Below the pieces are notes generated by a model. The model saw nothing but the letters and a program-made list of their open reading frames with translations, was not told the origin of the DNA and did no database searches. Of a stretch of 64,000 nucleotides of DNA, positions 1-64,000 are shown piece by piece. The position numbers were made by a program, and so were the translations under genes. Within the stretch, counting starts at the first letter, position 1; each line of letters begins with the position of its first letter. Origin of the DNA: Candidatus Omnitrophota bacterium. GTDB lineage: Bacteria > Omnitrophota > Gorgyraeia > Zapsychrales > Fredricksoniimonadaceae. Location of the stretch: positions 5,003 through 69,002 of the forward strand of contig CAIUQE010000049.1 in the NCBI GenBank assembly GCA_903901225.1, written 5' to 3'.

Positions 1-2184
1 AGCCTGGTGATCATGTTCTTCCTGTGGCATTTTCCGTCCGCGAGCGTGCCCATTGTGACCATCCCCGTGGCTGTCCTCTTGTCATTTATCCCGTTGTTCG
101 CCATGAAGGTCACGACGAACATCATGTCACTGGCGGGCATCGCGATCTCCATCGGTGTCCTGGTCGACGGGGCTATCGTTGAGGTTGAGAATGCTTACAA
201 GAATCTCCAGCTCTGGGAGGCGGGGGGGCGCAAAGGTGCCTATCGTGATGTGCTGTTGGGTTCTCTTAAGGAAGTTGGACCGTCGGTGTTCTTTTCGCTG
301 CTGGTCATTGCCGTCGCTTTTCTGCCTATTTTTACGCTCCTTGACCAGGAAGGGCGGCTGTTCCGGCCCCTTGCCTATAGCAAAAATTTTGCCATGGGTA
401 TCGCCGCATTGCTGGCGATCACCCTCAATCCGGCGATGCGCATGCTCTTCACCCGCATGGCGCCGGTTGAATTTCGTCCGCGCTGGTTCTCTTCGTTCTT
501 CAATACGATCACGGTCGGCAAGTATTACCCCGAGGAGAAGCATCCGGTCAGCCGTGTCCTGTTCAAGGTTTATGAACCGGTGTGCCGCTGGGTGATCCGT
601 CATTGGAAGGCGACGCTGGTGACGGCGGCGCTCCTGGTGGCGGTGAGCGTCCCGGTCTTCCTGCGCCTGGGTTCGGAGTTCATGCCGCCCTTGAACGAGG
701 GGGCCGTGCTTTACATGCCCACGACCCTGCCGGGGATATCCGTGACCGAGGCGCAAAAGCTCCTGCAGTCCATGGATCAGGCCATCATGACGGTCCCCGA
801 AGTGGAGCGCGTGTTCGGCAAGGCCGGCCGCGCTGAAACTTCGACGGATCCCGCGCCTTTCTCCATGATCGAAACAACGATCATCCTCAAGCCTGAGGCA
901 TCCTGGCCGAAGGGGACTACCTACGAGACCATCATTGCCGAACTCGACGGAAAAATGCAGTTTCCCGGCGTGACGAACGCCTGGACCATGCCCATCAAGG
1001 CGCGCATTGACATGCTGGCCACCGGCATCCGCACGCCTGTCGGCATCAAGATCTACGGCAAGGACCTTCGGGAGATCGAGCGCGTTGGTATTGATATCGA
1101 GAAGGTTGTCAAAAAAGTCCCCGGCACGCGCAGCGCTTACGCGGAGCGGGTGACCGGCGGGTATTTCCTGGATTTTAACATCAAGCGTGACGCCTTGGCC
1201 CGTTACGGGCTCACCGTGCAGGATGTGGAAGATACCATCATGGCCGCCATCGGCGGGGAGACCGTCACGACCACGATCGAAGGCCCTGAGCGTTATTCCG
1301 TGAATGTCCGTTATCTGCGGGAAACCAGGAGCGATGTCGCTGATCTCAAACGCGTCCTGGTGGCGACGCCTTCGGGGGCCCAGGTGCCGCTGGGGTTCAT
1401 CGCTGACCTTGAATTTGTCCAGGGCCCTTCGATGATCCGCAACGAGAACGGTATGCTTTCGGGGTATGTGTATGTCGATGTCGCCGGGCGCGATATCGGT
1501 CGTTATGTCCAGGAAGCCAAGGAGGCTGTCAGCCAAAGCATCCATCTGCCCCCGGGTTACGCGCTGGCGTGGAGCGGGCAGTACGAGAACATGATCCGCG
1601 TCAAAGAACGGCTGAAGGTGGTCGTGCCGTTGACGATCTTTCTTATCTTTATGCTGCTTTACATGAATACGCGTTCCGGTGCCAAGGCGGGGATCGTGAT
1701 GCTCGCGGTGCCGTTCTCGCTGGTGGGGGCGGTGTGGCTGTTATATATCCTCGGCTACAATGTTTCCATTGCCGTCTGGGTGGGGATGATCGCGCTCATG
1801 GGCCTGGATGCCGAGACCGGGGTTTTCATGCTCCTGTTCCTCGACCTGGCCTGCAGGGACGCGGCGCTGCGGGGCAAACTGCGCACGCGGGAAGACCTTG
1901 AGGAAGCGGTCGTGCACGGGGCGGTCAAGCGTATCCGTCCGAAGATGATGACGGTCATGGCCATGTTCATGGGCCTCGTGCCCATCATGTGGTCATCGGG
2001 GGCGGGCGCTGACATCATGAAACGCATTGCGGCGCCGATGATCGGAGGGATCTTTTCAAGTTTTATCCTCGAATTGCTGGTTTATCCGGCCGTGTACTTC
2101 ATTTGGAAATGGTATGGCGAGATGAAGAAGGGCACGGTTGACCTTGGTTTATTGCCCGTCGCGGGACCGCATGGGCATTCCTGA
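1..2184 (+). CDS. RND family heavy-metal efflux transporter (CusA/CzcA-like), 5'-truncated by the window edge; C-terminal ~725 aa present
   Basis: Open frame from nt 1. The translation shows multiple TM segments and large periplasmic loops typical of the HME-RND inner-membrane component (e.g. ...AGIAISIGVLVDGAIVEVEN..., ...VMLAVPFSLVGAVWLLYILGYN...). Confidence 0.85.
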   Translation, partial: SLVIMFFLWHFPSASVPIVTIPVAVLLSFIPLFAMKVTTNIMSLAGIAISIGVLVDGAIVEVENAYKNLQLWEAGGRKGAYRDVLLGSLKEVGPSVFFSLLVIAVAFLPIFTLLDQEGRLFRPLAYSKNFAMGIAALLAITLNPAMRMLFTRMAPVEFRPRWFSSFFNTITVGKYYPEEKHPVSRVLFKVYEPVCRWVIRHWKATLVTAALLVAVSVPVFLRLGSEFMPPLNEGAVLYMPTTLPGISVTEAQKLLQSMDQAIMTVPEVERVFGKAGRAETSTDPAPFSMIETTIILKPEASWPKGTTYETIIAELDGKMQFPGVTNAWTMPIKARIDMLATGIRTPVGIKIYGKDLREIERVGIDIEKVVKKVPGTRSAYAERVTGGYFLDFNIKRDALARYGLTVQDVEDTIMAAIGGETVTTTIEGPERYSVNVRYLRETRSDVADLKRVLVATPSGAQVPLGFIADLEFVQGPSMIRNENGMLSGYVYVDVAGRDIGRYVQEAKEAVSQSIHLPPGYALAWSGQYENMIRVKERLKVVVPLTIFLIFMLLYMNTRSGAKAGIVMLAVPFSLVGAVWLLYILGYNVSIAVWVGMIALMGLDAETGVFMLLFLDLACRDAALRGKLRTREDLEEAVVHGAVKRIRPKMMTVMAMFMGLVPIMWSSGAGADIMKRIAAPMIGGIFSSFILELLVYPAVYFIWKWYGEMKKGTVDLGLLPVAGPHGHS

Positions 2185-3478
2185 AAGGTTTGCCGGGTTC
2201 GGGCCCAACAAGCGCCAGGAAATTGCCCGCCTTGTTGTTGAGATCGCCAAACGCGATCGTCTTACACCCGTTACCGTCCTGGAGTGTATTCCCGCGGGTT
2301 GCAAGGCCTATCCTGCCGTCAAAGCGCATTTGCTGGCCCGCCGTTTCCCCGAGGCTTCCCGTCGTGGCGATAAAATATCCGAGGCATTCCCCGCTGTTGA
2401 GATCGATCCGGCCTGCGCCATGCCGCTGGGCCGCGGGGAAAATATCCCCGCTCCGCGGATGATCTACGTTGAAGAAGCCGTAAAGAATTCTGCCCTCGCG
2501 CGCCGTGCCACGCAAAAGTTCCCCGATGCCCGAGTGTCGCTGATCGCTGATTACAAGACCCACACCCGGCGTCAGGCGTTTGACATCCCCGCCTACAACC
2601 GCCGGACACAGGACCTGTTTATCATCAGGGAACAGTACGACCATTTCAAGCCGTGCCCGTGCTCACCGGGTGTTGTGCCGTGCGGGTACCATAATGCCAA
2701 TCTCGGGTTTGGCTGTCCCTTTGAATGCACGTATTGTTTTTTGCAGAGCTACGCGAACGCGCCGGGAATTGTCATTCCCGCCAACATTGAGGATCTTTTT
2801 CACACGTTCGATGGTTATCAGGATGGGGTGCGCGTGGGGTCGGGGGAGACCACGGATTCGCTGGTGTTTGACGGCCTGACGGGATTCGCGGGCGATATTG
2901 TTGAGCATTTCCGCGCCTTTCCGCGGCGTGTTTTTGAGTTCAAGACCAAAAGCACCAATGTCGCGGGGCTCCTGGCTGTCAAGGCGTCCTCCAATATCGT
3001 CGTCGGATGGTCGCTTAATCCGCAGAAGGTGATAGATGCGGAGGAACATTTTACCGCCAGCCTGGCCGGGCGGCTTGAGGCGGCCGCCCGTTGCGCCGCG
3101 CATGGTTACCGCACCGCGTTCCATTTTGATCCGGTCATTTATTTTCCGGGTTGGGAGGGGGCGTATGAGGGGGTGGTGCAGCAGCTTTTCAGGGCGGTCC
3201 CAGCCCAGAGCATTGCCTGGATCAGCGTGGGGACATTACGGATGACGCCTTCGCAGAAAAAAGTCATTGAAAATCGCTTCCCGGAGAATACAATCCTTGA
3301 TGCGGAACTGTTCACGGCCGCTGACGGGAAGTTGCGTTACGCGCCCGCGGTGCGCCGTGAGATCTACCGCGCGATGCTCGCGTGGATCGGACGCGTGGCG
3401 GCCCCATCGACGAAGGTCTATTTGTGCATGGAGACCGCGTCAATGTGGAAAGAAGCCGGGGCGAGGGTGATTTGGTGA
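2138..3478 (+). CDS. Radical SAM DNA-repair-type enzyme (spore photoproduct lyase / SplB-like family)
   Basis: The CxxxCxxC motif GCPFECTYCF sits about 100 aa after the internal Met at nt 2420. The C-terminal half is SplB-like. The true start may be 2420, because the upstream 94 codons overlap the RND gene end. Confidence 0.65.
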   Translation: MTLVYCPSRDRMGIPERFAGFGPNKRQEIARLVVEIAKRDRLTPVTVLECIPAGCKAYPAVKAHLLARRFPEASRRGDKISEAFPAVEIDPACAMPLGRGENIPAPRMIYVEEAVKNSALARRATQKFPDARVSLIADYKTHTRRQAFDIPAYNRRTQDLFIIREQYDHFKPCPCSPGVVPCGYHNANLGFGCPFECTYCFLQSYANAPGIVIPANIEDLFHTFDGYQDGVRVGSGETTDSLVFDGLTGFAGDIVEHFRAFPRRVFEFKTKSTNVAGLLAVKASSNIVVGWSLNPQKVIDAEEHFTASLAGRLEAAARCAAHGYRTAFHFDPVIYFPGWEGAYEGVVQQLFRAVPAQSIAWISVGTLRMTPSQKKVIENRFPENTILDAELFTAADGKLRYAPAVRREIYRAMLAWIGRVAAPSTKVYLCMETASMWKEAGARVIW

Positions 3479-3479
3479 T

Positions 3480-3507
3480 GCGTAGGGGAGGACCTTGTGT
3501 CCTCCCG
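3480..3507. repeat. Small palindromic repeat, GCGTAGGGG-hairpin family, copy 1 (stem gggaggac / gtcctccc, loop cttgt). It begins 2 nt after the stop codon of the SplB-like gene.
   Basis: Direct reading: gcgtaggggaggaccttgtgtcctccc. It shares the 9-nt leader gcgtagggg with the copies at 3940, 13437 and 27727. Confidence 0.6.
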
Positions 3508-3577
3508 TCAGAGAATATAGTATTTGATACCCGGCCATTTATCACCGATATGAGCCAAGGGTATTTGGGTAGATTGG

Positions 3578-3928
3578 ATGAAAAGAACTATGAGCACAAA
3601 AGAAAAGATACACAAAGGCAGTGGCAATATTTTTGCTGATATCGGCGTTGTTCATCCGGAACGGGTGATGGCGCGCGCCCAGGTAATGTCACGGATCACG
3701 GAGATCATTAACGAGCGTGATCTCACGCAGAAGGCTGCTGCCGAGCTTTTGGGCATCCCTCAATCTAAAGTCTCGTGCCTGATGAACGGGAAGATCAGCA
3801 TGTTCTCTCTTGATCATTTATTTGAACTTTTAAACGCGCTTGATAGAGATGTTGAGATCGTTATTCACCCCAAGTTGAAAGGTGAGCGGGTTGCCACGAC
3901 GTATGTGCTGATGACCGCAGCGGCGTGA
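3578..3928 (+). CDS. XRE-family helix-turn-helix protein, antitoxin-like (HigA-type architecture); no cognate toxin gene adjacent
   Basis: An HTH is followed by a C-terminal dimerisation-like segment. ...TQKAAAELLGIPQSKVSCLMNGK... is a typical XRE HTH. The N-terminal GSGNIFADIG motif is common in type II antitoxin-like regulators. Confidence 0.6.
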   Translation: MKRTMSTKEKIHKGSGNIFADIGVVHPERVMARAQVMSRITEIINERDLTQKAAAELLGIPQSKVSCLMNGKISMFSLDHLFELLNALDRDVEIVIHPKLKGERVATTYVLMTAAA

Positions 3929-3939
3929 ATTTTTTTTGC

Positions 3940-3968
3940 GCGTAGGGGCGGGTCTGTGACCCGCCCAC
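3940..3968. repeat. Small palindromic repeat, GCGTAGGGG-hairpin family, copy 2 (stem gggcgggtc / gacccgccc, loop tgt). It is intergenic, 12 nt after the stop of the HTH gene and preceded by a T8 run.
   Basis: gcgtaggggcgggtctgtgacccgcccac. It is identical to the copy at 27727-27754 except for 2 loop nucleotides. Confidence 0.65.
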
Positions 3969-4157
3969 ATGACAGATATGTTAAAAAAGGGGCTAGTAAA
4001 ATGAAAAATTCCCCTCCCCTGCCGGCAGGCAGGCCTTGTGGGAGGGGTTAGGGGAGGGGGTTGAGAGGAGAGGCACAAATCGTAGTAAGGACAGAAGTTA
4101 GATGGATTAAAAGCTAAAATTTTTTACAGAACGATTCGTCAGGATGGTGGGTCATAT

Positions 4158-4478
4158 ATGAAAGAAATTACGGTTAAAGAGCATCTTCAGGAAAAACTTA
4201 AAGACCCATATTTCAGAGAGCTTTACGAACTTGAGCAGCAGAAATTTGGCATCGTCAGGAAAATCATTGATTACAGAATTAAGAACCATTTAAGCCAGAC
4301 GGATCTGGCGGAGAAAATTGGCGTTTCTCAACAGCATATATCGAAGATTGAGAGTGGAGAGTTCAGCAGTGTCGCAACGTTAGAGAAGGTTTTATTGGGT
4401 ATTGGCCTGACCGTCAGAATGGAAGCGGTGAAGTTAAGCCACCCGTTACAGGTAAAAAGAGCTTTGGCCTTAGCTTGA
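4158..4478 (+). CDS. XRE-family HTH transcriptional regulator
   Basis: ...NHLSQTDLAEKIGVSQQHISKIESGEF... is a canonical Cro/C1-type HTH. There is an RBS-like GGTGGG upstream. Confidence 0.65.
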   Translation: MKEITVKEHLQEKLKDPYFRELYELEQQKFGIVRKIIDYRIKNHLSQTDLAEKIGVSQQHISKIESGEFSSVATLEKVLLGIGLTVRMEAVKLSHPLQVKRALALA

Positions 4479-4562
4479 GTTTGCACAGTGAATTGATGAG
4501 TGAATGTTGATACGCGGCAATAGGATCGCAAAGAACAATGAGATCAGGAAGGAAAAACAGAT

Positions 4563-5159
4563 ATGACAGAATACGTAAAACCGGCCTGGAAGGAAGACAC
4601 CCGGAAGGCTGATCCGAAGGCGGTGGCCAGGATCGTCCTGTTGTCGATCATCGGCGTGCTTGTCCTTGCTGTTGTGACGGCGGGGGTATGGTTCCTGCTG
4701 GTGTTCAAGCAATACCGCAATGATGCCGCGAAGGTGCGGTTGTATTATCCGGGCAGCTGGGCGGTCAAGGAAAAGCCCCTGGACAATGTGGTGGCCATTT
4801 TTGTTTCCCCCAAGGAGACGGCCCTTGACAGTTTCCAGGAGACGGTCAATGTTTCGATCTATGACATGACCCCCAACATTATTTCCCAGGACGAGTATGT
4901 CAGGATGGCCCTTGGCCAGATCACGGCGGTGTTCAAGGACCTGACCGTCACGGAGAAGAAACCGTTCCAGGTGGCGGGACATGACGGTTACCGGGTTGAG
5001 CTCAAGGTCAGGGGGGCCCCCGCGATGACCCTCGTCGTCTATCTTTTTACGATCCGCGAAAAAGGGTATAACCTTTTTTACATGGGCACCGAGGACCGTT
5101 ATCCCAAGGACAAGGCCATGCTTGATCTTATGGCGTGGAGCATGCAGGTGGCCTTTTGA
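4563..5159 (+). CDS. Hypothetical membrane-anchored protein (single N-terminal TM segment; extracytoplasmic domain of unknown function)
   Basis: TM helix IVLLSIIGVLVLAVVTAGVWFLLV, followed by a ~150-aa soluble domain. No motif recognised. Confidence 0.5.
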   Translation: MTEYVKPAWKEDTRKADPKAVARIVLLSIIGVLVLAVVTAGVWFLLVFKQYRNDAAKVRLYYPGSWAVKEKPLDNVVAIFVSPKETALDSFQETVNVSIYDMTPNIISQDEYVRMALGQITAVFKDLTVTEKKPFQVAGHDGYRVELKVRGAPAMTLVVYLFTIREKGYNLFYMGTEDRYPKDKAMLDLMAWSMQVAF

Positions 5160-6187
5160 GCCCATCGGCCCCGGCCTGTCCTGTTTTTGGAACTTGCGGC
5201 GGATGCCAGTACCAGCATCTTTCCTATGAGGAGGAGCTCGCCGTCAAGGAACGCGCGTTGAAAGACGCTCTTGCCGCCCGCGTCGCGCTTGAGGACCGTG
5301 TTTTTTCCCCCATTGAGCCTTCGCCGAAAGTTTACCATTACCGCAACAGGCTTGACCTTAAGCTCATCCACCGGCGCAACGGCGACGTCCACGTCGGATT
5401 TTCATCGGCGGAGCGGGGGCCCTTGATCGAGATCGAGGCGTGCCCCATTGCCATGGAGCCGATATCAGATTTCATCCCCCGCCTGCGCGCGGAAGCGGCG
5501 GCGAAGATCCCCAAGGACTATCGCATGGCCAATTTGACCGTGCGTTGCGGCGAGGGGGGCAATGTGCGCTGGGGCGGCATTGGCCACAATTCATTGCGGC
5601 TTGAGGCACGGGATTATTTTTTCACGGACATTTTCGGGCGCAGGATATATTACGCGCTCGACGCGTTCTTTCAGGCGAACCTCTCGATATTGCCGCAGCT
5701 CGTCGGGTTCCTGCGCGCGCGGCCGATGTGGGCCAAAGACACGGTTTTCTTCGACCTTTACGGCGGGGTGGGGCTTTTTGGCCTGTGCCTCAGCGACCTC
5801 GTGGCCCGGGTGGTCAATATCGAGGAGAATGTCCACGCGATCCGCCTGGCGAAGTATAATGCTGTTGCCAATGCCGTGAGCAACGCCGAGATCGTCGAGG
5901 GACGGATGGAAGATGTCCTCCCCGGCCTTGCGGCCAGGGCATTGCCCGGAGCGCATGTCGTCATGGTCGACCCGCCCAGGGCGGGACTCAGCGACAGCGC
6001 GATCGCGCTTTTGAATGGGTTGGCGCAGGCCAAGTATCTGGTCTATCTGTCCTGTGAGCCGGGGAGCCTGGCCGATAATTTGAAGGACCTCCTGACGGGT
6101 GGTTGGTCTGTGGAGCTGGTCAAGCCGTTCGATCTTTTCCCCCGCACACGGCACCTGGAAACACTGGTGATCCTCAAAAGGAGTTGA
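5135..6187 (+). CDS. Class I SAM-dependent RNA (uracil-5-)-methyltransferase, RlmD/RumA-like (no TRAM domain)
   Basis: N-terminal Cys cluster CPVFGTCGGCQYQH (Fe-S site of the RumA family). SAM motif DLYGGVGLFGL. C-terminal catalytic region ...VDPPRAGL... Confidence 0.7.
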   Translation: MEHAGGLLSPSAPACPVFGTCGGCQYQHLSYEEELAVKERALKDALAARVALEDRVFSPIEPSPKVYHYRNRLDLKLIHRRNGDVHVGFSSAERGPLIEIEACPIAMEPISDFIPRLRAEAAAKIPKDYRMANLTVRCGEGGNVRWGGIGHNSLRLEARDYFFTDIFGRRIYYALDAFFQANLSILPQLVGFLRARPMWAKDTVFFDLYGGVGLFGLCLSDLVARVVNIEENVHAIRLAKYNAVANAVSNAEIVEGRMEDVLPGLAARALPGAHVVMVDPPRAGLSDSAIALLNGLAQAKYLVYLSCEPGSLADNLKDLLTGGWSVELVKPFDLFPRTRHLETLVILKRS

Positions 6188-6188
6188 T

Positions 6189-6812
6189 ATGGCCGACGAT
6201 CTTTACATCAGGCAAATGCTCCTGGGCGACCTGGAGAACTTCACGTATATCCTCGCCGACAAGGCCTCGGGCGCGGCGTGCGTGATCGACCCCGCGGCGG
6301 ACCCCGCGACGATCAAGGCCGTGCTTGAGAAGGAAAAATTCTCCCTGAAGATGATCCTTTTGACCCACGGGCACTATGACCATGTGGTCGGTGTCGATAA
6401 ATATGACGTCCCTGTTCACCTGTCATCGGCGGAGGCGGTCTTTTACCTCCCGGCGGCCAAACATTTGACGCGCACGCTCGACGGTGAAAAGGTCCGGCTG
6501 GGGCCGTTCGTCATTGAAGCCCTCCACACGCCGGGGCACACGCCGGGATGCCAGTGTTTCCTGGTGGAGGGGAATTTGTTCACCGGCGACACGCTGTTCA
6601 TGGAGGCGGTCGGCCGCACGGATTTTCCGGGGGGGGATGCCAGGCAGCTGTTCAACAGCCTTCAGCGCGTCAAGGCGCTTCCTGACACGACCGTGGTGTG
6701 GCCGGGACATAATTACGGCTCTGGTCGCAGCGGCATCCTTGGGGACATGAAACGGAGCAATCCGTATCTCGCGTGCGAGGACATTAAAGAATTTTTATCT
6801 TATCTTGGTTAA
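6189..6812 (+). CDS. MBL-fold metallo-hydrolase (glyoxalase II-like)
   Basis: THGHYDH metal-binding motif, with downstream HTPGHTPG and the GD...D pattern. Confidence 0.8.
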   Translation: MADDLYIRQMLLGDLENFTYILADKASGAACVIDPAADPATIKAVLEKEKFSLKMILLTHGHYDHVVGVDKYDVPVHLSSAEAVFYLPAAKHLTRTLDGEKVRLGPFVIEALHTPGHTPGCQCFLVEGNLFTGDTLFMEAVGRTDFPGGDARQLFNSLQRVKALPDTTVVWPGHNYGSGRSGILGDMKRSNPYLACEDIKEFLSYLG

Positions 6813-6827
6813 TAGAAAGGGGTTCAT

Positions 6828-7379
6828 ATGGCTTTGCTCGAATCTGTCAAGGTCCCGCTCGGAACGCTGATGCCGTCCTTCGCCTTGCGCGATCCGTCGG
6901 GAAAAGAATTCCGCGGCGACGACCTTTTCGGCGACCGGGGGCTGCTGGTCATTTTCACCTGCAACCATTGCCCTTATGCCAACGCGGTCTGGCCGCGCCT
7001 GGCCCGCCTTGGCGTCTACGCGGCGGGGATGCGGCTGGGGGTTGTCGCGATCAATCCGAACATCAATCCCGACTTTCCCGATGACGCCCCCGGCAAGATG
7101 GCGGGGAAGGCCCGTGAACTGGGATTAACGTTCCCTTATCTTGCGGACGAGACCCAGTCCGTGGCCAAGGCGTTCAAGGCGCAGTGCACCCCCGATATTT
7201 ATCTTTACAATAAAAACAAGGAACTGGTTTATCACGGGCGCATCGACGACAACTGGAAAGACGAGGATGCCGTGACGCGCGAAGAGCTTAAGGAGGCCAT
7301 GAACAACCTGGCCGCGGGTATTCCGGTTGACAAGAAGCAGATGCCGGCCATGGGCTGTTCGATCAAATGGCGGGGCTGA
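6828..7379 (+). CDS. Thioredoxin-fold thiol-disulfide oxidoreductase (AhpC/TSA-like)
   Basis: CxxC active site FTCNHCPY. Overall thioredoxin-like length. Confidence 0.7.
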   Translation: MALLESVKVPLGTLMPSFALRDPSGKEFRGDDLFGDRGLLVIFTCNHCPYANAVWPRLARLGVYAAGMRLGVVAINPNINPDFPDDAPGKMAGKARELGLTFPYLADETQSVAKAFKAQCTPDIYLYNKNKELVYHGRIDDNWKDEDAVTREELKEAMNNLAAGIPVDKKQMPAMGCSIKWRG

Positions 7380-8653
7380 TCCCGGTCCCCGAAGGCGCGG
7401 GGTCGTGGCGCAAGTTCCTCGCTTTTTTCGGTCCCGGGCTCATGATCGCTGTGGGGTATATCGACCCCGGCAACTGGGCCACGGACCTTTCGGCGGGGGC
7501 GAAGTACGGGTATGAACTTTTGTTCATTATCCTTGGGGCCAATCTTTTTGCCCTCCTGTTCCAGTACCTGGCGTTGAAGCTGGGGATCGTGACGGGCCGC
7601 GACCTGGCCCAGGCGTGCGGTGATCGTTTCTCCAGGCCGGTCAGCGTTGCCTTGTGGTTGTTGTGCGAAGTGGCCATCATTTCGTGCGACCTGGCTGAGG
7701 TGATCGGTTCCGCGATCGCGCTTAACCTTCTTTTTGGTATTCCGCTTGTCGCGGGGATCATCATCACGGGACTGGATGTTTTCGTGGTCCTGGCAGTTCA
7801 GGCCAAGGGGTTCCGCTACCTGGAGTCGTTGGTGGCGGGGCTCATGTTCATCATCGGCGCGGCATTCACCTACGAGATCGTTGTTTCCCATCCGGTCTGG
7901 GGCGCTGTGGCGCGGGGATTCCTGCCGCCGTTAAAGACCGTCGTCGATCCCGGCATGCTTTACGCGGCGATCGGCATCATCGGCGCCACGGTCATGCCGC
8001 ACAATCTTTATCTGCATTCAAGCATTGTTCAGACGCGCGCGTTCAGCCGGGATGATAAAGGAAAGTCGATGGCCGTGAAGTACGCGACGATCGATATCGT
8101 CATGGCGCTCACGTTCGCGTTTTTCATCAACGCGGCGATCCTGGTACTGAGCGCGGCGGCCTTCCATGGCACGGGGCACGCGGACATCGCGGATATCAAT
8201 GACGCCTACCGGCTCCTGGCGCCGACCCTTGGCGCGCCGCTGGCGGGGGTTATTTTCGGGGTCGCACTGCTGGCTTCAGGCCAAAGTTCGACGCTGACCG
8301 GGACCCTGGCGGGGCAGATCGTGATGGAAGGTTTCCTGAACCTCCGCGTGAGGCCGTGGGTAAGGCGCGTCATCACGCGGATGCTCGCCATTATCCCCGC
8401 GATGGGCGTGGCGATGGCGATGGGGAGCCGGGGGGTTGGCCAGTTGCTCGTTCTCAGCCAGGTGATCCTCTCGTTCCAGCTGGCCTTTGCCGTCGTGCCG
8501 CTGGTATGTTTCACGGGCGACGGGCGTTTGATGGGGCGTTTCGTCAACCGCCCGTGGCTGAAGGTCGCGGGTTGGGCCGCGGCCGCGGGCATCATCGGGC
8601 TGAACCTATTTCTTATCGGACAATTGGTGGGCTTATGTATAAAAAGATCCTGA
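7367..8653 (+). CDS. mntH: Nramp-family divalent metal (Mn2+/Fe2+) transporter
   Basis: GPGLMIAVGYIDPGNWATDLSAG and MPHNLYLHSS are signature Nramp motifs. It has ~11 TM segments. Confidence 0.85.
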   Translation: MAGLIPVPEGAGSWRKFLAFFGPGLMIAVGYIDPGNWATDLSAGAKYGYELLFIILGANLFALLFQYLALKLGIVTGRDLAQACGDRFSRPVSVALWLLCEVAIISCDLAEVIGSAIALNLLFGIPLVAGIIITGLDVFVVLAVQAKGFRYLESLVAGLMFIIGAAFTYEIVVSHPVWGAVARGFLPPLKTVVDPGMLYAAIGIIGATVMPHNLYLHSSIVQTRAFSRDDKGKSMAVKYATIDIVMALTFAFFINAAILVLSAAAFHGTGHADIADINDAYRLLAPTLGAPLAGVIFGVALLASGQSSTLTGTLAGQIVMEGFLNLRVRPWVRRVITRMLAIIPAMGVAMAMGSRGVGQLLVLSQVILSFQLAFAVVPLVCFTGDGRLMGRFVNRPWLKVAGWAAAAGIIGLNLFLIGQLVGLCIKRS

Positions 8654-9084
8654 TCCCGCTGGACAATTCAGCGACGGACGCGGCGATCCTCGCGCATATC
8701 CGTCCTCTCGCGCGCGGTTGCGGGGCCGCGCTGGTGTTGGCGCATGTGGCGGACGGTTTCGGGGCGCGCCTGCAGGAACAGCTCGACCTTGCCGATTCCG
8801 AGGAGATCGTCCGGGACCGCGCTTACCTTGAAAGGGTGGCGGCGGAACTTGCCGGCGAGGGGTTTGCCGTCACGCGGCACCTGCTCAAAGGCGACCCGGC
8901 TGACGGGCTGATCGCGCTCGCATTGAAGGAAGGCTGCGATCTTATCGCCATGGCCACGCACGGCCACCGTTTCTTCATGGACTGGTTCATGGGCAGTGTG
9001 GCCGATGAACTGCGCCACAGGGTCAATATCCCCATCCTGATGCTCAAGGGCGGCGGGAGTGAAAATTCACATGGCAAAGGTTGA
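8635..9084 (+). CDS. Universal stress protein (UspA family)
   Basis: MYKKILIPLDNS...LVLAHV... N-terminus and a C-terminal ATP-binding-like segment GSVADELRHRVNIPILML. The start was chosen at the internal ATG (8635), which overlaps the mntH stop. The longer six-frame ORF from 8356 is an overlap artefact. Confidence 0.8.
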   Translation: MYKKILIPLDNSATDAAILAHIRPLARGCGAALVLAHVADGFGARLQEQLDLADSEEIVRDRAYLERVAAELAGEGFAVTRHLLKGDPADGLIALALKEGCDLIAMATHGHRFFMDWFMGSVADELRHRVNIPILMLKGGGSENSHGKG

Positions 9085-9132
9085 AAAAGCCGTCTCGGCC
9101 GTTATAATGAACAAATCATATAAAAAGGATAT

Positions 9133-10407
9133 TTGATGCTGGATATAAAGTTTATTCGTGAAAATGTTGAGCTCGTCCGCAAAGGCCTTGCGGCCAAGAA
9201 CGCCGCGGGGCGCCTTGACGAGGTCCTGGGGCTGGATGAGGAACGCCGCCGCCTTTTGGTGAAGGTCGATGAACTGCGCGCGCGCAAGAACGTTGCCAAC
9301 GACGGGATCACGCAGCTTCTCAAGGAAAAAAAGGACCCGGTGGACGCCATCGCGGCCATGAAGTCCGTGGCTGTTGAGATCGACGCCCTTGAGCCTCCCT
9401 TGAAGGAGTTGGAAGATAAGATCACGGGTATTCTCCAGTTCATCCCTAACCTGCCGCATCCGTCCATTCCCGTGGGCGGGCCTGAAAATAACAGGGAGGT
9501 CCGCAGCTGGGGCACGCGGCGGGAATTCGATTTCAAGCCCAAAGACCATGTCGCGCTGGTCGAAGCGCTCGACATCATTGATTTCAAGCGCGCCACCAAG
9601 ATCAGCGGCTCAAATTTCATCCTTTACAAGAAAGCGGGGGCGCTCCTGGAGCGGGCCCTGATCAATTTCATGCTCGACCTTCATGTCCGCGAGCACGGTT
9701 ATGAGGAGGTTTTTCCGCCGGTGCTGGTGAACGCGGCGTCCATGACCGGGACGGGCCAGCTGCCCAAGATGAAAGACGACATGTACCACTTGCATGAGGA
9801 CGACCTTTATCTGATCCCCACGGCCGAGGTGCCGGTCACCAATATTTACCGGGACGAGATCCTCGACGCGGCCCGGCTTCCGGTCTACCACACGGCGTAT
9901 TCGGACTGTTTCCGCCGTGAGGCCGGGTCCTACGGCAAGGACACGCGGGGTTTGATGCGCGTGCACCAGTTCAACAAGGTCGAGCTGGTCAAGTTCGTCA
10001 GGCCTGAAACGTCCTACGACGAACTGGAGAAGCTTGTGGCGGACGCGGAAAAGGTGTTCCAGCTCCTGCAGCTGCCTTACCGCGTCCTGGAACTCGCTTC
10101 GGGCGACATCAGTTTCGCGGCGGCCAAGTGTTATGACCTGGAGGTTTACGCGCCGGGACTGGACAAATGGCTTGAGGCGTCGAGCTGTTCTAATTTTGAG
10201 GATTTTCAGGCCCGGCGGGCGAATATCCGCTACAAGGGCAAGGACATGAAAAAGCCGGCGTTCGTGCACACACTTAATGGCTCGGGTGTGGCCACGCCGC
10301 GCACGGTGATCGCCATCATTGAAAATTACCAGCAGGACGACGGTTCCATCGCGGTTCCCGACGTGCTGCAGGGATACATGCACGGCATGAAACGCATCAC
10401 AAGGTAG
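9133..10407 (+). CDS. serS: Seryl-tRNA synthetase
   Basis: MLDIKFIREN... N-terminal coiled coil. Class II aaRS motifs FRRE (motif 2) and GSG.A..R (motif 3). 424 aa. Confidence 0.9.
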   Translation: MMLDIKFIRENVELVRKGLAAKNAAGRLDEVLGLDEERRRLLVKVDELRARKNVANDGITQLLKEKKDPVDAIAAMKSVAVEIDALEPPLKELEDKITGILQFIPNLPHPSIPVGGPENNREVRSWGTRREFDFKPKDHVALVEALDIIDFKRATKISGSNFILYKKAGALLERALINFMLDLHVREHGYEEVFPPVLVNAASMTGTGQLPKMKDDMYHLHEDDLYLIPTAEVPVTNIYRDEILDAARLPVYHTAYSDCFRREAGSYGKDTRGLMRVHQFNKVELVKFVRPETSYDELEKLVADAEKVFQLLQLPYRVLELASGDISFAAAKCYDLEVYAPGLDKWLEASSCSNFEDFQARRANIRYKGKDMKKPAFVHTLNGSGVATPRTVIAIIENYQQDDGSIAVPDVLQGYMHGMKRITR

Positions 10408-10413
10408 GCGCCC

Positions 10414-11025
10414 ATGGCTGAAAAGATCATCATCGTCCTTAAATTCGTTTTCGCGGCCCTGCTCCTCCCTTTGGTCATCGGGACCGTCCTGGCGTTGCGC
10501 GGTGAGGTTGCCCAATTCGACGCGGCATTGCAGAACGCCCTTTACGCGGGCACGCTGGCCTATGTGGTGATGAAATTCTTTATCTATGACCTGGACGTTG
10601 TTTATAAATTCGGGCAAAGCATTGTCGGTTTCTGTTTCCAGTTCCTCAAGCCCGTGATGAATTTCGCCCCGTATGTCATCCCCGTTTATACGCTCATCGG
10701 CATTGTCGTTTACGCCATTATCCACGCAACGGGTGTCATCGGGGGCAGGGAACCGCTGGGGCTTATCCTGATCGGCGCCATCGCCTTTACCTTTGCCATG
10801 CACATCATCCTGACCGCGCAGGATCTTTACAAGAAGGATACGATCCCGGCCAAGCCCAATTATTTCTTTGCCATGTCGCTCATCTTCATCGTGGATGTGT
10901 TCTTCATGGCCCTTTTGATGGGCCTCGCGGGCAAGGGGTTCTCTTTTGTGAGTTTTTTCCAGAAGCTTGGCGGCGCTTCAGCCCAGATCTATATGGCCGT
11001 ATTCAAGCAGCTTTTTGGCGTCTGA
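10414..11025 (+). CDS. Hypothetical polytopic membrane protein
   Basis: Five or six hydrophobic helices. No recognised motif. Confidence 0.5.
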   Translation: MAEKIIIVLKFVFAALLLPLVIGTVLALRGEVAQFDAALQNALYAGTLAYVVMKFFIYDLDVVYKFGQSIVGFCFQFLKPVMNFAPYVIPVYTLIGIVVYAIIHATGVIGGREPLGLILIGAIAFTFAMHIILTAQDLYKKDTIPAKPNYFFAMSLIFIVDVFFMALLMGLAGKGFSFVSFFQKLGGASAQIYMAVFKQLFGV

Positions 11026-11050
11026 AGCGGCTGGTTGTTGACATGCCGGC

Positions 11051-11079
11051 TTGACAGGTATGCCTTTCTTGGGTATATT
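11051..11079 (+). promoter_or_regulatory. Sigma70-like promoter: TTGACA (11051-11056), 17 nt spacer, TATATT (11074-11079). It lies upstream of the HTH-REC regulator, with RBS AAAAGGGGAG at 11101-11110.
   Basis: Read directly from the sequence: -35 and -10 hexamers with a 17-nt spacer, about 35 nt upstream of the ATG at 11115. Confidence 0.4.
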
Positions 11080-11114
11080 TAATTTAGTGGATAAACACGA
11101 AAAAGGGGAGTTTT

Positions 11115-11690
11115 ATGGCTAATGAGCGTCCTTTAACGACCGGCGAGATCGCTGACCTTTGCCATGTCCATTTGAGGACCGTCCTCCAATGGGTCCATGA
11201 TGGCAAACTCAAGGCGTATCGCACCCCCGGCAACCACAGCCGCATCAAGATCGATGATTTCCTTGTTTTTCTCAAGCAGTTCAATATGCCCATCCCGGAA
11301 AACCTCGAGGGCCGCGGGGTCGCGCGCAAGGTCCTGATCGTGGATGATGACACCAACATGGTCAGCGCGATCCGGCGCCTGTTCAAGAAAGAGCTTAATT
11401 TCGAGATCGAGGTGGCTTACGACGGTTTTGAGGCGGGCATCAAGCTGCTTTTGTTCAAGCCCGACCTGGTTGTCCTCGACATGAAGATGCCCGGCATGAA
11501 CGGTTATGAGGTGGCGCAGAAGATCAAGCGTTCCGGGAACTGCGAGCACACCAAGATCATCGGCGTTTCCGCGTATTTTGAGGAGACCGATAAACAGCGC
11601 CTGCGCGATATTGGCGTGGAATACTGTTTCGACAAGCCGTTCAATTCCGCGGAACTCGTTGAAAAAGCAAAACTGGTCCTTGGCGTTTGA
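11115..11690 (+). CDS. Response regulator with an N-terminal MerR/excisionase-type HTH and a C-terminal receiver (REC) domain
   Basis: HTH: LTTGEIADLCHVHLRTVLQWVHDGKLKAYRTPGNHSRI. REC: KVLIVDDDTNMV...DLVVLDMKMPGMNGYEV...KIIGVSA. Confidence 0.75.
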   Translation: MANERPLTTGEIADLCHVHLRTVLQWVHDGKLKAYRTPGNHSRIKIDDFLVFLKQFNMPIPENLEGRGVARKVLIVDDDTNMVSAIRRLFKKELNFEIEVAYDGFEAGIKLLLFKPDLVVLDMKMPGMNGYEVAQKIKRSGNCEHTKIIGVSAYFEETDKQRLRDIGVEYCFDKPFNSAELVEKAKLVLGV

Positions 11691-12619
11691 TCCCTCCCGC
11701 GTTCATCGAACGTTTGCGCGCGATCATTCCCGCTGATGACGTCGATGGCGTTATCGGCAGTTTTTCTTCCCCTGACGTTATTGCGATCCGTGTCAATCCC
11801 CTGAAAACATCTGTTCATGATCCTTTGACGGTCCTGCGCGAGCAGGGCGCTGTCCTGGACGCTGTTGCCTGGTGCCCGGGGGCTTTTGTTGTCAAAGGCC
11901 TCGCGCGTGAGGCGGTGTCACATCATGCCCTTGCCGCACAAGGCGTGATCTACCAGCAAAGCCTTGCGAGCCTGATCCCGGCGATCGTCCTGAACCCTGG
12001 CTCCGGGGATATGGTTCTTGATGCTTGCGCCGCTCCCGGAAGCAAAACAGCGCAGATGGCGGGTATGATGAAGAATGACGGTATGATCGTCGCCGTTGAG
12101 GCCGTCAAATCAAGGTTCTTTCGTTTGAAAGCTGTTTGCGCGCTGCTGGAGGCGCGGATCGTCACGTCCAAGCTTTGCGATATCCGCCGGTTCCGTTCGC
12201 CGGAGGGGATGATGTTCGACCGGGTGCTTGTCGACGCGCCCTGCAGTTCGGAAGGACGCTTCAAGGCCGATGAGCCCGAAAGCGTGGCGTATTGGAGTCC
12301 GCGCAAGATCAAGGAAATGAGTTACAAGCAGAAAGGGATTCTGATGAGTGCCTCCCGTCATGTAAAGCCCGGGGGCACTCTTGTTTATTCAACCTGCACC
12401 TACGCGCCGGAAGAGAATGAGGAAGTGGTTGACTGGTTTCTTCATAAGAATGAAGGTTCATTCACCCTTGAGGATTGCCACCTTGCGGGCGTGCCGGCGT
12501 ACCCGTGTTTGACGCGCTGGGGCAGGTCGGAATTCGATCCGGCGGTGCTCAAATGCGTCAGAGTAAAGCCCGTCGACGGGTACACGGGGTTCTTTGTGGC
12601 AAAATTCAGGCGTAAGTAA
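11687..12619 (+). CDS. RsmB/RsmF (NOL1/NOP2/Sun) family rRNA cytosine-C5 methyltransferase
   Basis: SAM motif DACAAPGSKT. Catalytic PCS...TCT motifs (DAPCSSEG, STCTYAPEENE). The start is uncertain. Confidence 0.8.
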   Translation: MIPPAFIERLRAIIPADDVDGVIGSFSSPDVIAIRVNPLKTSVHDPLTVLREQGAVLDAVAWCPGAFVVKGLAREAVSHHALAAQGVIYQQSLASLIPAIVLNPGSGDMVLDACAAPGSKTAQMAGMMKNDGMIVAVEAVKSRFFRLKAVCALLEARIVTSKLCDIRRFRSPEGMMFDRVLVDAPCSSEGRFKADEPESVAYWSPRKIKEMSYKQKGILMSASRHVKPGGTLVYSTCTYAPEENEEVVDWFLHKNEGSFTLEDCHLAGVPAYPCLTRWGRSEFDPAVLKCVRVKPVDGYTGFFVAKFRRK

Positions 12620-12630
12620 AAACCTACCGT

Positions 12631-12676
12631 TTTACATTGCTTAACATCCCTTAACAGAGTTTACAAGAAGTTAACT
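12631..12676 (+). promoter_or_regulatory. Five helically phased TTAACA-like hexamers (tTTACA, TTAACA, TTAACA, TTACAA, TTAACT) at 9-10-bp spacing, 75-120 bp upstream of giant paralog 1
   Basis: Motif starts at 12632, 12641, 12651, 12661 and 12671, read directly. A TATATT box lies at 12708-12713. The RBS AAGAGGA lies 7 nt before the ATG at 12751. Confidence 0.35.
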
Positions 12677-12750
12677 TTTCTGCAGTTTCCTTTTTACAGA
12701 TGGGCTCTATATTTAGAAAGCCTGAGTTTTTCTGAAAAGAGGAATGTGCC

Positions 12751-14865
12751 ATGTTGAGTGATTGTTTCTCTAAAGAATTATTTTCGTCGCGCCTTATGGC
12801 CGGGAGCACTGCGGCGAGTTTCTTGATCTCATTGCTAGTGCCGCCGTTGGTCATGGCGCAAACGCTTGTTCTTCCGGTTCCTGGAATGATGGTGACCCAA
12901 AGTCCGGCGTACATGCCGGTCATGACGCGCGGGCTTAAGGTCCATCCTGAAAATCCCCTTCTGTTTGATTTTATTGTGGATGCCGGTGACTCCGGTTTCG
13001 TGGTTGAAGGTCCGCAGTTCAAGGCTGAATCCGAAAAACTCATCAAATACTTTCTCGCCTCGCTCGCGGTCAAGGAAGACGACCAGTGGGTGAACCTGTC
13101 TCCCTATGAAAAAGACCGCATGATCCCTGAAAACCTGGGGAAGACCGAATTGGGTCACGACATGCTGGCGCAGGACTATATCCTCAAGCAGTTGACGGCT
13201 TCGCTGATTTATCCCGAGAAAGAGCTGGGGAAGGAATTCTGGACCAAGGTGTATGAAAAAGCTCAGGCGCAGTTTGGCAGCATTGATGTGCCGGTGGATA
13301 CGTTCAACAAGGTATGGATCACAGCCGACAAGGCGCGCGTCCTGGAACGCAATAACACGGCGTATGTTGTCGGCGCGCACCTGAAAGTCATGCTTGAGTC
13401 AGACTACGAAGCCATGTCCCGCCAGGATACCCTCGCGCGTAGGGGAGAGGCACTGCCTCGCCTCCAGGACTCGGCATCCCGGGAACTGACCAAACAGATC
13501 ATGCGCGAGGTCATCATACCCCAGATCGAAAAAGAAGTGAACGAAGGCAGGAATTTCAGCCAATTGCGCCAGATATTCTACGCCATGATCCTTTCTACCT
13601 GGTACAAGCGTGCCCTGAAAAACTCCCTTTTGAACCATGTCTACAGCAACAAGTCCAAGACCAACGGCGTCGAGAACGCTGACCCGGCGGTGAAGGAAAA
13701 GATCTACGCCCGGTATCTGGAAGCCTACCGCAAGGGCGTGTTCAACTATGTCAAGGAAGAGACTAACGCGGCGGGCGAAACGATCCCGCGTAAGTATTTC
13801 TCGGGTGGTATTGCCAGGAACCTTGGGCTGAAAGATCATGCGATGGAAGTGGTTGATAAAGCGGCAGTGGGGGATTCTTTTGAACTGAAGAATGCCGCTT
13901 TGGTCGATGCTTCGTTAGTTGATGCCGCGGAGGTAACGGGTAAAAATTTTTCAGGCAGAAAGACGCGGTGGGTGCCACCCCGCAAGCTTTTGATGAAAGA
14001 CGCCGAGAAGTCGCAAGATGCGAGTATGTCAAAGCCAACGCCGATAGGAACGCTTATAAAATTGATCGATCTGTCGGTGGAATATTTGATCAAGTGTATC
14101 GAGGTCATTAATGAAAGCGTCACTTCAGGCAATGTTCATGTTCCTGACATAAAAGATGTTACGAAAGTGGCGGCGTTGCCAAAGGATGGATCAGTCGGTC
14201 CGCGGGCCAACAGTAAAAAAAATCTGTTGCTGGATCCCACGACGCCGCTCAAGAAAGTCATGTCCGAGGTGCGCCTTGCTTTCGCCAAAGAAGATATGAC
14301 ACCGCAACAGATCCAGGATCTGGCCGTTCAGATAAAGATCTATACGTATCAAAAAAGTAATTTTTGGGATATGGGATCCTCAGCAGGAATTATTGAATAC
14401 TTTTTAAATTACGGTATCGATGCGTATGAAAAGTTTAAAAATGAACATAAAGATGATCAGGCGCGGTGTATCGCAATTTTTTTGCAGGAATTAAGCAATG
14501 GCGCTGTCTATGAAAAGACCGACCATCTTGTTGGACTGGAAGATCACAAGGGAGAGGATCTTGTCAAAGAAGTTTCGTGGAGTGTCTGGGGAGAGATGGC
14601 CAGGTCCGGGAAGACAATTCGCCAGGCCAATATTGATCCGGCGGAGGATATCAAACGCGATAGTAAAGCAGTTGATGGTGGTATTGACATCAACGGCAAG
14701 AACCTGACGCTGGATGTGACGCGCGAGGGTAAGGGTGCTGAGACGAAATTCGACCCGGCTATGGTCGCGCGTTTCGAACGCGGCGATTTCACGGGGTTCG
14801 TCCCGATCATTTTGAAGGTAACGCCGCTGGGTAACATTGGCTTGTCGCCGGGAATGGGAGGCTGA
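12751..14865 (+). CDS. Giant-paralog family member 1 (704 aa). It has a signal peptide, a conserved ~330-aa N-terminal domain (unknown family), a variable middle, and a conserved ~60-aa C-terminal tail.
   Basis: The N-domain shares LKVHPENPLLFDFIVD...KYFLASL..DLWVNLSPYEKDR...DTFNKVWI...REVIIP.IEKEVNEG.NF..LRQ....I...WYK...VFNY..EE......IPRKYFSGG with ORFs 14868, 19398, 23914 and 26969. The C-tail is DGGIDINGKNLTLDV...KFDPAMVARF...GFVPIILKVTPL. Confidence 0.85.
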   Translation: MLSDCFSKELFSSRLMAGSTAASFLISLLVPPLVMAQTLVLPVPGMMVTQSPAYMPVMTRGLKVHPENPLLFDFIVDAGDSGFVVEGPQFKAESEKLIKYFLASLAVKEDDQWVNLSPYEKDRMIPENLGKTELGHDMLAQDYILKQLTASLIYPEKELGKEFWTKVYEKAQAQFGSIDVPVDTFNKVWITADKARVLERNNTAYVVGAHLKVMLESDYEAMSRQDTLARRGEALPRLQDSASRELTKQIMREVIIPQIEKEVNEGRNFSQLRQIFYAMILSTWYKRALKNSLLNHVYSNKSKTNGVENADPAVKEKIYARYLEAYRKGVFNYVKEETNAAGETIPRKYFSGGIARNLGLKDHAMEVVDKAAVGDSFELKNAALVDASLVDAAEVTGKNFSGRKTRWVPPRKLLMKDAEKSQDASMSKPTPIGTLIKLIDLSVEYLIKCIEVINESVTSGNVHVPDIKDVTKVAALPKDGSVGPRANSKKNLLLDPTTPLKKVMSEVRLAFAKEDMTPQQIQDLAVQIKIYTYQKSNFWDMGSSAGIIEYFLNYGIDAYEKFKNEHKDDQARCIAIFLQELSNGAVYEKTDHLVGLEDHKGEDLVKEVSWSVWGEMARSGKTIRQANIDPAEDIKRDSKAVDGGIDINGKNLTLDVTREGKGAETKFDPAMVARFERGDFTGFVPIILKVTPLGNIGLSPGMGG
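13437..13465. repeat. GCGTAGGGG-hairpin family, copy 3 (degenerate stem gaggca/tgcctc), embedded in-frame in paralog 1, encoding ...ARRGEALPRLQ...
   Basis: gcgtaggggagaggcactgcctcgcctcc. It has the same 9-nt leader as the intergenic copies. It lies in the variable linker of the N-terminal domain. Confidence 0.45.
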
Positions 14866-14867
14866 TC

Positions 14868-17800
14868 ATGCGCTGTCGCGGCGTTTGTATAATAACAGCT
14901 TTCTTCTTCACTACATCCCAACTGGCATTCCTTCCGGCCAGGGGAGATGCCGCGGTTTACACACCGCCTCAAATGGGCTTTTTGACCCCAACGGCGCCCT
15001 CCCGGGATATCCTTCTCCACGGTCTTGAATTGGACCCGAATACGACCCGCAGGATGAAATTCATGTTCAGGGCTGGTGAGAAAGAGCTTTTGCCGGCCGA
15101 TGCCATGCGGCAGATAAAATATTTTTTGACCGCGCTGACCATTCCCGAGAATGACCTGTGGGTCAATTTGTCGCCGTTTGAAGCAGACCGTATCATTTCC
15201 TATCCTTTTGGCGTGACGGATATGGGACGAGGGTTTCTGGAGCAGGATTATATTTTAAAACAGTTTTGCGCGTCATTGCTTCACCCGGAAAGCCCCAGTG
15301 GCAGGGAATTCTGGGCACGGATCCGCCAGGCCGGGCTTGGATCAGCGGCATTGGACAACAATGGCCAGTTCAAATTTATCGACAAGGTATGGATCACACC
15401 GAGGGATGCCATCGTTAAACAGGATCACGGCAGGGTTTATATCCGCAAGAGCCGTCTGCAGGTCATGTTCCGGGAAGATCCCGGAGTTGTTGCCGTTTCA
15501 TCCGAAAAGATCTCCGGGATCATCAGGGAAGTCCTCTTGCCATATATTGACAGGGAGGTCAACGAAGGAAAGCTTTTTATGACACTGCGTCAGATGTACG
15601 CGGCGATGATCCTCGCGGAATGGTTCAAGCGCTACGTTGCCGGAAAGTCTGTATGGCGGCAGGCTTTCATTGGCCAGAAGAAGGTGGGCGGTCTTGATAT
15701 TGATGACCCTGCTGTTCCCCTAAAGGTTTACGGCAATTATTTAAGAGCGGTTGAAACGGGGGTTTTTAATTATGTCCATGAAGACGTGGATCCGGGGACC
15801 GGAGAAGTCATTCCACGGAAATATTTTGCCGGCGGGATCTCGGCCGGTTCAGGCCCGTCCAGCCTGAGGCATATCTTGCGTGTCGAGGACAATGATCTGC
15901 CTTCCGATTTCGCGGAAAAATCTCCTGACAAGGACACGGAGATACCGGTGTGGATGCAGGATATCCCGGCGAGGCCTGTGGATGTTAATAGTCAGCTGAA
16001 AGACCAGGTCAGGAAAGGCCTTGTCTGCCGGGTTACGCGCAAGGAGGACGGATTTGTTTTTAAACCGGAAGTCCCTTATGGCATAGAACCTGACCTGATC
16101 AGGGTGTATTCCATGACCGCGAAAACATTCGTGCTGCAAAAGCAATACGCGGCGTACCTTGAGGCGGCGCGCGCACGCCAGGCACTTTTGGATGCCATGC
16201 AACACCATGAGGAAGCGTTCAGGGATTATACGGCTTCCCGGAAGGAGGCGCTTGTGCGTATCGCTTCGGAGATCGACCTGTACCTTGTGAACGGGAGTTT
16301 TACTTTGTTCCGTAACGGACCTTTAACACATATTCGCTGGGGAACGTATCGTAGTGACAATGATCTTTCCTATTCCGGCATCTGGCTTGGTGAGCGTGTG
16401 TTGTCGGCGTTGGATCAGGATGAATTTTCCGCGTTCCTGTTGCTGGAAGCGCGCAATTTTCTGGATGGGAACAATGAAAAGATGGAAGCCTATCCTTTGT
16501 ACAGGAAGATCGCGGCGTTGTCAGGATCTTCAGGCGAAACAATACCGCTCATGGAAGGGCAGGATCAGTCCCTGACATCGTTGCGTCAAAGGCCGGAAAA
16601 CAGCCCCGGTAACAGCGCATTTTTTATTAACAGCACACTGCCTCAGGAACGCCAGCTTTACAAAGAATCTCTGGCGGCTCGTTTTGCCGGTACGGACTTG
16701 ACAGTGAATGAAAGAATGAAGGTCGTTAACGCGTTGGCGAGGATATCTGATGAAGCGCTGCGCCTGCGCCGTGAAAGCTGGCCTTTTTTGGAGGCGCAGA
16801 AGATTTCCCGCCAGGAGGATATTGACGCCGTTGCCATGGCTAAAAACCTTCTTGCGGAAAAGAACAAATACGCGTTGTTGCAAAACGAGGTTTACGAAGC
16901 ACTCTTCTCCTCTGATGAGGTCGAGTCTTTGTTGTTCAAGAAGCTTATTCCGTATGCCTGGGTCGAGCTTCTTCTTCATGAAGGTGCTTCTACCAAAAGC
17001 ATCCTTTTCCTTTGCCAGCATAGTGATGATCCGCTCGGCCAATGGGAAAAGATATGCGCTTTCAGGGCAGTTTACGAGAAAGACGGTGTGCCGCCGGCAT
17101 GGGCGCTTCTTTTGTCTTTTTCGGGGAAGAAGGTCATGGACCTGTGGGAAACCACTTTAAAAAATGAGCGAGAGGATCTGGTTCGTCAGGGACTTGACCC
17201 GTTGTGGGCCACGTATCTTGTCCTGATGCATCCACGCGATGCCGTGCGTTACTGGAATGATGACATTGAACCTAAGAAAAGAAAGATCCAGCAGGAACGC
17301 GGATTGAGCGACGCCTGGGCAACCTTTTATGCCGTGTTTGACAATGAAAGTTTGAAACACGACGATTCTCCTTTCGCGTTCCTTAGGGGGGCTGATTCCC
17401 TGAATTTGCAAGCTCCGGACCTGGCTCTTCTGCAGGATGAGGGGGTTGCGATGGGGCTTGATCTGCCTCACGACGGAAAGGTGCAATGGGAGCAACAGAT
17501 ACAGCACTGGCAAAGCGCCTTGATGAAGAAGGGTTTTGAAGAGCCTCTTTTGACGTACCTTCTGCGCGCTTATCAGAACCCGATGGAGAAAGCGGTCAAG
17601 ATCGAGGAGCTGGCACTGCTGATCAAGAGGTTCGATCCGCGGGTCAAATGGCAGGAAGCGTTATTGACAGCGTTCAAGCTTTTTCATCCGCGATCTTATG
17701 CGGACAAACAGGAGGCGCGCGGTACCGGCGATATCATCAAGCATCTTCTGTTCGGGCGCGGCAAGCGGGGGCACAGGAATTATTATCAGGGATATATTTT

Positions 17801-18659
17801 CGCTTCAAAGTTCGAACGCGACACAGCCATTATCCTGCGGTATTTCGGATTGATCGGGAATATTCAAATGGGGAAGAACTGGCAGGTGCCGATGGATCAG
17901 CTTTGCGTCGATTTCAAGTTCGAATATAAGGGCAGGCAGATCATCATGGAGCCTCACCAGGAGCCGCAGGGCCAGTTGTATCTTGTCAATCGGGCGGATA
18001 TCGAACATATACTGGGGAATGACCCGCGGACCCTGGAGTATTTGTTCGTTAATCCGAGTATGAGATCGTTGAAATTCCATCCTGATTTTCTGTCCAGAGT
18101 GGATCGGCTTTCTTTGGCTGACGTCAGAAAAGATATTCTCAGGAATCTTTGGCAGATCAATATGGGGCGGACCATCTCCAGTTACGCGGCCGACCGTGAA
18201 AATACCCTGCGTCAGTTCGAACACACGAATTTTTCCTTGTATGCCTTTGAGTCCACACAGAAACTCTATGGCATCCTTCAGGATTATTTCGATATAACGG
18301 TCACTTCAAACGATAAAAAAGCGATCTCTCGGCTTATAACGGAAGCGAATTCCAGGAGTGATTATCATATTGTCAACAGCCTGTTGATGTACTGGACCGG
18401 CATGAGCAATTTACAAAAAGCGCTTGAGGGCGAGGGCGTGTTGAAGAAGAGAGCGCGAGATCTTGCCGGCACAACGGTTGGGTCGGAGAACGGCGGTATT
18501 GATTTTGATCAGAAATACCTGGATCTGAAAGTTGAGCCTGGAGAAGAAATTCAGGACAGCTTCCATGCGCCATATCCTGCTATTTCGGACAGGGGTCTGG
18601 ATGGCTTGAGGCCTGTGATCCTTCATGTCAACGCGCGCTTTATCGATATCAGTTTGTAA
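14868..18659 (+). CDS. Giant-paralog family member 2 (1263 aa). The conserved N-domain is the most divergent copy. It has a long unique middle of unknown function and the conserved C-tail.
   Basis: N-domain: ...KYFLTALTIPENDLWVNLSPFEADR...KVWITPRDAIV...REVLLPYIDREVNEGKLF..LRQMYAAMILAEWFK...VFNYVHEDVDP.TGEVIPRKYFAGG. C-tail: NGGIDFDQKYLDLKV...RPVILHVNARF. RBS GGGAGG lies before the ATG. Confidence 0.85.
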   Translation: MRCRGVCIITAFFFTTSQLAFLPARGDAAVYTPPQMGFLTPTAPSRDILLHGLELDPNTTRRMKFMFRAGEKELLPADAMRQIKYFLTALTIPENDLWVNLSPFEADRIISYPFGVTDMGRGFLEQDYILKQFCASLLHPESPSGREFWARIRQAGLGSAALDNNGQFKFIDKVWITPRDAIVKQDHGRVYIRKSRLQVMFREDPGVVAVSSEKISGIIREVLLPYIDREVNEGKLFMTLRQMYAAMILAEWFKRYVAGKSVWRQAFIGQKKVGGLDIDDPAVPLKVYGNYLRAVETGVFNYVHEDVDPGTGEVIPRKYFAGGISAGSGPSSLRHILRVEDNDLPSDFAEKSPDKDTEIPVWMQDIPARPVDVNSQLKDQVRKGLVCRVTRKEDGFVFKPEVPYGIEPDLIRVYSMTAKTFVLQKQYAAYLEAARARQALLDAMQHHEEAFRDYTASRKEALVRIASEIDLYLVNGSFTLFRNGPLTHIRWGTYRSDNDLSYSGIWLGERVLSALDQDEFSAFLLLEARNFLDGNNEKMEAYPLYRKIAALSGSSGETIPLMEGQDQSLTSLRQRPENSPGNSAFFINSTLPQERQLYKESLAARFAGTDLTVNERMKVVNALARISDEALRLRRESWPFLEAQKISRQEDIDAVAMAKNLLAEKNKYALLQNEVYEALFSSDEVESLLFKKLIPYAWVELLLHEGASTKSILFLCQHSDDPLGQWEKICAFRAVYEKDGVPPAWALLLSFSGKKVMDLWETTLKNEREDLVRQGLDPLWATYLVLMHPRDAVRYWNDDIEPKKRKIQQERGLSDAWATFYAVFDNESLKHDDSPFAFLRGADSLNLQAPDLALLQDEGVAMGLDLPHDGKVQWEQQIQHWQSALMKKGFEEPLLTYLLRAYQNPMEKAVKIEELALLIKRFDPRVKWQEALLTAFKLFHPRSYADKQEARGTGDIIKHLLFGRGKRGHRNYYQGYIFASKFERDTAIILRYFGLIGNIQMGKNWQVPMDQLCVDFKFEYKGRQIIMEPHQEPQGQLYLVNRADIEHILGNDPRTLEYLFVNPSMRSLKFHPDFLSRVDRLSLADVRKDILRNLWQINMGRTISSYAADRENTLRQFEHTNFSLYAFESTQKLYGILQDYFDITVTSNDKKAISRLITEANSRSDYHIVNSLLMYWTGMSNLQKALEGEGVLKKRARDLAGTTVGSENGGIDFDQKYLDLKVEPGEEIQDSFHAPYPAISDRGLDGLRPVILHVNARFIDISL

Positions 18660-18672
18660 ATATTCCCGAGGG

Positions 18673-19302
18673 TTATTGGACAACAGACGGATGCATTTTC
18701 CGTTGAATGGCTTGAGTGGTTGGGTCACCAGTGGGCAAAGCGCTCAGCATTTGATCCAGGGCGTATTTGAGGTTTTTGACGTCCTCCCGTAAACCGGGAA
18801 CGTCCTGAGCGGTGATTTGCGCTTTAAAGTTGTTGAGTTGTTCATTGATATCGTCACATTGTTTGTTCAGATCAGGGATCTGATTTCGCGCGGCATCTGT
18901 TTTTTCTTCAACCTTGAGCAAGGTTGTCACGTAGTCTTTTTGCCAGCCGTTCATTGTTTTTTTCAGTGCGTCCGTTTCTTCGCGCGTTGTTTTTAAGGCA
19001 TCATTGGTTGTTGAAAGTATATGCGTGGTTTTGTCAGTCAGTTCTTTCTGGGAAGTCAGCAGGGAGCTTTGCTCGTTGAGCTGTCGTTTCAGGGTTTCGA
19101 TGTCAGCGCGCAGGGCGCGGGTCTGTTCGTTCTGATCGAGCAGTTTCATGTTGGCGGTCTTAAGGTCGTTGCGTTGCTGGTTGCAGGAAAAGTACAGGTA
19201 GAGGAGCATCGACACGGCCGCTATCGCGAGGATCCCGAGCGAGACAGGTCGCGCGGATTTCCGGATATTAGAAAGTAATAGTTGTGGTGTTTGCTTGTCC
19301 AT
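18673..19302 (-). CDS. Coiled-coil membrane protein (N-terminal TM helix, then a ~150-aa Q/K/E/L-rich coiled coil). It is embedded on the opposite strand between giant paralogs 2 and 3.
   Basis: TM LGILAIAAVSMLLYLYF, then heptad-like ...LKRQLNEQSSLLTSQKELTDKTTHIL...ETDALKKTMNGWQKDYVTTLLKVEEK.... It is the only gene interrupting the array. Confidence 0.5.
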   Translation of the reverse strand: MDKQTPQLLLSNIRKSARPVSLGILAIAAVSMLLYLYFSCNQQRNDLKTANMKLLDQNEQTRALRADIETLKRQLNEQSSLLTSQKELTDKTTHILSTTNDALKTTREETDALKKTMNGWQKDYVTTLLKVEEKTDAARNQIPDLNKQCDDINEQLNNFKAQITAQDVPGLREDVKNLKYALDQMLSALPTGDPTTQAIQRKMHPSVVQ

Positions 19303-19397
19303 GGCTGCCGTTCCAGGTCACGTTTGTTTTGCCAGGAAGTATAAACCATGATTTTTCAATAAACAAGTGTTGGATGAAAATTACCCGGAGATCACCA

Positions 19398-22300
19398 ATG
19401 AAAAAGACCATAGCGTTCCTTGTTCTTGTTAGTTTTTTTGTTACAAACATCGGCCAAAGTGCAACGTATGCCCAAAGTTTTCACTTGCCCGCAGCCGGAG
19501 GCATGGTCCATCTAAGTTCACCGTTCGACCCGATAATGCTTCAAGGCATTAAAGTTCATCCTGAAGATCCGTTCAGGTTCGATTTTATTGTTGATAAGGG
19601 CGATAGCTCACTGGGTCATGATCAGTTCAAAGGGGAATCAGGAAAATTGATCCGGTACTTTCTTGCCAGTCTGACGACGCCGGAAAAAGACCTGTGGGTC
19701 AATCTTTCGCCTTACGAAAAGGATCGTGTTATTCCTGATAGTTTTGGTTTGACGGAAATGGGCCGTGACTTGCTGGCGGAAGATTACATTCTTAAACAGG
19801 TCACAGCCTCATTGATCTATCCGGAGGATGCCATAGGAAAAGAATTCTGGAAACGTGTTTATGAAGAAGCCGCAAGGAAATTTGGCAGGACAGATATCCC
19901 GCTTGATACCTTCAATAAAGTTTGGATCGTTCCCCAAAAGGCTGTGGTGTACGAGAATGTTAAAGCGGGGATAGCTTATGTCGTGGAAGCCAGGCTTAAC
20001 GTCATGCTTGAGCAGGATTATTTATCTCTCCAGCAACATGTGACAACACGACCTGAACAGGGCACGGCGGAAGAGGCCAATCAGCTGGGAAGCCAGATAG
20101 TACGTGAAGTGGTTATCCCTGAATTAACCCAAGAGATCAACCGGAACAGCAACTTTGCCCGTCTGCGACAGGTCTATAATGCATTGATCCTGGCCACATG
20201 GTACAAAAAGAAGATCAAAAACAGCATATTGTCCCGGATTTATGTCGACAAAGATAAAACGGCCGGGGTCCAATATGCCTCGACAGTCCTTCCGCCTGCA
20301 AAGGGCGTCAGGGCCAAGGATGATGTTGAGGGGATCTATCAGGAATATGTGAAAGCATTTCAAAAGGGTGTTTATAACTATATCAAGGAAAGTGAGGATC
20401 CTGTGACGGGGCAGGTTGTCCCCAGGAAATATTTTTCAGGTGGTTTTGGTGCGACAGACCTTTCCCAGGTGACGTTTGAAACGACACAAGATCCCGCGGC
20501 GGTTTCATTGGAGAAAAAGCCTCTATGGGACATATCCGTACAGCTTGCCGGTGCCAAAGGCCCGCGCGATGCGTCGATGCTTCCCAGGCCTTTGGGAATG
20601 GAACATGTTCGGGAGCTGCTGGATGCTTATATTGCTGATCACAGATCGCGGGATTTATTCCGGGATTTAAAGGGAATGGGGATCGAGCCAAACCAATTTA
20701 AAGACGTATTGCACGCGCAATTTCAGGCCATTTACCAGGATTATCCGCACGGGGCTGTGAATCCGGTGCAATTGATCAAGGAGGATCCCCGGTTGAAAGA
20801 TTTCCTGGTACGTCTTTTCACTCAAAGAAAAGTTCGCGCGGGGATGGATCCTGAGGTGATGAACAAAGTTTTTGACAAATTGATCCAATATGGGGAAGAC
20901 CCTGAATTGGCAAGGCATAAAGTTTATGAGGAGGTCATTGATTTTGAACGTGATCGGGATTGGCTCAAGTTCAGGGGGAAAAAAGATGTTTCCGACCATG
21001 GGTTAGCTCAGATTCTGCCGTTTATTCAGGATATTAACCTGCTTTCTGGGGCTACTGTTGTCAATGTGGGGGCCAATAATTCCGGGTTAGGCGCCATGAT
21101 CGCTGAAAAGTTCCCGGGTTTAAATATAGTAGATTCTGACATTGAATCAGCCAGGACCGTCGGTTGGGAAAATCCTGCGGGTCTTGCGAATCTCTCCTTT
21201 CACCATCAACCTGGCCCCATGCAGACAGGGTTTGATGATAAATCTGTTGATGTCATTATTTTAAGCAGCATGCTCCATCATGTGACGATCCAGGCTTTCG
21301 ATGGATTCATTAAAGAATTGCGCAGGATCCTTAAGCCTGGAGGGAGGATCATTTTGCGAGAAGACAGTTTTTCATATTCTGAACAGGTGGCTGCAACGGA
21401 TGGACTCAATGAGGCATTAACGCGCGAATTTTTGAGCCATGATGAACAATTCATCATTAACGCGTTCATTTTTATTGACTGGTTTGCCAATACGGTCATG
21501 AACAAGCGCATTATGCCGATGCCGTTTGATTTTCAATCACAGGAGACATGGCAAAAGGTTTTCGCGCATTACGGGTTTTCAGAAGAGAGCGCAACTACCT
21601 ACGGCATGCCTTATATGCGTTCAATGCAGGAATTCCGGTTGACGTCAAATGCAACGCCGCGTGTGCCGCTCGCCATTCGCGTTGACCCGAACACCAGGTT
21701 AAACCTTCTTTTTAGCCTTCTCTTCACACCTGTGCAGCAAAAGAGTCTGCAAATTTCCTATGGGATCAGGGACGTGGAACGTGCTGGTTGGGTGTTCAAT
21801 AAGATTCTTTCCCCTGAAACAGTTGCCGATCATAGCTGGGGAACAACGCTACTGGCATTGTTGTTGGCACCTTCAACATTGGATGTGAAGCGTGTTATCG
21901 CGATGGCCTTAATGCATGATATTGCCGAAGGTCCCATGAAGAAAGATTATCGTCCTGGAGAGATCGATGAGAAAGTAAAGCATGCCATGGAGGAAGCTGT
22001 CTTTTCAAAAGTCATACAGCCTTTTTCCCAGCGGGACGAATGGGACAGTATGTTTAAGGAGTTAAATCTGGCTACAACCCCTGAAGCAAGGTTCCTCAAA
22101 GTTGTGGACAGATTTGATATGTGGTTACAGGCGAGATTTTATAAGAAAGTGTACGGGGACAGGATCGATTTCGAAAGTTTCTTTAATAATGCCAGAGCCA
22201 TGTTTGAAAAACAGGGTGACATTGGAAAACATGTCCTGGGTATTGTTGATAATCCTTCAAAAAACAAGGACCTCCTTGACGCGCTGGACAAAATTTATGA

Positions 22301-23819
22301 ATTAAAGCTGTCATCTGAAATGAGGAAGGGATCCCCGGCTTCAGAGGCATGGACAAAAAGCTGGACATACCTGAGCACAACATCGGTAGAAAACGACATT
22401 TTACCAGGCCTAGGTTTGTTAACGTTGGCGCCCATACTTGCTCGACCAGATCTCAAGGGCTCTTTAGATGTAATTTTAGAACATTCGTATAATCCCAAGT
22501 TTTTACAGAACGTTGTTGAAACAGCCGGGAATGAGCAAAATCGCGGTTTGATCGATGATATCACGCAAATTGTCAACAGGATCTCCAATGACCGTATCAA
22601 GGGGGCGGTTCCGCAAGATACATCGATCCTGCTCAAGACAGACAAGGATATACTTCATTTTCTTCTCCTTGCGGCCCAGGATCGTCCGAAGGAATATCCA
22701 TTGGCCCGGGTTGCCGCAGGGTTTGTGGCGGGCAATGATCGTTTATCGGATGAGATCGGGGTTAATCATTATGGCTCTCATGAACATGCCGAAATAAACC
22801 TGATCTTAAGCATACTTGAAAAAGAAGCTGTCAATGTGCAGCCTAAAAGGCAAGGCAAATATGAAAAGTTGCTAAAACAGGTACGGAAGTTTGTAAAAAA
22901 GGAGAAATTAGATACTAAGAAAGGATTGTTTTTGATCCGCAAGGTCCTTAGGTTAGCGGACCAGCCGTTCAAGGATGGAAGTTTTTATGTGACACTCATG
23001 CCATGCAGTTCTTGCCAGAATATTTTGAAAGAACTCGGCCTTAAAAGGATCATTTATTCTGAAATACATCCTGATTCCCAAAAAGCAGAAAAGTGGCAGC
23101 GTCAATTTGAAAAGCTTTCCAAGAAGAATGGGATCAAAATTATTCACGTTGACATGTTGGCGGCCGAAGTTCAGCCCAATCAGCTTTTCGCTTCAATTGT
23201 CGCAAAGTCCCCGGAAGGGCATAGCCGGTTTCAGGAAGCATATCACGGGTTCATAGATCGGAACATGGATGAGGATGCCGTTGCATTAATTGACAAATGG
23301 TTGTCAGTTCATAAGAGCAAGCTTGTTGATATCATTGCGTTCTTCGGGAATGTGATGCCGGATGACGCTCCGGTTCTTTTTGATATTTTGTTTGGTCGCG
23401 TTGTGGATGTCGACAAGTTGAAGGATGTATTTCAGCGATATGGGGATACGGAAGGATTTGCTTCATATCTGAGCGCGGTCCATCGTATCTCGCATAGCAC
23501 GTATGTTGATCAAGTTATCAATAAAGCGTCCATGAGTGTTATTGAAAGAAGTCCTGATAAGGCCATGCGAACAACAGATGGTGGTATTGATCTGGGTCCG
23601 GATAAAATGAATTTGGAACTGCGGCAGGATGATGGGGAAATTCAATTTAATCTGGATCCAGGCATGGTCGAACAATTTCGGGCGGTTCCTGGTTTCGTGC
23701 CGGTTATTTTCAATATCCAGCCGATGACGAACCTGAAGATGTTTTTAGGGTTGAAGGAGCAGGGAGATCAGCAGATGATAGGCGCCGTTGCATCGACGCC
23801 GCCCGGCATGGCAACCTGA
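19398..23819 (+). CDS. Giant-paralog family member 3 (about 1470 aa from the ATG at 19398). It has a signal peptide and the conserved N-domain. Its cargo has a class-I SAM-MTase-like segment, an HD phosphohydrolase domain, and a CDA-like zinc deaminase motif. It ends with the conserved C-tail.
   Basis: Signal peptide MKKTIAFLVLVSFFVTNIGQSATYAQS (RBS GGAG 7 nt upstream). MTase-like VVNVGANNSGLG...LKPGGRIILRED. HD: HSWGTTLLALLL...ALMHDIAEGP. Deaminase: GSHEHAEINLI (22779-22793) ...YVTLMPCSSCQNILKELGLKRIIYSE (PCxxC at 23001-23015). C-tail: DGGIDLGPDKMNLEL...NLDPGMVEQF...GFVPVIFNIQPMTNLKMF. Confidence 0.85.
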   Translation: MKKTIAFLVLVSFFVTNIGQSATYAQSFHLPAAGGMVHLSSPFDPIMLQGIKVHPEDPFRFDFIVDKGDSSLGHDQFKGESGKLIRYFLASLTTPEKDLWVNLSPYEKDRVIPDSFGLTEMGRDLLAEDYILKQVTASLIYPEDAIGKEFWKRVYEEAARKFGRTDIPLDTFNKVWIVPQKAVVYENVKAGIAYVVEARLNVMLEQDYLSLQQHVTTRPEQGTAEEANQLGSQIVREVVIPELTQEINRNSNFARLRQVYNALILATWYKKKIKNSILSRIYVDKDKTAGVQYASTVLPPAKGVRAKDDVEGIYQEYVKAFQKGVYNYIKESEDPVTGQVVPRKYFSGGFGATDLSQVTFETTQDPAAVSLEKKPLWDISVQLAGAKGPRDASMLPRPLGMEHVRELLDAYIADHRSRDLFRDLKGMGIEPNQFKDVLHAQFQAIYQDYPHGAVNPVQLIKEDPRLKDFLVRLFTQRKVRAGMDPEVMNKVFDKLIQYGEDPELARHKVYEEVIDFERDRDWLKFRGKKDVSDHGLAQILPFIQDINLLSGATVVNVGANNSGLGAMIAEKFPGLNIVDSDIESARTVGWENPAGLANLSFHHQPGPMQTGFDDKSVDVIILSSMLHHVTIQAFDGFIKELRRILKPGGRIILREDSFSYSEQVAATDGLNEALTREFLSHDEQFIINAFIFIDWFANTVMNKRIMPMPFDFQSQETWQKVFAHYGFSEESATTYGMPYMRSMQEFRLTSNATPRVPLAIRVDPNTRLNLLFSLLFTPVQQKSLQISYGIRDVERAGWVFNKILSPETVADHSWGTTLLALLLAPSTLDVKRVIAMALMHDIAEGPMKKDYRPGEIDEKVKHAMEEAVFSKVIQPFSQRDEWDSMFKELNLATTPEARFLKVVDRFDMWLQARFYKKVYGDRIDFESFFNNARAMFEKQGDIGKHVLGIVDNPSKNKDLLDALDKIYELKLSSEMRKGSPASEAWTKSWTYLSTTSVENDILPGLGLLTLAPILARPDLKGSLDVILEHSYNPKFLQNVVETAGNEQNRGLIDDITQIVNRISNDRIKGAVPQDTSILLKTDKDILHFLLLAAQDRPKEYPLARVAAGFVAGNDRLSDEIGVNHYGSHEHAEINLILSILEKEAVNVQPKRQGKYEKLLKQVRKFVKKEKLDTKKGLFLIRKVLRLADQPFKDGSFYVTLMPCSSCQNILKELGLKRIIYSEIHPDSQKAEKWQRQFEKLSKKNGIKIIHVDMLAAEVQPNQLFASIVAKSPEGHSRFQEAYHGFIDRNMDEDAVALIDKWLSVHKSKLVDIIAFFGNVMPDDAPVLFDILFGRVVDVDKLKDVFQRYGDTEGFASYLSAVHRISHSTYVDQVINKASMSVIERSPDKAMRTTDGGIDLGPDKMNLELRQDDGEIQFNLDPGMVEQFRAVPGFVPVIFNIQPMTNLKMFLGLKEQGDQQMIGAVASTPPGMAT

Positions 23820-23913
23820 AAACGACAGAGTTCACGCCGATTTCACATTCAGTCATTATTGAGATGTTACACTTTTCCCAAGATCAAGTGTCGAATTAAT
23901 AATTAGAGAAGCT

Positions 23914-26871
23914 ATGAATCTTCGTAAGAAAACTTTTATGTTTCGCTTGATGGCAGGCTGGATCATTTGCAGTTTTGTGTCTTCTGCCGTGATCCCGTCG
24001 GGTGCGCATGCCCAGGCGCTTAATTTGCCGGCGCCCGGCACCCGCATTTCTTTGAGCCCCGGTTTCACGCCGCCGCTTCTTAAGGGCATCAAGGTTTTTC
24101 CCGACGATCCGTTCCGTATTGATTTTATCCTTGATAAAGGTGATTCTGCCGGAACAGATGATCAGGTCAAGACAGATTCTAACCGGCTCATCAAGTACTT
24201 CCTCGCGTCGCTCACTGTTCCCGAAAAAGACCTTTGGGTTAATCTGTCGCCGTATGAAAAAGACCGTACTGTGCCAGATGCTTTTGGCCGGACCGAGATG
24301 GGCCGTGACCTGCTGGCCCAGGATTATATGCTGAAACAGATCACAGCATCTGTTTTCTCCCCGGATGGTGAACTCGGCAGGGCATTTTGGGCCAGGGTTT
24401 ATGCCGAAGCTCAAAAGCGTTACGGCACAACGGATATTCCGGTGGATACTTTTAACAAGGTCTGGATCATGGCGGACAAAGCCGTTGTTTACGACAACAA
24501 AGACACGGCTTTTGTTGCCGAAAGCCGCTTGAAGGTTTTGCTTGAAGAGGATTACCTGGCCTTGAAGCAGGAAGCGGGGGAGGGCCATGGTGACGCCCAC
24601 ACACTGGCTTCCAATGTGATCCGTGAGGTGATAATTCCCGCTCTTGAGAAAGAAGTCAATGAAGGCCGGAATTTCAGCACATTGCGACAGGTGTATCGGT
24701 CCCTGATCCTGGCGATATGGTACAGGAAGAAATTGCAAGGTGGGATCCTGACGCGGGCTTATGTTGGCAGGAACAAGGTGGCAGGCATCAATATCCGTGA
24801 CCCTTTTGAAAACCAGAAGATCTACAGCCGCTATGTGCAGGCATTCCGGGATGGCGCGTTTAATTACATTAAAGAAGAGGTGGACCGTTCTTCCGGGCAG
24901 ATGATCCCGCGGAAATATTTCTCCGGAGGCTTGGGTTTTATGGACGCGGCGGAGCACGTTGTCAGTTTGCCTATGAGTTACAGCGTTATGCCAGCTGTTG
25001 ACAAAGGACAGGGATGCTGTCACATCACGACACGGCTACAACCCCTTTCCAGTCCAGAACGGGTACTGGCCGCTGGCCATATTTTGTTGATACCTGACGG
25101 GAAGAACAGCACGCGCGTGGAGATGGGGATCCCGCCGGATGTCAGACTCTCTATGGTCGAGAAGATGCGCAAGGCCGAAGATTTTTCCATGACGAGCGAT
25201 GGTCAGGGATCCAGGCGCCTGAGATTCAGGATCAACAGTTCGGTAGAGAAGATCAGGAGTTTTCTGAATTTTGTTCCCTGGGAGCGGCATGCGGCCAAGG
25301 TCCTGGTGGCCGGGACAATGGTCTTTTCGTTTGTTGCGCTTTCATCACAGGTGCCGGAACGCGCCATCACCGTGGTGGACATGGTGCTGGTCGCGTTTAT
25401 CCTGCTTCTGGAATTGCTGGAGCGCCAGGAAAAGAGATTTCTTTCGGACCATGATTATTGGCTGAAGGTGCTGGAACGTTTCTATGACCAGGGGGTGTTC
25501 TCTAACGGTCATTCCGCACAGGAAGTGATGAGATTTTATCGTCGCTATTATCAGGAATTTGTGGACAACCTGGATGATGACCGGGAAGAAGAGACCCTGG
25601 AGTTGCTGGTCGGGACTTTGCCTGAGAAGGATATTCTGGATCTGACACACACGCCGCGCACAAAGTTCGAGGAGCGTCTCGGGTGGGCCTGGAGCAGGCG
25701 TGCGGAGAAATATAAGGAATTTATGAAGGCCCATCAAGGCTATGGGCACGTATTCCAAGCCAGCGGCCAGGAGAATTTGAAGGGTTTATCCCAGGAATTC
25801 GTGACACAGGCGTTGCAATTTTATAATACCCAGGACCATGCGGTCAGGTATTTTCTGAGCAAAACAGAGCGGGACGATCTGGCCAGGTTCCTGGCCGGGC
25901 ATATACCGGCCATACAAAAGTCCCGGATCATTGATGTGGGACCGCACCAGCCAAGCGTTATTCAGCAGTTGATGTACTGGGATCTTGTCTACCAGGCCGT
26001 GGATACGTTTTCATCGTCGTCAAAGGATGATTCCCAATCGACTGAAAAAGAGATGTCGATGAAAATAAGGAATGAGCTGGAAGGATTCGGCTTTGATTGG
26101 CGCAACGGGAAAGTCTTCTGGGATCCGCTGAAGAACAGGCATGCTGAATGGGATCCGGACATCTCATGGGTTCCAAAGGATGGTGGGTTGGATGTCAAGG
26201 AAATGGGAGACTTGCCATCTCTTGAAATTGAAGGCATGTTGCCTTATACAGCGTCATCACATGCCTTGTTCCTGAGTGTGGTCGACATTAAAGGACGCCG
26301 TCTACCCGTGGTTATTAAGCAGTATGATGATGTATCAGGGGGTGTAGGTTATTATGTTATGGCGTTTGTTCCTGGGGAAGCAAGGACATTATCGAGAATC
26401 AGTTCTTTGGAGAGGGACGGATTCCTGCCCCTTGATCTGGTAGATAAACGTAAGCAGGTCACCAGGTTCTTTGTTAAAAAATTTTATCATCCTCCTGAGG
26501 AATTTATTTATACGCCCAAGGGTAATGTGATCCCCATTGATCCGGAAGAGTTTGATAGCATGGCCGGAACGTTGAAGGTGCCCTCCGTAGAGCCTGCCAA
26601 GGCATATATTTGGGGCCAGTTAGGTGGGCCGGAATTCTATGGCCTTGTCAAATTTTCAATAAATGGCAGCGGTCAGACGCATGAGAACGAGGGAGGGGTC
26701 GATCTGACCACGGGCACGATAGACTGGCGGGCCCAAGATCAGGGGGGAAGAGAAGGATCGGATACCGACTTTGCCATGTTGCGGGGCCTGGACAGGGTCA
26801 CAGGTATTTCGCCCATGATCGTGAGTATCCAACCCGTGACGGACATGAAATCATTTTTCCATATAAAATAA
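23914..26871 (+). CDS. Giant-paralog family member 4 (985 aa). It has a signal peptide, the conserved N-domain, a unique middle containing a hydrophobic helix, and the conserved C-tail.
   Basis: N-domain: ...IKVFPDDPFRIDFILDKGDS...KYFLASLTVPEKDLWVNLSPYEKDR...DTFNKVWIMADKAVVY...REVIIPALEKEVNEGRNFSTLRQVYRSLILAIWYRKK...AFNYIKEEVD..SGQMIPRKYFSGG. Hydrophobic stretch VLVAGTMVFSFVALSS...VLVAFILLLELL. C-tail: EGGVDLTTGTIDW...FAMLRGL...GISPMIVSIQPVTDMKSF. Confidence 0.85.
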   Translation: MNLRKKTFMFRLMAGWIICSFVSSAVIPSGAHAQALNLPAPGTRISLSPGFTPPLLKGIKVFPDDPFRIDFILDKGDSAGTDDQVKTDSNRLIKYFLASLTVPEKDLWVNLSPYEKDRTVPDAFGRTEMGRDLLAQDYMLKQITASVFSPDGELGRAFWARVYAEAQKRYGTTDIPVDTFNKVWIMADKAVVYDNKDTAFVAESRLKVLLEEDYLALKQEAGEGHGDAHTLASNVIREVIIPALEKEVNEGRNFSTLRQVYRSLILAIWYRKKLQGGILTRAYVGRNKVAGINIRDPFENQKIYSRYVQAFRDGAFNYIKEEVDRSSGQMIPRKYFSGGLGFMDAAEHVVSLPMSYSVMPAVDKGQGCCHITTRLQPLSSPERVLAAGHILLIPDGKNSTRVEMGIPPDVRLSMVEKMRKAEDFSMTSDGQGSRRLRFRINSSVEKIRSFLNFVPWERHAAKVLVAGTMVFSFVALSSQVPERAITVVDMVLVAFILLLELLERQEKRFLSDHDYWLKVLERFYDQGVFSNGHSAQEVMRFYRRYYQEFVDNLDDDREEETLELLVGTLPEKDILDLTHTPRTKFEERLGWAWSRRAEKYKEFMKAHQGYGHVFQASGQENLKGLSQEFVTQALQFYNTQDHAVRYFLSKTERDDLARFLAGHIPAIQKSRIIDVGPHQPSVIQQLMYWDLVYQAVDTFSSSSKDDSQSTEKEMSMKIRNELEGFGFDWRNGKVFWDPLKNRHAEWDPDISWVPKDGGLDVKEMGDLPSLEIEGMLPYTASSHALFLSVVDIKGRRLPVVIKQYDDVSGGVGYYVMAFVPGEARTLSRISSLERDGFLPLDLVDKRKQVTRFFVKKFYHPPEEFIYTPKGNVIPIDPEEFDSMAGTLKVPSVEPAKAYIWGQLGGPEFYGLVKFSINGSGQTHENEGGVDLTTGTIDWRAQDQGGREGSDTDFAMLRGLDRVTGISPMIVSIQPVTDMKSFFHIK

Positions 26872-26968
26872 TTCGTGTTTGCTGCGGATATGTCTGTGCA
26901 GAATTATGTTGTCGTTGGCAAGATACAAACATGTTACAACATAAAAGGATATATTTCATATTTTAGGC

Positions 26969-29900
26969 ATGCTCAAAAAGACAGTTTCCTCTTTTTTGTT
27001 GTTTGTTTTCTGCCTGACCAGTGTGGCAGCCCCGGACGGCCGTGTGTTCGGCCAGACCGTGGCTGTCCTTCCGGCTCCTGGAATGTTGGTGACCCCAAGT
27101 CCGGCGTATATGCCGGTCATGGCGCGCGGGTTAAAAGTCCATCCGGAAAACCCCCTTTTGTTTGATTTTATTGTGGATGTCGGTGATCCCGGTTTCGTCG
27201 TTGAAGGATCTCAGTTCAAGGCTGAGTCCGAAAAACTCATCAAATATTTCCTCGCTTCGTTGACAGTTCCCGAAAAAGATCTTTGGGTGAATCTTAGCCC
27301 TTACGAAAAAGACAGGATCGTTCCGGAAGCTTTTGGCCGGACAGAAATGGGGCGGGATTTGCTCGCCCAGGACTACATTTTGAAACAGATAACAGCATCG
27401 CTCATTTACCCGGATGAGAAGACAGGCAAGGAGTTCTGGGATAAGGTCTACGCCCAGGCGTTGAAACGTTATGGCACTACGGATGTCCCGGTAGACACGT
27501 TCAATAAAGTGTGGATCGTCCCCGAGAAAGCCACGGTTTATGAGAACAATGATGCGGCTTATGTCGTTGAATCCGGATTAAAGGTTATGCTGGAGAGTGA
27601 TTACGTAGCCATGTCCCATCAGAAGGACATGGCGGAGTCCTCGGCACCCGCCGAGGATGTGACCATGTCCCATCAGAAGGACATGGCGGAGTCCTCGGCT
27701 CCCGCCATGCAAAATGAGGAAATGGTGCGTAGGGGCGGGTCTCAGACCCGCCCACTTGAGACGGCTACGCAAGAATTAGCCAAACCGGTTCTTCGTGAAA
27801 TCATCATTCCCATTCTCGAAAAAGAAGTGAACGAGGGCAAGAATTTCACAGCGTTACGCCAGGTCTACAGCTCGCTGATCCTCGCGACATGGTACAAGCG
27901 GAAGTTCAAGGCCGGAATTTTCGGCCAGGCCTACGTCGATCAACAGAAGACCGCTGGCGTAGACATTGCTGATAAGAACGAGAAAGAGAAGATCTGGGCG
28001 CAGTATGTTGAGGCGTTCCAAAAGGGTACCTATAACCTGATCAGAGAGGAAGTTGACCCAACAACGCAAGCGATAGTGCCAAGAAAGTATTTTTCAGGTG
28101 GCTGTGATCTGGCGATGGATGTGTTCAAGACGGCCTCGTCTGCTGTATTACCAGTGTTGGCTGATCGCGCGGCCATTGTTGAGGTGAAGGTCGATTACGC
28201 ACAGGAGGATCAGGAGGGATCTGACACGCCTCCCAGTTTGACCCGTATTGACGATATTAAGCGGCTTTTTACCGGGCTCAATGATCTGGACGACCGGCTG
28301 GGAGTTCCTCATTATAATTCCAGATGGCATCGTGAAGGAGGTTATGACGCCACACTCAAGGATCATTTACAGCGGATATTGAATGTGAAGAATGATATCC
28401 TCAGCCATAATTTTCCAGGGAGCGATCAGGATCAGGAGCTGATCTCCCTGGTGAGAGCGTATGCGTCCAGGGACAATGATGAACTGGATGCCATGATCTT
28501 GTTGCATGATCATGGGAAAAAAGAAGCGGCTTTCAGGAATAAGCATGGCGATATGGGGTTTAAGGGGCATGAAGAAAAAGCTTATCGTTCGCTCATTAAT
28601 AACAAGGTGATGTATAAAGGGAAAGCCTTGTCCCATAGGATCAAAATGGCTGTTAAATATCACGATATGCACTGGAAGATCAATTATGCCCATCCGGGAG
28701 AGTTTGAAAAAACAATCCACATGATGCGGAAGGATTTTAATGGGTCACTGGATGACTTTGAAGAAGCCTGCGAGTTTATAACAGCATTCTCTGTGATCGA
28801 TGTTCTGGGATCTTTATGGGAAGGCGATCGTCGGGGTGATCTGGGTAGCGTCAGAACATTCCATGAGCATTTTCTGGCCTGGAAAAAGGCGCGCAAGAAG
28901 TTTGACAGGGCGGAGGATCATTCCGTTGTTTTTGGAGGCGGGAAGTTAAATTTGGATCATCCGCTGGTCATATCAGGGCGGATCATTGGCATTGAGGATT
29001 ACGACAATGTCGGTGGATCAAATTTGGCGGATTATGCCAGGAAGAAAGATGTTAAACGTATTTATTTTGACCTGGACCTGACGGTCTTCCGGTCCATGGG
29101 GTATGTTTCTTCCAGCCAGTGGTTTGAGCACGCGTCTAAAGAGTTCGGACTGGAACAGACCTTATGGTGGTGGGGTAACAGGGGTCATGAGGCGCGCCAG
29201 ATCGATAACGATTTTTTCTTCAGGTTAATGGATCCCGGGATCCCGGCCATGATCGAAGGTTTGAAAGCACAGGGCATTGAATGCGTTGGATTGACCGCGC
29301 GCGATAATGACAAGGATGAACCGCGCACGCAGGAGATCCTTGCGAGATTTGGCGTTGAAATGAATGATGTGATCTTTGCGTCCGGCGCGGCGGCCAAGGC
29401 CCAGGCTGTGGATGATTATGAGAAAGGTCATGGCCGTTTGCGGGCCTTGTTTGTGGAAGACAGTTTCTTTAATTTGGAGAAATTTTTGCCTGTTCACGCG
29501 CATGTGGATGCTATTTTTTACCGGCCTGTGAATGCCAATCAGGAAGATGAATGGGATCATAAGGTCTATCTTGAAAAAGCCCGTGCGGACACGTCCAACG
29601 GGCATAAGTTTGAATATTATTTCAATGCCGTGGTCAAGATCCTGGAATTAAAGGGCATTACTCGTGAGATCGCCTATGAGCAGTTGCATCAGATCCATCA
29701 CGAGCTTCTGCGGTTGCCAGACCCCAAGCCGGCAGGGTATGACAAATTAATTCAGGTCCTGGAGATCAGTAAGAAAGGCCAGTCGTATTTGTTCCATGAT
29801 CCAGAGGCGCGGGAATTGCGGGAGAAGAGATCCAAAGACAGGGCGATGCTCAGGGATCCCGGCGGTATCGACCTTACCCCCGGCAAGATCGCCCTGAAGA

Positions 29901-30043
29901 CCAGAGATATTGGTGAGGCGATCAAGTTCAACAGTGATCCTGCCATGCTCCAGAGATTACAAAAGGCTTCTGGCGTGACTCCCGTCATTATTGGCATTCA
30001 TTCATTGGACAGCCTCCGGAAGTTCATGAATGTTGGCCCATGA
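26969..30043 (+). CDS. Giant-paralog family member 5 (1024 aa). Its conserved N-domain carries a tandem duplication and a palindromic-repeat insertion. Its cargo has an HD-like segment and a HAD-superfamily phosphatase-like segment. It ends with the conserved C-tail.
   Basis: The N-domain is ~88% identical at the nucleotide level to paralog 1 over the first ~200 nt compared. HD-like: AMILLHDHGKKE. HAD motif I: RIYFDLDLTVF (29066-29086), with later FVEDS. C-tail: DPGGIDLTPGKIALK...KFNSDPAMLQRL...GVTPVIIGIHSLDSLRKF. Confidence 0.85.
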   Translation: MLKKTVSSFLLFVFCLTSVAAPDGRVFGQTVAVLPAPGMLVTPSPAYMPVMARGLKVHPENPLLFDFIVDVGDPGFVVEGSQFKAESEKLIKYFLASLTVPEKDLWVNLSPYEKDRIVPEAFGRTEMGRDLLAQDYILKQITASLIYPDEKTGKEFWDKVYAQALKRYGTTDVPVDTFNKVWIVPEKATVYENNDAAYVVESGLKVMLESDYVAMSHQKDMAESSAPAEDVTMSHQKDMAESSAPAMQNEEMVRRGGSQTRPLETATQELAKPVLREIIIPILEKEVNEGKNFTALRQVYSSLILATWYKRKFKAGIFGQAYVDQQKTAGVDIADKNEKEKIWAQYVEAFQKGTYNLIREEVDPTTQAIVPRKYFSGGCDLAMDVFKTASSAVLPVLADRAAIVEVKVDYAQEDQEGSDTPPSLTRIDDIKRLFTGLNDLDDRLGVPHYNSRWHREGGYDATLKDHLQRILNVKNDILSHNFPGSDQDQELISLVRAYASRDNDELDAMILLHDHGKKEAAFRNKHGDMGFKGHEEKAYRSLINNKVMYKGKALSHRIKMAVKYHDMHWKINYAHPGEFEKTIHMMRKDFNGSLDDFEEACEFITAFSVIDVLGSLWEGDRRGDLGSVRTFHEHFLAWKKARKKFDRAEDHSVVFGGGKLNLDHPLVISGRIIGIEDYDNVGGSNLADYARKKDVKRIYFDLDLTVFRSMGYVSSSQWFEHASKEFGLEQTLWWWGNRGHEARQIDNDFFFRLMDPGIPAMIEGLKAQGIECVGLTARDNDKDEPRTQEILARFGVEMNDVIFASGAAAKAQAVDDYEKGHGRLRALFVEDSFFNLEKFLPVHAHVDAIFYRPVNANQEDEWDHKVYLEKARADTSNGHKFEYYFNAVVKILELKGITREIAYEQLHQIHHELLRLPDPKPAGYDKLIQVLEISKKGQSYLFHDPEARELREKRSKDRAMLRDPGGIDLTPGKIALKTRDIGEAIKFNSDPAMLQRLQKASGVTPVIIGIHSLDSLRKFMNVGP
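27611..27706 (+). repeat. In-frame tandem duplication, 54-bp unit x 1.8 copies, encoding MSHQKDMAESSAPAEDVT / MSHQKDMAESSAPA, inside the N-domain linker of paralog 5
   Basis: Unit 1 is 27611-27664 and unit 2 is 27665-27706. There is a single mismatch (gcaccc versus gctccc). Confidence 0.8.
27727..27754. repeat. GCGTAGGGG-hairpin family, copy 4 (stem gggcgggtc / gacccgccc, loop tca), embedded in-frame in paralog 5, encoding ...VRRGGSQTRPLE...
   Basis: gcgtaggggcgggtctcagacccgcccac. This is the same 29-mer as the intergenic copy at 3940-3968 except for 2 loop nucleotides. Confidence 0.65.
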
Positions 30044-30114
30044 AGATCTGAGAAATTGTGTAACGTAAAAAAGAGAAGGTTGAAGGAACAGAAACATTTT
30101 GCAAAACAGGCCTA

Positions 30115-30642
30115 ATGGGGTATGCTGAAAAAATGGCAGCCATGAAAACAATATTAATTCTTGTTCTGGAGATCTTTTTATCCGGCGCCGTCCACGCCGC
30201 AGAGCCGATGATCCTGACAAGCCCCGATTTTCGCCCTGGCGATTATATTGACCGGAAATTCACGTGCCAGGGGGCAAACACGGCGCCGCGGCTTGAGTTC
30301 GTGAATATACCTGATGAGGCAAAAACCCTTGTGCTCATCGTGCATGACCCGGACGCGCCTTCGGGCGGCTGGACGCATTGGGTGGTGTTCAACATCGATC
30401 CTTCCAAGTTCGAGATCAACGCGTCCGAATTCCCGGGGACGGACGGCAAGAATGATTTTGGCGACAAAGGATGGGGCGGCCCCTGCCCTCCGTCGGGAAC
30501 GCACCATTATGTTTTTAACGGTTACGCGCTCGATATCCGCCTTGACCTGAAAGAGGGCGCCGCGCGATCCGCGATCGAGAAAGCCATGAGCGGCCATGTC
30601 CTGGCCAAAGCCGAGCTCATTGCTTTATATGAGAAATTCTAG
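30115..30642 (+). CDS. YbhB/YbcL-family PEBP (Raf-kinase-inhibitor-like) protein with signal peptide
   Basis: PEBP signature ...LVLIVHDPDAPSGGWTHWVVFNI... and GYNGP-like ...GDKGWGGPCPPSGTHHYVF. The start may be at the internal Met 30133 or 30142. Confidence 0.75.
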   Translation: MGYAEKMAAMKTILILVLEIFLSGAVHAAEPMILTSPDFRPGDYIDRKFTCQGANTAPRLEFVNIPDEAKTLVLIVHDPDAPSGGWTHWVVFNIDPSKFEINASEFPGTDGKNDFGDKGWGGPCPPSGTHHYVFNGYALDIRLDLKEGAARSAIEKAMSGHVLAKAELIALYEKF

Positions 30643-30668
30643 CCTCAGCCGCGCGATTTGTACTATAA

Positions 30669-32192
<1,524 letters not shown>

Positions 32193-32256
32193 TGTTGCAA
32201 AGCCCCCGGCCTTCCAGTAGGTTGCTCTCCAAGGCTATTTAAGTTTTATGAGCGGG

Positions 32257-34077
32257 TCAGATCAAGGCGAGGCGCCTGGCGCAGGCGTTGAGTTCATTCA
32301 GCATTGAGGTCCGGGTGATCTCGGTCTCTTCGGTGATCTGGGGGATGAGCGTGCGGTAGTAAGCGATCCCGTCGGTAATGTTCTGGCGGAATTCTTCGAT
32401 GGCCGCGTCTTTTGTTTCAGCGGCGCGGGCTTTCTTGTCCGCGCATAAACGCGTGAATTGGTCCAGGTTCAACTTCAGTTCCTTCAGGAACATATGCGGC
32501 CTGTTGGGGAACGGCATGATGTTGATACGGCCATAGATATGGTCGATCATTTCTTTGAGGCTGGCGGCCCGGTTGAAATACGCGATGTTCGGCCCGGGGC
32601 ATACCGCGGGAAAAGTGCCGATCTTCTTGTCCTGGTGGATATTCTTGTAAAACCCGTCGCCAAGCTGGGCGCAGATGCAGGCTTTCGACGTGACCAGGCC
32701 GACCTGCCGTTCATATTCTTCCTTCGGTAGACCGAGCGCCTTGAGCGCTTCCAGCTTTAATTTCTGGTATGTCCTTGATGCCGTGCAGATCGGGTTTTTC
32801 GTGAACTCGGTATTGGTCGCCAGATGGCCAAGCAGGCAGGGGCTTCCCGGAGCGCCGTCATGGATGAGCTGGCACTTTCTGAGTTCACTTAATGAATTCC
32901 TCAAATTGTTGAACGCCACATTCAGAGGGGAAACGTCGCTCAGATAAATGTCGTTCTCGCCGGCGGCCGCAAGCTTGTCCAACGTCACTTTGTCTATCTG
33001 GATGGCTTCCGGGACCAGGAGGAAGGGCGAACCCCATCCGGTCGAAGCAACCCCGTAAAAACGTTTGAGGAACGTGTCTTCGTTGAACGTGCCAATCCCG
33101 CCCTGCGCGGTCAGGCGGAACGAAGGCGGTATGGCAGGGATGACTTTGCTCTTGAGTTTCAACGCTTCGAGATAGATCGAGGAGAGCTGGTCGGTCAGTT
33201 CCTGGCGTTTCTGTTTGAATTCCTCGAGCACGGGGCCCATCAGGTTGCCGGCGCCCGCGAAGGCGTGGCCGCCGCAATTGAGCCCGGATTCGACGCGGAA
33301 TTCCGATATCCACAAGCCTTTTTTCGCCAGGAATTTTCCCTGGGTGATCGCGGAGCGGTGATCGCTGACCTTGAGGATGATCTCTTTCCGGAAATTTCCC
33401 GCCGCGTCAGCGTAGAAATCGTTGAATTCCTCGATATACGTGTAAAGGCGGCGGTTGAATCCCGCGGAAAGTTCAATGGCGGCGTGCAAGGCGCTTTGGG
33501 CAAAACCACGCAACGCGGCAAGGGCGTCCGAGAATTGTTCGGGTAAAGGATTGCCTTCGCGGTCGACGTTCGGGCGGTCGAGCTTCGTCATGATATTGAC
33601 ATCAATGCGCCCGGGCACGATACGGGACCGGAGCTCATTCTCGAGTACAGTTCTTTCGGCGGCGTCTTTGGTGGCAAGCATTGTCCTGTAGGACGCTTTC
33701 AGCGGCGAATTCTCGGGAAGGAATTCAAAGTACCGGGTGATCTCGGTGCCGGCCGTGAACGCTGTTTTTTTGAGGTCTTCCATCTGTTTTTTGACGATGC
33801 GGTCAACTAGGTCGAGGTACGCGGTGATGCGGCGCGCGCGCCAGTCATCGTCAAATTTTTCAATGGGCGTGAAGGGTTCATTGTAACGGTTGGCGTAGAA
33901 CTTGCGGACATCCTCGATCAGGCTGTCATCGACAAGGGAGATCACCGACGAAATGCCGTAGCGCGCCACGCGGATCGGGGAGTCGATGGTAAAACAGGTC
34001 CCCATGACGGGAATATGGAATGTGTGGGCGCTGGACATAAAACTAGGATAGAGGAAATGATATGAAAAGCAAGGCAT
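32257..34077 (-). CDS. Conserved hypothetical protein (606 aa), family not recognised
   Basis: Long uninterrupted ORF on the minus strand with protein-like composition, e.g. ...RVESGLNCGGHAFAGAGNLMGPVLEEF.... It lies between thiC and the bioB-like gene. No catalytic motif could be assigned confidently. Confidence 0.55.
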   Translation of the reverse strand: MPCFSYHFLYPSFMSSAHTFHIPVMGTCFTIDSPIRVARYGISSVISLVDDSLIEDVRKFYANRYNEPFTPIEKFDDDWRARRITAYLDLVDRIVKKQMEDLKKTAFTAGTEITRYFEFLPENSPLKASYRTMLATKDAAERTVLENELRSRIVPGRIDVNIMTKLDRPNVDREGNPLPEQFSDALAALRGFAQSALHAAIELSAGFNRRLYTYIEEFNDFYADAAGNFRKEIILKVSDHRSAITQGKFLAKKGLWISEFRVESGLNCGGHAFAGAGNLMGPVLEEFKQKRQELTDQLSSIYLEALKLKSKVIPAIPPSFRLTAQGGIGTFNEDTFLKRFYGVASTGWGSPFLLVPEAIQIDKVTLDKLAAAGENDIYLSDVSPLNVAFNNLRNSLSELRKCQLIHDGAPGSPCLLGHLATNTEFTKNPICTASRTYQKLKLEALKALGLPKEEYERQVGLVTSKACICAQLGDGFYKNIHQDKKIGTFPAVCPGPNIAYFNRAASLKEMIDHIYGRINIMPFPNRPHMFLKELKLNLDQFTRLCADKKARAAETKDAAIEEFRQNITDGIAYYRTLIPQITEETEITRTSMLNELNACARRLALI

Positions 34078-34108
34078 TTCTGGGCGTTTCTGTTAAAATA
34101 TCCGCGCT

Positions 34109-35179
34109 ATGGAAATTTATCCACGGATAGAAAAAATGATCGAACGCGATGAGCCTTTAAGCCTGACGGACGCTTTGGCGCTCCTGGATGGCGGGAGCGT
34201 TGAATTGCTCCGGCTGCTTGATCTGGCCTACCGGTCGCGAAAAAAATATTTTTCCAACAAGGTGACACTGCATGTCCTGAACAATGTCCAGAACGGGCTT
34301 TGTCCCGAGGATTGCCGTTATTGCGCCCAATCATCCGCTTCGTCAGCGGCCATCGAAGCGTATCCCATGAAGCCTGATGAGGAGATACTGGCCGAAGCGG
34401 CCGCGGCGCATCAGAATGGCGCGGGCCGCTACTGCATGGTCTTTGCCGGGACCGGCCCTTCGGAAGACAGGGTCCGCCACCTGGCGGGGTTGATCCGGGA
34501 GATCAAGCGCCGTTACGCGATCGAAGTTTGTGTTTCCCCCGGTGTGATCAACGCGGCGCAGGCCCGCGCGCTCAAGGAAGCCGGGCTTGACCGTTTGAAC
34601 CACAATCTCAATACATCCGAGAGATATTACGGCCATATTTGCGGGTCCCACACGTACGCGGACCGCCTGGCGACGCTCGCGGCGGCCCAATCCGTCGGGC
34701 TGGATGTGTGTTCGGGCGTGATCATCGGCATGGGCGAGGGGCCGGAGGATGTTTATGCCATGGCAAAAAAAGTAAGGGATCTTAATGTGCGTTCTATCCC
34801 CGTTAATTTCTTTATCCCGATCCCGGGTGTCGCGTTGAAAGAAGCGCGGGGACTAACGCCGGAATATTGCCTGAGGGTCCTGTGCCTTTTCCGGCTCATG
34901 AATCCCCGCAGCGAGATACGGATGGCCGCGGGGCGGGAGATCCATTTACGCTCGTTGCAGCCGCTGGGGCTTTATCCGGCGAATTCGCTTTTTCTGCAGG
35001 GTTATCTCAATGCCCGGGGCTCTTCGGACGCGGCGACCCTGCGCATGATCAGGGACATGGGCTTTGCCATTGAATCAGAGGTCCCGCTGGATGGCTTGCT
35101 GGATAATAAGGATGATCTGCCCGGCGGGAACGGGTTAAAGGACCAGGAAGAATTAAGACCATTTCAGGGGAGGGGATAA
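34109..35179 (+). CDS. Biotin synthase-like radical SAM enzyme (BioB family; HydE/ThiH-type cannot be excluded)
   Basis: GLCPEDCRYCAQSS (CxxxCxxC with the BioB-like context). Additional Cys residues at BioB-like positions (CMVFAG, CVSPG, CSGVIIGMGE). Confidence 0.65.
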   Translation: MEIYPRIEKMIERDEPLSLTDALALLDGGSVELLRLLDLAYRSRKKYFSNKVTLHVLNNVQNGLCPEDCRYCAQSSASSAAIEAYPMKPDEEILAEAAAAHQNGAGRYCMVFAGTGPSEDRVRHLAGLIREIKRRYAIEVCVSPGVINAAQARALKEAGLDRLNHNLNTSERYYGHICGSHTYADRLATLAAAQSVGLDVCSGVIIGMGEGPEDVYAMAKKVRDLNVRSIPVNFFIPIPGVALKEARGLTPEYCLRVLCLFRLMNPRSEIRMAAGREIHLRSLQPLGLYPANSLFLQGYLNARGSSDAATLRMIRDMGFAIESEVPLDGLLDNKDDLPGGNGLKDQEELRPFQGRG

Positions 35180-36118
35180 ATGGAAGAACTTATCATTATC
35201 GGTTCGGGCCCGTCGGGACATACGGCGGCCATTTACGCGGCGCGCGCTAATCTGAACCCTTTGATGTTAGAGGGCATGATGGCCGGAGGCATCGCGGCGG
35301 GCGGGCAGTTGACCACGACGACCGAGATCGAGAATTTTCCGGGATTTCCCGAAGGTGTCAGCGGCCCTGATCTCATGGACCGCATGCGGGCACAGTCCCT
35401 GAAGCACGGGACGCGTATCGAGACCCAGACGGTGGAACGGGTCGACCTTTCAAAGAGACCGTGGCGCGTCGTGACCGAAGAAGGCGCTTCCTTCGAGGCC
35501 AAAGCGCTGATCATCGCCACGGGCGCGACGGCCCGGCGGATGAATATTCCCGGTGAGGACAAATTTTGGCAGCGGGGCATTTCGGCCTGCGCTGTCTGTG
35601 ACGGCGCGTTGCCCATCTTTCGCAACAAGGTCGTTGTGGTGGTGGGCGGCGGCGACTCGGCGGTCGAGGAGGCTTGCCACCTGACCAAATTCGCGGCGAA
35701 GGTCATCCTCATGCACCGTCGGGGCGAATTGCGCGCGTCCAAGGCCATGCAAAAACGCGCTTTCAGTGACCCGAAGATCGAGATCATGTGGCATACTGTT
35801 CCTGCCGAGGCTACGGGTGAAAAATTCCTGTCGGGGCTGAAGGTCAGGGATGTCAGGACTGAAGCGGTGTCTGACCTTCCCTGCAGCGGGCTTTTTTACG
35901 CGATCGGGCATCAACCGAACACGGCGTTCCTGGGCGGGCAGCTTGAACTTGATGAACTCGGTTACATTAAAACGGTCCCGGGAACGACCCGGACAACGAT
36001 TGACGGTGTTTTTGCCTGCGGCGATGTTCAGGACAAGAAATATCGCCAGGCGATCACTTCGGCGGGATCAGGATGCATGGCGGCCCTGGAAGCGGAGAAA
36101 TTCCTGCATGAGCACTGA
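35180..36118 (+). CDS. trxB: Thioredoxin-disulfide reductase
   Basis: FAD motif [12 protein letters not shown]. Redox-active CAVCDG. NADPH motif [14 protein letters not shown]. Confidence 0.9.
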
Positions 36119-36788
36119 GATCTTCAATGCCATCGCCCCTCGATATGACGCGACGAATTACGCGCTTTCGCTGGGCATGGACATCGGTTGGCGCCGGCGG
36201 ATCACCGACCATCTTCCCGTCGGGGATAGCCTCGCGGCGCTTGATCTGGCCACGGGCACCGCTGATGTGGCGCTCGTTTTGGCCCGTCATCCGCGCGTGG
36301 GAAGGGTCGTTGGCATCGATGTGGCCACGGGGATGCTGGACCTGGCCCGCGCGAAGGTCCGCAAGGCAGGGTTTGAGCGCAAGATAGAACTTGCGGCGGG
36401 AGATGCGCTGGCCCTGGATTTTCCCGATGAAAGTTTTGACGTTCTTACGGTCGCTTTCGGGATACGTAATTTTTCTGATCTGATGCGTGGCCTGGCTGAA
36501 GCTTATCGTGTTTTGAAGCCCGGGGGGTGCTTTATCGTCCTGGAATTCTCGACCCCGCGGGGTTTTGTCCAGAGAGCCGTGCACGGTTTCTATTTGAAAC
36601 ACATGGTCCCGTTCATCGGCATGCTCCTGACGGGCAGGAAAGAGGCGTACGCGTACCTGTCCAGGACCGTGAAGGCGTTCCCGTACGGTGACCGTTTTTC
36701 CCGCATCATACGGCAGGCCGGTTTCGGCCATGTGGAACGCGTGGAACTGGCCATGGGCACGGCGACGATCTATGTGGCGAAGAAATGA
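36108..36788 (+). CDS. ubiE: Demethylmenaquinone / ubiquinone C-methyltransferase
   Basis: YD.TN N-terminal motif ([23 protein letters not shown]). SAM motif LDLATGT. The start was chosen at the ATG 36108, which overlaps the trxB end. Confidence 0.8.
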
Positions 36789-36804
36789 AATATCCTGAGA
36801 AGGG

Positions 36805-38178
36805 TTGTACATGATGCGTTATGGTCTGGAAGAAGCCAGGAAAAAGTTATTGCGGGATCTTGAAAAAGAAACCTCTGATCCCGCGGCCCCGCCATCGTTC
36901 CCGGTTGTCGTCCGGTTGAAACTTCCGGTCGTTGACATCGACCTTCTGCAATGGCTGCGGGGGCAGAAAGATGCCCGCAAGGTCTTCTGGCATTCGCCGG
37001 ATGAAGTTTTCACGGCGGCAGGTATCGGAGCCGCGTTCGAGGTTTCGGCGGAAGGATGGTCCGGGTTTGAGGAGGCGTGGGGTGATGTCCGGGAGTTCAT
37101 GGACGCGTGCCCCCAGGCCAGGCTTTTCACGGGGATGAGTTTCGCGCGCTCCATGACGGGGGCCGAGTGGCAGGGCTTTACGGCCCTCAAGTTCATTTGT
37201 CCGGCGGTCGAGCTTACGCGGGACCGGGAAGGTTGCTGGTTGGGTGTCAACGCGGTCCGGGGGCGGGATGGCGAGCCTTTTGGGCCGGTATCCCGCGCGA
37301 CGCTTGAAAACATGCGGTTCACGGAGCAGATATCCGATGAGGACGCGGTCACGCTCTTCCGTGAAGATGTCCCTGATTACGAGGATTGGCTCTGCTCGGC
37401 GGACGCTGTCCTCGGCGCGATGGAAAATGAAGGCGTGGAGAAGGTGGTCATGGCCCGCCGTACGACGTTCGGATTGCAGGGGCCGTTCTCACCGGAAAAT
37501 TCTCTCGCGATGTTCATGGAAGGGCAAAAGAAAGCTTTCATGTTCTCCTTCACGATCGACGGGAGGTCTTTTTTCGGTTCATCGTCAAAACTTTTGTACA
37601 GCCGCCGCGGTTTGCGCGTGCAAAGCCGTGCCATTGCCGGAGGCCGTCCGCGCGGGAAAGATCCTGCCGAGGATGATGAATTGCGCGCGGACCTTCTCAA
37701 GTCGGGCCAGGACCAGAATGAGCATCGCCTGGTGGCCAAGGCGATCATCGAGGTGTTCCGCGAATTTTGCCGTTCTTACCAGGTGGATTGTGAGCAGGAG
37801 GTCATGAAGCTGAAGCGTTATCAGCATTTGCTGATGAAAGTTTCGGGCGTGGCCAATGAAGGGATAACGGACAAAGAATTCCTCCTCGCGCTCCATCCGC
37901 CATCCATTGCCTGCGGTGTCCCGGCGGAAAAAGCCCGGATGTTCCTCCAGGAGTACGAGGTTTTTGACCGCGGCTGGTTTTCGGGGTCCGTAGGGTATTT
38001 GAGCCGTGAACAGGCCGAGTTCGCGGTCGTGACGCGGGGGTGCCTCCTGGAACAGGGCAAGCTCCATGGTTACGCGGGGGTCCCGTGCGTCAGGGGTGCT
38101 GACCCGTTTGCTTTGTGGGAGGCGGCGGCGGGTGAGATGAAGGTCAGCATGAACATTGTCCGGGGCGTCCGGGTTTGA
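36805..38178 (+). CDS. menF: Isochorismate synthase (menaquinone pathway context)
   Basis: Chorismate-binding C-terminal domain ...IAGGRPRGKDPAEDDELRADLLKSGQDQNEHRLV...GVP...FDRGWFSGSVGY. It is adjacent to ubiE/menG. Confidence 0.75.
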   Translation: MYMMRYGLEEARKKLLRDLEKETSDPAAPPSFPVVVRLKLPVVDIDLLQWLRGQKDARKVFWHSPDEVFTAAGIGAAFEVSAEGWSGFEEAWGDVREFMDACPQARLFTGMSFARSMTGAEWQGFTALKFICPAVELTRDREGCWLGVNAVRGRDGEPFGPVSRATLENMRFTEQISDEDAVTLFREDVPDYEDWLCSADAVLGAMENEGVEKVVMARRTTFGLQGPFSPENSLAMFMEGQKKAFMFSFTIDGRSFFGSSSKLLYSRRGLRVQSRAIAGGRPRGKDPAEDDELRADLLKSGQDQNEHRLVAKAIIEVFREFCRSYQVDCEQEVMKLKRYQHLLMKVSGVANEGITDKEFLLALHPPSIACGVPAEKARMFLQEYEVFDRGWFSGSVGYLSREQAEFAVVTRGCLLEQGKLHGYAGVPCVRGADPFALWEAAAGEMKVSMNIVRGVRV

Positions 38179-38197
38179 AAGGAAGGAACAATAAATT

Positions 38198-39316
38198 ATG
38201 ATCTCGCCAGCCATGATCCTTAACGCGCGGATCCTTGTCGTTGAAGACGACAAGATGAGCCGCAAGCTCCTTGTCAGGATACTGACATCGTCAGGGTTCA
38301 AGAATGTCCACGCGTTGCCGAATGCCACGCGCCTGCGCTCTTACTACGCGAAGTTCAAGCCCGATCTTCTGATCCTGGACCTTGTGTTGCCCGGCGGGGT
38401 GGACGGGTTCCAGGCCATGCAGTATTTGCGCGAGGACCACCCTGAAGATTATCTGCCGATCCTTGTCATATCGGCGGAAGCCCGCGACAAGGTGCATTTG
38501 CGCGCCCTGGCGTCCGGAGCCAAGGATTACCTGTCGAAACCCTATGACGCGCCCAAGGTGATCTTGCGCTGCCGCAACCTTATTGAAGTCCGCCTTCTTT
38601 ATGTGGCGTTGCAGGGCAAGAATGAGGAACTTGATGCCAAAGTGCGTGAACGCACCAGGGAACTGCGGGAGACGCGGCTCGATGTCGTACGGCGCCTGGG
38701 TTACGCGGCGGAATGCCGTGATACCGATACGGGGCAGCATATCGTGCGCATGAGCCGTTACTGCGCCTGCCTCGCGCGCGCCATGGGCATGTCGGATGAA
38801 GAGTGTGACCTTGTCCTGGCCACCTCGCCACTGCATGACATCGGCAAGATCGCCATCGCGGACAGGATACTTCTCAAGACGGGGCCGCTGACCCCCGAGG
38901 AATTCGCCGTCATGAAAACACATACCACGATCGGCGCGGAGATCCTTTCGGGGGGGAATTCGTTGTTCCTGAAGATGGCCGAGGAGATCGCCCGGACGCA
39001 TCATGAACATTGGGACGGGAAAGGTTATCCTGACGGGCTCAAAGGCGACGAGATCCCCCTTGTCGGAAGGATATGTGCCGTGTCAGACGTGTTCGATGCC
39101 CTCACCTCCGCGCGCCCATATAAACAAGCCTGGTCAGTGGACGACGCTGTTAAAGAGATCAAAAAAATGAGCGGCAAAAATTTTGACCCCGCGGTGGTGG
39201 ATGTTTTTACGGCGATCCTGCCGGATATCTGTTCGATCAAAAAGGACGTGGACGCGATGGTCGGCCGGGTCGCGCGGGAAGTGAAGGCCAAGTTTTTATT
39301 GACAGATCCCCGCTGA
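38198..39316 (+). CDS. Two-component response regulator with an HD-GYP c-di-GMP phosphodiesterase output domain (RpfG-like)
   Basis: REC: ILVVEDDKMSRKL...LLILDLVLPGGVDGF. HD-GYP: SPLHDIGKIAI ... HHEHWDGKGYPDGLKG. Confidence 0.85.
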   Translation: MISPAMILNARILVVEDDKMSRKLLVRILTSSGFKNVHALPNATRLRSYYAKFKPDLLILDLVLPGGVDGFQAMQYLREDHPEDYLPILVISAEARDKVHLRALASGAKDYLSKPYDAPKVILRCRNLIEVRLLYVALQGKNEELDAKVRERTRELRETRLDVVRRLGYAAECRDTDTGQHIVRMSRYCACLARAMGMSDEECDLVLATSPLHDIGKIAIADRILLKTGPLTPEEFAVMKTHTTIGAEILSGGNSLFLKMAEEIARTHHEHWDGKGYPDGLKGDEIPLVGRICAVSDVFDALTSARPYKQAWSVDDAVKEIKKMSGKNFDPAVVDVFTAILPDICSIKKDVDAMVGRVAREVKAKFLLTDPR

Positions 39317-39395
39317 TTCCCTTGCATTAGCAAAAACGTGACTATATAATAAAAAATCGTTGGGATAAATCCGCAAAATTACGGGGAGGTCGCTG

Positions 39396-40715
39396 ATGGA
39401 ACATCATTCTCAGGCAGGTCAGCCCGCGAAGCTCATCCTTGACGGGAACACGTTCGAGCTTCCCGTGGTGGTGGGGTCCGAGGGCGAAAAAGGGATCGAC
39501 ATCTCCAAACTCAGGGGGCAGACCAATTATGTCACCCTTGACCACGGTTTTGGCAATACCTCCAACTGCGAGAGCGCGATCACTTACCTCGACGGTGACG
39601 CTGGCATCCTGCGTTACCGCGGGTATCCCATTGAACAGCTGGCCGAGAACACCAGTTTCCTGGAAGTGGCCCACTTGCTGATCTACGGCGAGCTTCCGAC
39701 CGCGGATGAGTTGAGCCATCTATCCGAACGTTTCACCGAACATTCCATGCTCCACGAGGACATGAAGAGATTTTTTAACGGGTTCCCTTCTTCGGCGCAT
39801 CCCATGGCGGTCTTGGCGTCGATGATATGCTCCCTCTCGGCATTCCATCCCGGGATCGACATGACGAACCCGACAGGGGAGGATTTTAACCGCATCGCGG
39901 CGCAGCTCATGTCCAAGGTGCGCACGATCGTCGCCTTCGCCCATAAGAAATCGATAGGCGAGCCGTTCATTTATCCGCGCGGCGACCTGGAGTATGTGCC
40001 GAACCTCCTGAACATGATGTTCTCCTCACCGACCAAGGAATACAAGATCTACGATGAGGTCGTTCAGGCGATGAAGGTCCTTTTCATCCTGCACGCCGAC
40101 CATGAGCAGAATTGCTCGACATCGACGGTGCGCCTTGTCGGCAGCGCCAGGACGAACCTTTTTGCCTCGGTCTCCGCCGGTATCTGCGCGTTGTGGGGCC
40201 CGTTGCACGGCGGGGCGAACGAGGAGGTTATCCACATGCTGGAGATGATCCACAAGGATGGCGGCGGCATCGACAAATACATCGACATGGCCAAGGATAA
40301 GACCAAGAACTTTCGCCTGATGGGCGTCGGCCACCGTGTTTACAAGAGTTACGACCCCCGCGCGAAGATCATCAAGCAGTGCGTCCATGACCTTCTGGGA
40401 AAGCTGGGGATCGACGATCCTTTATTGGAGATCGCGATCAAGCTCGAGGAGCGCGTTCTTAAAGATCCGTATTTCGTGGAACGCAATCTTTATCCGAACG
40501 TCGATTTCTATAGCGGCCTCATTTATAAGGCCATCGGCATCCCCAAGGACATGTTCACGGTCATGTTCGCCATCGGCCGCATGCCGGGTTGGATCGCCCA
40601 CTGGAAAGAGATGATGGAAGTTCCCGGCGGCAGCAAGATCGGCCGTCCGCGCCAGATCTATGTCGGGCCAACGAAGCGTGATTATGTGCCTATCATCAAG
40701 AGGGGGTTGGCGTGA
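39396..40715 (+). CDS. gltA: Citrate synthase
   Basis: Type II citrate synthase signatures GYRGY, LHGGANE and MGVGHRVYK. 439 aa. RBS GGGGAGG. Confidence 0.9.
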   Translation: MEHHSQAGQPAKLILDGNTFELPVVVGSEGEKGIDISKLRGQTNYVTLDHGFGNTSNCESAITYLDGDAGILRYRGYPIEQLAENTSFLEVAHLLIYGELPTADELSHLSERFTEHSMLHEDMKRFFNGFPSSAHPMAVLASMICSLSAFHPGIDMTNPTGEDFNRIAAQLMSKVRTIVAFAHKKSIGEPFIYPRGDLEYVPNLLNMMFSSPTKEYKIYDEVVQAMKVLFILHADHEQNCSTSTVRLVGSARTNLFASVSAGICALWGPLHGGANEEVIHMLEMIHKDGGGIDKYIDMAKDKTKNFRLMGVGHRVYKSYDPRAKIIKQCVHDLLGKLGIDDPLLEIAIKLEERVLKDPYFVERNLYPNVDFYSGLIYKAIGIPKDMFTVMFAIGRMPGWIAHWKEMMEVPGGSKIGRPRQIYVGPTKRDYVPIIKRGLA

Positions 40716-42163
40716 TCAGATTTTCTTCCCATGCGACATTCAGGCATCCCGCGGCGCTTGTCCTGTTGACGGCGTCACAGGCTAAAACGAAAAAGTTCAA
40801 GGCGGCCCCGGCGGAAATTGCCGCGGCCGTTACCGAGGCGCTGGCCCAGGAGCGTTTTGAAGGCGGTAAGGGGGAGTTATTCCCTGTGGTGGCCGATAAA
40901 CGCCTTGTCGTCCTTCTTGGCCTGGGGAAGGAAGAAGAGCTGACACTCTCATCCTTGCGCGTGCTTGTGCGCAGGGCGCTTTTGTCGGCGTATTTCAAGA
41001 AAGCCGCGGATATCGAATTGCTGCCGCATCGGGACAGCGTTGAGGTGGTCCAGGCTATCATTGACGCCCAGATCATCGGTACGTATGCCTGGAAGAAATA
41101 CGTCACAAAGAAAAAGGATGACAAGACCGTTGAAAAAAAGACGGTCCATGTTGTTGCCGCCTCCAATGATGGCTACGCCGAAGCGGTCGCCATCAATGAG
41201 GCGGTCAATTTTACGCGTGATCTGATCAATGAGAACGCGGATGTGACGACGGCTGAATTCCTTGAAACCACGGCCCGCGCGCTGATCCACGGCAAGGCAG
41301 GCGTCACGATCGAGGTCCTTGACCGCAAGAAACTGCGGCAGAAGAATTTTGGACTTCTGCTTGCGGTCAATAAGGGCAGTGCCCATGAGCCGCGGGTCGT
41401 TACTGTCAGGTATAACGGTGGAAAAAAGAACGATCCTTATATCGCTTTTGTCGGCAAGGGGCTCACGTTCGATTCCGGCGGACTTAACTTGAAACCATCA
41501 GGGAGCATGGAGACCATGCGTTCCGATATGAGTGGCGCCGCCTCTGTGCTGGGCGCGCTGAAGGCGACCCTGGCGCTCAAGCTGAAAAAGAATGTTATTT
41601 TTGCGTTTGGCGCGGCGGAAAACGCTATCGATGCCAATTCCTATAAGCCCGGAGATGTTTTCGTGGGTTATGCCGGTAAATCGGTCGAGATCGGTAATAC
41701 GGATGCCGAAGGGCGGCTTGTTTTGGCCGACGTCATCGCTTATGTCATCGATGTTCATAAGCCTTCGCGCCTCGTTGATCTTGCCACGCTCACCGGGGCA
41801 TGCGTCGTCGGTCTGGGGAATGATTACGCGGGGCTTATGTCCAACAATGATGATCTTGCCGCCTTAGTGGCGGCATCCGCCGAGCTGACCGATGACAGGG
41901 CCTGGCGTTTGCCTCTTTATCCCGAGTTGAAGGACATGATCAAGTCCAAGATCGCGGATATCAAAAATATCAGCAACCAGCGGGGTTCCGCGGGCGCCAT
42001 GACCGCGGCGGAATTCCTGCATAGCTTTGTCGGGAAGACCCCGTGGGCGCATCTGGATATCGCGGGGCCTTCGTTCGTTGACGGTGACAGCCGGATGTAC
42101 TATGGCCACGGGGCCACGGGTTACGGCGTGCGCCTGTGCGTGGACCTGATTAAAAAGAGCTGA
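40712..42163 (+). CDS. pepA: Leucyl aminopeptidase (M17 family)
   Basis: NTDAEGRL signature and [14 protein letters not shown] start overlapping the gltA stop. Confidence 0.85.
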
Positions 42164-42164
42164 C

Positions 42165-43553
42165 ATGGAATATCGTATCGAATCCGACAGCATGGGTGAG
42201 GTGAAGGTCCCGGCGGATATGTTTTACGGGGCGCAGACCCAAAGGTCCCGCGAGAATTTCCGTATTGGCGGAGAAACCTTTCCTCCAGAGTTCATTAAAG
42301 CGCTGGCGCTTGTTAAAAAGGCTTCCGCCCTGGCCAATGCCCGTCTCGGATGCCTTGACCCCAAAATAGCCGACGCCATTGTCGTTGCCGCTGATGAGGT
42401 TATCCGCGGGGAACACGCGGCGCATTTTCCGCTGGTCATATGGCAGACCGGCAGCGGGACCCAGACCAACATGAACGTCAATGAGGTCATTGCCAACCGC
42501 GCCTGCGCGATCATGGGCGGTGTGATGGGGAAGAAAACGCCGGTCCATCCGAATGACCATGTCAATAAAGGCCAGTCTTCCAACGATGTTTTTCCGACCG
42601 CCATGCATATCGCGGCAGCGGAAGCTGTCCATGCGACGTTGATCCCCGCTTTGACAGGATTGTTGGCTGTTGTGGAACACAAGGCGGCGGCTTTTAAGGA
42701 TATCGTCAAAATAGGGCGGACCCATTTGATGGATGCCACGCCGTTGACCCTGGGGCAGGAGTTCTCGGGTTATGCCCGGCAGGTTGCCAATGGTATTGAG
42801 CGGCTGAACGCGGCCTGGCCCCGCCTGATGGAACTGCCGCTGGGCGGGACGGCGGTAGGAACTGGCCTGAACACACACAGAGATTTTTCAGTGATCGCCA
42901 TTGGCGTGATCGCGGAGGGTTCGCATTTGCCGTTCGTTCCCGGGCGTAACCAGTTTGAGGGGCTTGCCGCGCATGATGCCATGGTCGAGCTTTCCGGCGC
43001 GCTCAAGACCATTGCCTGCTCGTTGATGAAGATCGCCAATGATGTGCGCTGGATGGCCTCCGGCCCGCGTTGCGGCATCGGGGAAATTGATATTCCCGAG
43101 AATGAGCCGGGGAGTTCCATCATGCCTGGCAAGGTCAACCCCACCCAATGCGAAGCTTTGACCATGGTTTGCGTTCAGGTGATGGGCAATGACACCGCGG
43201 TCACCTTTGCCGGCGCGTCGGGGAATTTTGAGCTCAATGTCTATAAGCCGGTCATCATTTCCAATATTTTGCGTTCCATCCGGCTTCTTTCCGACGCCGC
43301 ACAGAGTTTTACGGAAAATTGTCTTAAGGGTCTTGAGGCCAACGAGGCGCGTATTAACGAGCATTTGCAAAATTCCCTGATGCTTGTGACGGCCCTCGCG
43401 CCGCATATCGGTTATGATAAAGCCGCCAAAGTCGCCAAAAAAGCTCACGTTGAGAACAAGACGCTCAAGGCCGCGTCCATTGAGCTTGGTTTTGTCACGG
43501 CCGAGGAGTTTGACCGTTTTGTTCAGCCCGCTCAAATGACACGACCCGAGTGA
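42165..43553 (+). CDS. fumC: Class II fumarate hydratase
   Basis: [16 protein letters not shown] signature. 462 aa. Confidence 0.9.
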
Positions 43554-43566
43554 TCCCAGAGGCCTT

Positions 43567-43923
43567 ATGCCAAAGAAAACCGCCCAGAAAAAGATCCCTG
43601 AACGCCGCGATGGTTGCCGTATCAATCGTATTGTGGCCGTGAGCCATCGCTTGGCTGTCGCCAGGAAGAACAAACCCCTGGCGGCTTGGAGCCTTTCGAC
43701 GACGAAGAACATGAGCCACAGCGGCCTTTTGTTCGTGAGCGCCGTCCCGTACCGCAAGAATGCTGTCCTTGAGCTTCAGGTCGTCATGTCAGGGATCATC
43801 GATCTTTATAACGGGCAGGCCATGGTGATGCGCGTCCAAGAGGTCGGCAATACCTTGTTCGAGATCGGCGTTAAATTCCTTCCATCAAGACAGCCGGCGC
43901 GCCGCGCGAAGGCGTATCGTTGA
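43567..43923 (+). CDS. PilZ-domain c-di-GMP binding protein
   Basis: RRxxxR-like ERRDGCRINR, and a downstream D.S.GG-like TTKNMSHSGLLF. Confidence 0.6.
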   Translation: MPKKTAQKKIPERRDGCRINRIVAVSHRLAVARKNKPLAAWSLSTTKNMSHSGLLFVSAVPYRKNAVLELQVVMSGIIDLYNGQAMVMRVQEVGNTLFEIGVKFLPSRQPARRAKAYR

Positions 43924-44070
43924 TGAAGTTTCCCTCCTTATGAATGTTGATGGGCTGAGGTACTTTTTTCCCTGAAAATATGAAGTTAGGAGGGGAGAGT
44001 TTATTTCATATCCCCGTTAGTCGTTCAAAGGGCGTTACCTGACCGGTCGGTATACCTTAAGGGGACGTTT

Positions 44071-44463
44071 GTGAAAGCAACACATGTGATCCTTGTGCTT
44101 ACAAGTTTGTTACTAGTGCTTGTATTGGATGAGGTGGTAATAAGAATTTCTAGTAATTTTGTTCCAAAGTACGATATCGAGATGACGCGGCACGCTACTC
44201 TCTTAAAGGTAACGAGTTTGGATCAAGATCAAGGTTATTATCATGGAAAAAATGCCAAAGCTCATTTAATGGGAGTGGATATAGTTACGAATTCTTTGGG
44301 TTTGCGTGATATTTTTGGGAAAGACAACTGTTTAGTTTATTATAAAAAGCTTTATAAAGATTCAAACCTTGGATGGGCGCGGTGCAAAGGTGCTATGTGG
44401 GAATTGTATAATTTCTGCATGAAGAAAAAAGTTCTTGATGATTTTTATCCTGGAGTTTCATGA
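44071..44463 (+). CDS. Hypothetical small membrane-anchored protein (GTG start). Its N-terminal anchor resembles the island's SGNH-like family.
   Basis: Hydrophobic N-terminus VILVLTSLLLVLVLDEVVIRI (compare the LLEVGxRL anchors of ORFs 46126, 50864, 58423 and 59860). This is the first gene of the AT-rich island. Confidence 0.35.
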   Translation: MKATHVILVLTSLLLVLVLDEVVIRISSNFVPKYDIEMTRHATLLKVTSLDQDQGYYHGKNAKAHLMGVDIVTNSLGLRDIFGKDNCLVYYKKLYKDSNLGWARCKGAMWELYNFCMKKKVLDDFYPGVS

Positions 44464-44563
44464 TCTAAGCGATTTTTATTCGTTTTAACGGTAGCATGAG
44501 CGGGTTGGGGATTTTATCAATATAAGATCGATAAGGGACTGCTGGAATAAGGTTTTTTGAAAT

Positions 44564-46129
44564 ATGTCGACAAAAAGACCGGGACATTTCTCTGGCGAAG
44601 TGAAGAAAATATTTTCCGGTGATATTTATCTGGTCTTGATCTTATTCATGGCCGTGGCGCTGCGATTTTATGGCATCCAGAATAAAGGATTGTGGGCGGA
44701 TGACGCGTATGGCGTAAGCTTTATTTCCTATCCATGGCATGATCTGTGGGGCCATCGTTATCTTAACCGGCCGCTATATTTTGTTTTTTTGAAACTGTGG
44801 AGTGGTTTATTTGGTGTTGGGGAATTTTCTCTCCGATTCCCATCTGTTGTTTTCGGTGCGCTTTCCGTGCCTGCCTTATATCGTCTGGGGAATATGCTTT
44901 TCGATAGGAAGACCGCTTTGATCGCGGCATTCCTGCTCGCGGTTTCGCCGTTTCATATCTACTGGTCTCAAGAAGTCCGCAATCTTTCGCTCGCCGTCCT
45001 CTTATTCCTGGTCAATATGTGTTTTTTCTTTAGTTTGATCAAGTTTAAGGAAAAGAAGCATTATCTTGGACATGCGGTCAGTGGCATTGCTTTATTTTAT
45101 GCCCATCCGATGGGGTTGTATTTGATGCCTCTCCAATATTTATTTTGCCTGCTGGCGTTCGATAAAACCCGATTGCTCAATGACCTAAAACACTGGATCA
45201 TTTTATTGGTAGCCATGTTGCCCGTTATTTTTCTTTGTTTGGATGATCACGGCAAAAACATGTTTGTTTATTTGCACAGGTCACTTTTCCAAATATTCGA
45301 GGCTTTTAATTTTGGCGGACCTTGTCAGGCGCATGGCCAGTCTGGTTTTTTGATCCCTGCGGGCCAGCTTGTTATTCCCCGGGTGCTTGATGTTCTGTTT
45401 TTATGCTTCTTTTTCTTGGGGTTTAAGATCTTGCTCGAGAGAGGAAGGTCGCCTGATAACAAAGATGTTCGTAATAAAACAATATTTTTGTCATTGTGGC
45501 TGGCGATCCCGCTCTTGTTCCCGTTTTTTTTATTGAGGCATACTGTTATTGCTTTGCCGGCCTATTATTTGATCGTGGCCTTGGGTTTTGCTTCTATCAG
45601 GAACAGGGGAATTTTCATGATGGTTTTTATCATAATATCGGTTCCCTTGGGCTTTGCGTTACGCAATTATTATCATCTTGGGAGTGCAAGGGTTTCTTGG
45701 AGAGAGGCGGGGCCCTATGTGCATAGAAATATTCAAAAGAATGATGTGGTTGTATTCGTTCCCACGGATCAGATGCCGCCTTTTTTCTATTATTTTAGTG
45801 ATAAGCCAGATGGGAAAGTGATCAAGTATATTGACAGAAAAGGATATTGGACAGGAAGTGGTTTTAAGCGTCAGTTTTGGGTCGCAGATAATCTTTATGT
45901 AGGGGTTGATCTGTTCGCAGAAAAAGTTTTTATTAATGCAAACCCGTTGGCCCTTTTCGCACAACAGAAACGAAGTGTATGGCTTGTGATATCGCCATAC
46001 TGGTTTGGCGTGGATCCGGGAGTTATTCAAACGTATTTTGAACAATATTACAGCCAGGATTCACGCATGATCCTGGATTATAATGGTGTCGAAGTGCGTC
46101 ATTATCAGCCAAAGGCCGGTGTAAATTGA
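44564..46129 (+). CDS. GT-C fold membrane glycosyltransferase (ArnT / GT39-GT83 dolichyl-phosphate-mannose-protein mannosyltransferase-like)
   Basis: About 11 TM helices, with the PMT/ArnT N-terminal motif region ...WADDAYGVSF...RPLYFVFLKLWSGLFG.SEFSLRFPSVVFGALSVPALY... It is paired with a GT2 polyprenol-phosphate sugar transferase downstream. Confidence 0.7.
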   Translation: MSTKRPGHFSGEVKKIFSGDIYLVLILFMAVALRFYGIQNKGLWADDAYGVSFISYPWHDLWGHRYLNRPLYFVFLKLWSGLFGVGEFSLRFPSVVFGALSVPALYRLGNMLFDRKTALIAAFLLAVSPFHIYWSQEVRNLSLAVLLFLVNMCFFFSLIKFKEKKHYLGHAVSGIALFYAHPMGLYLMPLQYLFCLLAFDKTRLLNDLKHWIILLVAMLPVIFLCLDDHGKNMFVYLHRSLFQIFEAFNFGGPCQAHGQSGFLIPAGQLVIPRVLDVLFLCFFFLGFKILLERGRSPDNKDVRNKTIFLSLWLAIPLLFPFFLLRHTVIALPAYYLIVALGFASIRNRGIFMMVFIIISVPLGFALRNYYHLGSARVSWREAGPYVHRNIQKNDVVVFVPTDQMPPFFYYFSDKPDGKVIKYIDRKGYWTGSGFKRQFWVADNLYVGVDLFAEKVFINANPLALFAQQKRSVWLVISPYWFGVDPGVIQTYFEQYYSQDSRMILDYNGVEVRHYQPKAGVN

Positions 46130-47127
46130 AAAGCATCCTTTTAAAAGTCAGTCTTATTCTTTTGGTTATAATCATTTCATTTCTATGCCTGGAGTGTTGC
46201 CTGAGGTTGTTCCCTTTGAAGCGGTCTGCATATCCGATTGATGCTTTTGAGTATGATGCCGCGTGTATGGTGAGTTTCAAGAAAGATCTGAACCGTTTCA
46301 TAACTACGGATTATCAGCAAGAACTTCATACAAATATGCTGAGGACGGTAAACTTTCAAGAAGATTTCTCCGGTTATCAGGATTTAATATTTGCTTTGGG
46401 AGATTCTTACACACATGGGACGGGTTTGCCTGTTGACGCTGCCTATCCCTTTCAGCTAGATCTAATGTTAAATTTTAATAACGGAGTTTATACAAAGAGA
46501 TACGGCGTTGTAAATTTAGGCCATGATGGGATAGGCGGAAAACAAGCGCTCTGTATCCTTAAGAAATACTCAGCCTGCCTTAAAAACCCAAGATTTATTT
46601 TATATCAGGGGTGTGATAATGATTATATTGATGATTTTGTCTATTCAGAATTAGCTCAAGTTATGCCTTTTTCTGGGAATCCTCGTGTCACCGGGGTCCT
46701 GCAGTGGTTTGTGGAGCATTCTGAAACCGTTGCTACTTTGTATAAAGTGTATTTTGGTCATTACAGGAATCAAATCGCAAACCATATTCGATTTTCTAAT
46801 AGGGGGGCCTTGCAGGAGCCTGTGCTTAATGAATTGAAAGCATTGGCGGATACGTTGAATGCCAGGCTCATTATTACATGGGCGGATATTTACTCTGAAG
46901 ATGCCTATTATTGGGTAAGATCCTGGGCAGAAAAGCATGACGTATTGTTTGCCGACTGGGCAAAGGGCGTTAAGTCAACGGAACATGAGTTATCAGGTAT
47001 TCCCTTGAAGAACCATCATTCTGCCGGGCATTACAGGACTTGGGTGAACTATATTATTGCAAGATCATTTGAGGATAAGATTAAACAGGTCAATGATCAA
47101 GTATTAACTGGTAATAAGGGCCTTTAA
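46126..47127 (+). CDS. SGNH/GDSL-like hydrolase family protein, N-terminally membrane-anchored (TTG start)
   Basis: Anchor LILLVIIISFLCLECCLRLF, and a GDS-block ALGDSYTHGTGLP. Confidence 0.6.
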   Translation: MKSILLKVSLILLVIIISFLCLECCLRLFPLKRSAYPIDAFEYDAACMVSFKKDLNRFITTDYQQELHTNMLRTVNFQEDFSGYQDLIFALGDSYTHGTGLPVDAAYPFQLDLMLNFNNGVYTKRYGVVNLGHDGIGGKQALCILKKYSACLKNPRFILYQGCDNDYIDDFVYSELAQVMPFSGNPRVTGVLQWFVEHSETVATLYKVYFGHYRNQIANHIRFSNRGALQEPVLNELKALADTLNARLIITWADIYSEDAYYWVRSWAEKHDVLFADWAKGVKSTEHELSGIPLKNHHSAGHYRTWVNYIIARSFEDKIKQVNDQVLTGNKGL

Positions 47128-47873
47128 TGGATCTGAGCGTCATTATTCCTGTTTATAACGAGGCATCAAGCATCCGGCCCCTCTATGAGGAGCTCAACAG
47201 GGTGCTCCCAGAGCTCTTCGGGCTTAATTATGAAATTATATTTATCAATGATGGCAGTGAAGACGCGACGGCTTCGCAAGTCGCGGGGGTTATGAAAAAC
47301 GATAGTCGTGTATATTTAATATCATTTACAAGGCACTTTGGGTTAAGTGCCGGGTTAGCCGCAGGGTTTGAGTTTGCCAAAGGTGAAGTGTTCGTTTCCA
47401 TGGACGGAGATCTTCAACATGATCCTCAAGATATTCCCAGGTTGTTGCATGAATTGCATAAGGGTTATGATCTGGTGTGCGGCAATAGAAAGATGCCCCG
47501 GTACACGTCATTTACAAGAAATTTATGCTCGCTTTCTGCAAACTACATCGGGCGGATATTTTTTGGAGTGCCTATCCATGATCTTAGTACGACGTTCAGG
47601 GCTTACAGGTCTGCCACGCTGAAAAGCCTGCTGATATTCAATGGTGCTCACCGGTTTATCCCCGTTCTGGCTTGGATGAATAATTTTAAGATCAGTGAAG
47701 TTGTCGTTTCTTATAGATTAAGGCAACACGGATATTCGAAAGTTCGGATCATTCCGCGGTTATTCAAGGTTGTATATGATGCCATCTTGATCAGGATTAG
47801 TTTTTTTTGTGTTAAATCTTGCAGGGGCATTTTCTTCAAGAAAGTCCAATATGACATTCAATACAAACATTAA
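47127..47873 (+). CDS. GT2 family glycosyltransferase, polyprenol-phosphate sugar synthase type (ArnC/DPM1-like)
   Basis: VIIPVYNEASSI..., DGSEDAT, and the DxD region SMDGDLQHDP. 248 aa. Confidence 0.8.
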   Translation: MDLSVIIPVYNEASSIRPLYEELNRVLPELFGLNYEIIFINDGSEDATASQVAGVMKNDSRVYLISFTRHFGLSAGLAAGFEFAKGEVFVSMDGDLQHDPQDIPRLLHELHKGYDLVCGNRKMPRYTSFTRNLCSLSANYIGRIFFGVPIHDLSTTFRAYRSATLKSLLIFNGAHRFIPVLAWMNNFKISEVVVSYRLRQHGYSKVRIIPRLFKVVYDAILIRISFFCVKSCRGIFFKKVQYDIQYKH

Positions 47874-47926
47874 ACGGGCTCTGTGAGCGCGCATTGTTTT
47901 TTAGTGGTAAATGGGCCAGGTGAATA

Positions 47927-49417
47927 ATGCTAAAGATTGGTTTCTTTTGTCCTGGGTATGAGAGTTTGGGAATCGAGTTTCTTTCCGCCTCGTTATGCCG
48001 GCAAGGGTTTGATACGAAACTTTTTTTTGATCCTGTTTTGTTCTCTGAAAGCAACTTCATCGATCAAGCATGGTTAGCGCATTGTTTTTCATTTCGTTGC
48101 AAGATCCTTAAGGATTTGAAAGAATATTCTCCTGATATGGTTTGTTTCTCTGTTATCAGTGATAATTATCAATGGGCTTGCCGTTGGGCTAAGGATGTAA
48201 AGGCAGCAACAGGGGCGCGTATTATTTTCGGAGGGATACATCCCACATCAGTTCCGGAGAATGTTATTCATGAACAATATGTCGATTATATTTGTCTGGG
48301 GGAGGGGGATGGGGCTTTGGTTGAGTTAGCCCGTGCCATGGCTAATGGCGGCGACGATACCGGCATCCGGAATATATGGAAAAAACAGGGACATGAAATT
48401 TATCGGAATCCTTTGCGGCCGTTGGTCAGTGATCTGGATTCTTTGCCTTTTCCTGATAAGGGAATCTTTTATAAAGCGTATCCGATCTTTCGTGATGGAT
48501 ATTTAACAATTACCTCGCGGGGCTGTCCATATTCATGCGCGTATTGCTGTAATAATGTCTATCATGAATTGTATAAAAGCGACTCTTCATATTTTCGTCG
48601 AAGAAGTGTCGGGCATGTGATGGCGGAATTAGAATTGGCTAAGCAGTGCTATAACCCTCGTTATATTGCTTTCGCCGATGATTGTTTCAATCATCGTGGG
48701 CCGTGGTTGCAGGACTTTCTCCAGCACTACCGCCATAAGGTCGCACTGCCGTTTTCTTGTTATTTGTATCCCGACATGGTTGATGAAGATCAAGTGCGCC
48801 ATTTAAAGGAGGCCGGATGTTTCAAGGTGCAGATGGGGATGCAGGTTATTTCTCAGGAGAAGCGCAACCGCATTCTTGGCAGGCGCTCGTCACAGGATAA
48901 TATTGCCCGTGCCATCGATCTTTTTCGTCGCTATGATATTTTTGTTGTGTGTGATGCTATTTTTGGATTTCCGGATGAAACCGAAGATGAGCTGGCTCAG
49001 CTAGCTCGATTTTATATTGATCATCCACCGGACCATTGCGAGAACTTTTGGCTGCGTTATTATCCGGGGACCGAGATAACACGTTCGGCGCTGGCAAAGG
49101 GATATATTGATGAGCAGCGGTATGCCGCCATTGAGTCTGGAGCACTAAAGTTTGGTCTTTGCAAGCGTCCGGAACAGCCTGTTGGCACAACGTATGCATA
49201 TCAGATCAGGATGCTGTTGATGCTTTATCCGTTTTTTTCTTATAATATGAGGGAATGGTGGCTTGAAAAGAGGCGATATCGTTACATTCCAGTTATTTCT
49301 TCGATGTTAATGTATGTTTTTGTTCGTTTGTTGCATCATCCGCCGTTAGATTTGAATTCCCAGAGGACATGGCGACGGTATGTATATTTCATTAAACTGA
49401 AGTGTTTTGGCGTATGA
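47927..49417 (+). CDS. B12-binding domain radical SAM protein (class B rSAM, probable methyltransferase)
   Basis: N-terminal cobalamin-binding Rossmann-like segment (GYESLGIEFLSASLCRQGFDT...GGIHPT). rSAM motif RGCPYSCAYCCN. Confidence 0.8.
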   Translation: MLKIGFFCPGYESLGIEFLSASLCRQGFDTKLFFDPVLFSESNFIDQAWLAHCFSFRCKILKDLKEYSPDMVCFSVISDNYQWACRWAKDVKAATGARIIFGGIHPTSVPENVIHEQYVDYICLGEGDGALVELARAMANGGDDTGIRNIWKKQGHEIYRNPLRPLVSDLDSLPFPDKGIFYKAYPIFRDGYLTITSRGCPYSCAYCCNNVYHELYKSDSSYFRRRSVGHVMAELELAKQCYNPRYIAFADDCFNHRGPWLQDFLQHYRHKVALPFSCYLYPDMVDEDQVRHLKEAGCFKVQMGMQVISQEKRNRILGRRSSQDNIARAIDLFRRYDIFVVCDAIFGFPDETEDELAQLARFYIDHPPDHCENFWLRYYPGTEITRSALAKGYIDEQRYAAIESGALKFGLCKRPEQPVGTTYAYQIRMLLMLYPFFSYNMREWWLEKRRYRYIPVISSMLMYVFVRLLHHPPLDLNSQRTWRRYVYFIKLKCFGV

Positions 49418-49498
49418 AGGATTTATTGTCGTATTACTTGAATTGCAGGATAAACGGGCCGTTTTGTTCTAAACATGTATCGTTTGAAAGTGAGATCG

Positions 49499-50863
49499 AT
49501 GGCACGCGATAAAAAAATTGAAGTTGATTTGTTGATCCTGGGGGCGGGGTGGAGTGGACTGCTTGCTGCGTTATTATATTCAAGAGAAAAGAAAGGCAGT
49601 GTTCTAATCCTGGAAAAAGAAGCATTGTTTGGCGGTCTGGCGCAGACGATGGATATCCAGGGGTTCAAAGCCGATATCGGTGGGCATGCGCTTTTCTTCA
49701 AAAAAAAGGAGAATATTTCCTTTCTTAAGGAAATCATGCGCGAGGATATTTTGATTTTACGCACGAGAAAGGCCAGGATTTATATCGAAGGGAAGTATCT
49801 TCATTACCCTCCTAATCTTGATTTTGTTTGGAAATTCAACAAGAAATATTTATTGGGCATCTTGTTTGATTTGTTTAGGTTTAGATCAGGCAAGAAAATA
49901 TCAAATTTTGAGGATTGGGTCAAATTTCATTACGGTGAGACGCTTTACAGACTAGTATTTAAGGAATATTCTCAGAAAGTTTGGGGCCAGCATTGCGCCG
50001 GGCTGTCTTATTCCTGGGCTGAAAACCGCATAGGCAAGGATGGTTTGCTTAATTTCTTTTTGAATTATTTTTTTAAAAAGAGTACCGTAAAAGAAAGAGA
50101 TAAATGCTTTTATTATCCCCAGCTCGGGATAGGTTCGCTGGTTACGGCTTTGCAATCACGCTTGAGCTGTGATGTACAAATGACGACAGGTGTCAGTCTG
50201 GTCGGCTTTTCCATGGATGGCGCTCGGCTTTCTTCCCTGCGATATCTTTCGGAGGGTAATACGCACGAAGTTAACTTTAAGGAGATCATCTCAACGATTC
50301 CATTAACTGAGCTGGTGCCGGCTATTCCTGATATTCCTTCGGTCATTGTTGAAGAAGCAAAAAATGGAATAAGGTATCGGAGTTTGATCATGGTTTATCT
50401 TATTATCGACAAGCCTATTGTTTCTGACTGGTCCTGGTGCTATTTTCCGTCCGAAAAGTTTATATTTTCTCGAATTCATGAGCCAAAGCTTTGGAGTGAA
50501 TCTTTGGCTCCGGAAGGAAAAACGCTATTAAGCGTCGAAATATTTTGTGATCATATGGATAGTCGTTGGAATATGGATGACGCGTTGATCATTGGGAAAG
50601 TGAAGGATGCCCTGAAAGTAGTCGGATTGCTGAGCGTTGAAGACAGCTTTGTTCATGCACAGATCATGAGAGTCAAATATGCCTACCCTTTGCTATATAG
50701 TGGGTTTGAAGTACCGCTTTCCCGTGTGAAGGATTGGTTGAACAATTATATCAATTTGCATCTGGCGGGAAGAAACGGGACGTCTTCGTATTTTGACATG
50801 GAAGATTGTCTTGACGATGTCAAGAAGGTAGTGCGCCGGTTAATTGATAAGGGGGCTAATTAA
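49499..50863 (+). CDS. FAD/NAD(P)-binding oxidoreductase (amine-oxidase / PPOX / UDP-galactopyranose-mutase-like fold)
   Basis: The dinucleotide-binding motif LILGAGWSGLLAA comes immediately after the chosen start MARDKK. Confidence 0.65.
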   Translation: MARDKKIEVDLLILGAGWSGLLAALLYSREKKGSVLILEKEALFGGLAQTMDIQGFKADIGGHALFFKKKENISFLKEIMREDILILRTRKARIYIEGKYLHYPPNLDFVWKFNKKYLLGILFDLFRFRSGKKISNFEDWVKFHYGETLYRLVFKEYSQKVWGQHCAGLSYSWAENRIGKDGLLNFFLNYFFKKSTVKERDKCFYYPQLGIGSLVTALQSRLSCDVQMTTGVSLVGFSMDGARLSSLRYLSEGNTHEVNFKEIISTIPLTELVPAIPDIPSVIVEEAKNGIRYRSLIMVYLIIDKPIVSDWSWCYFPSEKFIFSRIHEPKLWSESLAPEGKTLLSVEIFCDHMDSRWNMDDALIIGKVKDALKVVGLLSVEDSFVHAQIMRVKYAYPLLYSGFEVPLSRVKDWLNNYINLHLAGRNGTSSYFDMEDCLDDVKKVVRRLIDKGAN

Positions 50864-52141
50864 ATGATCAGAGGCAGCATGAGAAGAATATTTGTTTTTT
50901 TTATTGGAATAATCACGGCGTTGTTCTTGTTGGAGGTTGGCACAAGACTTTTTGGTCATATTTACCAGATGAATCGCAGTATTTCCGTTCGCCCGTTGCT
51001 GCAAGGCCAGTCCAAGCCTTTTATTATTTTATGTTTAGGGAATTCTTATACTGCTGGCGATGGTGCGCTTCCTCACATGAGCTATCCGGCACAGTTAGAG
51101 CGCATGTTTGCGTCGCGAATAAAGGATAAAGATGTTTTGGTTATTAACGAAGGAGTCGGGAATCAGAATACGGCTGAATTACTAAGGGCCTTGAAGTCAA
51201 ATATTAAGACATACCACCCTGAACTTATCATTCTTCAAACGGGTCAACCCAATAGTTGGAATTATTTGAAATATACCGACTACTTAAGAAGAGGCAAGAA
51301 GGACGTAACTTTTCTTGAACAGCTTAGTTATTATTTGAGTGAATTCTTGCATGAGAGCGTCAGCTACAGGCTTTATAGTTTGTTTCGTTATAATGGAGCC
51401 CATGACTTTCTCTCTTTCACTTCGGGGTTTGAGAATGAAAAAAAGTATCAGAAATTCGTAAAATTCAGAAAGGAAAGGGAAAACGCTGGAAACTACGCGG
51501 CTGTGGATCACGCGCAGATGGTTGAAGCTTTGGATTTATTTATGAAAGCGATAAAAGCCCACCCGGGGCATCCGCAAAATTATTTTGAAGTAGCGTTCCT
51601 TTATAGAATTCAGAATAATTATAAGGAAGCGGTGAAATGGTATTTGAAAGCATATGATGTTGCCTTGGCGAGTGACTGGCGTCCGATGTTATTTCAAGCA
51701 TCTAAACGTATCAGAGACATTCGCTATATGGATAAAGGTTTGCAAATAAATAAAGAAATCAATGAATTTGTATCTTTAAAACCAAATCAAAGAATTAATT
51801 TTATTGGTTTAGAAGAGTCGGATGTTTCTGAATGGGTGATGTCGGATATTAAAGAAGTTGTCAGGATTATTCAACATGAAAAGATCGTGTTAATTATACA
51901 AAATTATCCCAGAGCCTTCCCTGTTAATGTGGTTTTGTCAACAATAGCCAAGGACTTAAAGTTGCCTTTTGTGGATAATTATGACATTTTTAATGGAAAA
52001 ATAGCTCAAGGGATTGCTGAAGAAGAATTGTTCGTTCCCGATAATCATTGTAGTGCCAAAGGTTATGGGGTGATAGCAGAAAATTTGTTTAATAAAATTA
52101 TGGAAGAGGGATTTCTTAAAGTGGTTGATAAAAAACGATGA
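50864..52141 (+). CDS. SGNH-like protein paralog A (TM anchor, GNSYT block, TPR-like middle, conserved C-terminal ...HC..GYG... segment)
   Basis: MRRIFVFFIGIITALFLLEVGTRLFG...ILCLGNSYTAGDGA...SYPAQLERMF. It shares this architecture with 58423 and 59860. Confidence 0.65.
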   Translation: MIRGSMRRIFVFFIGIITALFLLEVGTRLFGHIYQMNRSISVRPLLQGQSKPFIILCLGNSYTAGDGALPHMSYPAQLERMFASRIKDKDVLVINEGVGNQNTAELLRALKSNIKTYHPELIILQTGQPNSWNYLKYTDYLRRGKKDVTFLEQLSYYLSEFLHESVSYRLYSLFRYNGAHDFLSFTSGFENEKKYQKFVKFRKERENAGNYAAVDHAQMVEALDLFMKAIKAHPGHPQNYFEVAFLYRIQNNYKEAVKWYLKAYDVALASDWRPMLFQASKRIRDIRYMDKGLQINKEINEFVSLKPNQRINFIGLEESDVSEWVMSDIKEVVRIIQHEKIVLIIQNYPRAFPVNVVLSTIAKDLKLPFVDNYDIFNGKIAQGIAEEELFVPDNHCSAKGYGVIAENLFNKIMEEGFLKVVDKKR

Positions 52142-52188
52142 TGCCTAAGAATTAATGGTGGCGGATTAATACAGCGATGCCGTAGTGT

Positions 52189-52986
52189 ATGAAGAATTAT
52201 CTGACATTTGATTGGGAAGAATGGAGTGATACAGCTTCGATGGAGGGATGGAATTCTTCTGCCACATCAGTGAAGATACTGCAATCTGCCACAGAGCGTA
52301 TTCTGGAGATGATAAGGCCTCTTTCGGCAACTTTTTTTGTACTGGCGACCCGCGTAAAAGAGCATGTTGCTTTGATCAGACGAATATCTAAAGATGGACA
52401 TGAGATTGCCCTGCATGGGCTTGAGCATGTGCCGATGTCGCGGTATTCCCCGGTTAGATTCAGAGAAGATATTTTGACCGCGAAAAATATCGTAGAAGAT
52501 ATTACAGGTGTGCCGGTGATCGGTTTTAGAGCGCCTAATTTTTCAATGACCGTTCAACATCGATGGGCATTGGATATCCTTTTCTCGTGTGGGTTTAAGT
52601 ATGACTCGAGTATGTCGTTGCGTGTTTTTCGTGATTATTCGCGCAGGGGTTGTCTGCCGATACGGGAGGTTCCCAGGTCCGGTGTTGGGCCTGGAATGCT
52701 GCCATTGCCTTTCGGTGGCGGCGTTTTTTTGAGGATATATCCGTATGCCTGGACGCGTTCCTGGATTCGTCAGGCAAACGCATGTGGCGAACGCTCAATG
52801 GTTTATGTTCATCCCTGGGAATTAGATGCTTCATGGATGAAAGTGCATCGGCTTCCCTGGCGTGCACGAGCTTTGATGGGATCCGGGGTCGCCGCAGCGA
52901 AAGAAAGGCTTTCTAGGCTTTTGAAAGACTTTTTGTTTGGCAGTATTAGAGATATTCTCGATGATGAAAAGGTCAATGATAGATGA
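52189..52986 (+). CDS. Polysaccharide deacetylase family protein (NodB-homology; resembles the exosortase/PEP-CTERM-locus subfamily)
   Basis: ...LTFDWEEW...ATFFVLATRVKEHVALIRRISKDGHEIALHGLEH...GFRAPNFS... Confidence 0.7.
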   Translation: MKNYLTFDWEEWSDTASMEGWNSSATSVKILQSATERILEMIRPLSATFFVLATRVKEHVALIRRISKDGHEIALHGLEHVPMSRYSPVRFREDILTAKNIVEDITGVPVIGFRAPNFSMTVQHRWALDILFSCGFKYDSSMSLRVFRDYSRRGCLPIREVPRSGVGPGMLPLPFGGGVFLRIYPYAWTRSWIRQANACGERSMVYVHPWELDASWMKVHRLPWRARALMGSGVAAAKERLSRLLKDFLFGSIRDILDDEKVNDR

Positions 52987-53858
52987 CAGGCAGGTTATCC
53001 TCCAGTGAACCCTCATTTACTATCATTATCCCCGTGTTTAACGAAGAGAGATCGGTGCGTTTGGTTGTTGATCAGGTGTGCAGTTATTATCCGCAGGCGG
53101 AGTTGATTGTGGTTGATGACGGCTCGACGGATGCAACAGCGTCCATGCTTGAAGATACGTCTGTCCGTGTCTTAAGGCATGAATATAATCGTGGATACGG
53201 CGCGGCCCTTAAAACAGGGATTGCTGCGGCAATGCGCGAGGTCATTGTGACCATTGATGCTGACGGGGAGCATATGCCGGAGGATATCGGTATTTTGATC
53301 GGGGCTCTGCCTGGTGTCGATATGGCTGTCGGTTCGCGGAGGGGGGGGGGATTTCCCGGGATGATAAAAGTTTTAGGCCGAATGGTTTTTGTTTGGATTT
53401 CATGTTTTTTGGCATCGGCCAGGATACCAGATATTAATTCGGGACTTCGGGCTTTCAGGAAGAAGTCCGTGATGAAATATTTGCATATGTTTCCGGACTC
53501 TTTTTCTTTTCACACGACAAGTACAATGGCGATCCTTTTTTCCGGCGGATGTATTAAATATATTCCTGTAAATATTTGCCCAAGGATTGGTGTGAGTAAA
53601 GTCCGCCTTCGTGATGGGTTGATCAGCCTGAGGTATGTGATCATGTTGGCCGCTAAATTTCGCCCGTTCCGGGTATGGACGGGTATTTGGGGGGTGCTGA
53701 TCGTTATCCTTTGTGGCATTTTGATCGTGGTGTCATTGCCCAACATGATCAAGGTCCTAGTAATGATTGGGCTGATTAGCACAGGTGTGATTTCCGAACG
53801 ATTATCTCAAGACAAGAAAATGACGGAAAAGATTCTCAAGGTGAACAAGTTTGTCTAA
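52983..53858 (+). CDS. GT2 family glycosyltransferase (polyprenol-phosphate sugar synthase type) containing an in-frame G10 homopolymer
   Basis: FTIIIPVFNEERSV...VVDDGSTDAT...TIDADGEHMPEDI, with C-terminal TM helices. The G10 tract is at 53341-53350. Confidence 0.8.
   Translation: MTGRLSSSEPSFTIIIPVFNEERSVRLVVDQVCSYYPQAELIVVDDGSTDATASMLEDTSVRVLRHEYNRGYGAALKTGIAAAMREVIVTIDADGEHMPEDIGILIGALPGVDMAVGSRRGGGFPGMIKVLGRMVFVWISCFLASARIPDINSGLRAFRKKSVMKYLHMFPDSFSFHTTSTMAILFSGGCIKYIPVNICPRIGVSKVRLRDGLISLRYVIMLAAKFRPFRVWTGIWGVLIVILCGILIVVSLPNMIKVLVMIGLISTGVISERLSQDKKMTEKILKVNKFV
53341..53350 (+). repeat. Poly-G (G10) homopolymeric tract inside the GT2 coding sequence (encodes RRGGGF). It is a candidate slipped-strand phase-variation site, currently in the ON frame.
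   Basis: Read directly: cggagggggggggga. A G10 run is conspicuous in a ~40% GC region. Confidence 0.6.
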
Positions 53859-55242
53859 AGTCCTCCTATTAAATCCGCCCAATGACTTGCTCTGTATGCG
53901 GGATTACTTCTGCAGCAAGATCTCAAAAGGGGCGCATTGTTACCATCCGGTAGATTTTGTTGTGCTGAGCGGGATCCTTTCGGCGCAACATCAACTTTCT
54001 CTTGTTGATGCAGTTATCGAACGGCTTGATTTTAAAGGGGCTTTGGATGCTGTTCGGCGCTGTAATCCGGATGTTATTATTTTTCTGACTGGAGTTGTAT
54101 CTTTTGAAGACGATGGTCCATTCTTATCTGAAGTTGCACGCTTGACGAATGCCCGCATGATAGGTCTCGGGGATGTTTTTTTGGAGTCGCCAGAAAAGAT
54201 ATTTGATCTTTGGCATTGGCTCGATGCCGTATTGCTGGATTTCACCACCGATGATGTTTTACGGTTGGTGGCTGATCAGTTGCAGGCGACGAAAAATGCT
54301 ATCGTACGGATGGGGGATGGACGGGTGGTTTCATTTCCCATAGTTCATGAGAAAGGTGATTGGGCGTTGATGACGCCTCTGCATGAGCTTTTTTTATCGT
54401 TAAATTATTCATTTCCTTTTTCTCGACGAAATAAGTTTGCTACGGTTTTGACAAATTTTGGATGTCCGTACGCGTGCGACTATTGTACGGTAAGCCGATT
54501 TGCATACAAGGAAAGAGCTGTTGAAGATTTGCAACTTGAATTTAATAAGTTGCAGGACTTGGGTATTAAAGAGATTTTTTTCAAGGATCAGGCCTTTGGA
54601 ACAGAACGAAAAAGGATTCTTAAGATTTGTGATGAACTTTCTAATCGCAATGTCCCTTTCGGGTGGACATGTTTTCTAAGACCGGAATTAGCAGATCCAA
54701 TAATTCTCGAAAAGATGGCTTTGGCGGGATGTCACACAATTATTTTTGGTGTTGAGAGTGGCGACGAAGTTGTTAGGAGTATCTACCGCAGAGAATACAC
54801 GGATCGGTTGCTGAAAGATATTTTTTCCCTGTGTCGACACTTTGGGATCGAAACCGTTGCGACATTTATGATGGGGTTGCCCGGGGAAACACGCACATCA
54901 CTTGAGAAAACAATCCGTTTGGCAAAGGCACTGGAATGTGACTATGCCTCCTTTAATGTTTTTGTTCCAGCTTACGGGACTTCGTTGCGTAGGAGGTTGA
55001 TCGCAGACGGGATAATACCGGGTGGTTTTATGTTTATGGATAGCGGGGTCAGTCGGCCATGTTTTTCAACAGATTCCTTGAATGCTGATGTCGTTTGGAG
55101 CATGCGCAACAAGGCATTAGCTGAGTTTTATGCACGGCCATCTTTTTTGATAAAAATGATATTAAAAGCGGGAAGTTTTTCAAGGTTGTTGTGCCATTTA
55201 AAAGAAGGTTGGGCGATTATGATGTCAAGGGGAAGCATATGA
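53851..55242 (+). CDS. B12-binding domain radical SAM protein
   Basis: N-terminal B12-binding-like segment. rSAM motif FGCPYACDYCTVS. Confidence 0.8.
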   Translation: MSKVLLLNPPNDLLCMRDYFCSKISKGAHCYHPVDFVVLSGILSAQHQLSLVDAVIERLDFKGALDAVRRCNPDVIIFLTGVVSFEDDGPFLSEVARLTNARMIGLGDVFLESPEKIFDLWHWLDAVLLDFTTDDVLRLVADQLQATKNAIVRMGDGRVVSFPIVHEKGDWALMTPLHELFLSLNYSFPFSRRNKFATVLTNFGCPYACDYCTVSRFAYKERAVEDLQLEFNKLQDLGIKEIFFKDQAFGTERKRILKICDELSNRNVPFGWTCFLRPELADPIILEKMALAGCHTIIFGVESGDEVVRSIYRREYTDRLLKDIFSLCRHFGIETVATFMMGLPGETRTSLEKTIRLAKALECDYASFNVFVPAYGTSLRRRLIADGIIPGGFMFMDSGVSRPCFSTDSLNADVVWSMRNKALAEFYARPSFLIKMILKAGSFSRLLCHLKEGWAIMMSRGSI

Positions 55243-56855
55243 GTAGGAAGTCAAATGGGATGGCATCGTTTGTTTTTGTTTGTGCCATTGTGCTTTTCTC
55301 AGTTTTTATTGTTTTTTATTGTCAATCCGCTGGCTTGGGAAATCCTTACGCGGTCAATGATGATGCGCGGCAGTATTTGTTCCCGTTTTTTAGTTGGTCG
55401 GATCCAAGCCTTTTTCAAGCTGACCTGATAGCTAATTATGCCTCGTCGGTTACCCCTTTGGGAGTAAAGGCCGTTTATTGGGGCTTTCTACCCTGGTTGG
55501 ACGTTGTTAGTATTTCCAAGGTTCTGCCGTTTCTCCTGTGTCCCTTAACAGCCGTTTTTTTGTTTCTGACGGGACGGCGGATATGGTCGGCAACAGCGGG
55601 GACGTTTACCGCTGTATGTCTGGTGCTTTATGCGTGGCATATCACCTGTTTCTCCGGCGGATTCCCGCGCGCCTTCGGATTTCCTTTGTGCGCACTTTTT
55701 ATGTACCTGTGTGCATCCAGGAGGTGGTTTTACGCAGGTGTTGTGTGCCTCTCCCAGGCGTTTTTTTATCCGCCGTTGGCTTTGGTGTGCGGCAGTGTTG
55801 TGATCATATGGCGTGTTGCTGAAGAAAAAGAATGTGTAAATTGGGTTAAGGTGTGGATGGTGCTTGTCGTTATGATGTTGGGGTTGGTGGCCGTGGTATT
55901 GACCAGCCGTGTTTATGGCAGTCCATGGTTTGGGAAGATGTACACATGGACTGAGATGCGGCATATGCCGGAGTTCTTTCTTGATGGCCGGACGCCGATC
56001 TTCGTTGACAATTGGCATCGACTGACAACAGATCTTACGATCCAGGAACGTGTGTGGGGTATCGATGCGGCGTCACCGCTATCTGGTTTGATGGCTGTTC
56101 TTTCTGTGATCGGCGTTTACTTGTTCTATCGCGGGGTATTAAAGATGCCGGCGTTCATCATGGCAGGTTTCATGGCTGCCGTGGCGTGGTATTTTTTGGC
56201 CTGGTTTCTTTTGCTGGATCTTTTTTTACCTGGGCGAATTCTGAAATTTGTTTTACCAGTGATGTTGGCCCTTGTTTCAGGGGCAGTATGGTCTTGGATG
56301 GCCCAACAGTTTAATCGTCTGGGGGCGGTGTTTTTCCATTTGGCGACAGCATATTTACTTTTTTCATTTTCCTGGCCGTTATTGCTGCCGCAAGTCTATG
56401 ATTACTCTGAGAATAAGGATCTTTACGCGTTTCTTTCTACATTGCCAAAAGATGCAGTGATCGCGGGACATCCTCGTGAAATGGATGGCGTTCCCTTGTT
56501 CTCTAAAAGGAGAGCGTATGTTATTGAAGAACTGTCGTTACCGTTCAACCGTTCTTATTACAAGGAGATTCAAAGACGGACGGTAGCGGTATTTTTGATC
56601 TATTACGCAACCAACAAGGTTCAGCTAAAAGAGGCTTGCGCTCGGGAGCATATCCGCTTCATTGTGATCAGGTCAGCGGATTTTGAAAAAGCTTATTTAA
56701 ATCGCGGTGTGTTTTATTTGGAGCCTTATAATGCAATCATTAAGAATCTGATTGCGCGGGAACATGGACAAGGATTTGTGCTTGAGAGCGTTAGAGACAA
56801 GGCAGTTGTCTTTAAATCGAAGGATGTTCGTGTTATTGATGTCAGTATGATGTAA
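55239..56855 (+). CDS. Polytopic integral membrane protein of unknown function (candidate glycan polymerase, flippase or GT-C-like component)
   Basis: More than ten hydrophobic helices. No MBOAT His motif was recognised. The start is taken at ATG 55239 (MSRKSNGMASFVFV...). Confidence 0.5.
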   Translation: MSRKSNGMASFVFVCAIVLFSVFIVFYCQSAGLGNPYAVNDDARQYLFPFFSWSDPSLFQADLIANYASSVTPLGVKAVYWGFLPWLDVVSISKVLPFLLCPLTAVFLFLTGRRIWSATAGTFTAVCLVLYAWHITCFSGGFPRAFGFPLCALFMYLCASRRWFYAGVVCLSQAFFYPPLALVCGSVVIIWRVAEEKECVNWVKVWMVLVVMMLGLVAVVLTSRVYGSPWFGKMYTWTEMRHMPEFFLDGRTPIFVDNWHRLTTDLTIQERVWGIDAASPLSGLMAVLSVIGVYLFYRGVLKMPAFIMAGFMAAVAWYFLAWFLLLDLFLPGRILKFVLPVMLALVSGAVWSWMAQQFNRLGAVFFHLATAYLLFSFSWPLLLPQVYDYSENKDLYAFLSTLPKDAVIAGHPREMDGVPLFSKRRAYVIEELSLPFNRSYYKEIQRRTVAVFLIYYATNKVQLKEACAREHIRFIVIRSADFEKAYLNRGVFYLEPYNAIIKNLIAREHGQGFVLESVRDKAVVFKSKDVRVIDVSMM

Positions 56856-56919
56856 TGTAAAAAACTCATTATTACCCATAAAAAGCATATAATTTTTTAT
56901 ACTTTAGAGGTGATGAAAC

Positions 56920-58038
56920 ATGCGGTTAATTGCTTGTACGTTCGGTTGCTTGACAACCAGCATTAAAAAACTATTCCTGCTTTATAGACTGGGATTAGCC
57001 AGGATGACGTTTTTGAAATTGTTTCGTGTGATCGTGTACGTGTATCGGACAAAGATCCTAAGAGTAGAATGTCCCGGAGCTATTATCATAGGTCTTACAT
57101 ACCGCTGTCAATGTAAGTGCGTCCATTGTTCTGTCGGTCTTTATTCTGTTGAACCTGAGCATGAAATGAGCGTTGATAAAATAAAATCATTGTTGAATCA
57201 GATTGTGAAACTTAACATCCCTAAAGTTAATTTCTTTGGCGGTGAACCGCTGCTTCGAGGAAGAGATTTAGTGGCGCTTGTTCAATATGGGAACGATTTA
57301 GGTCTGCATATTTCCGTAGACACTAATGGAATTGCATTGGCAGAGGGATTTTCCAGAGAATTAAAGGAGGCAGGGATAAACAATATAAATATAAGTGTTG
57401 ATAGTGCGGACAGGAATATTCATGACAATTTAAGGGGTTTTGAGGGGGCCTTTGACAGCGCGATGACAGCGATAAAGAATTGCCTTAATGAAAGAATTCC
57501 CTGTGTAATTTCAACATATGCTTCTAAAAGAGCCATATATTCCGGAGATTTGAACGAGATAATAACTTTGGGCAGAAGAATGAAAGTATCTGCCGTTAAA
57601 ATATTGCTTCCTATCATGTCCGGCAGATGGGCGCATAGTGAGTGTGAACGATTGAGCCAGGAAGAAAGGAAGAAAGTGAATGACATGCTTGACCCAGGAT
57701 TTGTGTATTTGGAAAGTCCTTTGTTTAGTGTGAAGTCGGACAAGAAAATATGTGAAGCTTTGGATAAGAAAATGGTTTATATTTCGCCCCATGGGGATGT
57801 CCAGGCTTGTTACGCCGTTCCATTTTCCTTTGGTAATATCAATAATGAAGCTCTTCATGCAATACTGGCAAGAATGTGGTCTAGTGAATTCTTTTGTAAA
57901 ATTGGCAATGATCACGAATGTGTTATGAATAATCCGCATTTCAGGAAAATCGTAGGGCCTGAATTGGATAAAGCCTCCGGCTTTCCTATAAATTATCAAA
58001 AGATAGATACGGCCTGCCAGGGTTGTACCAAAATTTAG
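56920..58038 (+). CDS. Radical SAM / SPASM-domain protein with a ~55-aa hydrophobic N-terminal extension
   Basis: rSAM motif LTYRCQCKCVHCSVG (C-x3-C-x2-C). C-terminal Cys-rich SPASM-like region ...GDVQACYAV...IDTACQGCTKI. It is a paralog of 61136-62161. Confidence 0.75.
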   Translation: MRLIACTFGCLTTSIKKLFLLYRLGLARMTFLKLFRVIVYVYRTKILRVECPGAIIIGLTYRCQCKCVHCSVGLYSVEPEHEMSVDKIKSLLNQIVKLNIPKVNFFGGEPLLRGRDLVALVQYGNDLGLHISVDTNGIALAEGFSRELKEAGINNINISVDSADRNIHDNLRGFEGAFDSAMTAIKNCLNERIPCVISTYASKRAIYSGDLNEIITLGRRMKVSAVKILLPIMSGRWAHSECERLSQEERKKVNDMLDPGFVYLESPLFSVKSDKKICEALDKKMVYISPHGDVQACYAVPFSFGNINNEALHAILARMWSSEFFCKIGNDHECVMNNPHFRKIVGPELDKASGFPINYQKIDTACQGCTKI

Positions 58039-58046
58039 ATCAAAGG

Positions 58047-58139
58047 TTTGTGGCACACGTTTTGTATATTAATCCTGGGGCAGAATGTTTGGGAGTTGAA
58101 TATTTTACGGCAGTTCTCAAGAAAGAAGCCGTAAGGTGA
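58047..58139 (+). pseudogene. Remnant of the 5' end of a B12-binding radical SAM gene (about 30 codons: FVAHVLYINPGAECLGVEYFTAVLKKEAVR*)
   Basis: It is homologous to the N-termini of ORFs 62176 (MSRVLFVSNPYENLGIEYMSSVLRRSGHQV) and 47927 (MLKIGFFCPGYESLGIEFLSASLCRQGF). It sits in the position that the intact paralog occupies after the second rSAM/SPASM gene. The same frame continues to 58310 with weak similarity to a B12-rSAM C-terminus (...RLFK...). Confidence 0.5.
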
Positions 58140-58422
58140 CAATTCTTTTGGATGCTGATTTTTAGTCATTCGTTTATGTATAGGCGTGGCGTCAGGATAA
58201 TGCGTTATTGCTGGCTAATACGGCTATTTAAGAGAAGTCGGATCTTATTTGTTACCCCTTCTTGTCTGACCATTGTGGTTGGTCATCTTCCGACATTGTG
58301 GACACAATGAGTCGATTTGCTTTTGCATAAAATGAAGAATTAAAAAGAAACGGGAATTATTGTTTTTTGCGCAAAGTGAAATATTAACCGCAGTGTATGA
58401 AATGAAAAATTACTAAAATTTT

Positions 58423-59740
58423 ATGTTTTTATCAAAGTCATTAAAAAATTGCGTACAAATTCTTTTTATCTTTTTTGTTGGAGTTATTGCCGCTCTATTT
58501 TTATTAGAGATTGGTTTACGATTATGGAGTTTTACATATCAAAAGAGTCGGCGAGTTCCTGTGCATCAGGGTGTAGACATGCACATTGAAAAGCCGTATA
58601 TAATACTTTGTTTGGGAAATTCTTATACTGTTGGCGTTGGGGCACCTTTGAACAAAAGTTATCCTTCTCAGTTGCAACAGTTATTGAATAACCGGATAAA
58701 GGGTAGAGGCATTCTTGTTATAAATAAGGGGGTTGTTGCACAAAATACTGCAGAACTATTGATCGACTTGAAGTTGATTATTCTTGAATATCATCCAGAT
58801 CTTGTAATTCTTCAATCTGGCCAAGCTAATCAGTTTAATAATTTAAAATATACAAATTATTTGAGGAGAAAAGAAAAAAGCCTATCTTTTTGGAATGCGA
58901 TCAATTATTTTTGTTTGGAATTTTTCCATGAAAGTCGTGTTTATAAATTAATTAGAATTTTTAATTATGACAAAAAATTGCGCGTAGCGTCTGTTGGTTC
59001 TTCATATCAACAAAATGAGAAATATTTAAATGCAGTGGCATTTATTGATACTTTATTAGATCGGGTCGCGTTTTCATATACGGATCAACTGAAGATTCAA
59101 GAAGCGCATAAAATATTTAAAGATGGGATTTTAAAAGAACCTGGAAACCCGCAGAATTATGCTGAAATTGCTTTTATTTATGGGATTCAAGGGGACTATG
59201 GCAAATCTTTTTACTGGCATAATATGGCACTTAATGTTGCGCGAGCGTCTCATTCAAGGGATTGGATAATTGGAGAATCACGGTGGATCCGAAATATTAA
59301 AAAATGCTCACGTTTATATGTTTTCAATCCAATTTTTAAACATTTAGACAATTCTATTTGTAACTATATTTTTAGCGATCTTAAAAGGCCGGATAAAGAT
59401 TTCTTGCTTGTTCCTTTAGAAGATATCGAAATTATTCAATGGATTGAATTTGATCTTAAGGAAATTATTGGAATTCTTGAAGATAGACATATTAAATTGA
59501 TTATTCAGGATTATCCTGTATTTGATAATGTAAATGTTGTTTTATCAAATATCGCTAATGAATTTCACTTGCCATTTGTAAATAATTATAAAATTTTTCA
59601 AGCAAAATTGCAGAAGGTGTGCCTGTAAATAATTTATTTGTTCATGATAAACATTGCAATGCTGAGGGTTATGGCCTTATGGCTAGAAATGTACTTGATA
59701 AGATTGCAGCTGAAGGGTTCCTTAAAAGTCATATTAATTG
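58423..59740 (+). pseudogene. SGNH-like protein paralog B. It is disrupted by a -1 frameshift in a T5 run near 59596-59600; the C-terminal ~45 codons continue in another frame to the TGA at 59738-59740.
   Basis: The six-frame ORF ends ...NNYKIFQAKLQKVCL* at 59628. The shifted frame reads ...SSKIAEGVPVNNLFVHDKHCNAEGYGLMARNVLDKIAAEGFLKSHIN*, matching paralog A (...IAQGIAEEELFVPDNHCSAKGYGVIAENLFNKIMEEGFLK). Confidence 0.6.
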
Positions 59741-59859
59741 ATTTTTTTGTTATCGCAAAAATATTTTTTCAGAGTGGGTTCTTTTTATTGATTATATAAA
59801 ATTTTTTTTGCATCTACTGGATATTGCATGAGAAATTATATAATTGCTGGTAACACGCG

Positions 59860-61146
59860 ATGAATATGGTAAGAAGAATTTTTGTATTTTTTGCTGGAGT
59901 TTTTTTAGCTCTTTTCTTGTTGGAGGTCGGGCTAAGATTGACGGGGTTTATTGTTCAGCACAAGGCAAATATTTGCAACATGCGTGTAGGTAAGAACATC
60001 AGCAATCCGTATGTTGTATTGTGTTTGGGAAATTCGTATACCAAGGGAACTGGAGCGCCGCCGGAGATGAGTTATCCGGCGCAACTGCAGCGCATGTTCA
60101 TTGAGAAATTTAGGCTTTCAAACATTCTTGTAATTAATAATGGGATTGGGGGGCAAAATTCAACAGAATTATTAAGAGAGTTACCGGAGAATATAAGAAA
60201 ATTTAATCCCAAGCTTATTGTTCTTCAGACGGGTCAGGTTAATAAATGGGATCATTCGGGCTTTACTGATTATTTAAAAAGAAAAAATAAACAACAATCA
60301 TTTGCAAGGTTGATTGCTTATCGTTTATCCGAATATATTTATCAATGCCGTGTTTATAAACTTTTTATTTTATTTTGTAGCCAGATAACTACTAAGTTCA
60401 ATCATCCTGCGGCATCTTTAAGCTATCGATCGGGAAAGGAGTATATTAAAGCTAAGGAATTCGCAGATCATGCATTAGCCAATTTATTATTGAAAAATTC
60501 TATAAAGATGGATCAATTAGAAGCTCAGAAAGCGCTTGATATATTTACTAATGCGATGAAGGTTGATCCAGCGTTTTCTGATAATTACATATCGGCGGGC
60601 ATTATTTATAGATTGCAATCTAATTATGCAGAAGCATTGGAGTGTTTCTTTAAAGGCGTAAGTATTGGATTGCCAAATGATCATTATAAAATTTACGGGT
60701 ATCAACAGATCCGGGATATTAGAATGATTTTTAAGGGGAAAAACAATTCTGAGATAAATAAGAAAATAGAAATTTTCATTTCAAAATACAATCGGGAGAA
60801 TCTTAATGAGGATTTTAATCTATTTTTTTTAAGTGATAGTGATGTTTCTGAATGGGTAGAATCAGATATCCGAGAAATTGTCAAAATTATTAGACGGGAT
60901 AGAATTGGATTAATTTTGCATGATTACCCTTTGTGGGATATAGAGAACGCGACTTTGTTGGCTATTGCAGATGAGTTAAGAGTGCCTTTTGTTAGTAATT
61001 TCAAGGTATTTCAAGAGAAAATCTCTCTGGGGATGGCAGAAGAGAGTTTGTTTGTATTGGATGGACATTGCAATGGAAGAGGGTATGGATTAATGGCGGC
61101 GAATGTATTTAATGAAATTGTCAGAGAATACTACTATGAGAAATAA
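59860..61146 (+). CDS. SGNH-like protein paralog C
   Basis: MVRRIFVFFAGVFLALFLLEVGLRLTGF...VLCLGNSYTKGTGAPPEMSYPAQLQRMF...LDGHCNGRGYGLMAANVFNEI. Confidence 0.65.
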   Translation: MNMVRRIFVFFAGVFLALFLLEVGLRLTGFIVQHKANICNMRVGKNISNPYVVLCLGNSYTKGTGAPPEMSYPAQLQRMFIEKFRLSNILVINNGIGGQNSTELLRELPENIRKFNPKLIVLQTGQVNKWDHSGFTDYLKRKNKQQSFARLIAYRLSEYIYQCRVYKLFILFCSQITTKFNHPAASLSYRSGKEYIKAKEFADHALANLLLKNSIKMDQLEAQKALDIFTNAMKVDPAFSDNYISAGIIYRLQSNYAEALECFFKGVSIGLPNDHYKIYGYQQIRDIRMIFKGKNNSEINKKIEIFISKYNRENLNEDFNLFFLSDSDVSEWVESDIREIVKIIRRDRIGLILHDYPLWDIENATLLAIADELRVPFVSNFKVFQEKISLGMAEESLFVLDGHCNGRGYGLMAANVFNEIVREYYYEK

Positions 61147-62161
61147 ATTTAAGTTATTTCTAAATTTTTTATATTTATTTGGATTTATATTCAGGATCAT
61201 CCGGTGGAAATCATTGTCCAGGTTCTTTCTGTTCTTTCTCAAACACAGCATATTCAGGCATAAAATACCTGGCTTTGCGATCTTGGCACTCACTTATAAA
61301 TGTCAAAGTCGTTGTGTCCATTGTTCAGCAGGGCTGTTGAAATCCAAAAGAAGTGAACTGGATACTGAGCAATGGAAACGAGTACTTAATGATTTGACAG
61401 CCATGGGGGTTCCTCGGTTGCATCTTAGCGGAGGGGAGCCGTTGCTGAAAGACGGGATTGAAGAGATCGTTAGGTATGCTTCTTCCATGGGGATGGTTGT
61501 TTTTCTTGAGACCAATGGTTATCTTCTGGATGAAAGTACTTTGTGGCGACTCAAGAAGGCAGGGGTCAGCAGTATTGACATAAGCCTGGATAGCGTTGAA
61601 CCTGAGGTTCATGACAGATTGCGGGGTTTGAAAGGTTCGTTTGTTAAGGCGATCGAAGCGCTAAAGTTATGCAGCAAATTGAATATCCCGTGCATGATCT
61701 CTACCTATGTGACGCATGAAAGAATATTGTCGGGTGATATTCAAAAACTTTTTTTATTGGGTAAACAGCTCAACGCATCAGTTATAAGGATATTATTGCC
61801 TCAGCCATCCGGAAGATGGTTGATTGACCCGCCGGCAAAGTTGGACCGTGCTGATAAGATGCGGTTGCGGAGCAGTTTTATTAATTTTCCTGTATTAGAT
61901 CGGACAGATACCCCGATTTGTCCTGTAAAGAGAAGATATGCGATCTTTATCGGCCCTGATGGTGAAATGGGTTTTTGTTCGCATGTGCCGGTTTCTTTTG
62001 GGAGTGTTCTTGACGAAAGTATTGAACATATTCTCGATAGAATGGGGAATAGCCCATTATTCAGTGATAATCTGGGTTGTTATGTTAGCAACTCCGACTT
62101 TAGGTCAAAATATATTCTTCCCGCCCTTGAGTCCGGTAAAGACTTTCCGGTAAGATTTTAG
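61136..62161 (+). CDS. Radical SAM / SPASM-domain protein (paralog of 56920), with a hydrophobic N-terminal extension
   Basis: LTYKCQSRCVHCSAG rSAM motif. C-terminal Cys-rich ...GEMGFCSHVP... region. The start was chosen at ATG 61136, which overlaps the upstream stop (an alternative is 61103). Confidence 0.75.
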   Translation: MRNKFKLFLNFLYLFGFIFRIIRWKSLSRFFLFFLKHSIFRHKIPGFAILALTYKCQSRCVHCSAGLLKSKRSELDTEQWKRVLNDLTAMGVPRLHLSGGEPLLKDGIEEIVRYASSMGMVVFLETNGYLLDESTLWRLKKAGVSSIDISLDSVEPEVHDRLRGLKGSFVKAIEALKLCSKLNIPCMISTYVTHERILSGDIQKLFLLGKQLNASVIRILLPQPSGRWLIDPPAKLDRADKMRLRSSFINFPVLDRTDTPICPVKRRYAIFIGPDGEMGFCSHVPVSFGSVLDESIEHILDRMGNSPLFSDNLGCYVSNSDFRSKYILPALESGKDFPVRF

Positions 62162-62175
62162 TCAGGCATCATATT

Positions 62176-63714
62176 ATGAGCAGGGTTCTATTTGTCAGTA
62201 ATCCTTATGAAAACCTTGGCATAGAATATATGTCGAGTGTTTTACGCCGCTCCGGGCATCAGGTTGCCCTCGTCATTGACCCTTCCCTTTTTTTAAATCC
62301 GTATCATTCCAATAGGGTGTTAAATAAGCTCTTTTGTTGTACTGATGTTATTTTGAAAAAAGTTGAAGATTTTTCACCGGATATGATCTGTTTTTCTGTT
62401 GTAACGGATACGTATCAGTGGGCGTTAGGTTTGGCTAAATCCATAAAAATCAGGTTCGATATACCTGTTGTTTTTGGAGGGATTCATGCGACCGTGGTCC
62501 CTGAATTGCTCCTTGCTGAAAGTTGCATTGATTATGTTTGTGTAGGCGAGGGGGAACTGGCTGTCCTGGATCTTGCTGACAGGATTTCAAAAAAGGACGA
62601 TTGTCAGAGTATTTCTAATATTTGGACCAGAGGTCTCGAAGGTATTGTTCGGAATCCGCCCAGGCCTGTTATTGATGATCTCGACATCCTTCCATTTCCG
62701 GATAAAGGTATCTATTATTCAGAGAACAACGTTTACAAGGATGAATATTTTATAATGACTGGAAGAGGGTGTCAGTATTCTTGCTCATTCTGTTGTAATC
62801 AAATATTGATCAAACAGTATGGTATGAATTATGTGCGCAGGCGTTCTGTAGACAATGTGATCCAGGAACTTCTCTGGGCGAAGAAAAAGTACCCCTTTAA
62901 GTTTGTGTGGTTTATGGATGACAACTTTTGTTTCAGCATCGACTGGATCAAAGAATTCGGTCGCGCGTATAAAAACCACATTGCTCTCCCCTTTTTTTGT
63001 TACGCACATCCTAATAACATGTCCATGGAAGTGGCGGCATTACTTAAAGATGCAGGTTGCTCAGAAGTTGCCATCGGTGTGGAGAGCCTGAACGCCGACA
63101 CGTGTAAATTTGTTGACAGGGTTTCCGAAAAGAAGATTGTTGCCTGCGCTATCCGTGCGCTGCGTTTTCATGGGATCAGCTCTATAACAGAAAATATCCT
63201 GGGGTTTCCCGGCGAAGGAGAGGAGGATCTGATACGTCTTGTAGAATTTTACAGCGTAGAAAGGCCGGATCTCGTGGTATTTAGCTGGCTGAAGATATTC
63301 CCCGGAACAAGGATATTGAAAGTTCTTAGTGATAATGGAGCCATAAGTTGTGAGCAATTGAAAGATATCTCCGAAGGAAACGATAAGTCTTTGGCTTTAG
63401 GCGGCAATTGTACGGATGGAAAGATATTTCGAACGGCGGCGTGCCTGCTTGTCCTTGTCCCTTTTTTGCCAAGAAAATTTGTTGTATTTTTGGTCAATAC
63501 ACGGCTATTTAAATTGTTGGGTGTGTTAAGCCCTGTCGTATTATTGCGTGTGCTAAGAATATTTAAGAGTTTTTTTATAATCATAGGGAAGACACATGAT
63601 TCCGGCTTGAGGGTGAATTTAAGGATTTATAAATATTATACTTTTAGGATCATAAAAATAAAATGCGTACGAACAATACGTACCTGGTTTGGCATGTTCG
63701 GAGCGGTTAGATGA
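62176..63714 (+). CDS. B12-binding domain radical SAM protein (paralog of 47927)
   Basis: MSRVLFVSNPYENLGIEYMSSVLRRSGHQV...GGIHATVVPE B12-binding-like segment. rSAM motif TGRGCQYSCSFCCNQ. Confidence 0.8.
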   Translation: MSRVLFVSNPYENLGIEYMSSVLRRSGHQVALVIDPSLFLNPYHSNRVLNKLFCCTDVILKKVEDFSPDMICFSVVTDTYQWALGLAKSIKIRFDIPVVFGGIHATVVPELLLAESCIDYVCVGEGELAVLDLADRISKKDDCQSISNIWTRGLEGIVRNPPRPVIDDLDILPFPDKGIYYSENNVYKDEYFIMTGRGCQYSCSFCCNQILIKQYGMNYVRRRSVDNVIQELLWAKKKYPFKFVWFMDDNFCFSIDWIKEFGRAYKNHIALPFFCYAHPNNMSMEVAALLKDAGCSEVAIGVESLNADTCKFVDRVSEKKIVACAIRALRFHGISSITENILGFPGEGEEDLIRLVEFYSVERPDLVVFSWLKIFPGTRILKVLSDNGAISCEQLKDISEGNDKSLALGGNCTDGKIFRTAACLLVLVPFLPRKFVVFLVNTRLFKLLGVLSPVVLLRVLRIFKSFFIIIGKTHDSGLRVNLRIYKYYTFRIIKIKCVRTIRTWFGMFGAVR

Positions 63715-63720
63715 TGCCAC

Positions 63721-64000
63721 ATGATTGAAGTAGTCCCTTTGACCGATGTGCAGGATGCATGTTATCCGGATTTGGACAGCAGTCATCTCCCGTACTGTTA
63801 TGAAAAATCCTGGATTAATATGTTTCGACAGGTTTTTCCTTATGAACTGAAAGGTTATGGACTTCGTGTTCATGGCGAGCTTATAGGATCTTTCATTTAT
63901 GTTGTGATGAAGTCACGGTTCTGGGGGAATCGGATCATTTCTTTGCCTTTCAGCGATGAAGGAGGGATCGTGCTTCGCGACTTTGGTAAGTTGACACCTT
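63721..64000 (+). CDS. FemAB-like / GNAT-fold acyl- or aminoacyl-transferase (exosortase-locus FemAB-related type), 3' end beyond the window
   Basis: The open frame from ATG 63721 reads MIEVVPLTDVQDACYPDLDSSHLPYCYEKSWINMFRQVFPYELKGYGLRVHGELIGSFIYVVMKSRFWGNRIISLPFSDEGGIV.... The ...ISLPFSD.GG motif is typical of the FemAB-related family. Confidence 0.4.
   Translation, partial: MIEVVPLTDVQDACYPDLDSSHLPYCYEKSWINMFRQVFPYELKGYGLRVHGELIGSFIYVVMKSRFWGNRIISLPFSDEGGIVLRDFGKLTP

What the first reader, a model, noticed from the sequence alone, without database searches (positions are those of the whole stretch)
12751..30043. Tandem array of five giant paralogous secreted proteins with conserved N- and C-terminal caps and unrelated enzymatic cargo
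Five consecutive + strand genes (704, 1263, ~1470, 985 and 1024 aa) sit 3-100 nt apart. They share (i) a signal peptide, (ii) a ~330-aa N-terminal domain with invariant blocks (LKVHPE.P..FDFI.D; KYFLASLTVPEKDLWVNLSPYEKDR; DTFNKVWI; REVIIP.LEKEVNEG.NF..LRQVY; PRKYFSGG), and (iii) a ~60-aa C-terminal tail. Between these caps the sequences are unrelated to one another and differ in length by 350-1100 aa. Paralogs 3 and 5 carry recognisable nucleotide/nucleic-acid-directed catalytic motifs (a SAM-MTase-like segment, an HD domain and a CDA-like deaminase; an HD-like segment and HAD DxDxT). I do not recognise the N-domain as any described family. The architecture (constant trafficking module plus swappable enzymatic module plus constant tail) resembles polymorphic toxin or effector cassettes. 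However, there are no small immunity-like ORFs after any member, so the targets may be non-kin cells or extracellular substrates, or these may be surface-displayed nucleotide-scavenging enzymes. No secretion-system genes occur in the window.
Basis: partly seen in the sequence, partly recalled or inferred. Interest (0 to 1): 0.92.

Follow-up and report, generated by a model that had tools for sequence, protein, structure and literature searches.

The report
Omnitrophota exported proteins with two caps
Five neighbouring genes belong to a very large, undescribed protein family found only in Omnitrophota nanobacteria, in which a signal peptide, a conserved head and a conserved tail enclose shuffled enzyme modules that look built to act inside another cell.

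Summary
Five + strand genes (704, 1263, about 1481, 985 and 1024 aa) share a signal peptide, an N-terminal domain of about 330 aa (33-56% identity, E 1e-63 to 1e-145) and a tail of about 60 aa. Their middles are unrelated.

They are diverged paralogs, not an assembly artefact. They belong to a huge family: 7,958 clusters at 50% identity, and every named source is an Omnitrophota MAG.

The N-cap always sits just after a signal peptide. Complete genes with an N-cap almost always carry the C-tail too. Neither cap matches Pfam, NCBIfam or PADLOC. A medium-confidence model of the N-cap has no relative in PDB or BFVD.

Cargo is hypervariable and shuffled between members. It consists mainly of enzyme types that normally work in the cytoplasm (methyltransferases, HD, deaminase, radical SAM/B12, NUDIX, GNAT, ATP-grasp, kinases, SNF2 helicase, ADP-ribosyltransferase). 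A family-specific peptide motif, D-x-A-M, marks the cap/cargo boundaries.

There are no immunity genes, no conserved neighbours, no secretion genes in the window and no phage association.

Best reading, by inference only: these are Sec-exported modular effectors of host-dependent Omnitrophota, and the caps are shared handles for export, delivery or processing. The family is not a member of the polymorphic-toxin, MARTX or T9SS families. I rate it a new variant of a known kind, and interesting.

The parts
12751..14865 (+). Paralog A (704 aa). Signal peptide ends ..VMA|Q. N-cap nt 12751-13809, cargo 13810-14676 (helical, no family hit), C-tail 14677-14865. DHAM at 13834-13845 and DPAM at 14752-14763.
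   Evidence: Third-position GC (GC3) is 0.69-0.70 in the caps and 0.49 in the cargo.
14868..18659 (+). Paralog B (1263 aa), the most divergent member. N-cap 14868-15836, cargo 15837-18491 (no hit anywhere), divergent C-tail 18492-18659.
   Evidence: Its best N-cap relative in the database is 43% identical.
19374..23819 (+). Paralog C (1481 aa from ATG 19374; the ORF opens at GTG 19284). N-cap 19374-20444, cargo 20445-23579, C-tail 23580-23819, DKAM at 23556-23567.
21045..21368 (+). C cargo module 1: class I SAM methyltransferase fold.
   Evidence: Pfam Methyltransf_11, E 4e-10, and Methyltransf_25.
21768..22193 (+). C cargo module 2: HD phosphohydrolase (HD_3, YfbR-like). HD motif ALMHDIAEG at 21906-21932.
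   Evidence: Pfam HD_3, E 3.5e-22.
22638..23060 (+). C cargo module 3: zinc deaminase of the CDA/dCMP type. The HAE motif (22779-22805) and the PCxxC motif (22995-23018) are intact.
   Evidence: Pfam dCMP_cyt_deam_1, E 1.3e-6, above the curated cut-off. Weak hits to dCTP deaminase models..
23914..26871 (+). Paralog D (985 aa). N-cap 23914-24930, cargo 24931-26691, C-tail 26692-26871. The cargo contains a strongly hydrophobic helical hairpin at 25291-25419.
   Evidence: Part of the cargo is 44% identical to the cargo of P0216 and L007.
26969..30043 (+). Paralog E (1024 aa). N-cap 26969-28102, cargo 28103-29860, C-tail 29861-30043. DLAM at 28106-28117, DRAM at 29837-29848, DPAM at 29936-29947. 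HD-like motifs at 28493-28522 and 28652-28678. HAD-like DxDxT at 29060-29089.
   Evidence: The cargo is 76% identical to residues 873-1411 of the 1476-aa protein P0125.

Best explanation
The five genes are diverged paralogs of one very large, uncharacterised superfamily restricted to Omnitrophota. Each protein has four parts:
1. A cleavable Sec (signal peptidase I) signal peptide.
2. A conserved alpha/beta 'N-cap' of about 330 aa with no known relative.
3. A hypervariable cargo of one to many modules that are swapped between members. Most are enzyme types that need cytoplasmic substrates or cofactors (SAM, NAD, ATP, dNTPs, Fe-S, B12, DNA).
4. A conserved 'C-cap' of about 65 aa (GGIDL...F.FDPAM...G.TPVII.I.P...FLG).

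A family-specific D-x-A-M tetrapeptide sits in flexible sequence just after the N-cap, just before the C-cap and inside the C-cap.

Proposed mechanism (inferred):
- The polypeptide is exported unfolded through Sec.
- The two caps act as a shared handle recognised by export, delivery or processing machinery encoded elsewhere in the genome. T2SS/Tad-like systems are typical of the phylum.
- The cargo acts in or on the host or prey cell of these host-dependent nanobacteria. For example, paralog C's HD phosphohydrolase, deaminase and methyltransferase could attack nucleotide pools.
- D-x-A-M sites may be where cargo is released from the caps.

Cap homology also provides the recombination substrate that lets cargo be exchanged.

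What is shown: the family, its architecture, its phyletic range, cargo diversity and shuffling, and the motif enrichment. What is inferred: export beyond the inner membrane, delivery into other cells, and processing.
For: - **Architecture in the window:**
- **Family size and position of the N-cap:** 7,958 clusters at 50% identity with E<=1e-3, of which 6,133 have E<=1e-30. In nearly all of the 150 listed hits the N-cap lies at about residues 30-400 (a few start near residue 90-130), in proteins of 490-4,875 aa.
- **Taxonomy:** hits in 558 or more stretches of genomes from the GTDB species set. The best 80 loci are all Omnitrophota MAGs (some are labelled 'uncultured Planctomycetales'), with up to 9 genes from one MAG among those 80. 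Almost every source-given name says Omnitrophota or Omnitrophica; the few exceptions name no phylum or sit on short, apparently mis-binned contigs.
- **Caps are coupled:** 119 of 139 representatives carry the tail. In the loci, 74 ORFs have both caps, and the N-only ORFs are cut by a locus end, a frameshift or an IS element.
- **Signal peptides:** 80 of 82 have a hydrophobic h-region, 75 of 82 a basic n-region..YAQ/RAQ-type cleavage motifs are common, and 1 of 82 has a lipobox.
- **Cargo census:** methyltransferases, HD, deaminase, radical SAM with B12-binding, NUDIX, GNAT, HATPase_c, ATP-grasp, PPDK_N, EPSP synthase, cytidylate kinase, SNF2 helicase, mTERF, ART-PolyVal, HEAT and TPR. Each occurs in only 1-4 of 74 members.
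- **Module shuffling:** E's cargo recurs at 76% identity behind about 500 extra residues in P0125, and its first module alone recurs in P0172.
- **Cargo swap signature:** in paralog A the caps have GC3 0.69-0.70 and the cargo 0.49.
- **D-x-A-M motif:** 10.3 per 1000 aa after the N-cap and 15.6 per 1000 before the tail. In cargo, 125 observed against 18 expected. In non-family ORFs of the same loci, 0.058 per 1000. E-x-A-M is depleted. Codon usage at the motif matches background, so it is a peptide-level signal.
- **Flexible context:** the motif region has pLDDT below 50 in both models.
- **Lifestyle and parallel cargo:** Omnitrophota are reported as host-dependent or predatory, and their giant 'Archaeovorin' proteins carry a similar Pfam repertoire (HATPase_c, Radical_SAM, NUDIX, HAD_2, PPDK_N, HEAT, TPR) next to T2SS/Tad-like loci (bioRxiv 10.1101/2023.11.21.568195; PMC10066038).
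Against: - There is no experimental or expression evidence.
- No secretion or delivery genes lie in the window. No neighbour family is conserved (at most 9 of 80 loci), so the proposed machinery is hypothetical.
- Fe-S and B12 enzymes exported unfolded would have to acquire cofactors elsewhere.
- Signal peptides were judged by rule-based features, not by a trained predictor.
- The N-cap is very strongly conserved, with many invariant polar residues. It could itself be an enzyme or a structural unit rather than a trafficking handle.
- D-x-A-M is present after the N-cap in only 51% of members and before the tail in only 23%. It could be a docking or helix-capping motif rather than a cleavage site.
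- The N-cap model is of medium confidence (pLDDT 76), so 'novel fold' is provisional. AFDB could not be searched.
Confidence: 0.5

Rival explanations
1. These are components of the surface coat, or anchored exo-enzymes. The caps fix the proteins to the Omnitrophota envelope or 'velamen', for example by N-cap and C-cap docking to each other or to a surface polymer. The cargo then works outside the cell on prey surface polymers or in adhesion, as proposed for the giant Archaeovorins.
For: - Signal peptides are present in nearly all members checked (80 of 82).
- HEAT and TPR repeats and some sugar-active modules (NAD-dependent epimerase, phosphoglucomutase, ATPgrasp_ST) occur in the cargo.
- The first part of the C-tail is modelled with pLDDT of about 78 beside a disordered cargo. 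This hints that it packs against something.
- The literature interprets the related domain repertoire of the giant proteins as extracellular.
Against: - Most cargo types need ATP, SAM, NAD(P), dNTPs, DNA or reducing Fe-S chemistry, which are unavailable outside a cell.
- No known anchoring domain or sorting signal (SLH, LPXTG, PEP-CTERM, T9SS CTD) was found.
- 84% of cargos have no strongly hydrophobic segment.
Confidence: 0.25
2. These proteins have a periplasmic or self-directed function. The family would be an expanded set of periplasmic or envelope-maintenance or scavenging enzymes used by the producer itself. This includes the first reader's nucleotide-scavenging idea.
For: - Sec signal peptides are present, and no dedicated outer-membrane secretion genes lie nearby.
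- C and E carry nucleotide-directed modules.
- The genomic context is housekeeping.
Against: - The cargo is extremely diverse and is shuffled between members.
- Cofactor-dependent cytoplasmic enzyme types are implausible in a periplasm.
- There are thousands of divergent clusters and many copies per small genome.
Confidence: 0.1
3. These are classical kin-directed polymorphic toxins with cognate immunity proteins.
For: - Conserved ends with variable enzymatic domains.
- Deaminase and ADP-ribosyltransferase modules occur, as in known toxin repertoires.
- The genes are arrayed in tandem.
Against: - The variable part is internal and is followed by a conserved tail.
- There is no room for immunity genes. 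The gaps are A-to-B 2 nt, C-to-D 94 nt and D-to-E 97 nt.
- No conserved small neighbour is found in 80 loci.
- There are no Rhs, CdiA, PAAR, MafB or LXG domains.
- Much of the cargo is not obviously toxic (epimerase, EPSP synthase, HEAT).
Confidence: 0.05
4. The array is an assembly artefact or a collapsed repeat.
For: The source is a metagenome-derived sequence, and the conserved blocks are repeated.
Against: - The paralogs differ at 14-65% of nucleotide positions per window, and no shared exact run exceeds 21 nt.
- The same proteins recur on 16-23 public contigs.
- Tandem pairs and triples occur in other MAGs.
Confidence: 0.01

Closest known systems
MARTX (multifunctional autoprocessing RTX) toxins
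   Same: Conserved N-terminal and C-terminal regions bracket a variable, shuffled array of cytoplasm-acting effector domains. Those domains are released by proteolysis after delivery. Proteins are large, and the effector sets are mosaic between strains.
   Different: MARTX caps are glycine-rich repeat regions thousands of residues long. MARTX toxins are exported by T1SS without a Sec signal peptide and carry a CPD (Peptidase_C80) domain. None of these features is present here. Here the caps are a 330-aa globular domain and a 65-aa tail with no sequence or fold relative.
Polymorphic toxin systems (Rhs/YD, CdiA, MafB, LXG; Zhang et al. 2012, PMC3482391)
   Same: A constant trafficking part with recombining enzymatic modules. 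Deaminase and ADP-ribosyltransferase domains occur among the cargo. Genes are arrayed in tandem.
   Different: In those systems the toxin domain is at the extreme C-terminus and is followed by an immunity gene and orphan cassettes. Here the variable part is internal, a conserved tail follows, and no immunity genes or known trafficking domains are present.
T9SS cargo proteins of Bacteroidota (Sec signal peptide plus conserved C-terminal domain)
   Same: A Sec signal peptide plus a short conserved C-terminal module shared by many otherwise unrelated proteins of one phylum.
   Different: There is no match to T9SS CTD models. A second obligatory conserved module lies at the N-terminus. The phylum is different. 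The cargo consists of cytoplasmic-type enzymes rather than hydrolases or adhesins.
Omnitrophota giant proteins, 'Archaeovorins' (West-Roberts et al. 2023 preprint; Kizina et al. 2022, as cited)
   Same: Same phylum. The Pfam content overlaps strikingly (methyltransferases, Radical_SAM, NUDIX, HATPase_c, PPDK_N, HAD, HEAT, TPR, GNAT). N-terminal signal peptides are followed by an 'unannotated N-terminal region'.
   Different: Archaeovorins exceed 30,000 aa, have many transmembrane helices and SecA-like domains, and lie next to T2SS/Tad-like loci. The window proteins are 0.7-1.5 kaa and mostly soluble, with no secretion genes nearby. Whether the giants carry the same N-cap and C-tail was not testable here.
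Polyvalent proteins of phages and conjugative elements (Iyer et al. 2017, from my own knowledge)
   Same: Long proteins that string together many unrelated enzymatic domains meant to act in another cell's cytoplasm. One family member carries the ART-PolyVal domain.
   Different: Polyvalent proteins lack signal peptides and travel with DNA in virions or through conjugation. This family is chromosomal and essentially absent from viral contigs (5 loci in 2.9 million contigs).

Membership tests
Polymorphic toxin systems | The variable toxin domain lies at the extreme C-terminus. | tested here: not met
   The variable segment is internal. All five proteins end in a C-terminal tail, as do 119 of 139 family representatives (B's tail is divergent).
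Polymorphic toxin systems | An immunity gene lies immediately downstream, often followed by orphan toxin/immunity cassettes. | tested here: not met
   Gaps are 2, 94 and 97 nt, and E is followed 71 nt later by a PEBP-family gene. No neighbour family is conserved in 80 loci.
Polymorphic toxin systems | A recognised N-terminal trafficking domain or repeat scaffold is present (Rhs/YD, haemagglutinin repeats, PAAR, LXG, MafB-N, TPS). | tested here: not met
   No Pfam or NCBIfam hit outside C's three enzyme domains.
MARTX toxins | Glycine-rich A/B/C repeat regions, a CPD autoprocessing domain, and T1SS export without a signal peptide. | tested here: not met
   There are no RTX or Peptidase_C80 hits. 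Sec-type signal peptides are present. The window has no T1SS genes other than a truncated AcrB-family gene at its start.
T9SS cargo | A C-terminal domain matching Por_Secre_tail/TIGR04183 or the type B CTD. | tested here: not met
   No Pfam or NCBIfam match to the tail at E<=0.1.
Sorting-signal families (LPXTG, PEP-CTERM, GlyGly-CTERM, MYXO-CTERM) | A C-terminal motif followed by a transmembrane helix and a basic cluster. | tested here: not met
   The tails end in ..P.T.L..FLG plus 0-30 polar residues, with no transmembrane helix or basic cluster.
Archaeovorin-type giant proteins of Omnitrophota | Length above about 30,000 aa with many transmembrane helices and SecA-like domains. | tested here: not met
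   The window proteins are 704-1481 aa, and the family members seen here reach 4,875 aa or more. No SecA domains were found.
Archaeovorin-type giant proteins of Omnitrophota | Characteristic domain repertoire (methyltransferases, SAM enzymes, NUDIX, glycosyl transferases and hydrolases, peptidases). | tested here: inconclusive
   The repertoire overlaps for methyltransferase, Radical_SAM, NUDIX, HATPase_c, PPDK_N, HEAT and TPR (compared with 36 and 56). Glycoside hydrolases and peptidases were not prominent in the 74 members scanned.
Archaeovorin-type giant proteins of Omnitrophota | They share the N-cap and C-tail described here. | not testable with these tools
The preprint only says that the N-terminal regions lack identifiable domains.
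Polyvalent proteins of mobile elements | Encoded on phages, plasmids or conjugative elements, with no signal peptide. | tested here: not met
   Only 5 loci in 2.9 million viral contigs. The flanks are housekeeping genes. Signal peptides are present.

The most novel reading that the evidence does not exclude
The N-cap and C-tail together form a previously unknown two-ended targeting signal for an Omnitrophota-specific protein delivery route. D-x-A-M is the site at which a dedicated protease frees polyprotein-like cargo. The famous giant 'Archaeovorin' ORFs are the extreme end of this same superfamily. If so, one shared mechanism would explain how these nanobacteria deploy hundreds of cytoplasmic-type enzymes against host cells.
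Probability: 0.2. Interest if true: 0.9.

Novelty: new variant of a known kind. Interest (0 to 1): 0.75.

Why it matters
Omnitrophota are ubiquitous, uncultured, ultra-small bacteria thought to live off other cells, and how they attack or manipulate hosts is unknown. This work defines a family of roughly 8,000 clusters (at 50% identity) with two diagnostic caps. That gives a sequence handle for cataloguing a putative effector arsenal across the phylum. It also allows searches for the matching export machinery by phylogenetic profiling, and a test of whether the enigmatic giant genes are built on the same chassis. The caps and the D-x-A-M motif are concrete targets for structural, proteomic and heterologous-expression experiments. 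The cargo set is a large reservoir of divergent nucleotide-, protein- and sugar-modifying enzymes.

Tried and rejected

2. **Cargo of A, B, D and E.** phmmer of the B, D and E cargos against PDB sequences gave nothing. A's cargo gave no family hit in the full-length scans.

3. **Searching with the C-tail alone.** The aim was to find proteins that have the tail but not the N-cap. The search returned only 17 short fragments from contig ends, which is uninformative.

4. **Conserved neighbours, immunity genes or secretion genes near family members.** None found.

5. **Even-number rule for transmembrane helices between the caps.** The crude hydropathy scan was too noisy to use. It showed only that 84% of cargos lack strongly hydrophobic segments.

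6. **Phase variation at the SGG junction.** A G8 tract frameshifts one relative, but G runs of 7 or more occur in only 4 of 86 genes. Rejected as a general feature.

7. **N-cap-only proteins as a separate class.** The two examined in detail were disrupted genes, one by a frameshift and one by an IS256-like insertion.

8. **D-x-A-M as a nucleotide-level signal, such as an internal start context.** Rejected, because synonymous codons follow background usage.

9. **Cap-to-cap docking.** The full-length AlphaFold model of A was too poor (pLDDT 61) to show this, and no coordinates or PAE were available.

10. **Literature.** Searches found no description of this family.

Full report
**1. The observation**

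ORF listing and translation confirm five long + strand ORFs:
- A: 12751-14865, 704 aa.
- B: 14868-18659, 1263 aa.
- C: ends at 23819. It is 1511 aa from GTG 19284. The probable start is ATG 19374, giving 1481 aa, with the signal peptide MKKTIAFLVLVSFF...
- D: 23914-26871, 985 aa.
- E: 26969-30043, 1024 aa.

I split each protein at the conserved PRKYF[SA]GG and at the last GG[IV]D and ran pairwise BLASTP:
- N-terminal parts (323-378 aa): 33-56% identical, E 1e-63 to 1e-145.
- Middles (284-1040 aa): no match better than E 0.19.
- Tails (55-79 aa): weak but consistent similarity, E 1e-8 to 0.5.

The multiple alignment shows about 75 invariant columns in the N-domain, plus G-G-x-D, G and P-x-I in the tail.

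The genes are not a collapsed repeat. Codon-aligned nucleotide identity between N-domains is 35-86% per 20-codon window, and the longest shared exact run is 21 nt. Four of the proteins (A, B, D, E) were looked up and each recurs on 16-23 public contigs, the longest 75 kb.

- The B-to-C gap is 624-714 nt. It holds a - strand 209-aa ORF (18673-19302) with an N-terminal hydrophobic segment and a coiled coil.
- The quoted blocks are conserved rather than invariant.
- E's HD and HAD assignments rest on motifs and sub-threshold hits only.

**2. What the five genes belong to**

A search with E's N-domain returned 1,416 proteins. Nearly all that carry a source name are 'hypothetical protein, Candidatus Omnitrophota/Omnitrophica'.

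An exhaustive HMMER scan of 1.84 billion cluster representatives (50% identity) found 7,958 proteins at E<=1e-3 and 6,133 at E<=1e-30. In almost all of the 150 listed hits the domain lies at about residues 30-400 (a few start near residue 90-130), in proteins of 490-4,875 aa.

The best 80 loci are all Omnitrophota MAGs. Several are deposited as 'uncultured Planctomycetales'.

Paralog B is a divergent lineage. Its best relative is 43% identical, again from Omnitrophota.

Only 5 loci were found in 2.9 million viral contigs.

The window's flanks are ordinary chromosomal genes:
- Upstream: AcrB, spore-photoproduct-lyase-like, tRNA U5-methyltransferase-like, metallo-beta-lactamase fold, AhpC, Nramp, seryl-tRNA synthetase, a response regulator and RsmB.
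- Downstream: PEBP, ThiC, radical SAM, thioredoxin reductase-like, UbiE, chorismate-binding enzyme, citrate synthase, leucyl aminopeptidase and fumarase.

**3. The two caps go together**

I built HMMs of the N-domain and of the tail and searched all ORFs of the 80 loci plus the window.
- 107 ORFs carry the N-cap, 81 carry the tail, and 74 carry both.
- The N-only ORFs are those that run off a locus end or are frameshifted.
- Among the 139 representatives, 119 end in the tail.

The tail consensus is (D-x-A-M)-x4-5-GGIDL-x6-L-x5-G-x3-F-x-F-DPAM-x3-L-x2-A-x-G-x-TPVII-x-I-x-P-x3-L-x2-FLG, followed by 0-30 variable residues.

Apparent 'N-cap-only' proteins were checked in two cases:
- P0055 has one extra G in a G8 tract at the SGG codons. 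With the frame restored it reads KYFSGGYEFTGIDHAMK..., and the next ORF is an 886-aa deaminase-bearing cargo.
- P0071 has an IS256-like transposase inserted right after KYFSGG. It is followed by 876-aa and 892-aa cargo ORFs, and the second ends in the tail.

Most 20-kb loci hold one member (60 loci). Eighteen hold two and two hold three, so the window's five is the largest cluster seen. One MAG (MBPbin6) contributes nine genes among the top 80 loci alone.

**4. What the caps are**

Sequence-based searches found nothing:
- No Pfam, NCBIfam or PADLOC model matches either cap.
- A profile of 43 N-caps finds nothing in PDB sequences.

AlphaFold2 with that alignment gives a medium-confidence model (pLDDT 75.9, pTM 0.75). 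It has three beta-hairpins interleaved with helical segments, plus a disordered insert.

Structure-based searches with that model also found nothing:
- Foldseek against PDB and BFVD finds nothing at E<=1e-3.
- AFDB was unavailable.

Provisionally, the N-cap has no known structural relative.

Many invariant polar residues suggest a constrained binding or catalytic surface. Examples are WVNLSPYEKDR, DYxLKQ, NKVW, EVNEGxNFxxLRQ and PRKYFSGG. This looks like more than a passive linker.

In a full-length model of A (pLDDT 61), the start of the tail (residues 641-660) reaches a pLDDT of about 78 next to a cargo at 30-45. This hints that the tail packs against the N-cap. Contacts could not be inspected.

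**5. Export**

All five proteins start with a basic n-region, a hydrophobic h-region and a small-x-small|Q site: A ..VMA|Q, C ..TYA|Q, D ..AHA|Q.

Among the 82 representatives with an intact start:
- 80 have the hydrophobic h-region.
- 75 have K or R in the n-region.
- ..YAQ/RAQ is the commonest motif before the conserved LPxPG.
- Only one has a lipobox.

This is a rule-based reading. No trained predictor was available.

Of 179 cargos, 84% have no strongly hydrophobic segment. D is an exception, with a helical hairpin at aa 460-502.

**6. Cargo**

In the window, only C has significant Pfam domains:
- Class I methyltransferase, E 4e-10.
- HD_3 (YfbR-like phosphohydrolase), E 3.5e-22.
- dCMP_cyt_deam_1, E 1.3e-6. 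The HAE and PCxxC motifs are intact.

The cargos of B, D and E have no sequence relatives in the PDB.

Pfam scans of 74 further members found:
- Enzymes of nucleotide, cofactor and small-molecule chemistry: methyltransferases, Radical_SAM with B12-binding, NUDIX, GNAT, HATPase_c, ATP-grasp, PPDK_N/PEP-utilizers, cytidylate kinase and ART-PolyVal.
- Sugar and central-metabolism enzymes: NAD-dependent epimerase, EPSP synthase, aldo-keto reductase, phosphoglucomutase and alpha/beta-hydrolase.
- Nucleic-acid-associated modules: SNF2 helicase and mTERF.
- Repeat modules: HEAT and TPR.

Each type occurs in only 1-4 members.

Modules are recombined between members:
- E's cargo recurs at 76% identity as residues 873-1411 of the 1476-aa protein P0125, behind about 500 unrelated residues.
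- E's first module alone recurs at 47% identity in P0172.
- Part of D's cargo recurs at 44% identity in P0216 and L007.

Composition also points to swapping. In paralog A the caps have GC3 0.69-0.70 and the cargo 0.49. Gene C as a whole (45-46% GC) is well below the flanks (57%).

**7. A family-specific motif**

The tetrapeptide D-x-A-M was counted in 171 full-length members:

| Region | Frequency |
|---|---|
| 70 residues after the N-cap | 10.3 per 1000 aa |
| 15 residues before GGIDL | 15.6 per 1000 aa |
| Inside the tail | conserved as DPAM |
| Cargo interior | 0.84 per 1000 aa (125 observed, 18 expected) |
| N-cap | 0.11 per 1000 aa |
| Non-family ORFs of the same loci | 0.058 per 1000 aa (11 observed, 19 expected) |

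E-x-A-M is depleted (4 observed against about 20 expected). Synonymous codon usage at the D and A positions matches background, so this is a peptide-level signal.

The motif lies in segments with pLDDT below 50. Window examples are A DHAM (aa 362), E DLAM (aa 380), E DRAM (aa 957) and C DKAM (aa 1395).

I read it as a candidate processing or docking site. Nothing here distinguishes between the two. It is present after the N-cap in only 51% of members and before the tail in only 23%.

**8. Mechanism**

Shown:
- A phylum-restricted superfamily with signal peptide, N-cap, shuffled cargo and C-cap.
- No linked immunity genes, secretion genes or other conserved neighbours. The commonest neighbour family occurs in 9 of 80 loci.
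- No secretion genes in the window. The 44-64 kb part is a glycan/lipid-modification island.

Inferred:
- The cargo enzymes need cytoplasmic substrates and cofactors, yet sit behind Sec signal peptides. Their site of action is therefore most plausibly the cytoplasm of another cell.
- This fits the host-dependent or predatory lifestyle proposed for Omnitrophota (PMC10066038). It also fits the similar domain repertoire of their giant 'Archaeovorin' proteins, which lie next to T2SS/Tad-like loci (bioRxiv 10.1101/2023.11.21.568195; bioRxiv 10.64898/2026.06.07.730766).
- The caps would be the common handle for export, delivery or processing, and the homology that lets cargo be exchanged.

My probabilities:
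- Real family with this architecture: about 0.95.
- Exported across the inner membrane: about 0.8.
- Effectors acting in or on other cells: about 0.5.
- D-x-A-M is a cleavage site: about 0.3.

**9. Comparison with known systems**

The closest analogue in logic is MARTX: conserved ends, a mosaic of internal effectors, and proteolytic release. However, there are no RTX repeats, no CPD and no T1SS.

The family fails the defining tests for polymorphic toxins, which require a terminal toxin, a downstream immunity gene and a known trafficking domain. It also fails the tests for T9SS cargo and for sortase- or exosortase-type sorting signals.

It is not phage-borne, unlike polyvalent proteins.

Its relation to the Archaeovorins is the most interesting open point and could not be tested here.

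None of the papers I could search describes these caps.

**10. Verdict**

The family is not a polymorphic-toxin system, and nucleotide scavenging is unlikely.

I rate it a new variant of a known kind: secreted modular effectors built on novel caps. Interest is 0.75. It is held back from a higher score only because export beyond the inner membrane, delivery and processing are all inferred.

Noticed in passing
window 18673-19302 (- strand): A 209-aa ORF on the opposite strand sits in the 624-714 nt gap between paralogs B and C. It has an N-terminal hydrophobic segment (SLGILAIAAVSMLLYLYF) and a long coiled coil. It gives only weak coiled-coil Pfam hits and has no homolog in the 80 related loci.
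   Followed up: partly
window 44000-64000: A low-GC island (33-46% GC against about 57% in the flanks) of co-directional envelope-modification genes. It contains a PMT_2 glycosyltransferase, two GT2 enzymes, a polysaccharide deacetylase, an amine oxidase, three GDSL-like lipases, two B12-binding radical SAM enzymes, one further radical SAM enzyme and two SPASM radical SAM enzymes. It has no secretion genes.
   Followed up: partly
window 27611-27706 (paralog E aa 215-246): An 18-aa tandem duplication (MSHQKDMAESSAPAEDVT MSHQKDMAESSAPA) lies inside the disordered insert of E's N-cap, the region with pLDDT below 50 in the model.
   Followed up: no
window 13810-14676 compared with 12751-13809 and 14677-14865: In paralog A the cargo has GC3 0.49 and both caps have GC3 0.69-0.70. 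This is the composition expected if a foreign cargo was recently inserted between resident caps. Gene C as a whole is 45-46% GC.
   Followed up: partly
L086 7900-8000; L087 1692-9792: The cap/cargo junction is a breakage point in relatives. In L086 a G8 tract at the SGG codons carries a +1 frameshift that separates the N-cap from an 886-aa deaminase cargo, and the same protein is found on two contigs. In L087 an IS256-like transposase is inserted directly after KYFSGG. G7 tracts at this site occur in 4 of 86 genes.
   Followed up: yes
window 25291-25419 (paralog D aa 460-502): Two adjacent, strongly hydrophobic helices (AAKVLVAGTMVFSFVALSS / AITVVDMVLVAFILLLELL) lie inside an otherwise soluble cargo. 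They may form a membrane-inserting hairpin.
   Followed up: no
window 32257-34077 (- strand) and 10414-11025 (+ strand): Two ORFs, of 606 aa and 203 aa, flank the array and have no Pfam hit.
   Followed up: no
window 1-64000: The 64-kb window contains no tRNA gene and no Rfam family at gathering threshold. This includes no TPP riboswitch call upstream of thiC (30678).
   Followed up: partly
locus of P0055 (JGI 3300050821, 246-kb contig): A family member there is followed by a SurA-like Rotamase_2 gene on the opposite strand. The same domain is reported as a conserved component of the T2SS-like loci next to Omnitrophota giant genes. This is a single anecdotal case.
   Followed up: no

Follow-up and report, generated by a model that had tools for sequence, protein, structure and literature searches.

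Domain architecture of paralog 3

What would an exported bacterial protein do with a methyltransferase-like domain, an HD phosphohydrolase domain and a zinc deaminase domain in a single chain? The question is raised by the third of five tandem paralogs in a 64,000-nucleotide stretch of DNA (the window) from a Candidatus Omnitrophota bacterium. Paralog 3 is the 1473-aa product of the ORF at 19398-23819 of the + strand, to which all positions below refer. Residue numbering begins with the ATG at position 19398. The ORF called mechanically opens at a GTG at 19284, and database protein P0001 is identical to the ATG form. An earlier note on this DNA had placed three enzyme domains in the ORF. All three Pfam matches exceeded the curated cut-offs and all of the motif coordinates given for them were correct. 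These profile matches lead us to conclude that the methyltransferase-like fold, nucleotide phosphatase and zinc deaminase of paralog 3 are all real enzyme domains.

The class-I SAM methyltransferase-fold domain occupies aa ~545-660 (21030..21377). Methyltransf_11 matched with an E-value of 3.9e-10 (40.7 bits, cut-off 21.2; class-I methyltransferase span aa 556-653) and Methyltransf_25 with 31.8 bits (cut-off 27). Its recognizable motifs are VVNVGANNSGLG (aa 553-564, nt 21054-21089) and LKPGGRIILRED (aa 645-656, nt 21330-21365); motif I is degenerate, reading GANNSG rather than GxGxG. The nearest solved structures are small-molecule methyltransferases (PEAMT 5wp4, NovO 5mgz, Rv0560c and MitM; E ~1e-4 to 1e-5). 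The phosphohydrolase domain (aa 791-932, 21768..22193) is of the HD_3, or YfbR/HDDC2, type (E 3.3e-22, 79.6 bits, cut-off 22.5). Its metal ligands H812 (nt 21831), H840-D841 (nt 21915-21920) and D904 are invariant in orthologs. Human HDDC2 (4dmb) matched this domain with an E-value of 1.1e-16, and yeast YGL101W, PH0347 and 1xx7 matched as well.

The catalytic motifs, together with an insert in the deaminase, are all retained in orthologs of paralog 3 with 88%, 71% and 56% identity. Comparison with the ortholog in L004 yielded dN/dS values of 0.11, 0.15 and 0.10 for the methyltransferase, HD and deaminase domains, respectively, and all three are under purifying selection. The cargo is preceded by a linker or helical lead-in (aa 357-544, 20466..21029) that is kept in P0002 and had no family match in a Pfam search; in P0126 the first part of the equivalent linker joins the pre-deaminase linker directly. 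The deaminase is followed by a helical extension (aa 1261-1390, 23178..23567), also lacking a family match, which travels with it in P0125/L003, P0126 and P0127-P0129, even where the methyltransferase and HD domains are missing.

An Omnitrophota scaffold with exchangeable cargo

Paralog 3 belongs to a large scaffold family, confined to Omnitrophota, in which a signal peptide and an N-domain are followed by variable cargo and a 'GGIDL' C-module. The predicted Sec signal peptide, MKKTIAFLVLVSFFVTNIGQSATYA (19398..19472), has two Lys ahead of its hydrophobic core and a cleavage site recognized by eye, and is the sole hydrophobic segment of the protein. The family-defining N-domain (~330 aa; aa 28-356, 19479..20465) ends in PRKYFSGG and was without sequence or fold match. 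The C-module (GGIDL...PVIFNIQP...FLGL) with the tail and stop codon (23568..23819) is common to all five paralogs and, among the family members listed, to 27 that also have the N-domain motif. Minimal members without cargo place the C-module directly after the N-domain, as PRKYFSGG(V/I)(D/N)L. In paralog 3, a signal peptide is followed by a scaffold particular to the lineage (N-domain and GGIDL C-module) that holds a cargo of three enzyme domains, and the protein is predicted to be Sec-exported and modular. No secretion system or host was identified for it and the flanking genes are housekeeping genes, which counts against an effector role.

Alignment established that the cargo is swapped among the five tandem paralogs. 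Paralogs 1 and 2 (704 and 1263 aa, 12751..18659, +) and paralogs 4 and 5 (985 and 1024 aa, 23914..30043, +) share the scaffold and carry other cargo. That of paralogs 1 and 2 gave no match in a Pfam search, paralog 4 has two hydrophobic segments (aa 460-505), and weak signals for an HD (Cas3-HD) and a HAD-like (DUF2608) domain appear in paralog 5. Across the family the cargo includes HAD, kinase, methyltransferase and HEAT domains. Several domains of this pool require cytoplasmic cofactors, which points to action within a cell. In L003 and P0126 the deaminase is the sole cargo enzyme, without the methyltransferase and HD domains.

A long-insert deaminase clade

The CDA-fold zinc deaminase domain spans aa 1078-1260 (22629..23177). 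Pfam dCMP_cyt_deam_1 matched aa 1081-1221 with an E-value of 1.2e-6 (28.7 bits, cut-off 25; profile positions 3-101 of 102), and the score rose to 35.9 bits (E 7.1e-9) when the segment was searched alone. HAE (aa 1130-1132, nt 22785-22793, providing H1130 and E1132) and PCSSC (aa 1202-1206, nt 23001-23015, providing C1203 and C1206) both lie within this one match, aligned end to end; the ~72-aa spacing previously proposed is exactly 72 aa. The CDA fold rests on profiles because structure prediction gave no confident model (AF2 with a 4-sequence alignment, pLDDT 53 for the region). Searches of solved structures with a clade profile identified CDADC1 (5e-8), 6l2m (1.2e-6, both halves colinear), DCTD (8.7e-6) and T4 dCMP deaminase (1.1e-5). 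In a profile-profile comparison with hhalign only the C-terminal half was aligned, and the canonical HAE helix was placed on the second insert helix; local alignments likewise matched the HAE position to a helix of the insert, which lacks H/E.

The insert (~50 aa, aa 1144-1193, 22827..22976) follows the HAE helix and precedes strand beta3. It had been described as a Lys-rich insertion. The Lys richness is real, with a net charge of +11, and is limited to the paralog 3 sub-lineage (-4 to +4 in relatives); the insert itself is a conserved element of a whole clade, in which its length (44-53 aa) and pattern are maintained. So basic a segment would suit polynucleotide binding, which counts against a mononucleotide substrate. 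Two helices with pLDDT values of 71-82 were modelled in the insert (overall pLDDT 53), and a two-helix hairpin of ~45-50 aa at this place is the predicted hallmark of the clade.

When 1.84 billion representatives were searched with an HMM, 41 matched, and 10 of these had a spacing of 66-75 aa. The long-insert clade comprises ~17 sequence clusters with this HAE-PCxxC spacing, and its named members are from Omnitrophota save for one MAG labelled Planctomycetia. HAE and PCxxC are invariant in 12 members that are only 19-34% identical. Judged by sequence, the long-insert clade to which the deaminase belongs had not been described before and is Omnitrophota-restricted, that one MAG aside. Fusions within the clade include six of HD_5 (HD-GYP type) and two of LOG/SLOG to the deaminase. 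By eye, three giant clade proteins have H..HD motifs upstream of the deaminase, and P0132/P0139 have a Nudix-like segment. The long-insert deaminase sits on exported or giant proteins (2-6.4 kaa in the latter), and relatives in a second framework have signal peptides too. The Omnitrophota carrying the clade are tiny, probably host-dependent bacteria in which this deaminase has repeatedly been attached to exported proteins.

Proposed function

The suggestion of a secreted multi-domain effector fits the signal peptide, the five tandem paralogs that differ in cargo and the repeated occurrence of the clade on exported and giant proteins. We tentatively favour, with a probability of roughly 0.45, the view that paralog 3 is exported as an effector and remodels pyrimidine nucleotides, its cargo being aimed at small molecules or nucleotides. 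This is preferred over a DNA or RNA editor since the solved proteins nearest to the three domains are HDDC2/YfbR nucleotidases, dCMP/dCTP deaminases and small-molecule methyltransferases, all with small-molecule or nucleotide substrates. The deaminase substrate is inferred from these nearest relatives and from the fusion partners, which in paralog 3 and its relatives act on mononucleotides or cyclic nucleotides (HDDC2/YfbR-type nucleotidase, HD-GYP-type HD and LOG/SLOG). PF00383 also takes in tRNA and base deaminases, which counts against a nucleotide substrate. We infer that the scaffold would present the cargo, or deliver it, to a second cell that serves these host-dependent nanobacteria as host or prey. 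In that cell the CDA-fold domain would convert cytosine (deoxy)nucleotides (dCMP, dCTP or CMP) to their uracil forms, with zinc held by H1130, C1203 and C1206 and E1132 shuttling protons. The HDDC2/YfbR-type domain would strip the 5'-phosphate from (deoxy)nucleoside monophosphates, and the two activities together would drain or convert the pool of pyrimidine nucleotides in the target, freeing nucleosides for uptake. The methyltransferase-fold domain, with its degenerate SAM loop, may serve in binding or regulation.

It is unlikely that paralog 3 is instead a toxin that mutates or edits a target cell's DNA or RNA in the manner of DddA, SsdA or MafB19-type polymorphic-toxin deaminases, with the basic insert as a nucleic-acid clamp. 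The secreted multi-domain architecture, polymorphic cargo, insert charge and presence of TadA-like 6l2m among the best solved matches are consistent with this reading, as are sub-threshold matches among 12 clade members to MafB19-deam (10, best 2.4e-5), Bd3614-deam (11) and XOO_2897-deam (5). However, all toxin-deaminase Pfam families scored below cut-off (MafB19 18.8 vs 27, Bd3614 15 vs 38.5, Toxin-deaminase 13.8 vs 29.6), the basic charge is not clade-wide, and the deaminase is internal rather than C-terminal. Moreover, there is no adjacent immunity gene, the next paralog starting 95 bp downstream, and a Pfam search of paralog 3 found no PAAR, RHS, LXG or other toxin-trafficking domain. Of the two activities in the earlier note, nucleotide or nucleic-acid editing, the evidence favours the first; these results and the mononucleotide-acting fusion partners weaken the case for a nucleic-acid-editing toxin.

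Somewhat less probable is a salvage exoenzyme serving the producer itself, in whose periplasm or on whose surface the HD domain would turn external nucleotides into nucleosides and the deaminase cytosine into uracil forms for uptake by an auxotroph. A signal peptide without an immunity gene, the nucleotidase, deaminase and HAD-type cargo in the family, and the metabolically reduced, host-dependent genomes of Omnitrophota (bioRxiv 10.64898/2026.06.07.730766) would suit such a role. Against it, a SAM-dependent methyltransferase fold and the kinase and methyltransferase cargo elsewhere in the family require cytoplasmic cofactors, trafficking or anchoring beyond plain periplasmic residence is suggested by the conservation of the N- and C-modules, and the same deaminase clade occurs within multi-thousand-residue giant proteins. 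Least likely is a largely non-catalytic cargo in which at least one domain (chiefly the methyltransferase fold, possibly the deaminase if the insert displaces the HAE helix) is a ligand-binding or structural pseudo-enzyme, as the degenerate motif I, the displaced HAE alignments and the low AF2 confidence would allow, because the deaminase motifs are invariant across so divergent a clade and fitted end to end by one Pfam model, the HD ligands are intact and dN/dS is ~0.1 per domain.

Comparison with known systems

The HD domain resembles the HDDC2, YfbR and YGL101W 5'-(deoxy)nucleotidases (HD_3, PF13023) over its full length and in its H...HD...D ligands; it differs in being fused within a secreted multi-enzyme protein and, by eye, in an HD-to-Asp spacing that has one additional residue after 'HDIAE'. 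The best sequence matches to the deaminase are the dCMP/dCTP deaminases (DCTD 2w4l, T4 Cd 1vq2 and CDADC1 9hfq; PF00383), with which it shares the zinc-binding and catalytic motifs HAE and PCxxC, an Asn conserved ahead of HAE, the 'tlYvTLxPCxxCaxxIxxxGIkxvvY' strand-helix-strand, and a helix and final strand after beta4. Unlike these enzymes it has a predicted two-helix insert of 45-50 aa between the HAE helix and beta3, lacks the long beta2-to-HAE loop of DCTD and T4, and forms part of an exported protein of 1473 aa.

Polymorphic-toxin deaminases, reportedly classified by Iyer et al. in 2011 into families including DddA, SsdA/BaDTF2, MafB19, Bd3614 and BURPS668_1122, likewise combine a CDA-fold deaminase with export, modular architecture and polymorphic cargo, and there is weak profile similarity; the partner domains of paralog 3, by contrast, point to free nucleotides. 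The logic of combining a deaminase with an HD phosphohydrolase on the dNTP/dNMP pool is shared with anti-phage nucleotide depleters (AvcD/dCTP deaminase and dGTPase HD enzymes). Paralog 3 weakly matched NF041025 (E 0.002) and the PADLOC dCTPase model (E 1.6e-4), with scores far below cut-off (17 bits vs 400). It is without their kinase-like N-domain and is predicted to be exported, whereas the defence enzymes are cytoplasmic. The giant 'archaeovorin' proteins of Omnitrophota have methyltransferase, NUDIX, LOG and HAD domains and have been read as anti-host effectors (West-Roberts et al. 2023, bioRxiv 10.1101/2023.11.21.568195); the word 'deaminase' is absent from the text of that paper. Paralog 3 shares their phylum and cargo domain pool, but at 1.5 kaa it is part of a different scaffold family, represented here by five tandem paralogs.

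Paralog 3 carries three predicted enzyme domains under purifying selection

The + strand ORF that ends at 23819 has a mechanical start at a GTG codon (19284), and starting at the ATG at 19398 gives a protein of 1473 aa that begins MKKTIAFLVLVSFFV and has the same sequence as database protein P0001. All residue numbers are relative to this ATG. Every motif quoted in the earlier note was found in its place in ORF 19398–23819, including VVNVGANNSGLG (aa 553–564), LKPGGRIILRED (aa 645–656), the HD ligands H812 and H840-D841, and the deaminase motifs H1130-A-E1132 and P1202-C-S-S-C1206. The methyltransferase (MTase), HD and deaminase calls made there were borne out as well, with all three Pfam matches exceeding the curated cut-offs. 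The MTase segment matched Methyltransf_11 (aa 571–653, E 3.9e-10, 40.7 bits versus a cut-off of 21.2) and Methyltransf_25 (aa 556–649, 31.8 bits versus 27), the HD segment matched HD_3 (aa 791–932, E 3.3e-22, 79.6 bits versus 22.5), and the deaminase matched dCMP_cyt_deam_1 (PF00383; aa 1081–1221, 28.7 bits versus 25) over profile positions 3–101 of 102. Used alone, the deaminase segment scored 35.9 bits against the latter profile (E 7.1e-9).

In a collection of 5.8 billion proteins, the only close homologs of the whole cargo were P0001 (identical), P0002 (88% identity) and P0003 (71%, partial), all of which keep the HD ligands, HAE, PCxxC and the insert between the last two motifs. A fourth homolog with 56% identity lies on the error-ridden contig L003; when its frameshift was read through, it contained GAHEHAEINLIL, the same insert and PCLSC. 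Comparison with the ortholog on contig L004 (Candidatus Omnitrophica MAG Ki2-D4_bin-0675) yielded dN/dS values of 0.16 for the whole protein, 0.11 for the MTase, 0.15 for the HD domain and 0.10 for the deaminase, and a pN/pS of 0.12 for the insert alone. As these values are low, we conclude from sequence divergence that the predicted MTase, HD and deaminase segments are functional domains under strong purifying selection. Synonymous divergence between 19398–23819 and L004:2770–7188 was mosaic (N-domain, 0.21; MTase, 0.17; HD, 0.33; pre-deaminase, 0.51; deaminase, 0.57), which suggests that the 3' half of the cargo has a recombination history of its own.

The HD domain gave a full-length profile match to human HDDC2 (4dmb; E 1.1e-16 over 148 aa) and also matched yeast YGL101W and two archaeal homologs. 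With H812, H840, D841 and D904 invariant among orthologs, this domain is predicted to be an ordinary HD_3 member of the YfbR/HDDC2 type. HD enzymes of this type are 5'-(deoxy)nucleotidases. The fold of the MTase is nearest to small-molecule methyltransferases (PEAMT, NovO/CouO, Rv0560c and MitM). The glycine-rich SAM-binding motif I (GxGxG) is absent from the paralog 3 MTase, which reads VGANNSG where PEAMT 5wp4 has VGCGIGG; Asn and Ser stand in place of the second and third Gly, and the acidic residue after β2 (IVDSD) is retained. By its motifs, this segment is best classified as an atypical class-I MTase.

The paralog 3 deaminase falls within a long-insert clade

A word-indexed homolog search returned four proteins with the cargo query and one with the deaminase profile. 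The relatives of the deaminase surfaced only when 1.84 billion representative proteins were searched exhaustively by HMM, the deaminase profile giving 41 matches at E ≤1e-3 and 17 at E ≤1e-10. The named clade members from this search are Candidatus Omnitrophota, and among 185,579 species genomes scanned, seven clade loci were identified, six labelled Omnitrophota/Omnitrophica and one in a MAG labelled Planctomycetia. Although the 12 clade members share only 19–34% identity with the window sequence, all 12 matched PF00383, and the residues invariant among them include the Asn before HAE, the H, A and E themselves, the PF before β3, the P, C and C of PCxxC, and the Gly after helix 3. HSE/HGE variants of the first motif occur in the database proteins P0127, P0132 and P0139.

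The earlier note had put the distance from HAE to PCxxC at ~72 aa instead of the usual ~25–30 and had attributed it to a Lys-rich insertion. The spacing is indeed 72 aa, and a spacing of 66–75 aa is common to 10 of the stronger HMM matches. In two further matches, the giant proteins P0128 (3332 aa) and P0129 (6366 aa), expansion of this insertion site brings the spacing to 201 aa, so the site evidently tolerates large additions. The insertion is present and does widen the spacing, but it is a clade-wide feature, and strong basicity is confined to the window's sub-lineage (net charge +11/+12, versus −4 to +4 in other clade members). Its length is conserved at 44–53 aa and it follows the conserved pattern ...L..L..L....KL(D/N).S.EA..LL..L....G.PF.g..vY.TL.PC, from which we conclude that it is a predicted structural element of the clade and not low-complexity filler.

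The clade profile matched the solved proteins CDADC1 (5e-8), 6l2m (1.2e-6), human DCTD (8.7e-6) and T4 dCMP deaminase (1.1e-5). The match to 6l2m, a nucleoside deaminase, consisted of two colinear segments, one with HAE and one with PCxxC, with the insert between them. By motif and profile the domain is therefore a putative member of the CDA superfamily, and its long spacing is a variant feature that is no bar to membership.

An AF2 model of aa 1070–1390 from a four-sequence alignment had a pLDDT of 52.9, and it was left out of the fold search and not relied on. The second half of this low-confidence model contains the HAE helix, two insert helices (pLDDT 71–82), strand FYVTL, the post-PCxxC helix, a strand, a helix and a strand, which is compatible with the order α2-hairpin-β3-α3-β4-α4-β5 expected of a CDA fold that bears a hairpin insert. 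When the clade was aligned with ordinary dCMP deaminases by hhalign, only the C-terminal (PCxxC) half aligned, so this method is no independent confirmation of the N-terminal half, which is instead supported by the Pfam match and by the two segments aligned to 6l2m. Both hhalign and the phmmer alignments to DCTD place the canonical HAE helix onto the second insert helix, which in relatives reads (S/D)EEA..LL and lies exactly at the usual HAE distance from PCxxC. The insert could possibly derive from helix 2, part of which would have been duplicated, or from an ancestor with tandem deaminases. That the upstream HAE is invariant suggests that this copy is the working motif.

Fusion partners of the deaminase point to free nucleotides as putative substrates

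In six relatives, Pfam identified an HD_5 domain (HD-GYP type, HHExxDGxGYP) followed by the long-insert deaminase: four proteins of ~600 aa (P0130, P0135, P0137 and P0143), one of 790 aa (P0141) and a 464-aa fragment (P0138). LOG/SLOG domains were joined to the deaminase in P0136 and in the 4042-aa P0162. By eye, H..HD motifs were seen N-terminal to the deaminase in P0128/P0129 and P0145, while P0132 and P0139 combine the window family's N-domain, the deaminase, a Nudix-like segment (by eye) and the GGIDL end. On the basis of these partners, the YfbR/HDDC2-type HD domain and the small-molecule-like MTase, we infer that the substrates are free nucleotides rather than polymers. The preference of the earlier note for nucleic-acid editing over nucleotide metabolism is therefore probably wrong.

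Several relatives appear to use a second Omnitrophota export framework, which has a signal peptide, a conserved (C/N/T)LSPA(L/V) motif and QAI, MAI, TAI or SAI at the extreme C-terminus (L010:4981–6792 and L010:7110–10994 on one database contig; P0133, P0135, P0137, P0141 and P0143). This framework bears the same HD plus long-insert-deaminase cargo and, in L010, is also found on an unrelated 1294-aa neighbour. The window itself encodes a cytoplasmic response-regulator-HD-GYP protein (38198–39316; HD_5, E 1e-35), whose HD subtype is the one fused to the deaminase in the ~600-aa secreted relatives.

The cargo is carried by a tandem scaffold family

Alignment of paralog 3 with its four neighbours and 120 database members placed it in a scaffold family of which the window encodes five members in tandem on the + strand (12751–14865, 14868–18659, 19398–23819, 23914–26871 and 26969–30043). 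In all five, a signal peptide is followed by an N-domain of ~330 aa, the end of which reads PRKYFSGG, and the C-terminal module (C-module) comprises ~60 aa (GGIDL...PVIxxIxP...FLGL); their centres are mutually unrelated. The N-domain has at least 1313 relatives, and the few named by source are Omnitrophica/Omnitrophota except for one partial sequence labelled Minisyncoccia; no fold relative of this domain was detectable. Pfam cargo domains among these relatives include HAD, several MTases, HEAT repeats, protein kinase, sugar transferase and HD_3.

Only 15 residues separate PRKYFSGG from GGIDL in the minimal cargo-free member P0108 (438 aa), and in P0029, P0065 and P0115 the N-domain end reads PRKYFSGGV(N/D)L, the opening motif of the C-module being fused onto PRKYFSGG. 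Because minimal members are fused in this way, cargo appears to be spliced in at the Gly-Gly junction. In L003 the deaminase, together with its extension, comes immediately after the N-domain. Database protein P0126 (598 aa), compared with window 20700–22500, is near-identical to P0003 in the deaminase part and is missing the MTase-HD block in frame; its linker after PRRYFSGG runs straight into the pre-deaminase linker. As the whole block is missing, cargo blocks seem to be gained and lost as units, and we conclude from these sequences that they are probably exchanged among scaffold proteins. DNA repeats among the paralogs are only 67–79% identical, indicating no recent gene conversion between them.

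The array has a G+C content of 0.44–0.52, compared to 0.55–0.60 in its flanks. These contain housekeeping genes: one flank encodes AcrB, Nramp, SerRS and RsmB, the other ThiC, citrate synthase and fumarase. No secretion system is encoded within the window. A scan of the array found 30 promoter-like sites, versus 20.4 ± 4 expected, and terminators at background. The whole array (12751–30043) is intact in a related genome (the P0002 contig) but has different neighbours: there, response regulators and a GDSL-TPR gene border one end and an HTH_38 gene the other, versus SerRS/RsmB and PBP/ThiC in the window. A 209-aa membrane-anchored coiled-coil protein encoded between paralogs 2 and 3 (18673–19302, − strand) has a conserved counterpart of 219 aa at the corresponding position of the related genome.

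Two neighbours differ in their cargo. Paralog 4 has two strongly hydrophobic cargo segments (25291–25428, aa 460–505); none of the other paralogs has candidate transmembrane helices besides the signal peptide. The cargo of paralog 5 (28475–29400) has a weak HD signature (LLHDHGKK...KYHD; PADLOC Cas3-HD, E 0.0025) and a HAD-like motif (IYFDLDLTVF; DUF2608, E 0.074), and may be another phosphoester-directed cargo. Two 44-nt direct repeats in this gene (27609–27706; 98% identical, 54 nt start to start) duplicate 'MSHQKDMAESSAPA' within the variable loop of its N-domain. Farther downstream, co-oriented genes at 44000–64000 have a G+C content of 0.33–0.46, versus 0.55–0.60 upstream, and include a PMT_2 glycosyltransferase, four radical-SAM enzymes (two B12-binding, one SPASM), an amine oxidase and GDSL-like proteins; this block probably represents an island for the modification of the surface or of lipids.

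Discussion

Paralog 3 is an exported-looking modular protein, and its deaminase clade is lineage-specific, tied to nucleotide-processing partners and placed repeatedly on signal-peptide proteins and on giant proteins. The secreted-effector context proposed in the earlier note was broadly right. Nanobacteria of the Omnitrophota are abundant, have hardly been cultured and presumably live on other cells. Our main reading, to which we assign a probability of roughly 0.45, is that paralog 3 is a nucleotide-directed effector. Once exported by Sec, the scaffold would present or transfer its cargo to another cell, where the deaminase would convert cytosine (deoxy)nucleotides to uracil forms and the HD domain would strip 5'-phosphates. 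The net effect would be that the target's pyrimidine pool is depleted or converted, or that nucleosides are freed for import by a metabolically reduced episymbiont. Those cargo domains of the family that need SAM or ATP speak for a site of action inside a cytoplasm rather than the periplasm.

A toxin that edits DNA or RNA is an unlikely alternative. The clade matched the toxin-deaminase families Bd3614, MafB19 and XOO_2897 below their cut-offs only, and no toxin-deaminase Pfam family, a group that also includes BURPS668_1122, YwqJ and SNAD, reached its gathering score (MafB19, 18.8 versus 27; Bd3614, 15 versus 38.5; Toxin-deaminase, 13.8 versus 29.6), which places the predicted deaminase outside every named family of this kind. 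Furthermore, the deaminase is internal (aa 1078–1260 of 1473) and not C-terminal, Pfam detected no PAAR, RHS, LXG or similar trafficking domain in paralog 3, and no immunity-like small gene lies between the paralogs, paralog 4 starting 95 bp downstream of paralog 3. We consider it quite improbable that paralog 3 is a self-serving salvage exoenzyme, and that the cargo is largely non-catalytic is very improbable for three predicted enzyme folds whose catalytic residues are intact, the SAM loop of the MTase excepted. A defence system was rejected in view of the protein's export and of its housekeeping flanks; the PADLOC matches were weak (mad2, 3e-6 on the MTase; dCTPase, 1.6e-4). A signal-anchor topology with cytoplasmic cargo was tentatively rejected by applying the positive-inside rule.

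The effector reading of paralog 3 makes this locus a compact, analysable example of Omnitrophota effector logic, in which five genes in tandem share one conserved export scaffold and carry enzymatic cargo that is interchangeable. Members of the long-insert clade recur on three or more kinds of exported protein, here beside a predicted nucleotidase, and the locus yields the testable hypothesis that the host nucleotide pool is manipulated or harvested. Within the literature and libraries searched, neither the domain combination nor the clade with the insert nor the scaffold family has been described, and we found no published account of the scaffold, its GGIDL motif or any deaminase from Omnitrophota. 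The scaffold could itself be something of greater novelty. Its N-domain, which has over 1300 homologs and for which no fold relative could be detected, lends itself well to structural studies. A broader and more tentative proposal, which we regard as doubtful, is that the N-domain and GGIDL module form an unrecognised effector-delivery scaffold of Omnitrophota, without a fold match and with cargo at the Gly-Gly junction, that puts nucleotide-pool-modifying enzymes into hosts; that the second framework (signal peptide-CLSPAL...QAI-COOH) and the giant proteins serve the same purpose; and that the long-insert CDA clade is a new type of deaminase with a substrate specificity, given by the hairpin, unlike that of known dCMP, tRNA and DNA deaminases. 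If this were true, the clade could serve base-editor discovery. Base editors such as DddA came from deaminase clades of bacterial conflict systems, and the ~17 sequence clusters of this unexplored type are a defined set for biochemical screening.

The deaminase differs from the canonical dCMP deaminases (ComEB/DCTD/T4 Cd), which were ruled out by the long insert, by the lack of a match to the canonical dCMP/anti-phage dCTP deaminase equivalog (NF041025, 17.1 bits versus a cut-off of 400) and by the loop pattern: the loop from β2 to HAE is 5–7 aa in paralog 3 but 15–30 aa in canonical members, being long in DCTD and T4. The comparison extends to giant proteins of Omnitrophota with the same domain pool (MTases, NUDIX, LOG and HAD), which two studies, in whose texts the terms 'deaminase' and 'HD domain' are absent, read as anti-host effectors (bioRxiv 10.1101/2023.11.21.568195; bioRxiv 10.64898/2026.06.07.730766).

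Follow-up and report, generated by a model that had tools for sequence, protein, structure and literature searches.

The locus examined here lies in a window of 64,000 nucleotides (the whole stretch of DNA that was analysed) from a Candidatus Omnitrophota bacterium, and it raises the question of what is done by a short module found at the end of five neighbouring proteins. An earlier note on this DNA claimed that five plus-strand ORFs, ending at positions 14865, 18659, 23819, 26871 and 30043, share an alignable tail of ~60 residues, and took this tail for a candidate secretion, sorting or anchoring signal. The ORF ends and the alignment are confirmed, a tail profile matching the five proteins with E-values from 5e-11 to 7.5e-29 (2.2e-17 for G1), while the description of the proteins as giant is not, as their sizes are 704-1,511 aa. 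All on the + strand, they are G1 (12751..14865, 704 aa), with a signal peptide, an N-terminal domain (hereafter N-domain), a helical cargo and the tail; G2 (14868..18659, 1263 aa), the most divergent member; G3 (19374..23819), whose listed ORF of 1511 aa starts at GTG 19284 although ATG 19374 or 19398 is the likely start; G4 (23914..26871, 985 aa); and G5 (26969..30043, 1024 aa), which bears the tail singled out in the earlier note and is identical to the database protein P0001. The range 29850-30043 given for that tail corresponds to the G5 tail and its stop codon.

The tail consists, in order, of a GGIDL hairpin, a DPAML helix, a G-x-x-PVII-x-I segment and a final P...L..FLG. It spans 14662..14856 (+) in G1 (GGIDI at aa 643, DPAM at 668), 18480..18635 (+) in G2, where it is degenerate (GGIDF ... 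HAPYPAI ... RPVILHV), 23562..23759 (+) in G3 (GGIDL ... DPGM ... VPVIFNI ... FLGL, followed by an unconserved extension of 22 aa to 23816), 26677..26868 (+) in G4 (GGVDL ... DFAM ... SPMIVSI ... FF) and 29846..30037 (+) in G5 (GGIDL at aa 965, DPAM at 990, then TPVIIGI and L..FM). The pattern proposed earlier does not hold throughout: in G2, HAPYPAI replaces DPAM and the final L..F is missing, as is the last F in G1, and G3 runs on for 22 aa. Pairwise identity among the five tails is only 16-36%. Across the family, the invariant or near-invariant residues are the GG and D of GGIDL, the D of DPAM, the G, P-x-I and F.

When the window was scanned in all six frames with a profile built from 33 tails of the family, exactly the five C-termini matched (E about 1e-28 for G5, 1e-26 for G3, 1.5e-20 for G4, 3e-17 for G1 and 7e-11 for G2), with no further match at E<=1. 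In public protein data the profile matches 4,658 protein clusters, so the tail is not confined to these five proteins, and 1,685 matches reach E<=1e-10 among 1.84 billion proteins. These numbers, together with the window E-values, refute the view that the tail is a chance resemblance or simply the terminal β-strands of whichever cargo domain precedes it; only the short length of the motif speaks for that view, to which practically no likelihood is left. The residues preceding the tail are indeed unrelated, the middle regions showing no blastp similarity in any of the 10 pairs among the five proteins; since the cargos differ, the tail cannot be the closing strands of each of them. A modified version of this idea fares better, namely that the tail may supply the final structural element to a conserved N-domain scaffold.

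The earlier note on the tail does not mention the other parts in common. The same five proteins share, in addition to the tail, a signal peptide and an N-domain of ~300 aa (E 6e-106 to 3e-162). The N-domain occupies 12871..13812 (+) in G1 (aa 41-354, E 2.5e-143, after a signal peptide of aa 1-~36 ending ...VMA|Q), 14967..15839 (+) in G2 (aa 34-324, E 6e-106), 19485..20447 (+) in G3 (aa 68-388 of the 1511-aa ORF, preceded by the signal peptide MKKTIAF...TYA|Q), 24025..24933 (+) in G4 (aa 38-340, signal peptide ending AHA|Q) and 27068..28105 (+) in G5 (aa 34-379, signal peptide aa 1-~28). With a variable middle of at least 189 aa and the C-terminal tail, all five are thereby members of one protein family, of which 187 complete members were analysed. 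From N- to C-terminus, a member consists of a cleavable Sec-type signal peptide ending in ...YAQ or AxA, the N-domain, a short boundary segment (SGG-x-DL ... D-x-A-M), the cargo, a second D-x-A-M, the tail, and 0-65 polar, unconserved residues without a common ending. A hydrophobic h-region is present in 116 of 123 members and a positive n-region in 105 of the 123, with a YAQ/AxA c-region.

The tail is a signature module at the C-terminus of this family, which is large, of Omnitrophota type and without annotation; its clusters at 50% identity number at least 4,600, and it appears to be undescribed so far. The best 79 genomic loci all come from Omnitrophota-type MAGs. Many copies can be found per genome, often in tandem, as with the five in the window and with several loci from the same MAGs. 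No homologue of the N-domain (~315 aa) was detectable, and both the N-domain and the tail are without a match in Pfam, the NCBIfam sorting signals and the PDB.

Between these two modules, the cargo is hypervariable and 189-2,946 aa long, with no middle region below 189 aa. Mostly enzymes of cytoplasmic type are found there, such as methyltransferases, HD, NUDIX and deaminase nucleotide enzymes, radical-SAM enzymes, kinases and GNATs. The G3 cargo combines a methyltransferase, an HD phosphohydrolase and a dCMP-deaminase-like domain, and that of G4 has two TM-like hydrophobic segments (aa 460-502, nt 25291-25419). Of 17,391 protein pairs, no more than 80 have any cargo in common; among the 289 pairs with 80-90% identical N-domains, the number is seven. 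Judged from these sequence comparisons, the cargo behaves as an insert swapped between fixed ends.

The two ends are coupled. Among 120 N-domain homologues, 107 also have the tail, at a distance of 0-28 aa from the stop, and the remaining 13 look truncated. When the 79 loci, 1.1 Mb of Omnitrophota DNA, were scanned for both modules, 62 ORFs carried N-domain and tail; 26 N-only ORFs all run off their contig, four pairs of an N-only and a tail-only ORF are separated by a frameshift or a stop, five seemingly N-only ORFs have divergent tail variants, and no closed tail-only ORF was found. Long tail proteins seemingly devoid of an N-domain were mostly explained away on inspection: P0172 and P0142 have an N-domain ORF just upstream, P0248 is a fragment of the 3,032-aa P0262, which has both signal peptide and N-domain, and P0169 and P0125 are cut by contig ends. 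One robust exception is P0231 (825 aa), found on contigs of 148 kb and 73 kb, which has a perfect tail without signal peptide or N-domain. Both modules also diverge together, their identity matrices being correlated (Spearman 0.67, against a maximum of 0.16 in 500 permutations), and variant tails sit on the lowest-scoring N-domains. Tails of same-genome paralogues are no more alike than their N-domains predict (residual -0.02). No credible couplings between head and tail emerged from mean-field DCA (Neff 150). Co-divergence of N-domain and tail is also expected from plain co-inheritance in one gene.

This coupling bears on the idea that the tail is an autonomous sorting or docking signal, recognized in trans after Sec export by an outer-membrane or surface component that would sort, secrete or anchor the protein much as happens with a T9SS CTD or a dockerin, with a separate role for the N-domain. 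The tail is strictly C-terminal in the best 150 of the 4,658 matches, its carriers are signal-peptide proteins with unrelated cargo, which fits a role in trafficking or handling, and the invariant GG, D, D, G, P.I and F could form a recognition code. Folding only on a partner would also suit a docking peptide, P0231 has a tail without N-domain, and tails within one genome can diverge as much as known sorting signals. However, the matches do not make up the diverse substrate family that the earlier note anticipated but one protein family, equally defined by its ~315-aa N-domain, with essentially no tail apart from an N-domain. The distance from tail to C-terminus ranges from 0 to 65 aa, no TM segment is seen in the tails, no NCBIfam or Pfam sorting-signal model was matched, and among the neighbours no transporter, sortase or Omp85-like gene is conserved. 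An independent signal is rather unlikely, though far from negligible. What stands of the original proposal is a C-terminal module on Sec-exported, hypervariable proteins; what speaks against it as worded is that complete carriers always have the N-domain alongside and that the tail is not predicted to fold alone.

Comparison with known systems leads to none of them. The partner gene expected earlier, a transporter or sortase, does not recur as a neighbour in the 79 loci of 20 kb; ABC/FtsX-type genes occur in 11 of the 79, at variable distance, and look like background. The earlier judgement by eye that the tail is no PEP-CTERM, LPXTG or T9SS CTD is upheld by NCBIfam and Pfam searches and by hydropathy. 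T9SS cargo resembles the family in combining a Sec signal peptide with a C-terminal module on diverse proteins, and its CTDs are likewise poorly conserved within a genome. The T9SS CTD is, however, an autonomous β-sandwich of 70-100 aa in Bacteroidota with no companion N-domain, whereas the family tail has ~60 aa, is not predicted to fold alone and is paired with an N-domain (except in P0231). No T9SS CTD profile (TIGR04183/TIGR04131, Por_Secre_tail/CHU_C) matched the five proteins at E<=0.01 or the 33 tails at E<=1, and PorK/L/M/N, SprA and PorU/V are not recurrent among the neighbours in the 64-kb window and the 20-kb loci. LPXTG, PEP-CTERM, GlyGly-CTERM and MYXO-CTERM signals, which are also short conserved C-terminal elements on signal-peptide proteins, comprise a motif, a TM helix and a basic cluster at the extreme C-terminus. 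The tails of the five proteins reach a maximum 19-aa hydropathy of 0.67-1.35 with no TM-like segment in the last 70 aa, and a sortase, exosortase or rhombosortase signal is rejected on this ground, on the variable polar ending and on the absence of an NCBIfam match.

T1SS/RTX proteins are secreted in one step, without a Sec signal peptide, and have GGxGxD nonapeptide repeats and an adjacent ABC/MFP/TolC operon. This identity is rejected given the Sec-type N-terminus of 116 of 123 members, the lack of any RTX/HemolysinCabind Pfam match and the few loci with ABC/FtsX genes. In MARTX toxins (e.g., Vibrio RtxA1), conserved ends bracket an array of effectors that is shuffled by recombination and processed at inter-module sites, and transport of the middle through a membrane is attributed to the two ends acting jointly. 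These toxins leave the cell by T1SS without a Sec signal peptide and have long glycine-rich A/B/C repeat ends and a cysteine protease domain. The resemblance is architectural only, with no sequence similarity; no corresponding Pfam or NCBIfam model matched, and the family has a Sec signal peptide. The two-partner secretion exoproteins TpsA and CdiA and other polymorphic toxins, which are large and multi-copy, have, like the family, a conserved domain (~250-300 aa) directly after the signal peptide, and a boundary motif (VENN in CdiA, D-x-A-M here). In toxins of this type the variable part lies at the extreme C-terminus and is followed by an immunity gene, and a TpsB gene accompanies them; in the family, the variable part is instead internal and capped by the conserved tail. 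The gaps G1/G2, G3/G4 and G4/G5 are 2-97 nt and therefore leave no room for immunity genes; as the N-domain has no Haemagg_act match in Pfam and no Omp85-like neighbour recurs, a TPS/CDI identity is rejected. Cellulosomal dockerins are also short (~60-70 aa) C-terminal modules on many secreted enzymes and work by binding a partner domain. Each consists of a duplicated Ca-binding loop-helix motif and attaches to the cohesins of a scaffoldin; the enzymes that carry dockerins have no N-domain in common. The tails have no Pfam match (Dockerin_1) at E<=1.

Structure prediction points to a partner closer at hand. Modelled alone with AlphaFold (33-sequence alignment), the tail yields a mean pLDDT of 59.8 and a pTM of 0.25, with one helix and no strands, whereas in the full-length G1 model it reaches pLDDT 64-86, with strands at 644-646 and 653-659 and a helix at 669-676; this contrast spans different proteins (G5 and G1) and alignment depths (33 and 60 sequences). 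The tail is thus predicted not to fold autonomously. Its 7-residue strand in the G1 model has no adequate partner within the tail, and the only long strands outside the tail lie in the N-domain, predicted by AF2 with pLDDT mostly 80-96 across aa 40-330. Contact between tail and N-domain is deduced solely from the DSSP string and the pLDDT contrast. It can be proposed that the tail docks back onto the N-domain, the pair forming a two-piece chassis for swappable cargo, a reading that we favour tentatively and put a little below an even chance. After Sec export, the tail would not be a free-standing peptide tag but would fold back, its first hairpin adding to the β-sheet of the N-domain, so that head and tail would make one scaffold from which the cargo extends as a closed loop between two related boundary elements.

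The need for a partner would equally suit intermolecular docking, in which a tail would complete, or bind to, the N-domain of a different family member, as donor strands or cohesin and dockerin do, giving surface-attached heteromeric enzyme arrays. Many paralogues per genome, often in tandem, would provide the components, and P0231 would suit a chain terminator or client. Against it, the AlphaFold monomer model already shows a structured tail, and the divergence of a tail follows that of its own N-domain, without homogenisation within a genome, which favours pairing in cis or recognition limited to the invariant core. Such arrays are quite improbable.

For docking in cis, the composite chassis would be the conserved functional unit, presumably a handle for exporting, anchoring or delivering whatever payload recombination inserted. 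The analysis identified no partner machinery for it. Omnitrophota are abundant, uncultured and ultra-small bacteria thought to live off other cells, probably as parasites. In this family, a near-unlimited set of enzymes that would be useless in the periplasm is combined with a Sec signal and a conserved module at each end. It is conceivable, if speculative and rather unlikely, that the pair is the handle of an unrecognised delivery or display route of these host-dependent bacteria, with hundreds of paralogues per lineage on one chassis bringing cytoplasm-type enzymes via Sec onto or into host or prey cells, by MARTX-like self-translocation, a new trans-acting sorting machine or head-to-tail surface arrays. 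In that case the effector repertoire of the phylum and its address label would have been identified, and a simple profile search would catalogue the effectors; N-domain and tail are a testable handle for finding the machinery. Should the tail merely complete the N-domain fold, the family would still be a clean natural case of large-scale domain insertion, with cassettes exchanged between fixed ends.

The boundaries of the cargo are marked in their own right. The motif D.[AS]M is ~10-fold enriched (471 observed, 49 expected) and clusters 0-50 aa past the N-domain, 5-30 aa before GGIDL and at +25 within the tail; it can also be found between the modules of multi-domain members, e.g., P0262. In G5, a pre-tail D-R-A-M lies at 29837..29848 (+), 8 aa before GGIDL, and G3 has DKAM at nt 23556. 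Within the cis scaffold, these D-x-A-M boundaries would be candidate processing sites. It can also be envisaged that the tail, perhaps with the N-domain, is a removable pro-region, plug or intramolecular chaperone, cleaved at D-x-A-M to free the mature cargo, its conservation serving as well as a 3' homology arm for cassette exchange. The enrichment at both boundaries and between P0262-like modules is consistent with this, as is the extreme turnover of cargo, but no protease domain was identified in the scaffold, the motif also opens a predicted helix within the tail (DPAM), where it may be structural, and the window tails show no DNA-level repeat, hence no recent recombination there. A removable end-piece is improbable, if slightly less so than intermolecular docking. 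Beyond the N-domain, G5 has the boundary segment KYFSGG-CDLAM (28085..28117, +), a tail-like GG.DL + D.AM element, with equivalents in G1 (DHAM, nt 13834), G3 (DASM, nt 20568) and G4 (DFSM, nt 25180). This post-N-domain segment bears a marginal resemblance to the first half of the tail, as suggested by hhalign (E 1.4e-4, probability 53%) and by a domain E of 0.0012 in P0123.

The C-terminal tail is a real and highly significant feature of five paralogous proteins encoded on the plus strand of the window, namely G1 (12751-14865), G2 (14868-18659), G3 (19284/19374-23819, with alternative starts), G4 (23914-26871) and G5 (26969-30043), the last being the protein of the earlier note. With a profile combining these five tails and those of 28 database homologues, exactly five C-termini were matched in the six-frame translation of the window (E-values 7e-11 to 1e-28), and no sixth match was found at E<=1. 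The ~60-residue module proposed earlier (GGIDL...DPAM...PVI...F) is thus common to all five proteins, and the pattern then written down is essentially right in the alignment of 33 tails, where GG, the D of GGIDL, the D of DPAM, G, P-x-I and F are invariant or nearly so across the family, the tail of G2 being a degenerate copy. Pairwise tail identity among the five ranges from 16 to 36%. As regards the middles, the residues ahead of the tail are indeed unrelated, blastp revealing no similarity in any of the ten pairs.

Translation and five-way alignment of G1-G5 show a hydrophobic N-terminus, then a strongly conserved N-domain of ~300 residues (motifs DFIxD, KYFLASL, WVNLSPYEKDR, DYILKQ, REVxIP, EVNEG, LRQxY and PRKYFSGG), a middle of 280-1,040 residues in which the paralogues are dissimilar, and the ~60-residue tail. 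The earlier argument, in which a C-terminal module kept invariant by secreted proteins that diverge elsewhere denotes a sorting or secretion signal, is therefore not quite applicable, since an even larger N-terminal module is also common to these proteins. Among the 123 database members having a complete N-terminus, 116 display a hydrophobic stretch and 105 a net positive n-region, and in most of them a c-region of the type ...(V/S)YAQ or AxA directly precedes a conserved LPxPG; judged from these features, the N-terminus is a classical Sec/SPase I signal. Tat is not the rule, given that an RR-containing motif can be found in only ten of the 123. No TM-like segment was found in the tails, and past their FLG lies an unconserved polar extension of 0-65 residues without a common ending.

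Numerous relatives can be found, apparently forming a large and undescribed family of Omnitrophota. With G5 as query, more than 4,600 significant relatives were retrieved; those bearing a name are all proteins of 'Candidatus Omnitrophica/Omnitrophota' MAGs. Identity is 46-76% over a best local alignment covering mainly the N-domain. When one genome per GTDB species was scanned with the N-domain alignment, at least 591 loci were obtained, of which the best 79 are all in Omnitrophota MAGs; among these, some carry the automated-pipeline label 'uncultured Planctomycetales' and one that of Ca. Elulimicrobium. An exhaustive comparison of the tail profile with 1.84 billion representative proteins gave 4,658 matches at E<=1e-3, of which 1,685 pass E<=1e-10; all of the 150 best lie at the C-terminus. 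The tail profile was expected to define the substrate family; it does gather a large set, but one not united by the tail alone, the N-domain being common to it as well. No match to tail or N-domain was found in Pfam, NCBIfam, PADLOC, PHROGs or PDB sequences and, as NCBIfam includes models of known C-terminal sorting signals, the dissimilarity to these previously judged by eye holds. No description of the family was found in the literature on Omnitrophota secretion, effectors and protein families or on 'GGIDL'. A phage origin was considered and rejected, with only three family matches in 2.9 million viral contigs.

The tail is tightly coupled to the N-domain. It lies 0-28 residues before the stop in 107 of 120 N-domain homologues, and the C-termini of the remaining 13 look cut. 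In a census of stop-to-stop ORFs over 1.1 Mb around the 79 loci, both modules can be found in 62 ORFs, while 26 N-domain ORFs extend beyond the available sequence. Four ORFs with the N-domain only are directly followed by a tail-only ORF, and hence are genes interrupted by a frameshift or stop, five others have recognizable variant tails (GGID...G.P.I..I.P), and two N-domain ORFs lack a tail. No closed ORF with a tail but without an N-domain was found in this 1.1 Mb. The representative library contains many tail matches that are short, or that are long yet devoid of an N-domain; eight such proteins were traced to their contigs. P0172 and P0142 are split genes with an N-domain ORF immediately upstream. 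Contig ends truncate P0169 and P0125, and perhaps also P0246, whose start lies 45 nt from such an end. P0248 matches the C-terminal part of P0262, a 3,032-residue member with signal peptide and N-domain, at 90% identity and represents a fragment of such a member. P0182, whose contig measures 1.4 kb, has an N-terminus resembling a Bacteroidota-type M43 peptidase and is possibly a chimeric assembly. The sole robust case is P0231 (825 residues, a perfect tail, neither signal peptide nor N-domain), found on two contigs of 148 and 73 kb (L082 5001-7478 and L083 3099-5576), where it adjoins IS66 transposase and integrase/recombinase genes. Its cargo, i.e., the region ahead of the tail, has relatives among the cargos of ordinary members, and the protein can be either a decaying remnant or evidence of the tail working alone.

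A signal recognized in trans, for sorting or docking, is a serious rival explanation of the tail, with which its strictly C-terminal position among the best matches and P0231, if functional, would be in line. The neighborhood offers no partner for it: all-against-all clustering of 774 ORFs from the 79 loci yielded no gene family recurring beside these genes above background, including the co-occurring transporter or sortase-like gene suggested earlier. The only recurrent families, ABC/FtsX (11 loci) and PAS-histidine-kinase (10 loci), lie at variable distances and were judged to be background. Of the sorting-signal reading, the general idea of an end module related to trafficking has partial support; its form is unsupported, since the tail is no autonomous and portable tag with identifiable machinery.

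A two-piece carrier, in which head (the N-domain) and tail bracket a payload, agrees best with the data. Head and tail are inherited together and diverge together: over 187 complete proteins, their identity matrices correlate with a Spearman coefficient of 0.67 (permutation maximum 0.16), and the tails of within-genome paralogues are no more similar than N-domain divergence predicts. Between the two modules lie 189-2,946 residues (median 659, never zero) in the 187 complete members, and cargo similarity can be detected in just 80 of 17,391 protein pairs and in 7 of 289 pairs with N-domains 80-90% identical, which indicates that the two ends are inherited together and the middle is replaced; the payload would be freely exchanged by recombination. 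Head and tail would probably also fold together. In an AlphaFold2 model of G1 based on a 60-sequence family alignment, the N-domain (residues 40-330) is confident (pLDDT mostly 80-96), with helices and long beta-hairpins at 58-77 and 188-215, the cargo is helical and poorly predicted, and the tail is ordered (pLDDT 64-86), with strands at 644-646 and 653-659, a helix at 669-676 and then ordered coil over PIILKV. Modeled alone from 33 aligned tails, that of G5 is unfolded (mean pLDDT 59.8, pTM 0.25), its sole element being the DPAMLQRLQ helix. The structure prediction suggested earlier gives an ordered tail in full-length G1 and no more than a helix in the isolated tail of G5. Assembly of the head of one molecule with the tail of another is a serious rival to the two-piece carrier. 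A head-versus-tail DCA (187 sequences, Neff 150) yielded mainly indel and short-range artefacts and had no power. The best Foldseek match of the G1 model in the PDB had an E-value of 0.12. ClyA-family alpha-pore-forming toxins (MakA, MakE, NheA, SmhA, ClyA) recurred as weak matches (E 0.15-8) and were not counted, because of a TM-score of ~0.1.

A third serious rival is a tail acting as a cleaved pro-piece, on which a motif at the module boundaries bears. D-x-[A/S]-M is enriched ~10-fold in the family proteins (471 observed, 49 expected) and concentrated 0-50 residues past the N-domain, 5-30 residues before GGIDL and at +25 within the tail (DPAM); it also recurs between the modules of the multi-module P0262. 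On the plus strand of the window it can be found in G1 at residues 362, 423 and 668 (nt 13834 and 14017 for the first two), in G3 at 429 and 1425 (nt 20568 and 23556), in G4 at 423 (nt 25180) and 952, and in G5 at 380, 957 (nt 28106 and 29837) and 990. The motif may be a processing site or a linker cap. The segment directly past the N-domain (SGG-x-DL ... D-x-AM-[IV]V; 28085-28117 in G5, and in every member at the corresponding place after PRKYFSGG) looks like the first half of the tail in degenerate form (hhalign E 1.4e-4, probability 53%), and in one protein, P0123, a domain match between the two was obtained (E 0.0012). Because of this resemblance, two related elements appear to flank the cargo, which is suggestive, not proven.

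The middles of G5 relatives are highly varied in their Pfam domains, which include GNAT, many methyltransferases, radical SAM/B12, HATPase_c, NUDIX, PEP-utilising enzymes, His_Phos_1, APH kinases, Zeta toxin, EPSP synthase, epimerases, glycosyltransferases, GDSL lipases, peptidase M48 and HEAT/TPR repeats. Among the window middles only that of G3 (20900-23200) has recognizable domains, namely a SAM methyltransferase, an HD (YfbR-like 5'-deoxynucleotidase) phosphohydrolase and a dCMP/dCTP-deaminase-like domain. ATP-, SAM- and Fe-S-dependent enzymes, along with nucleotide-modifying ones, occur in the cargo repertoire; combined with Sec export, this argues for a payload acting in the cytoplasm of another cell, not in the periplasm of the producer, a reading drawn from established enzymology and not itself a result. 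In their logic, MARTX toxins come closest among known systems, with exchangeable effectors held between conserved ends and processing between modules, and TPS/CDI exoproteins have similar elements (signal peptide with a conserved N-terminal domain, and a boundary motif). Since every testable defining feature of both is absent here, the likeness is one of analogy, not membership.

Further observations concern individual cargos. The nucleotide-pool-modifying trio of G3 has weak similarity to anti-phage dCTP deaminases. The cargo of G4 contains two adjacent TM-like hydrophobic segments (25291-25419, residues 460-502; 19-residue hydropathy 1.67 and 1.89), unusual in a Sec-exported soluble payload. 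That of P0262 comprises ~16 tandem repeats of ~68 residues, each beginning ...SPEKAMEYYDQHK and each marked by the x-A-M motif, then HATPase-like, methyltransferase-like and glycogen-synthase-like parts.

G1-G5 lie nearly end to end between housekeeping genes, with SerRS, a response regulator and an RsmB-like methyltransferase on the 5' side, and a PEBP-family gene and ThiC on the 3' side. The response regulator (11115-11690) has an excisionase-type HTH_17 DNA-binding domain and may or may not regulate the array, the RsmB-like gene intervening. There is no space for immunity-type genes between G1 and G2, G3 and G4, or G4 and G5. The paralogues are 2-97 nt apart except for G2 and G3, whose gap of ~710 nt (18660-19373) is of lower G+C and holds an antisense ORF of 209 residues (18673-19302). 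A promoter and terminator scan of the array gave nothing above background level. DNA-level repeats in the window are confined to the N-domain coding parts, and tails serving as a DNA-level recombination handle were accordingly rejected. The 5' parts of G1 and G5 (12867-13166 and 27064-27363) are 79% identical in DNA sequence, clearly above the 67-73% of other paralogue pairs, which suggests that duplication or gene conversion took place recently and was restricted to the beginning of the N-domain. An insert in the N-domain of G5 contains a tandem duplication (27609-27706; 44-nt repeat, 54-nt spacing, 98% identical) encoding MSHQKDMAESSAPA two times. Lastly, G+C falls from ~0.56 to 0.33-0.46 across 44000-64000, where a PMT_2 glycosyltransferase, four B12-binding/radical-SAM enzymes, an amine oxidase-like protein and three SGNH/GDSL-like paralogues are encoded, probably an acquired island for surface-polymer or lipid modification.
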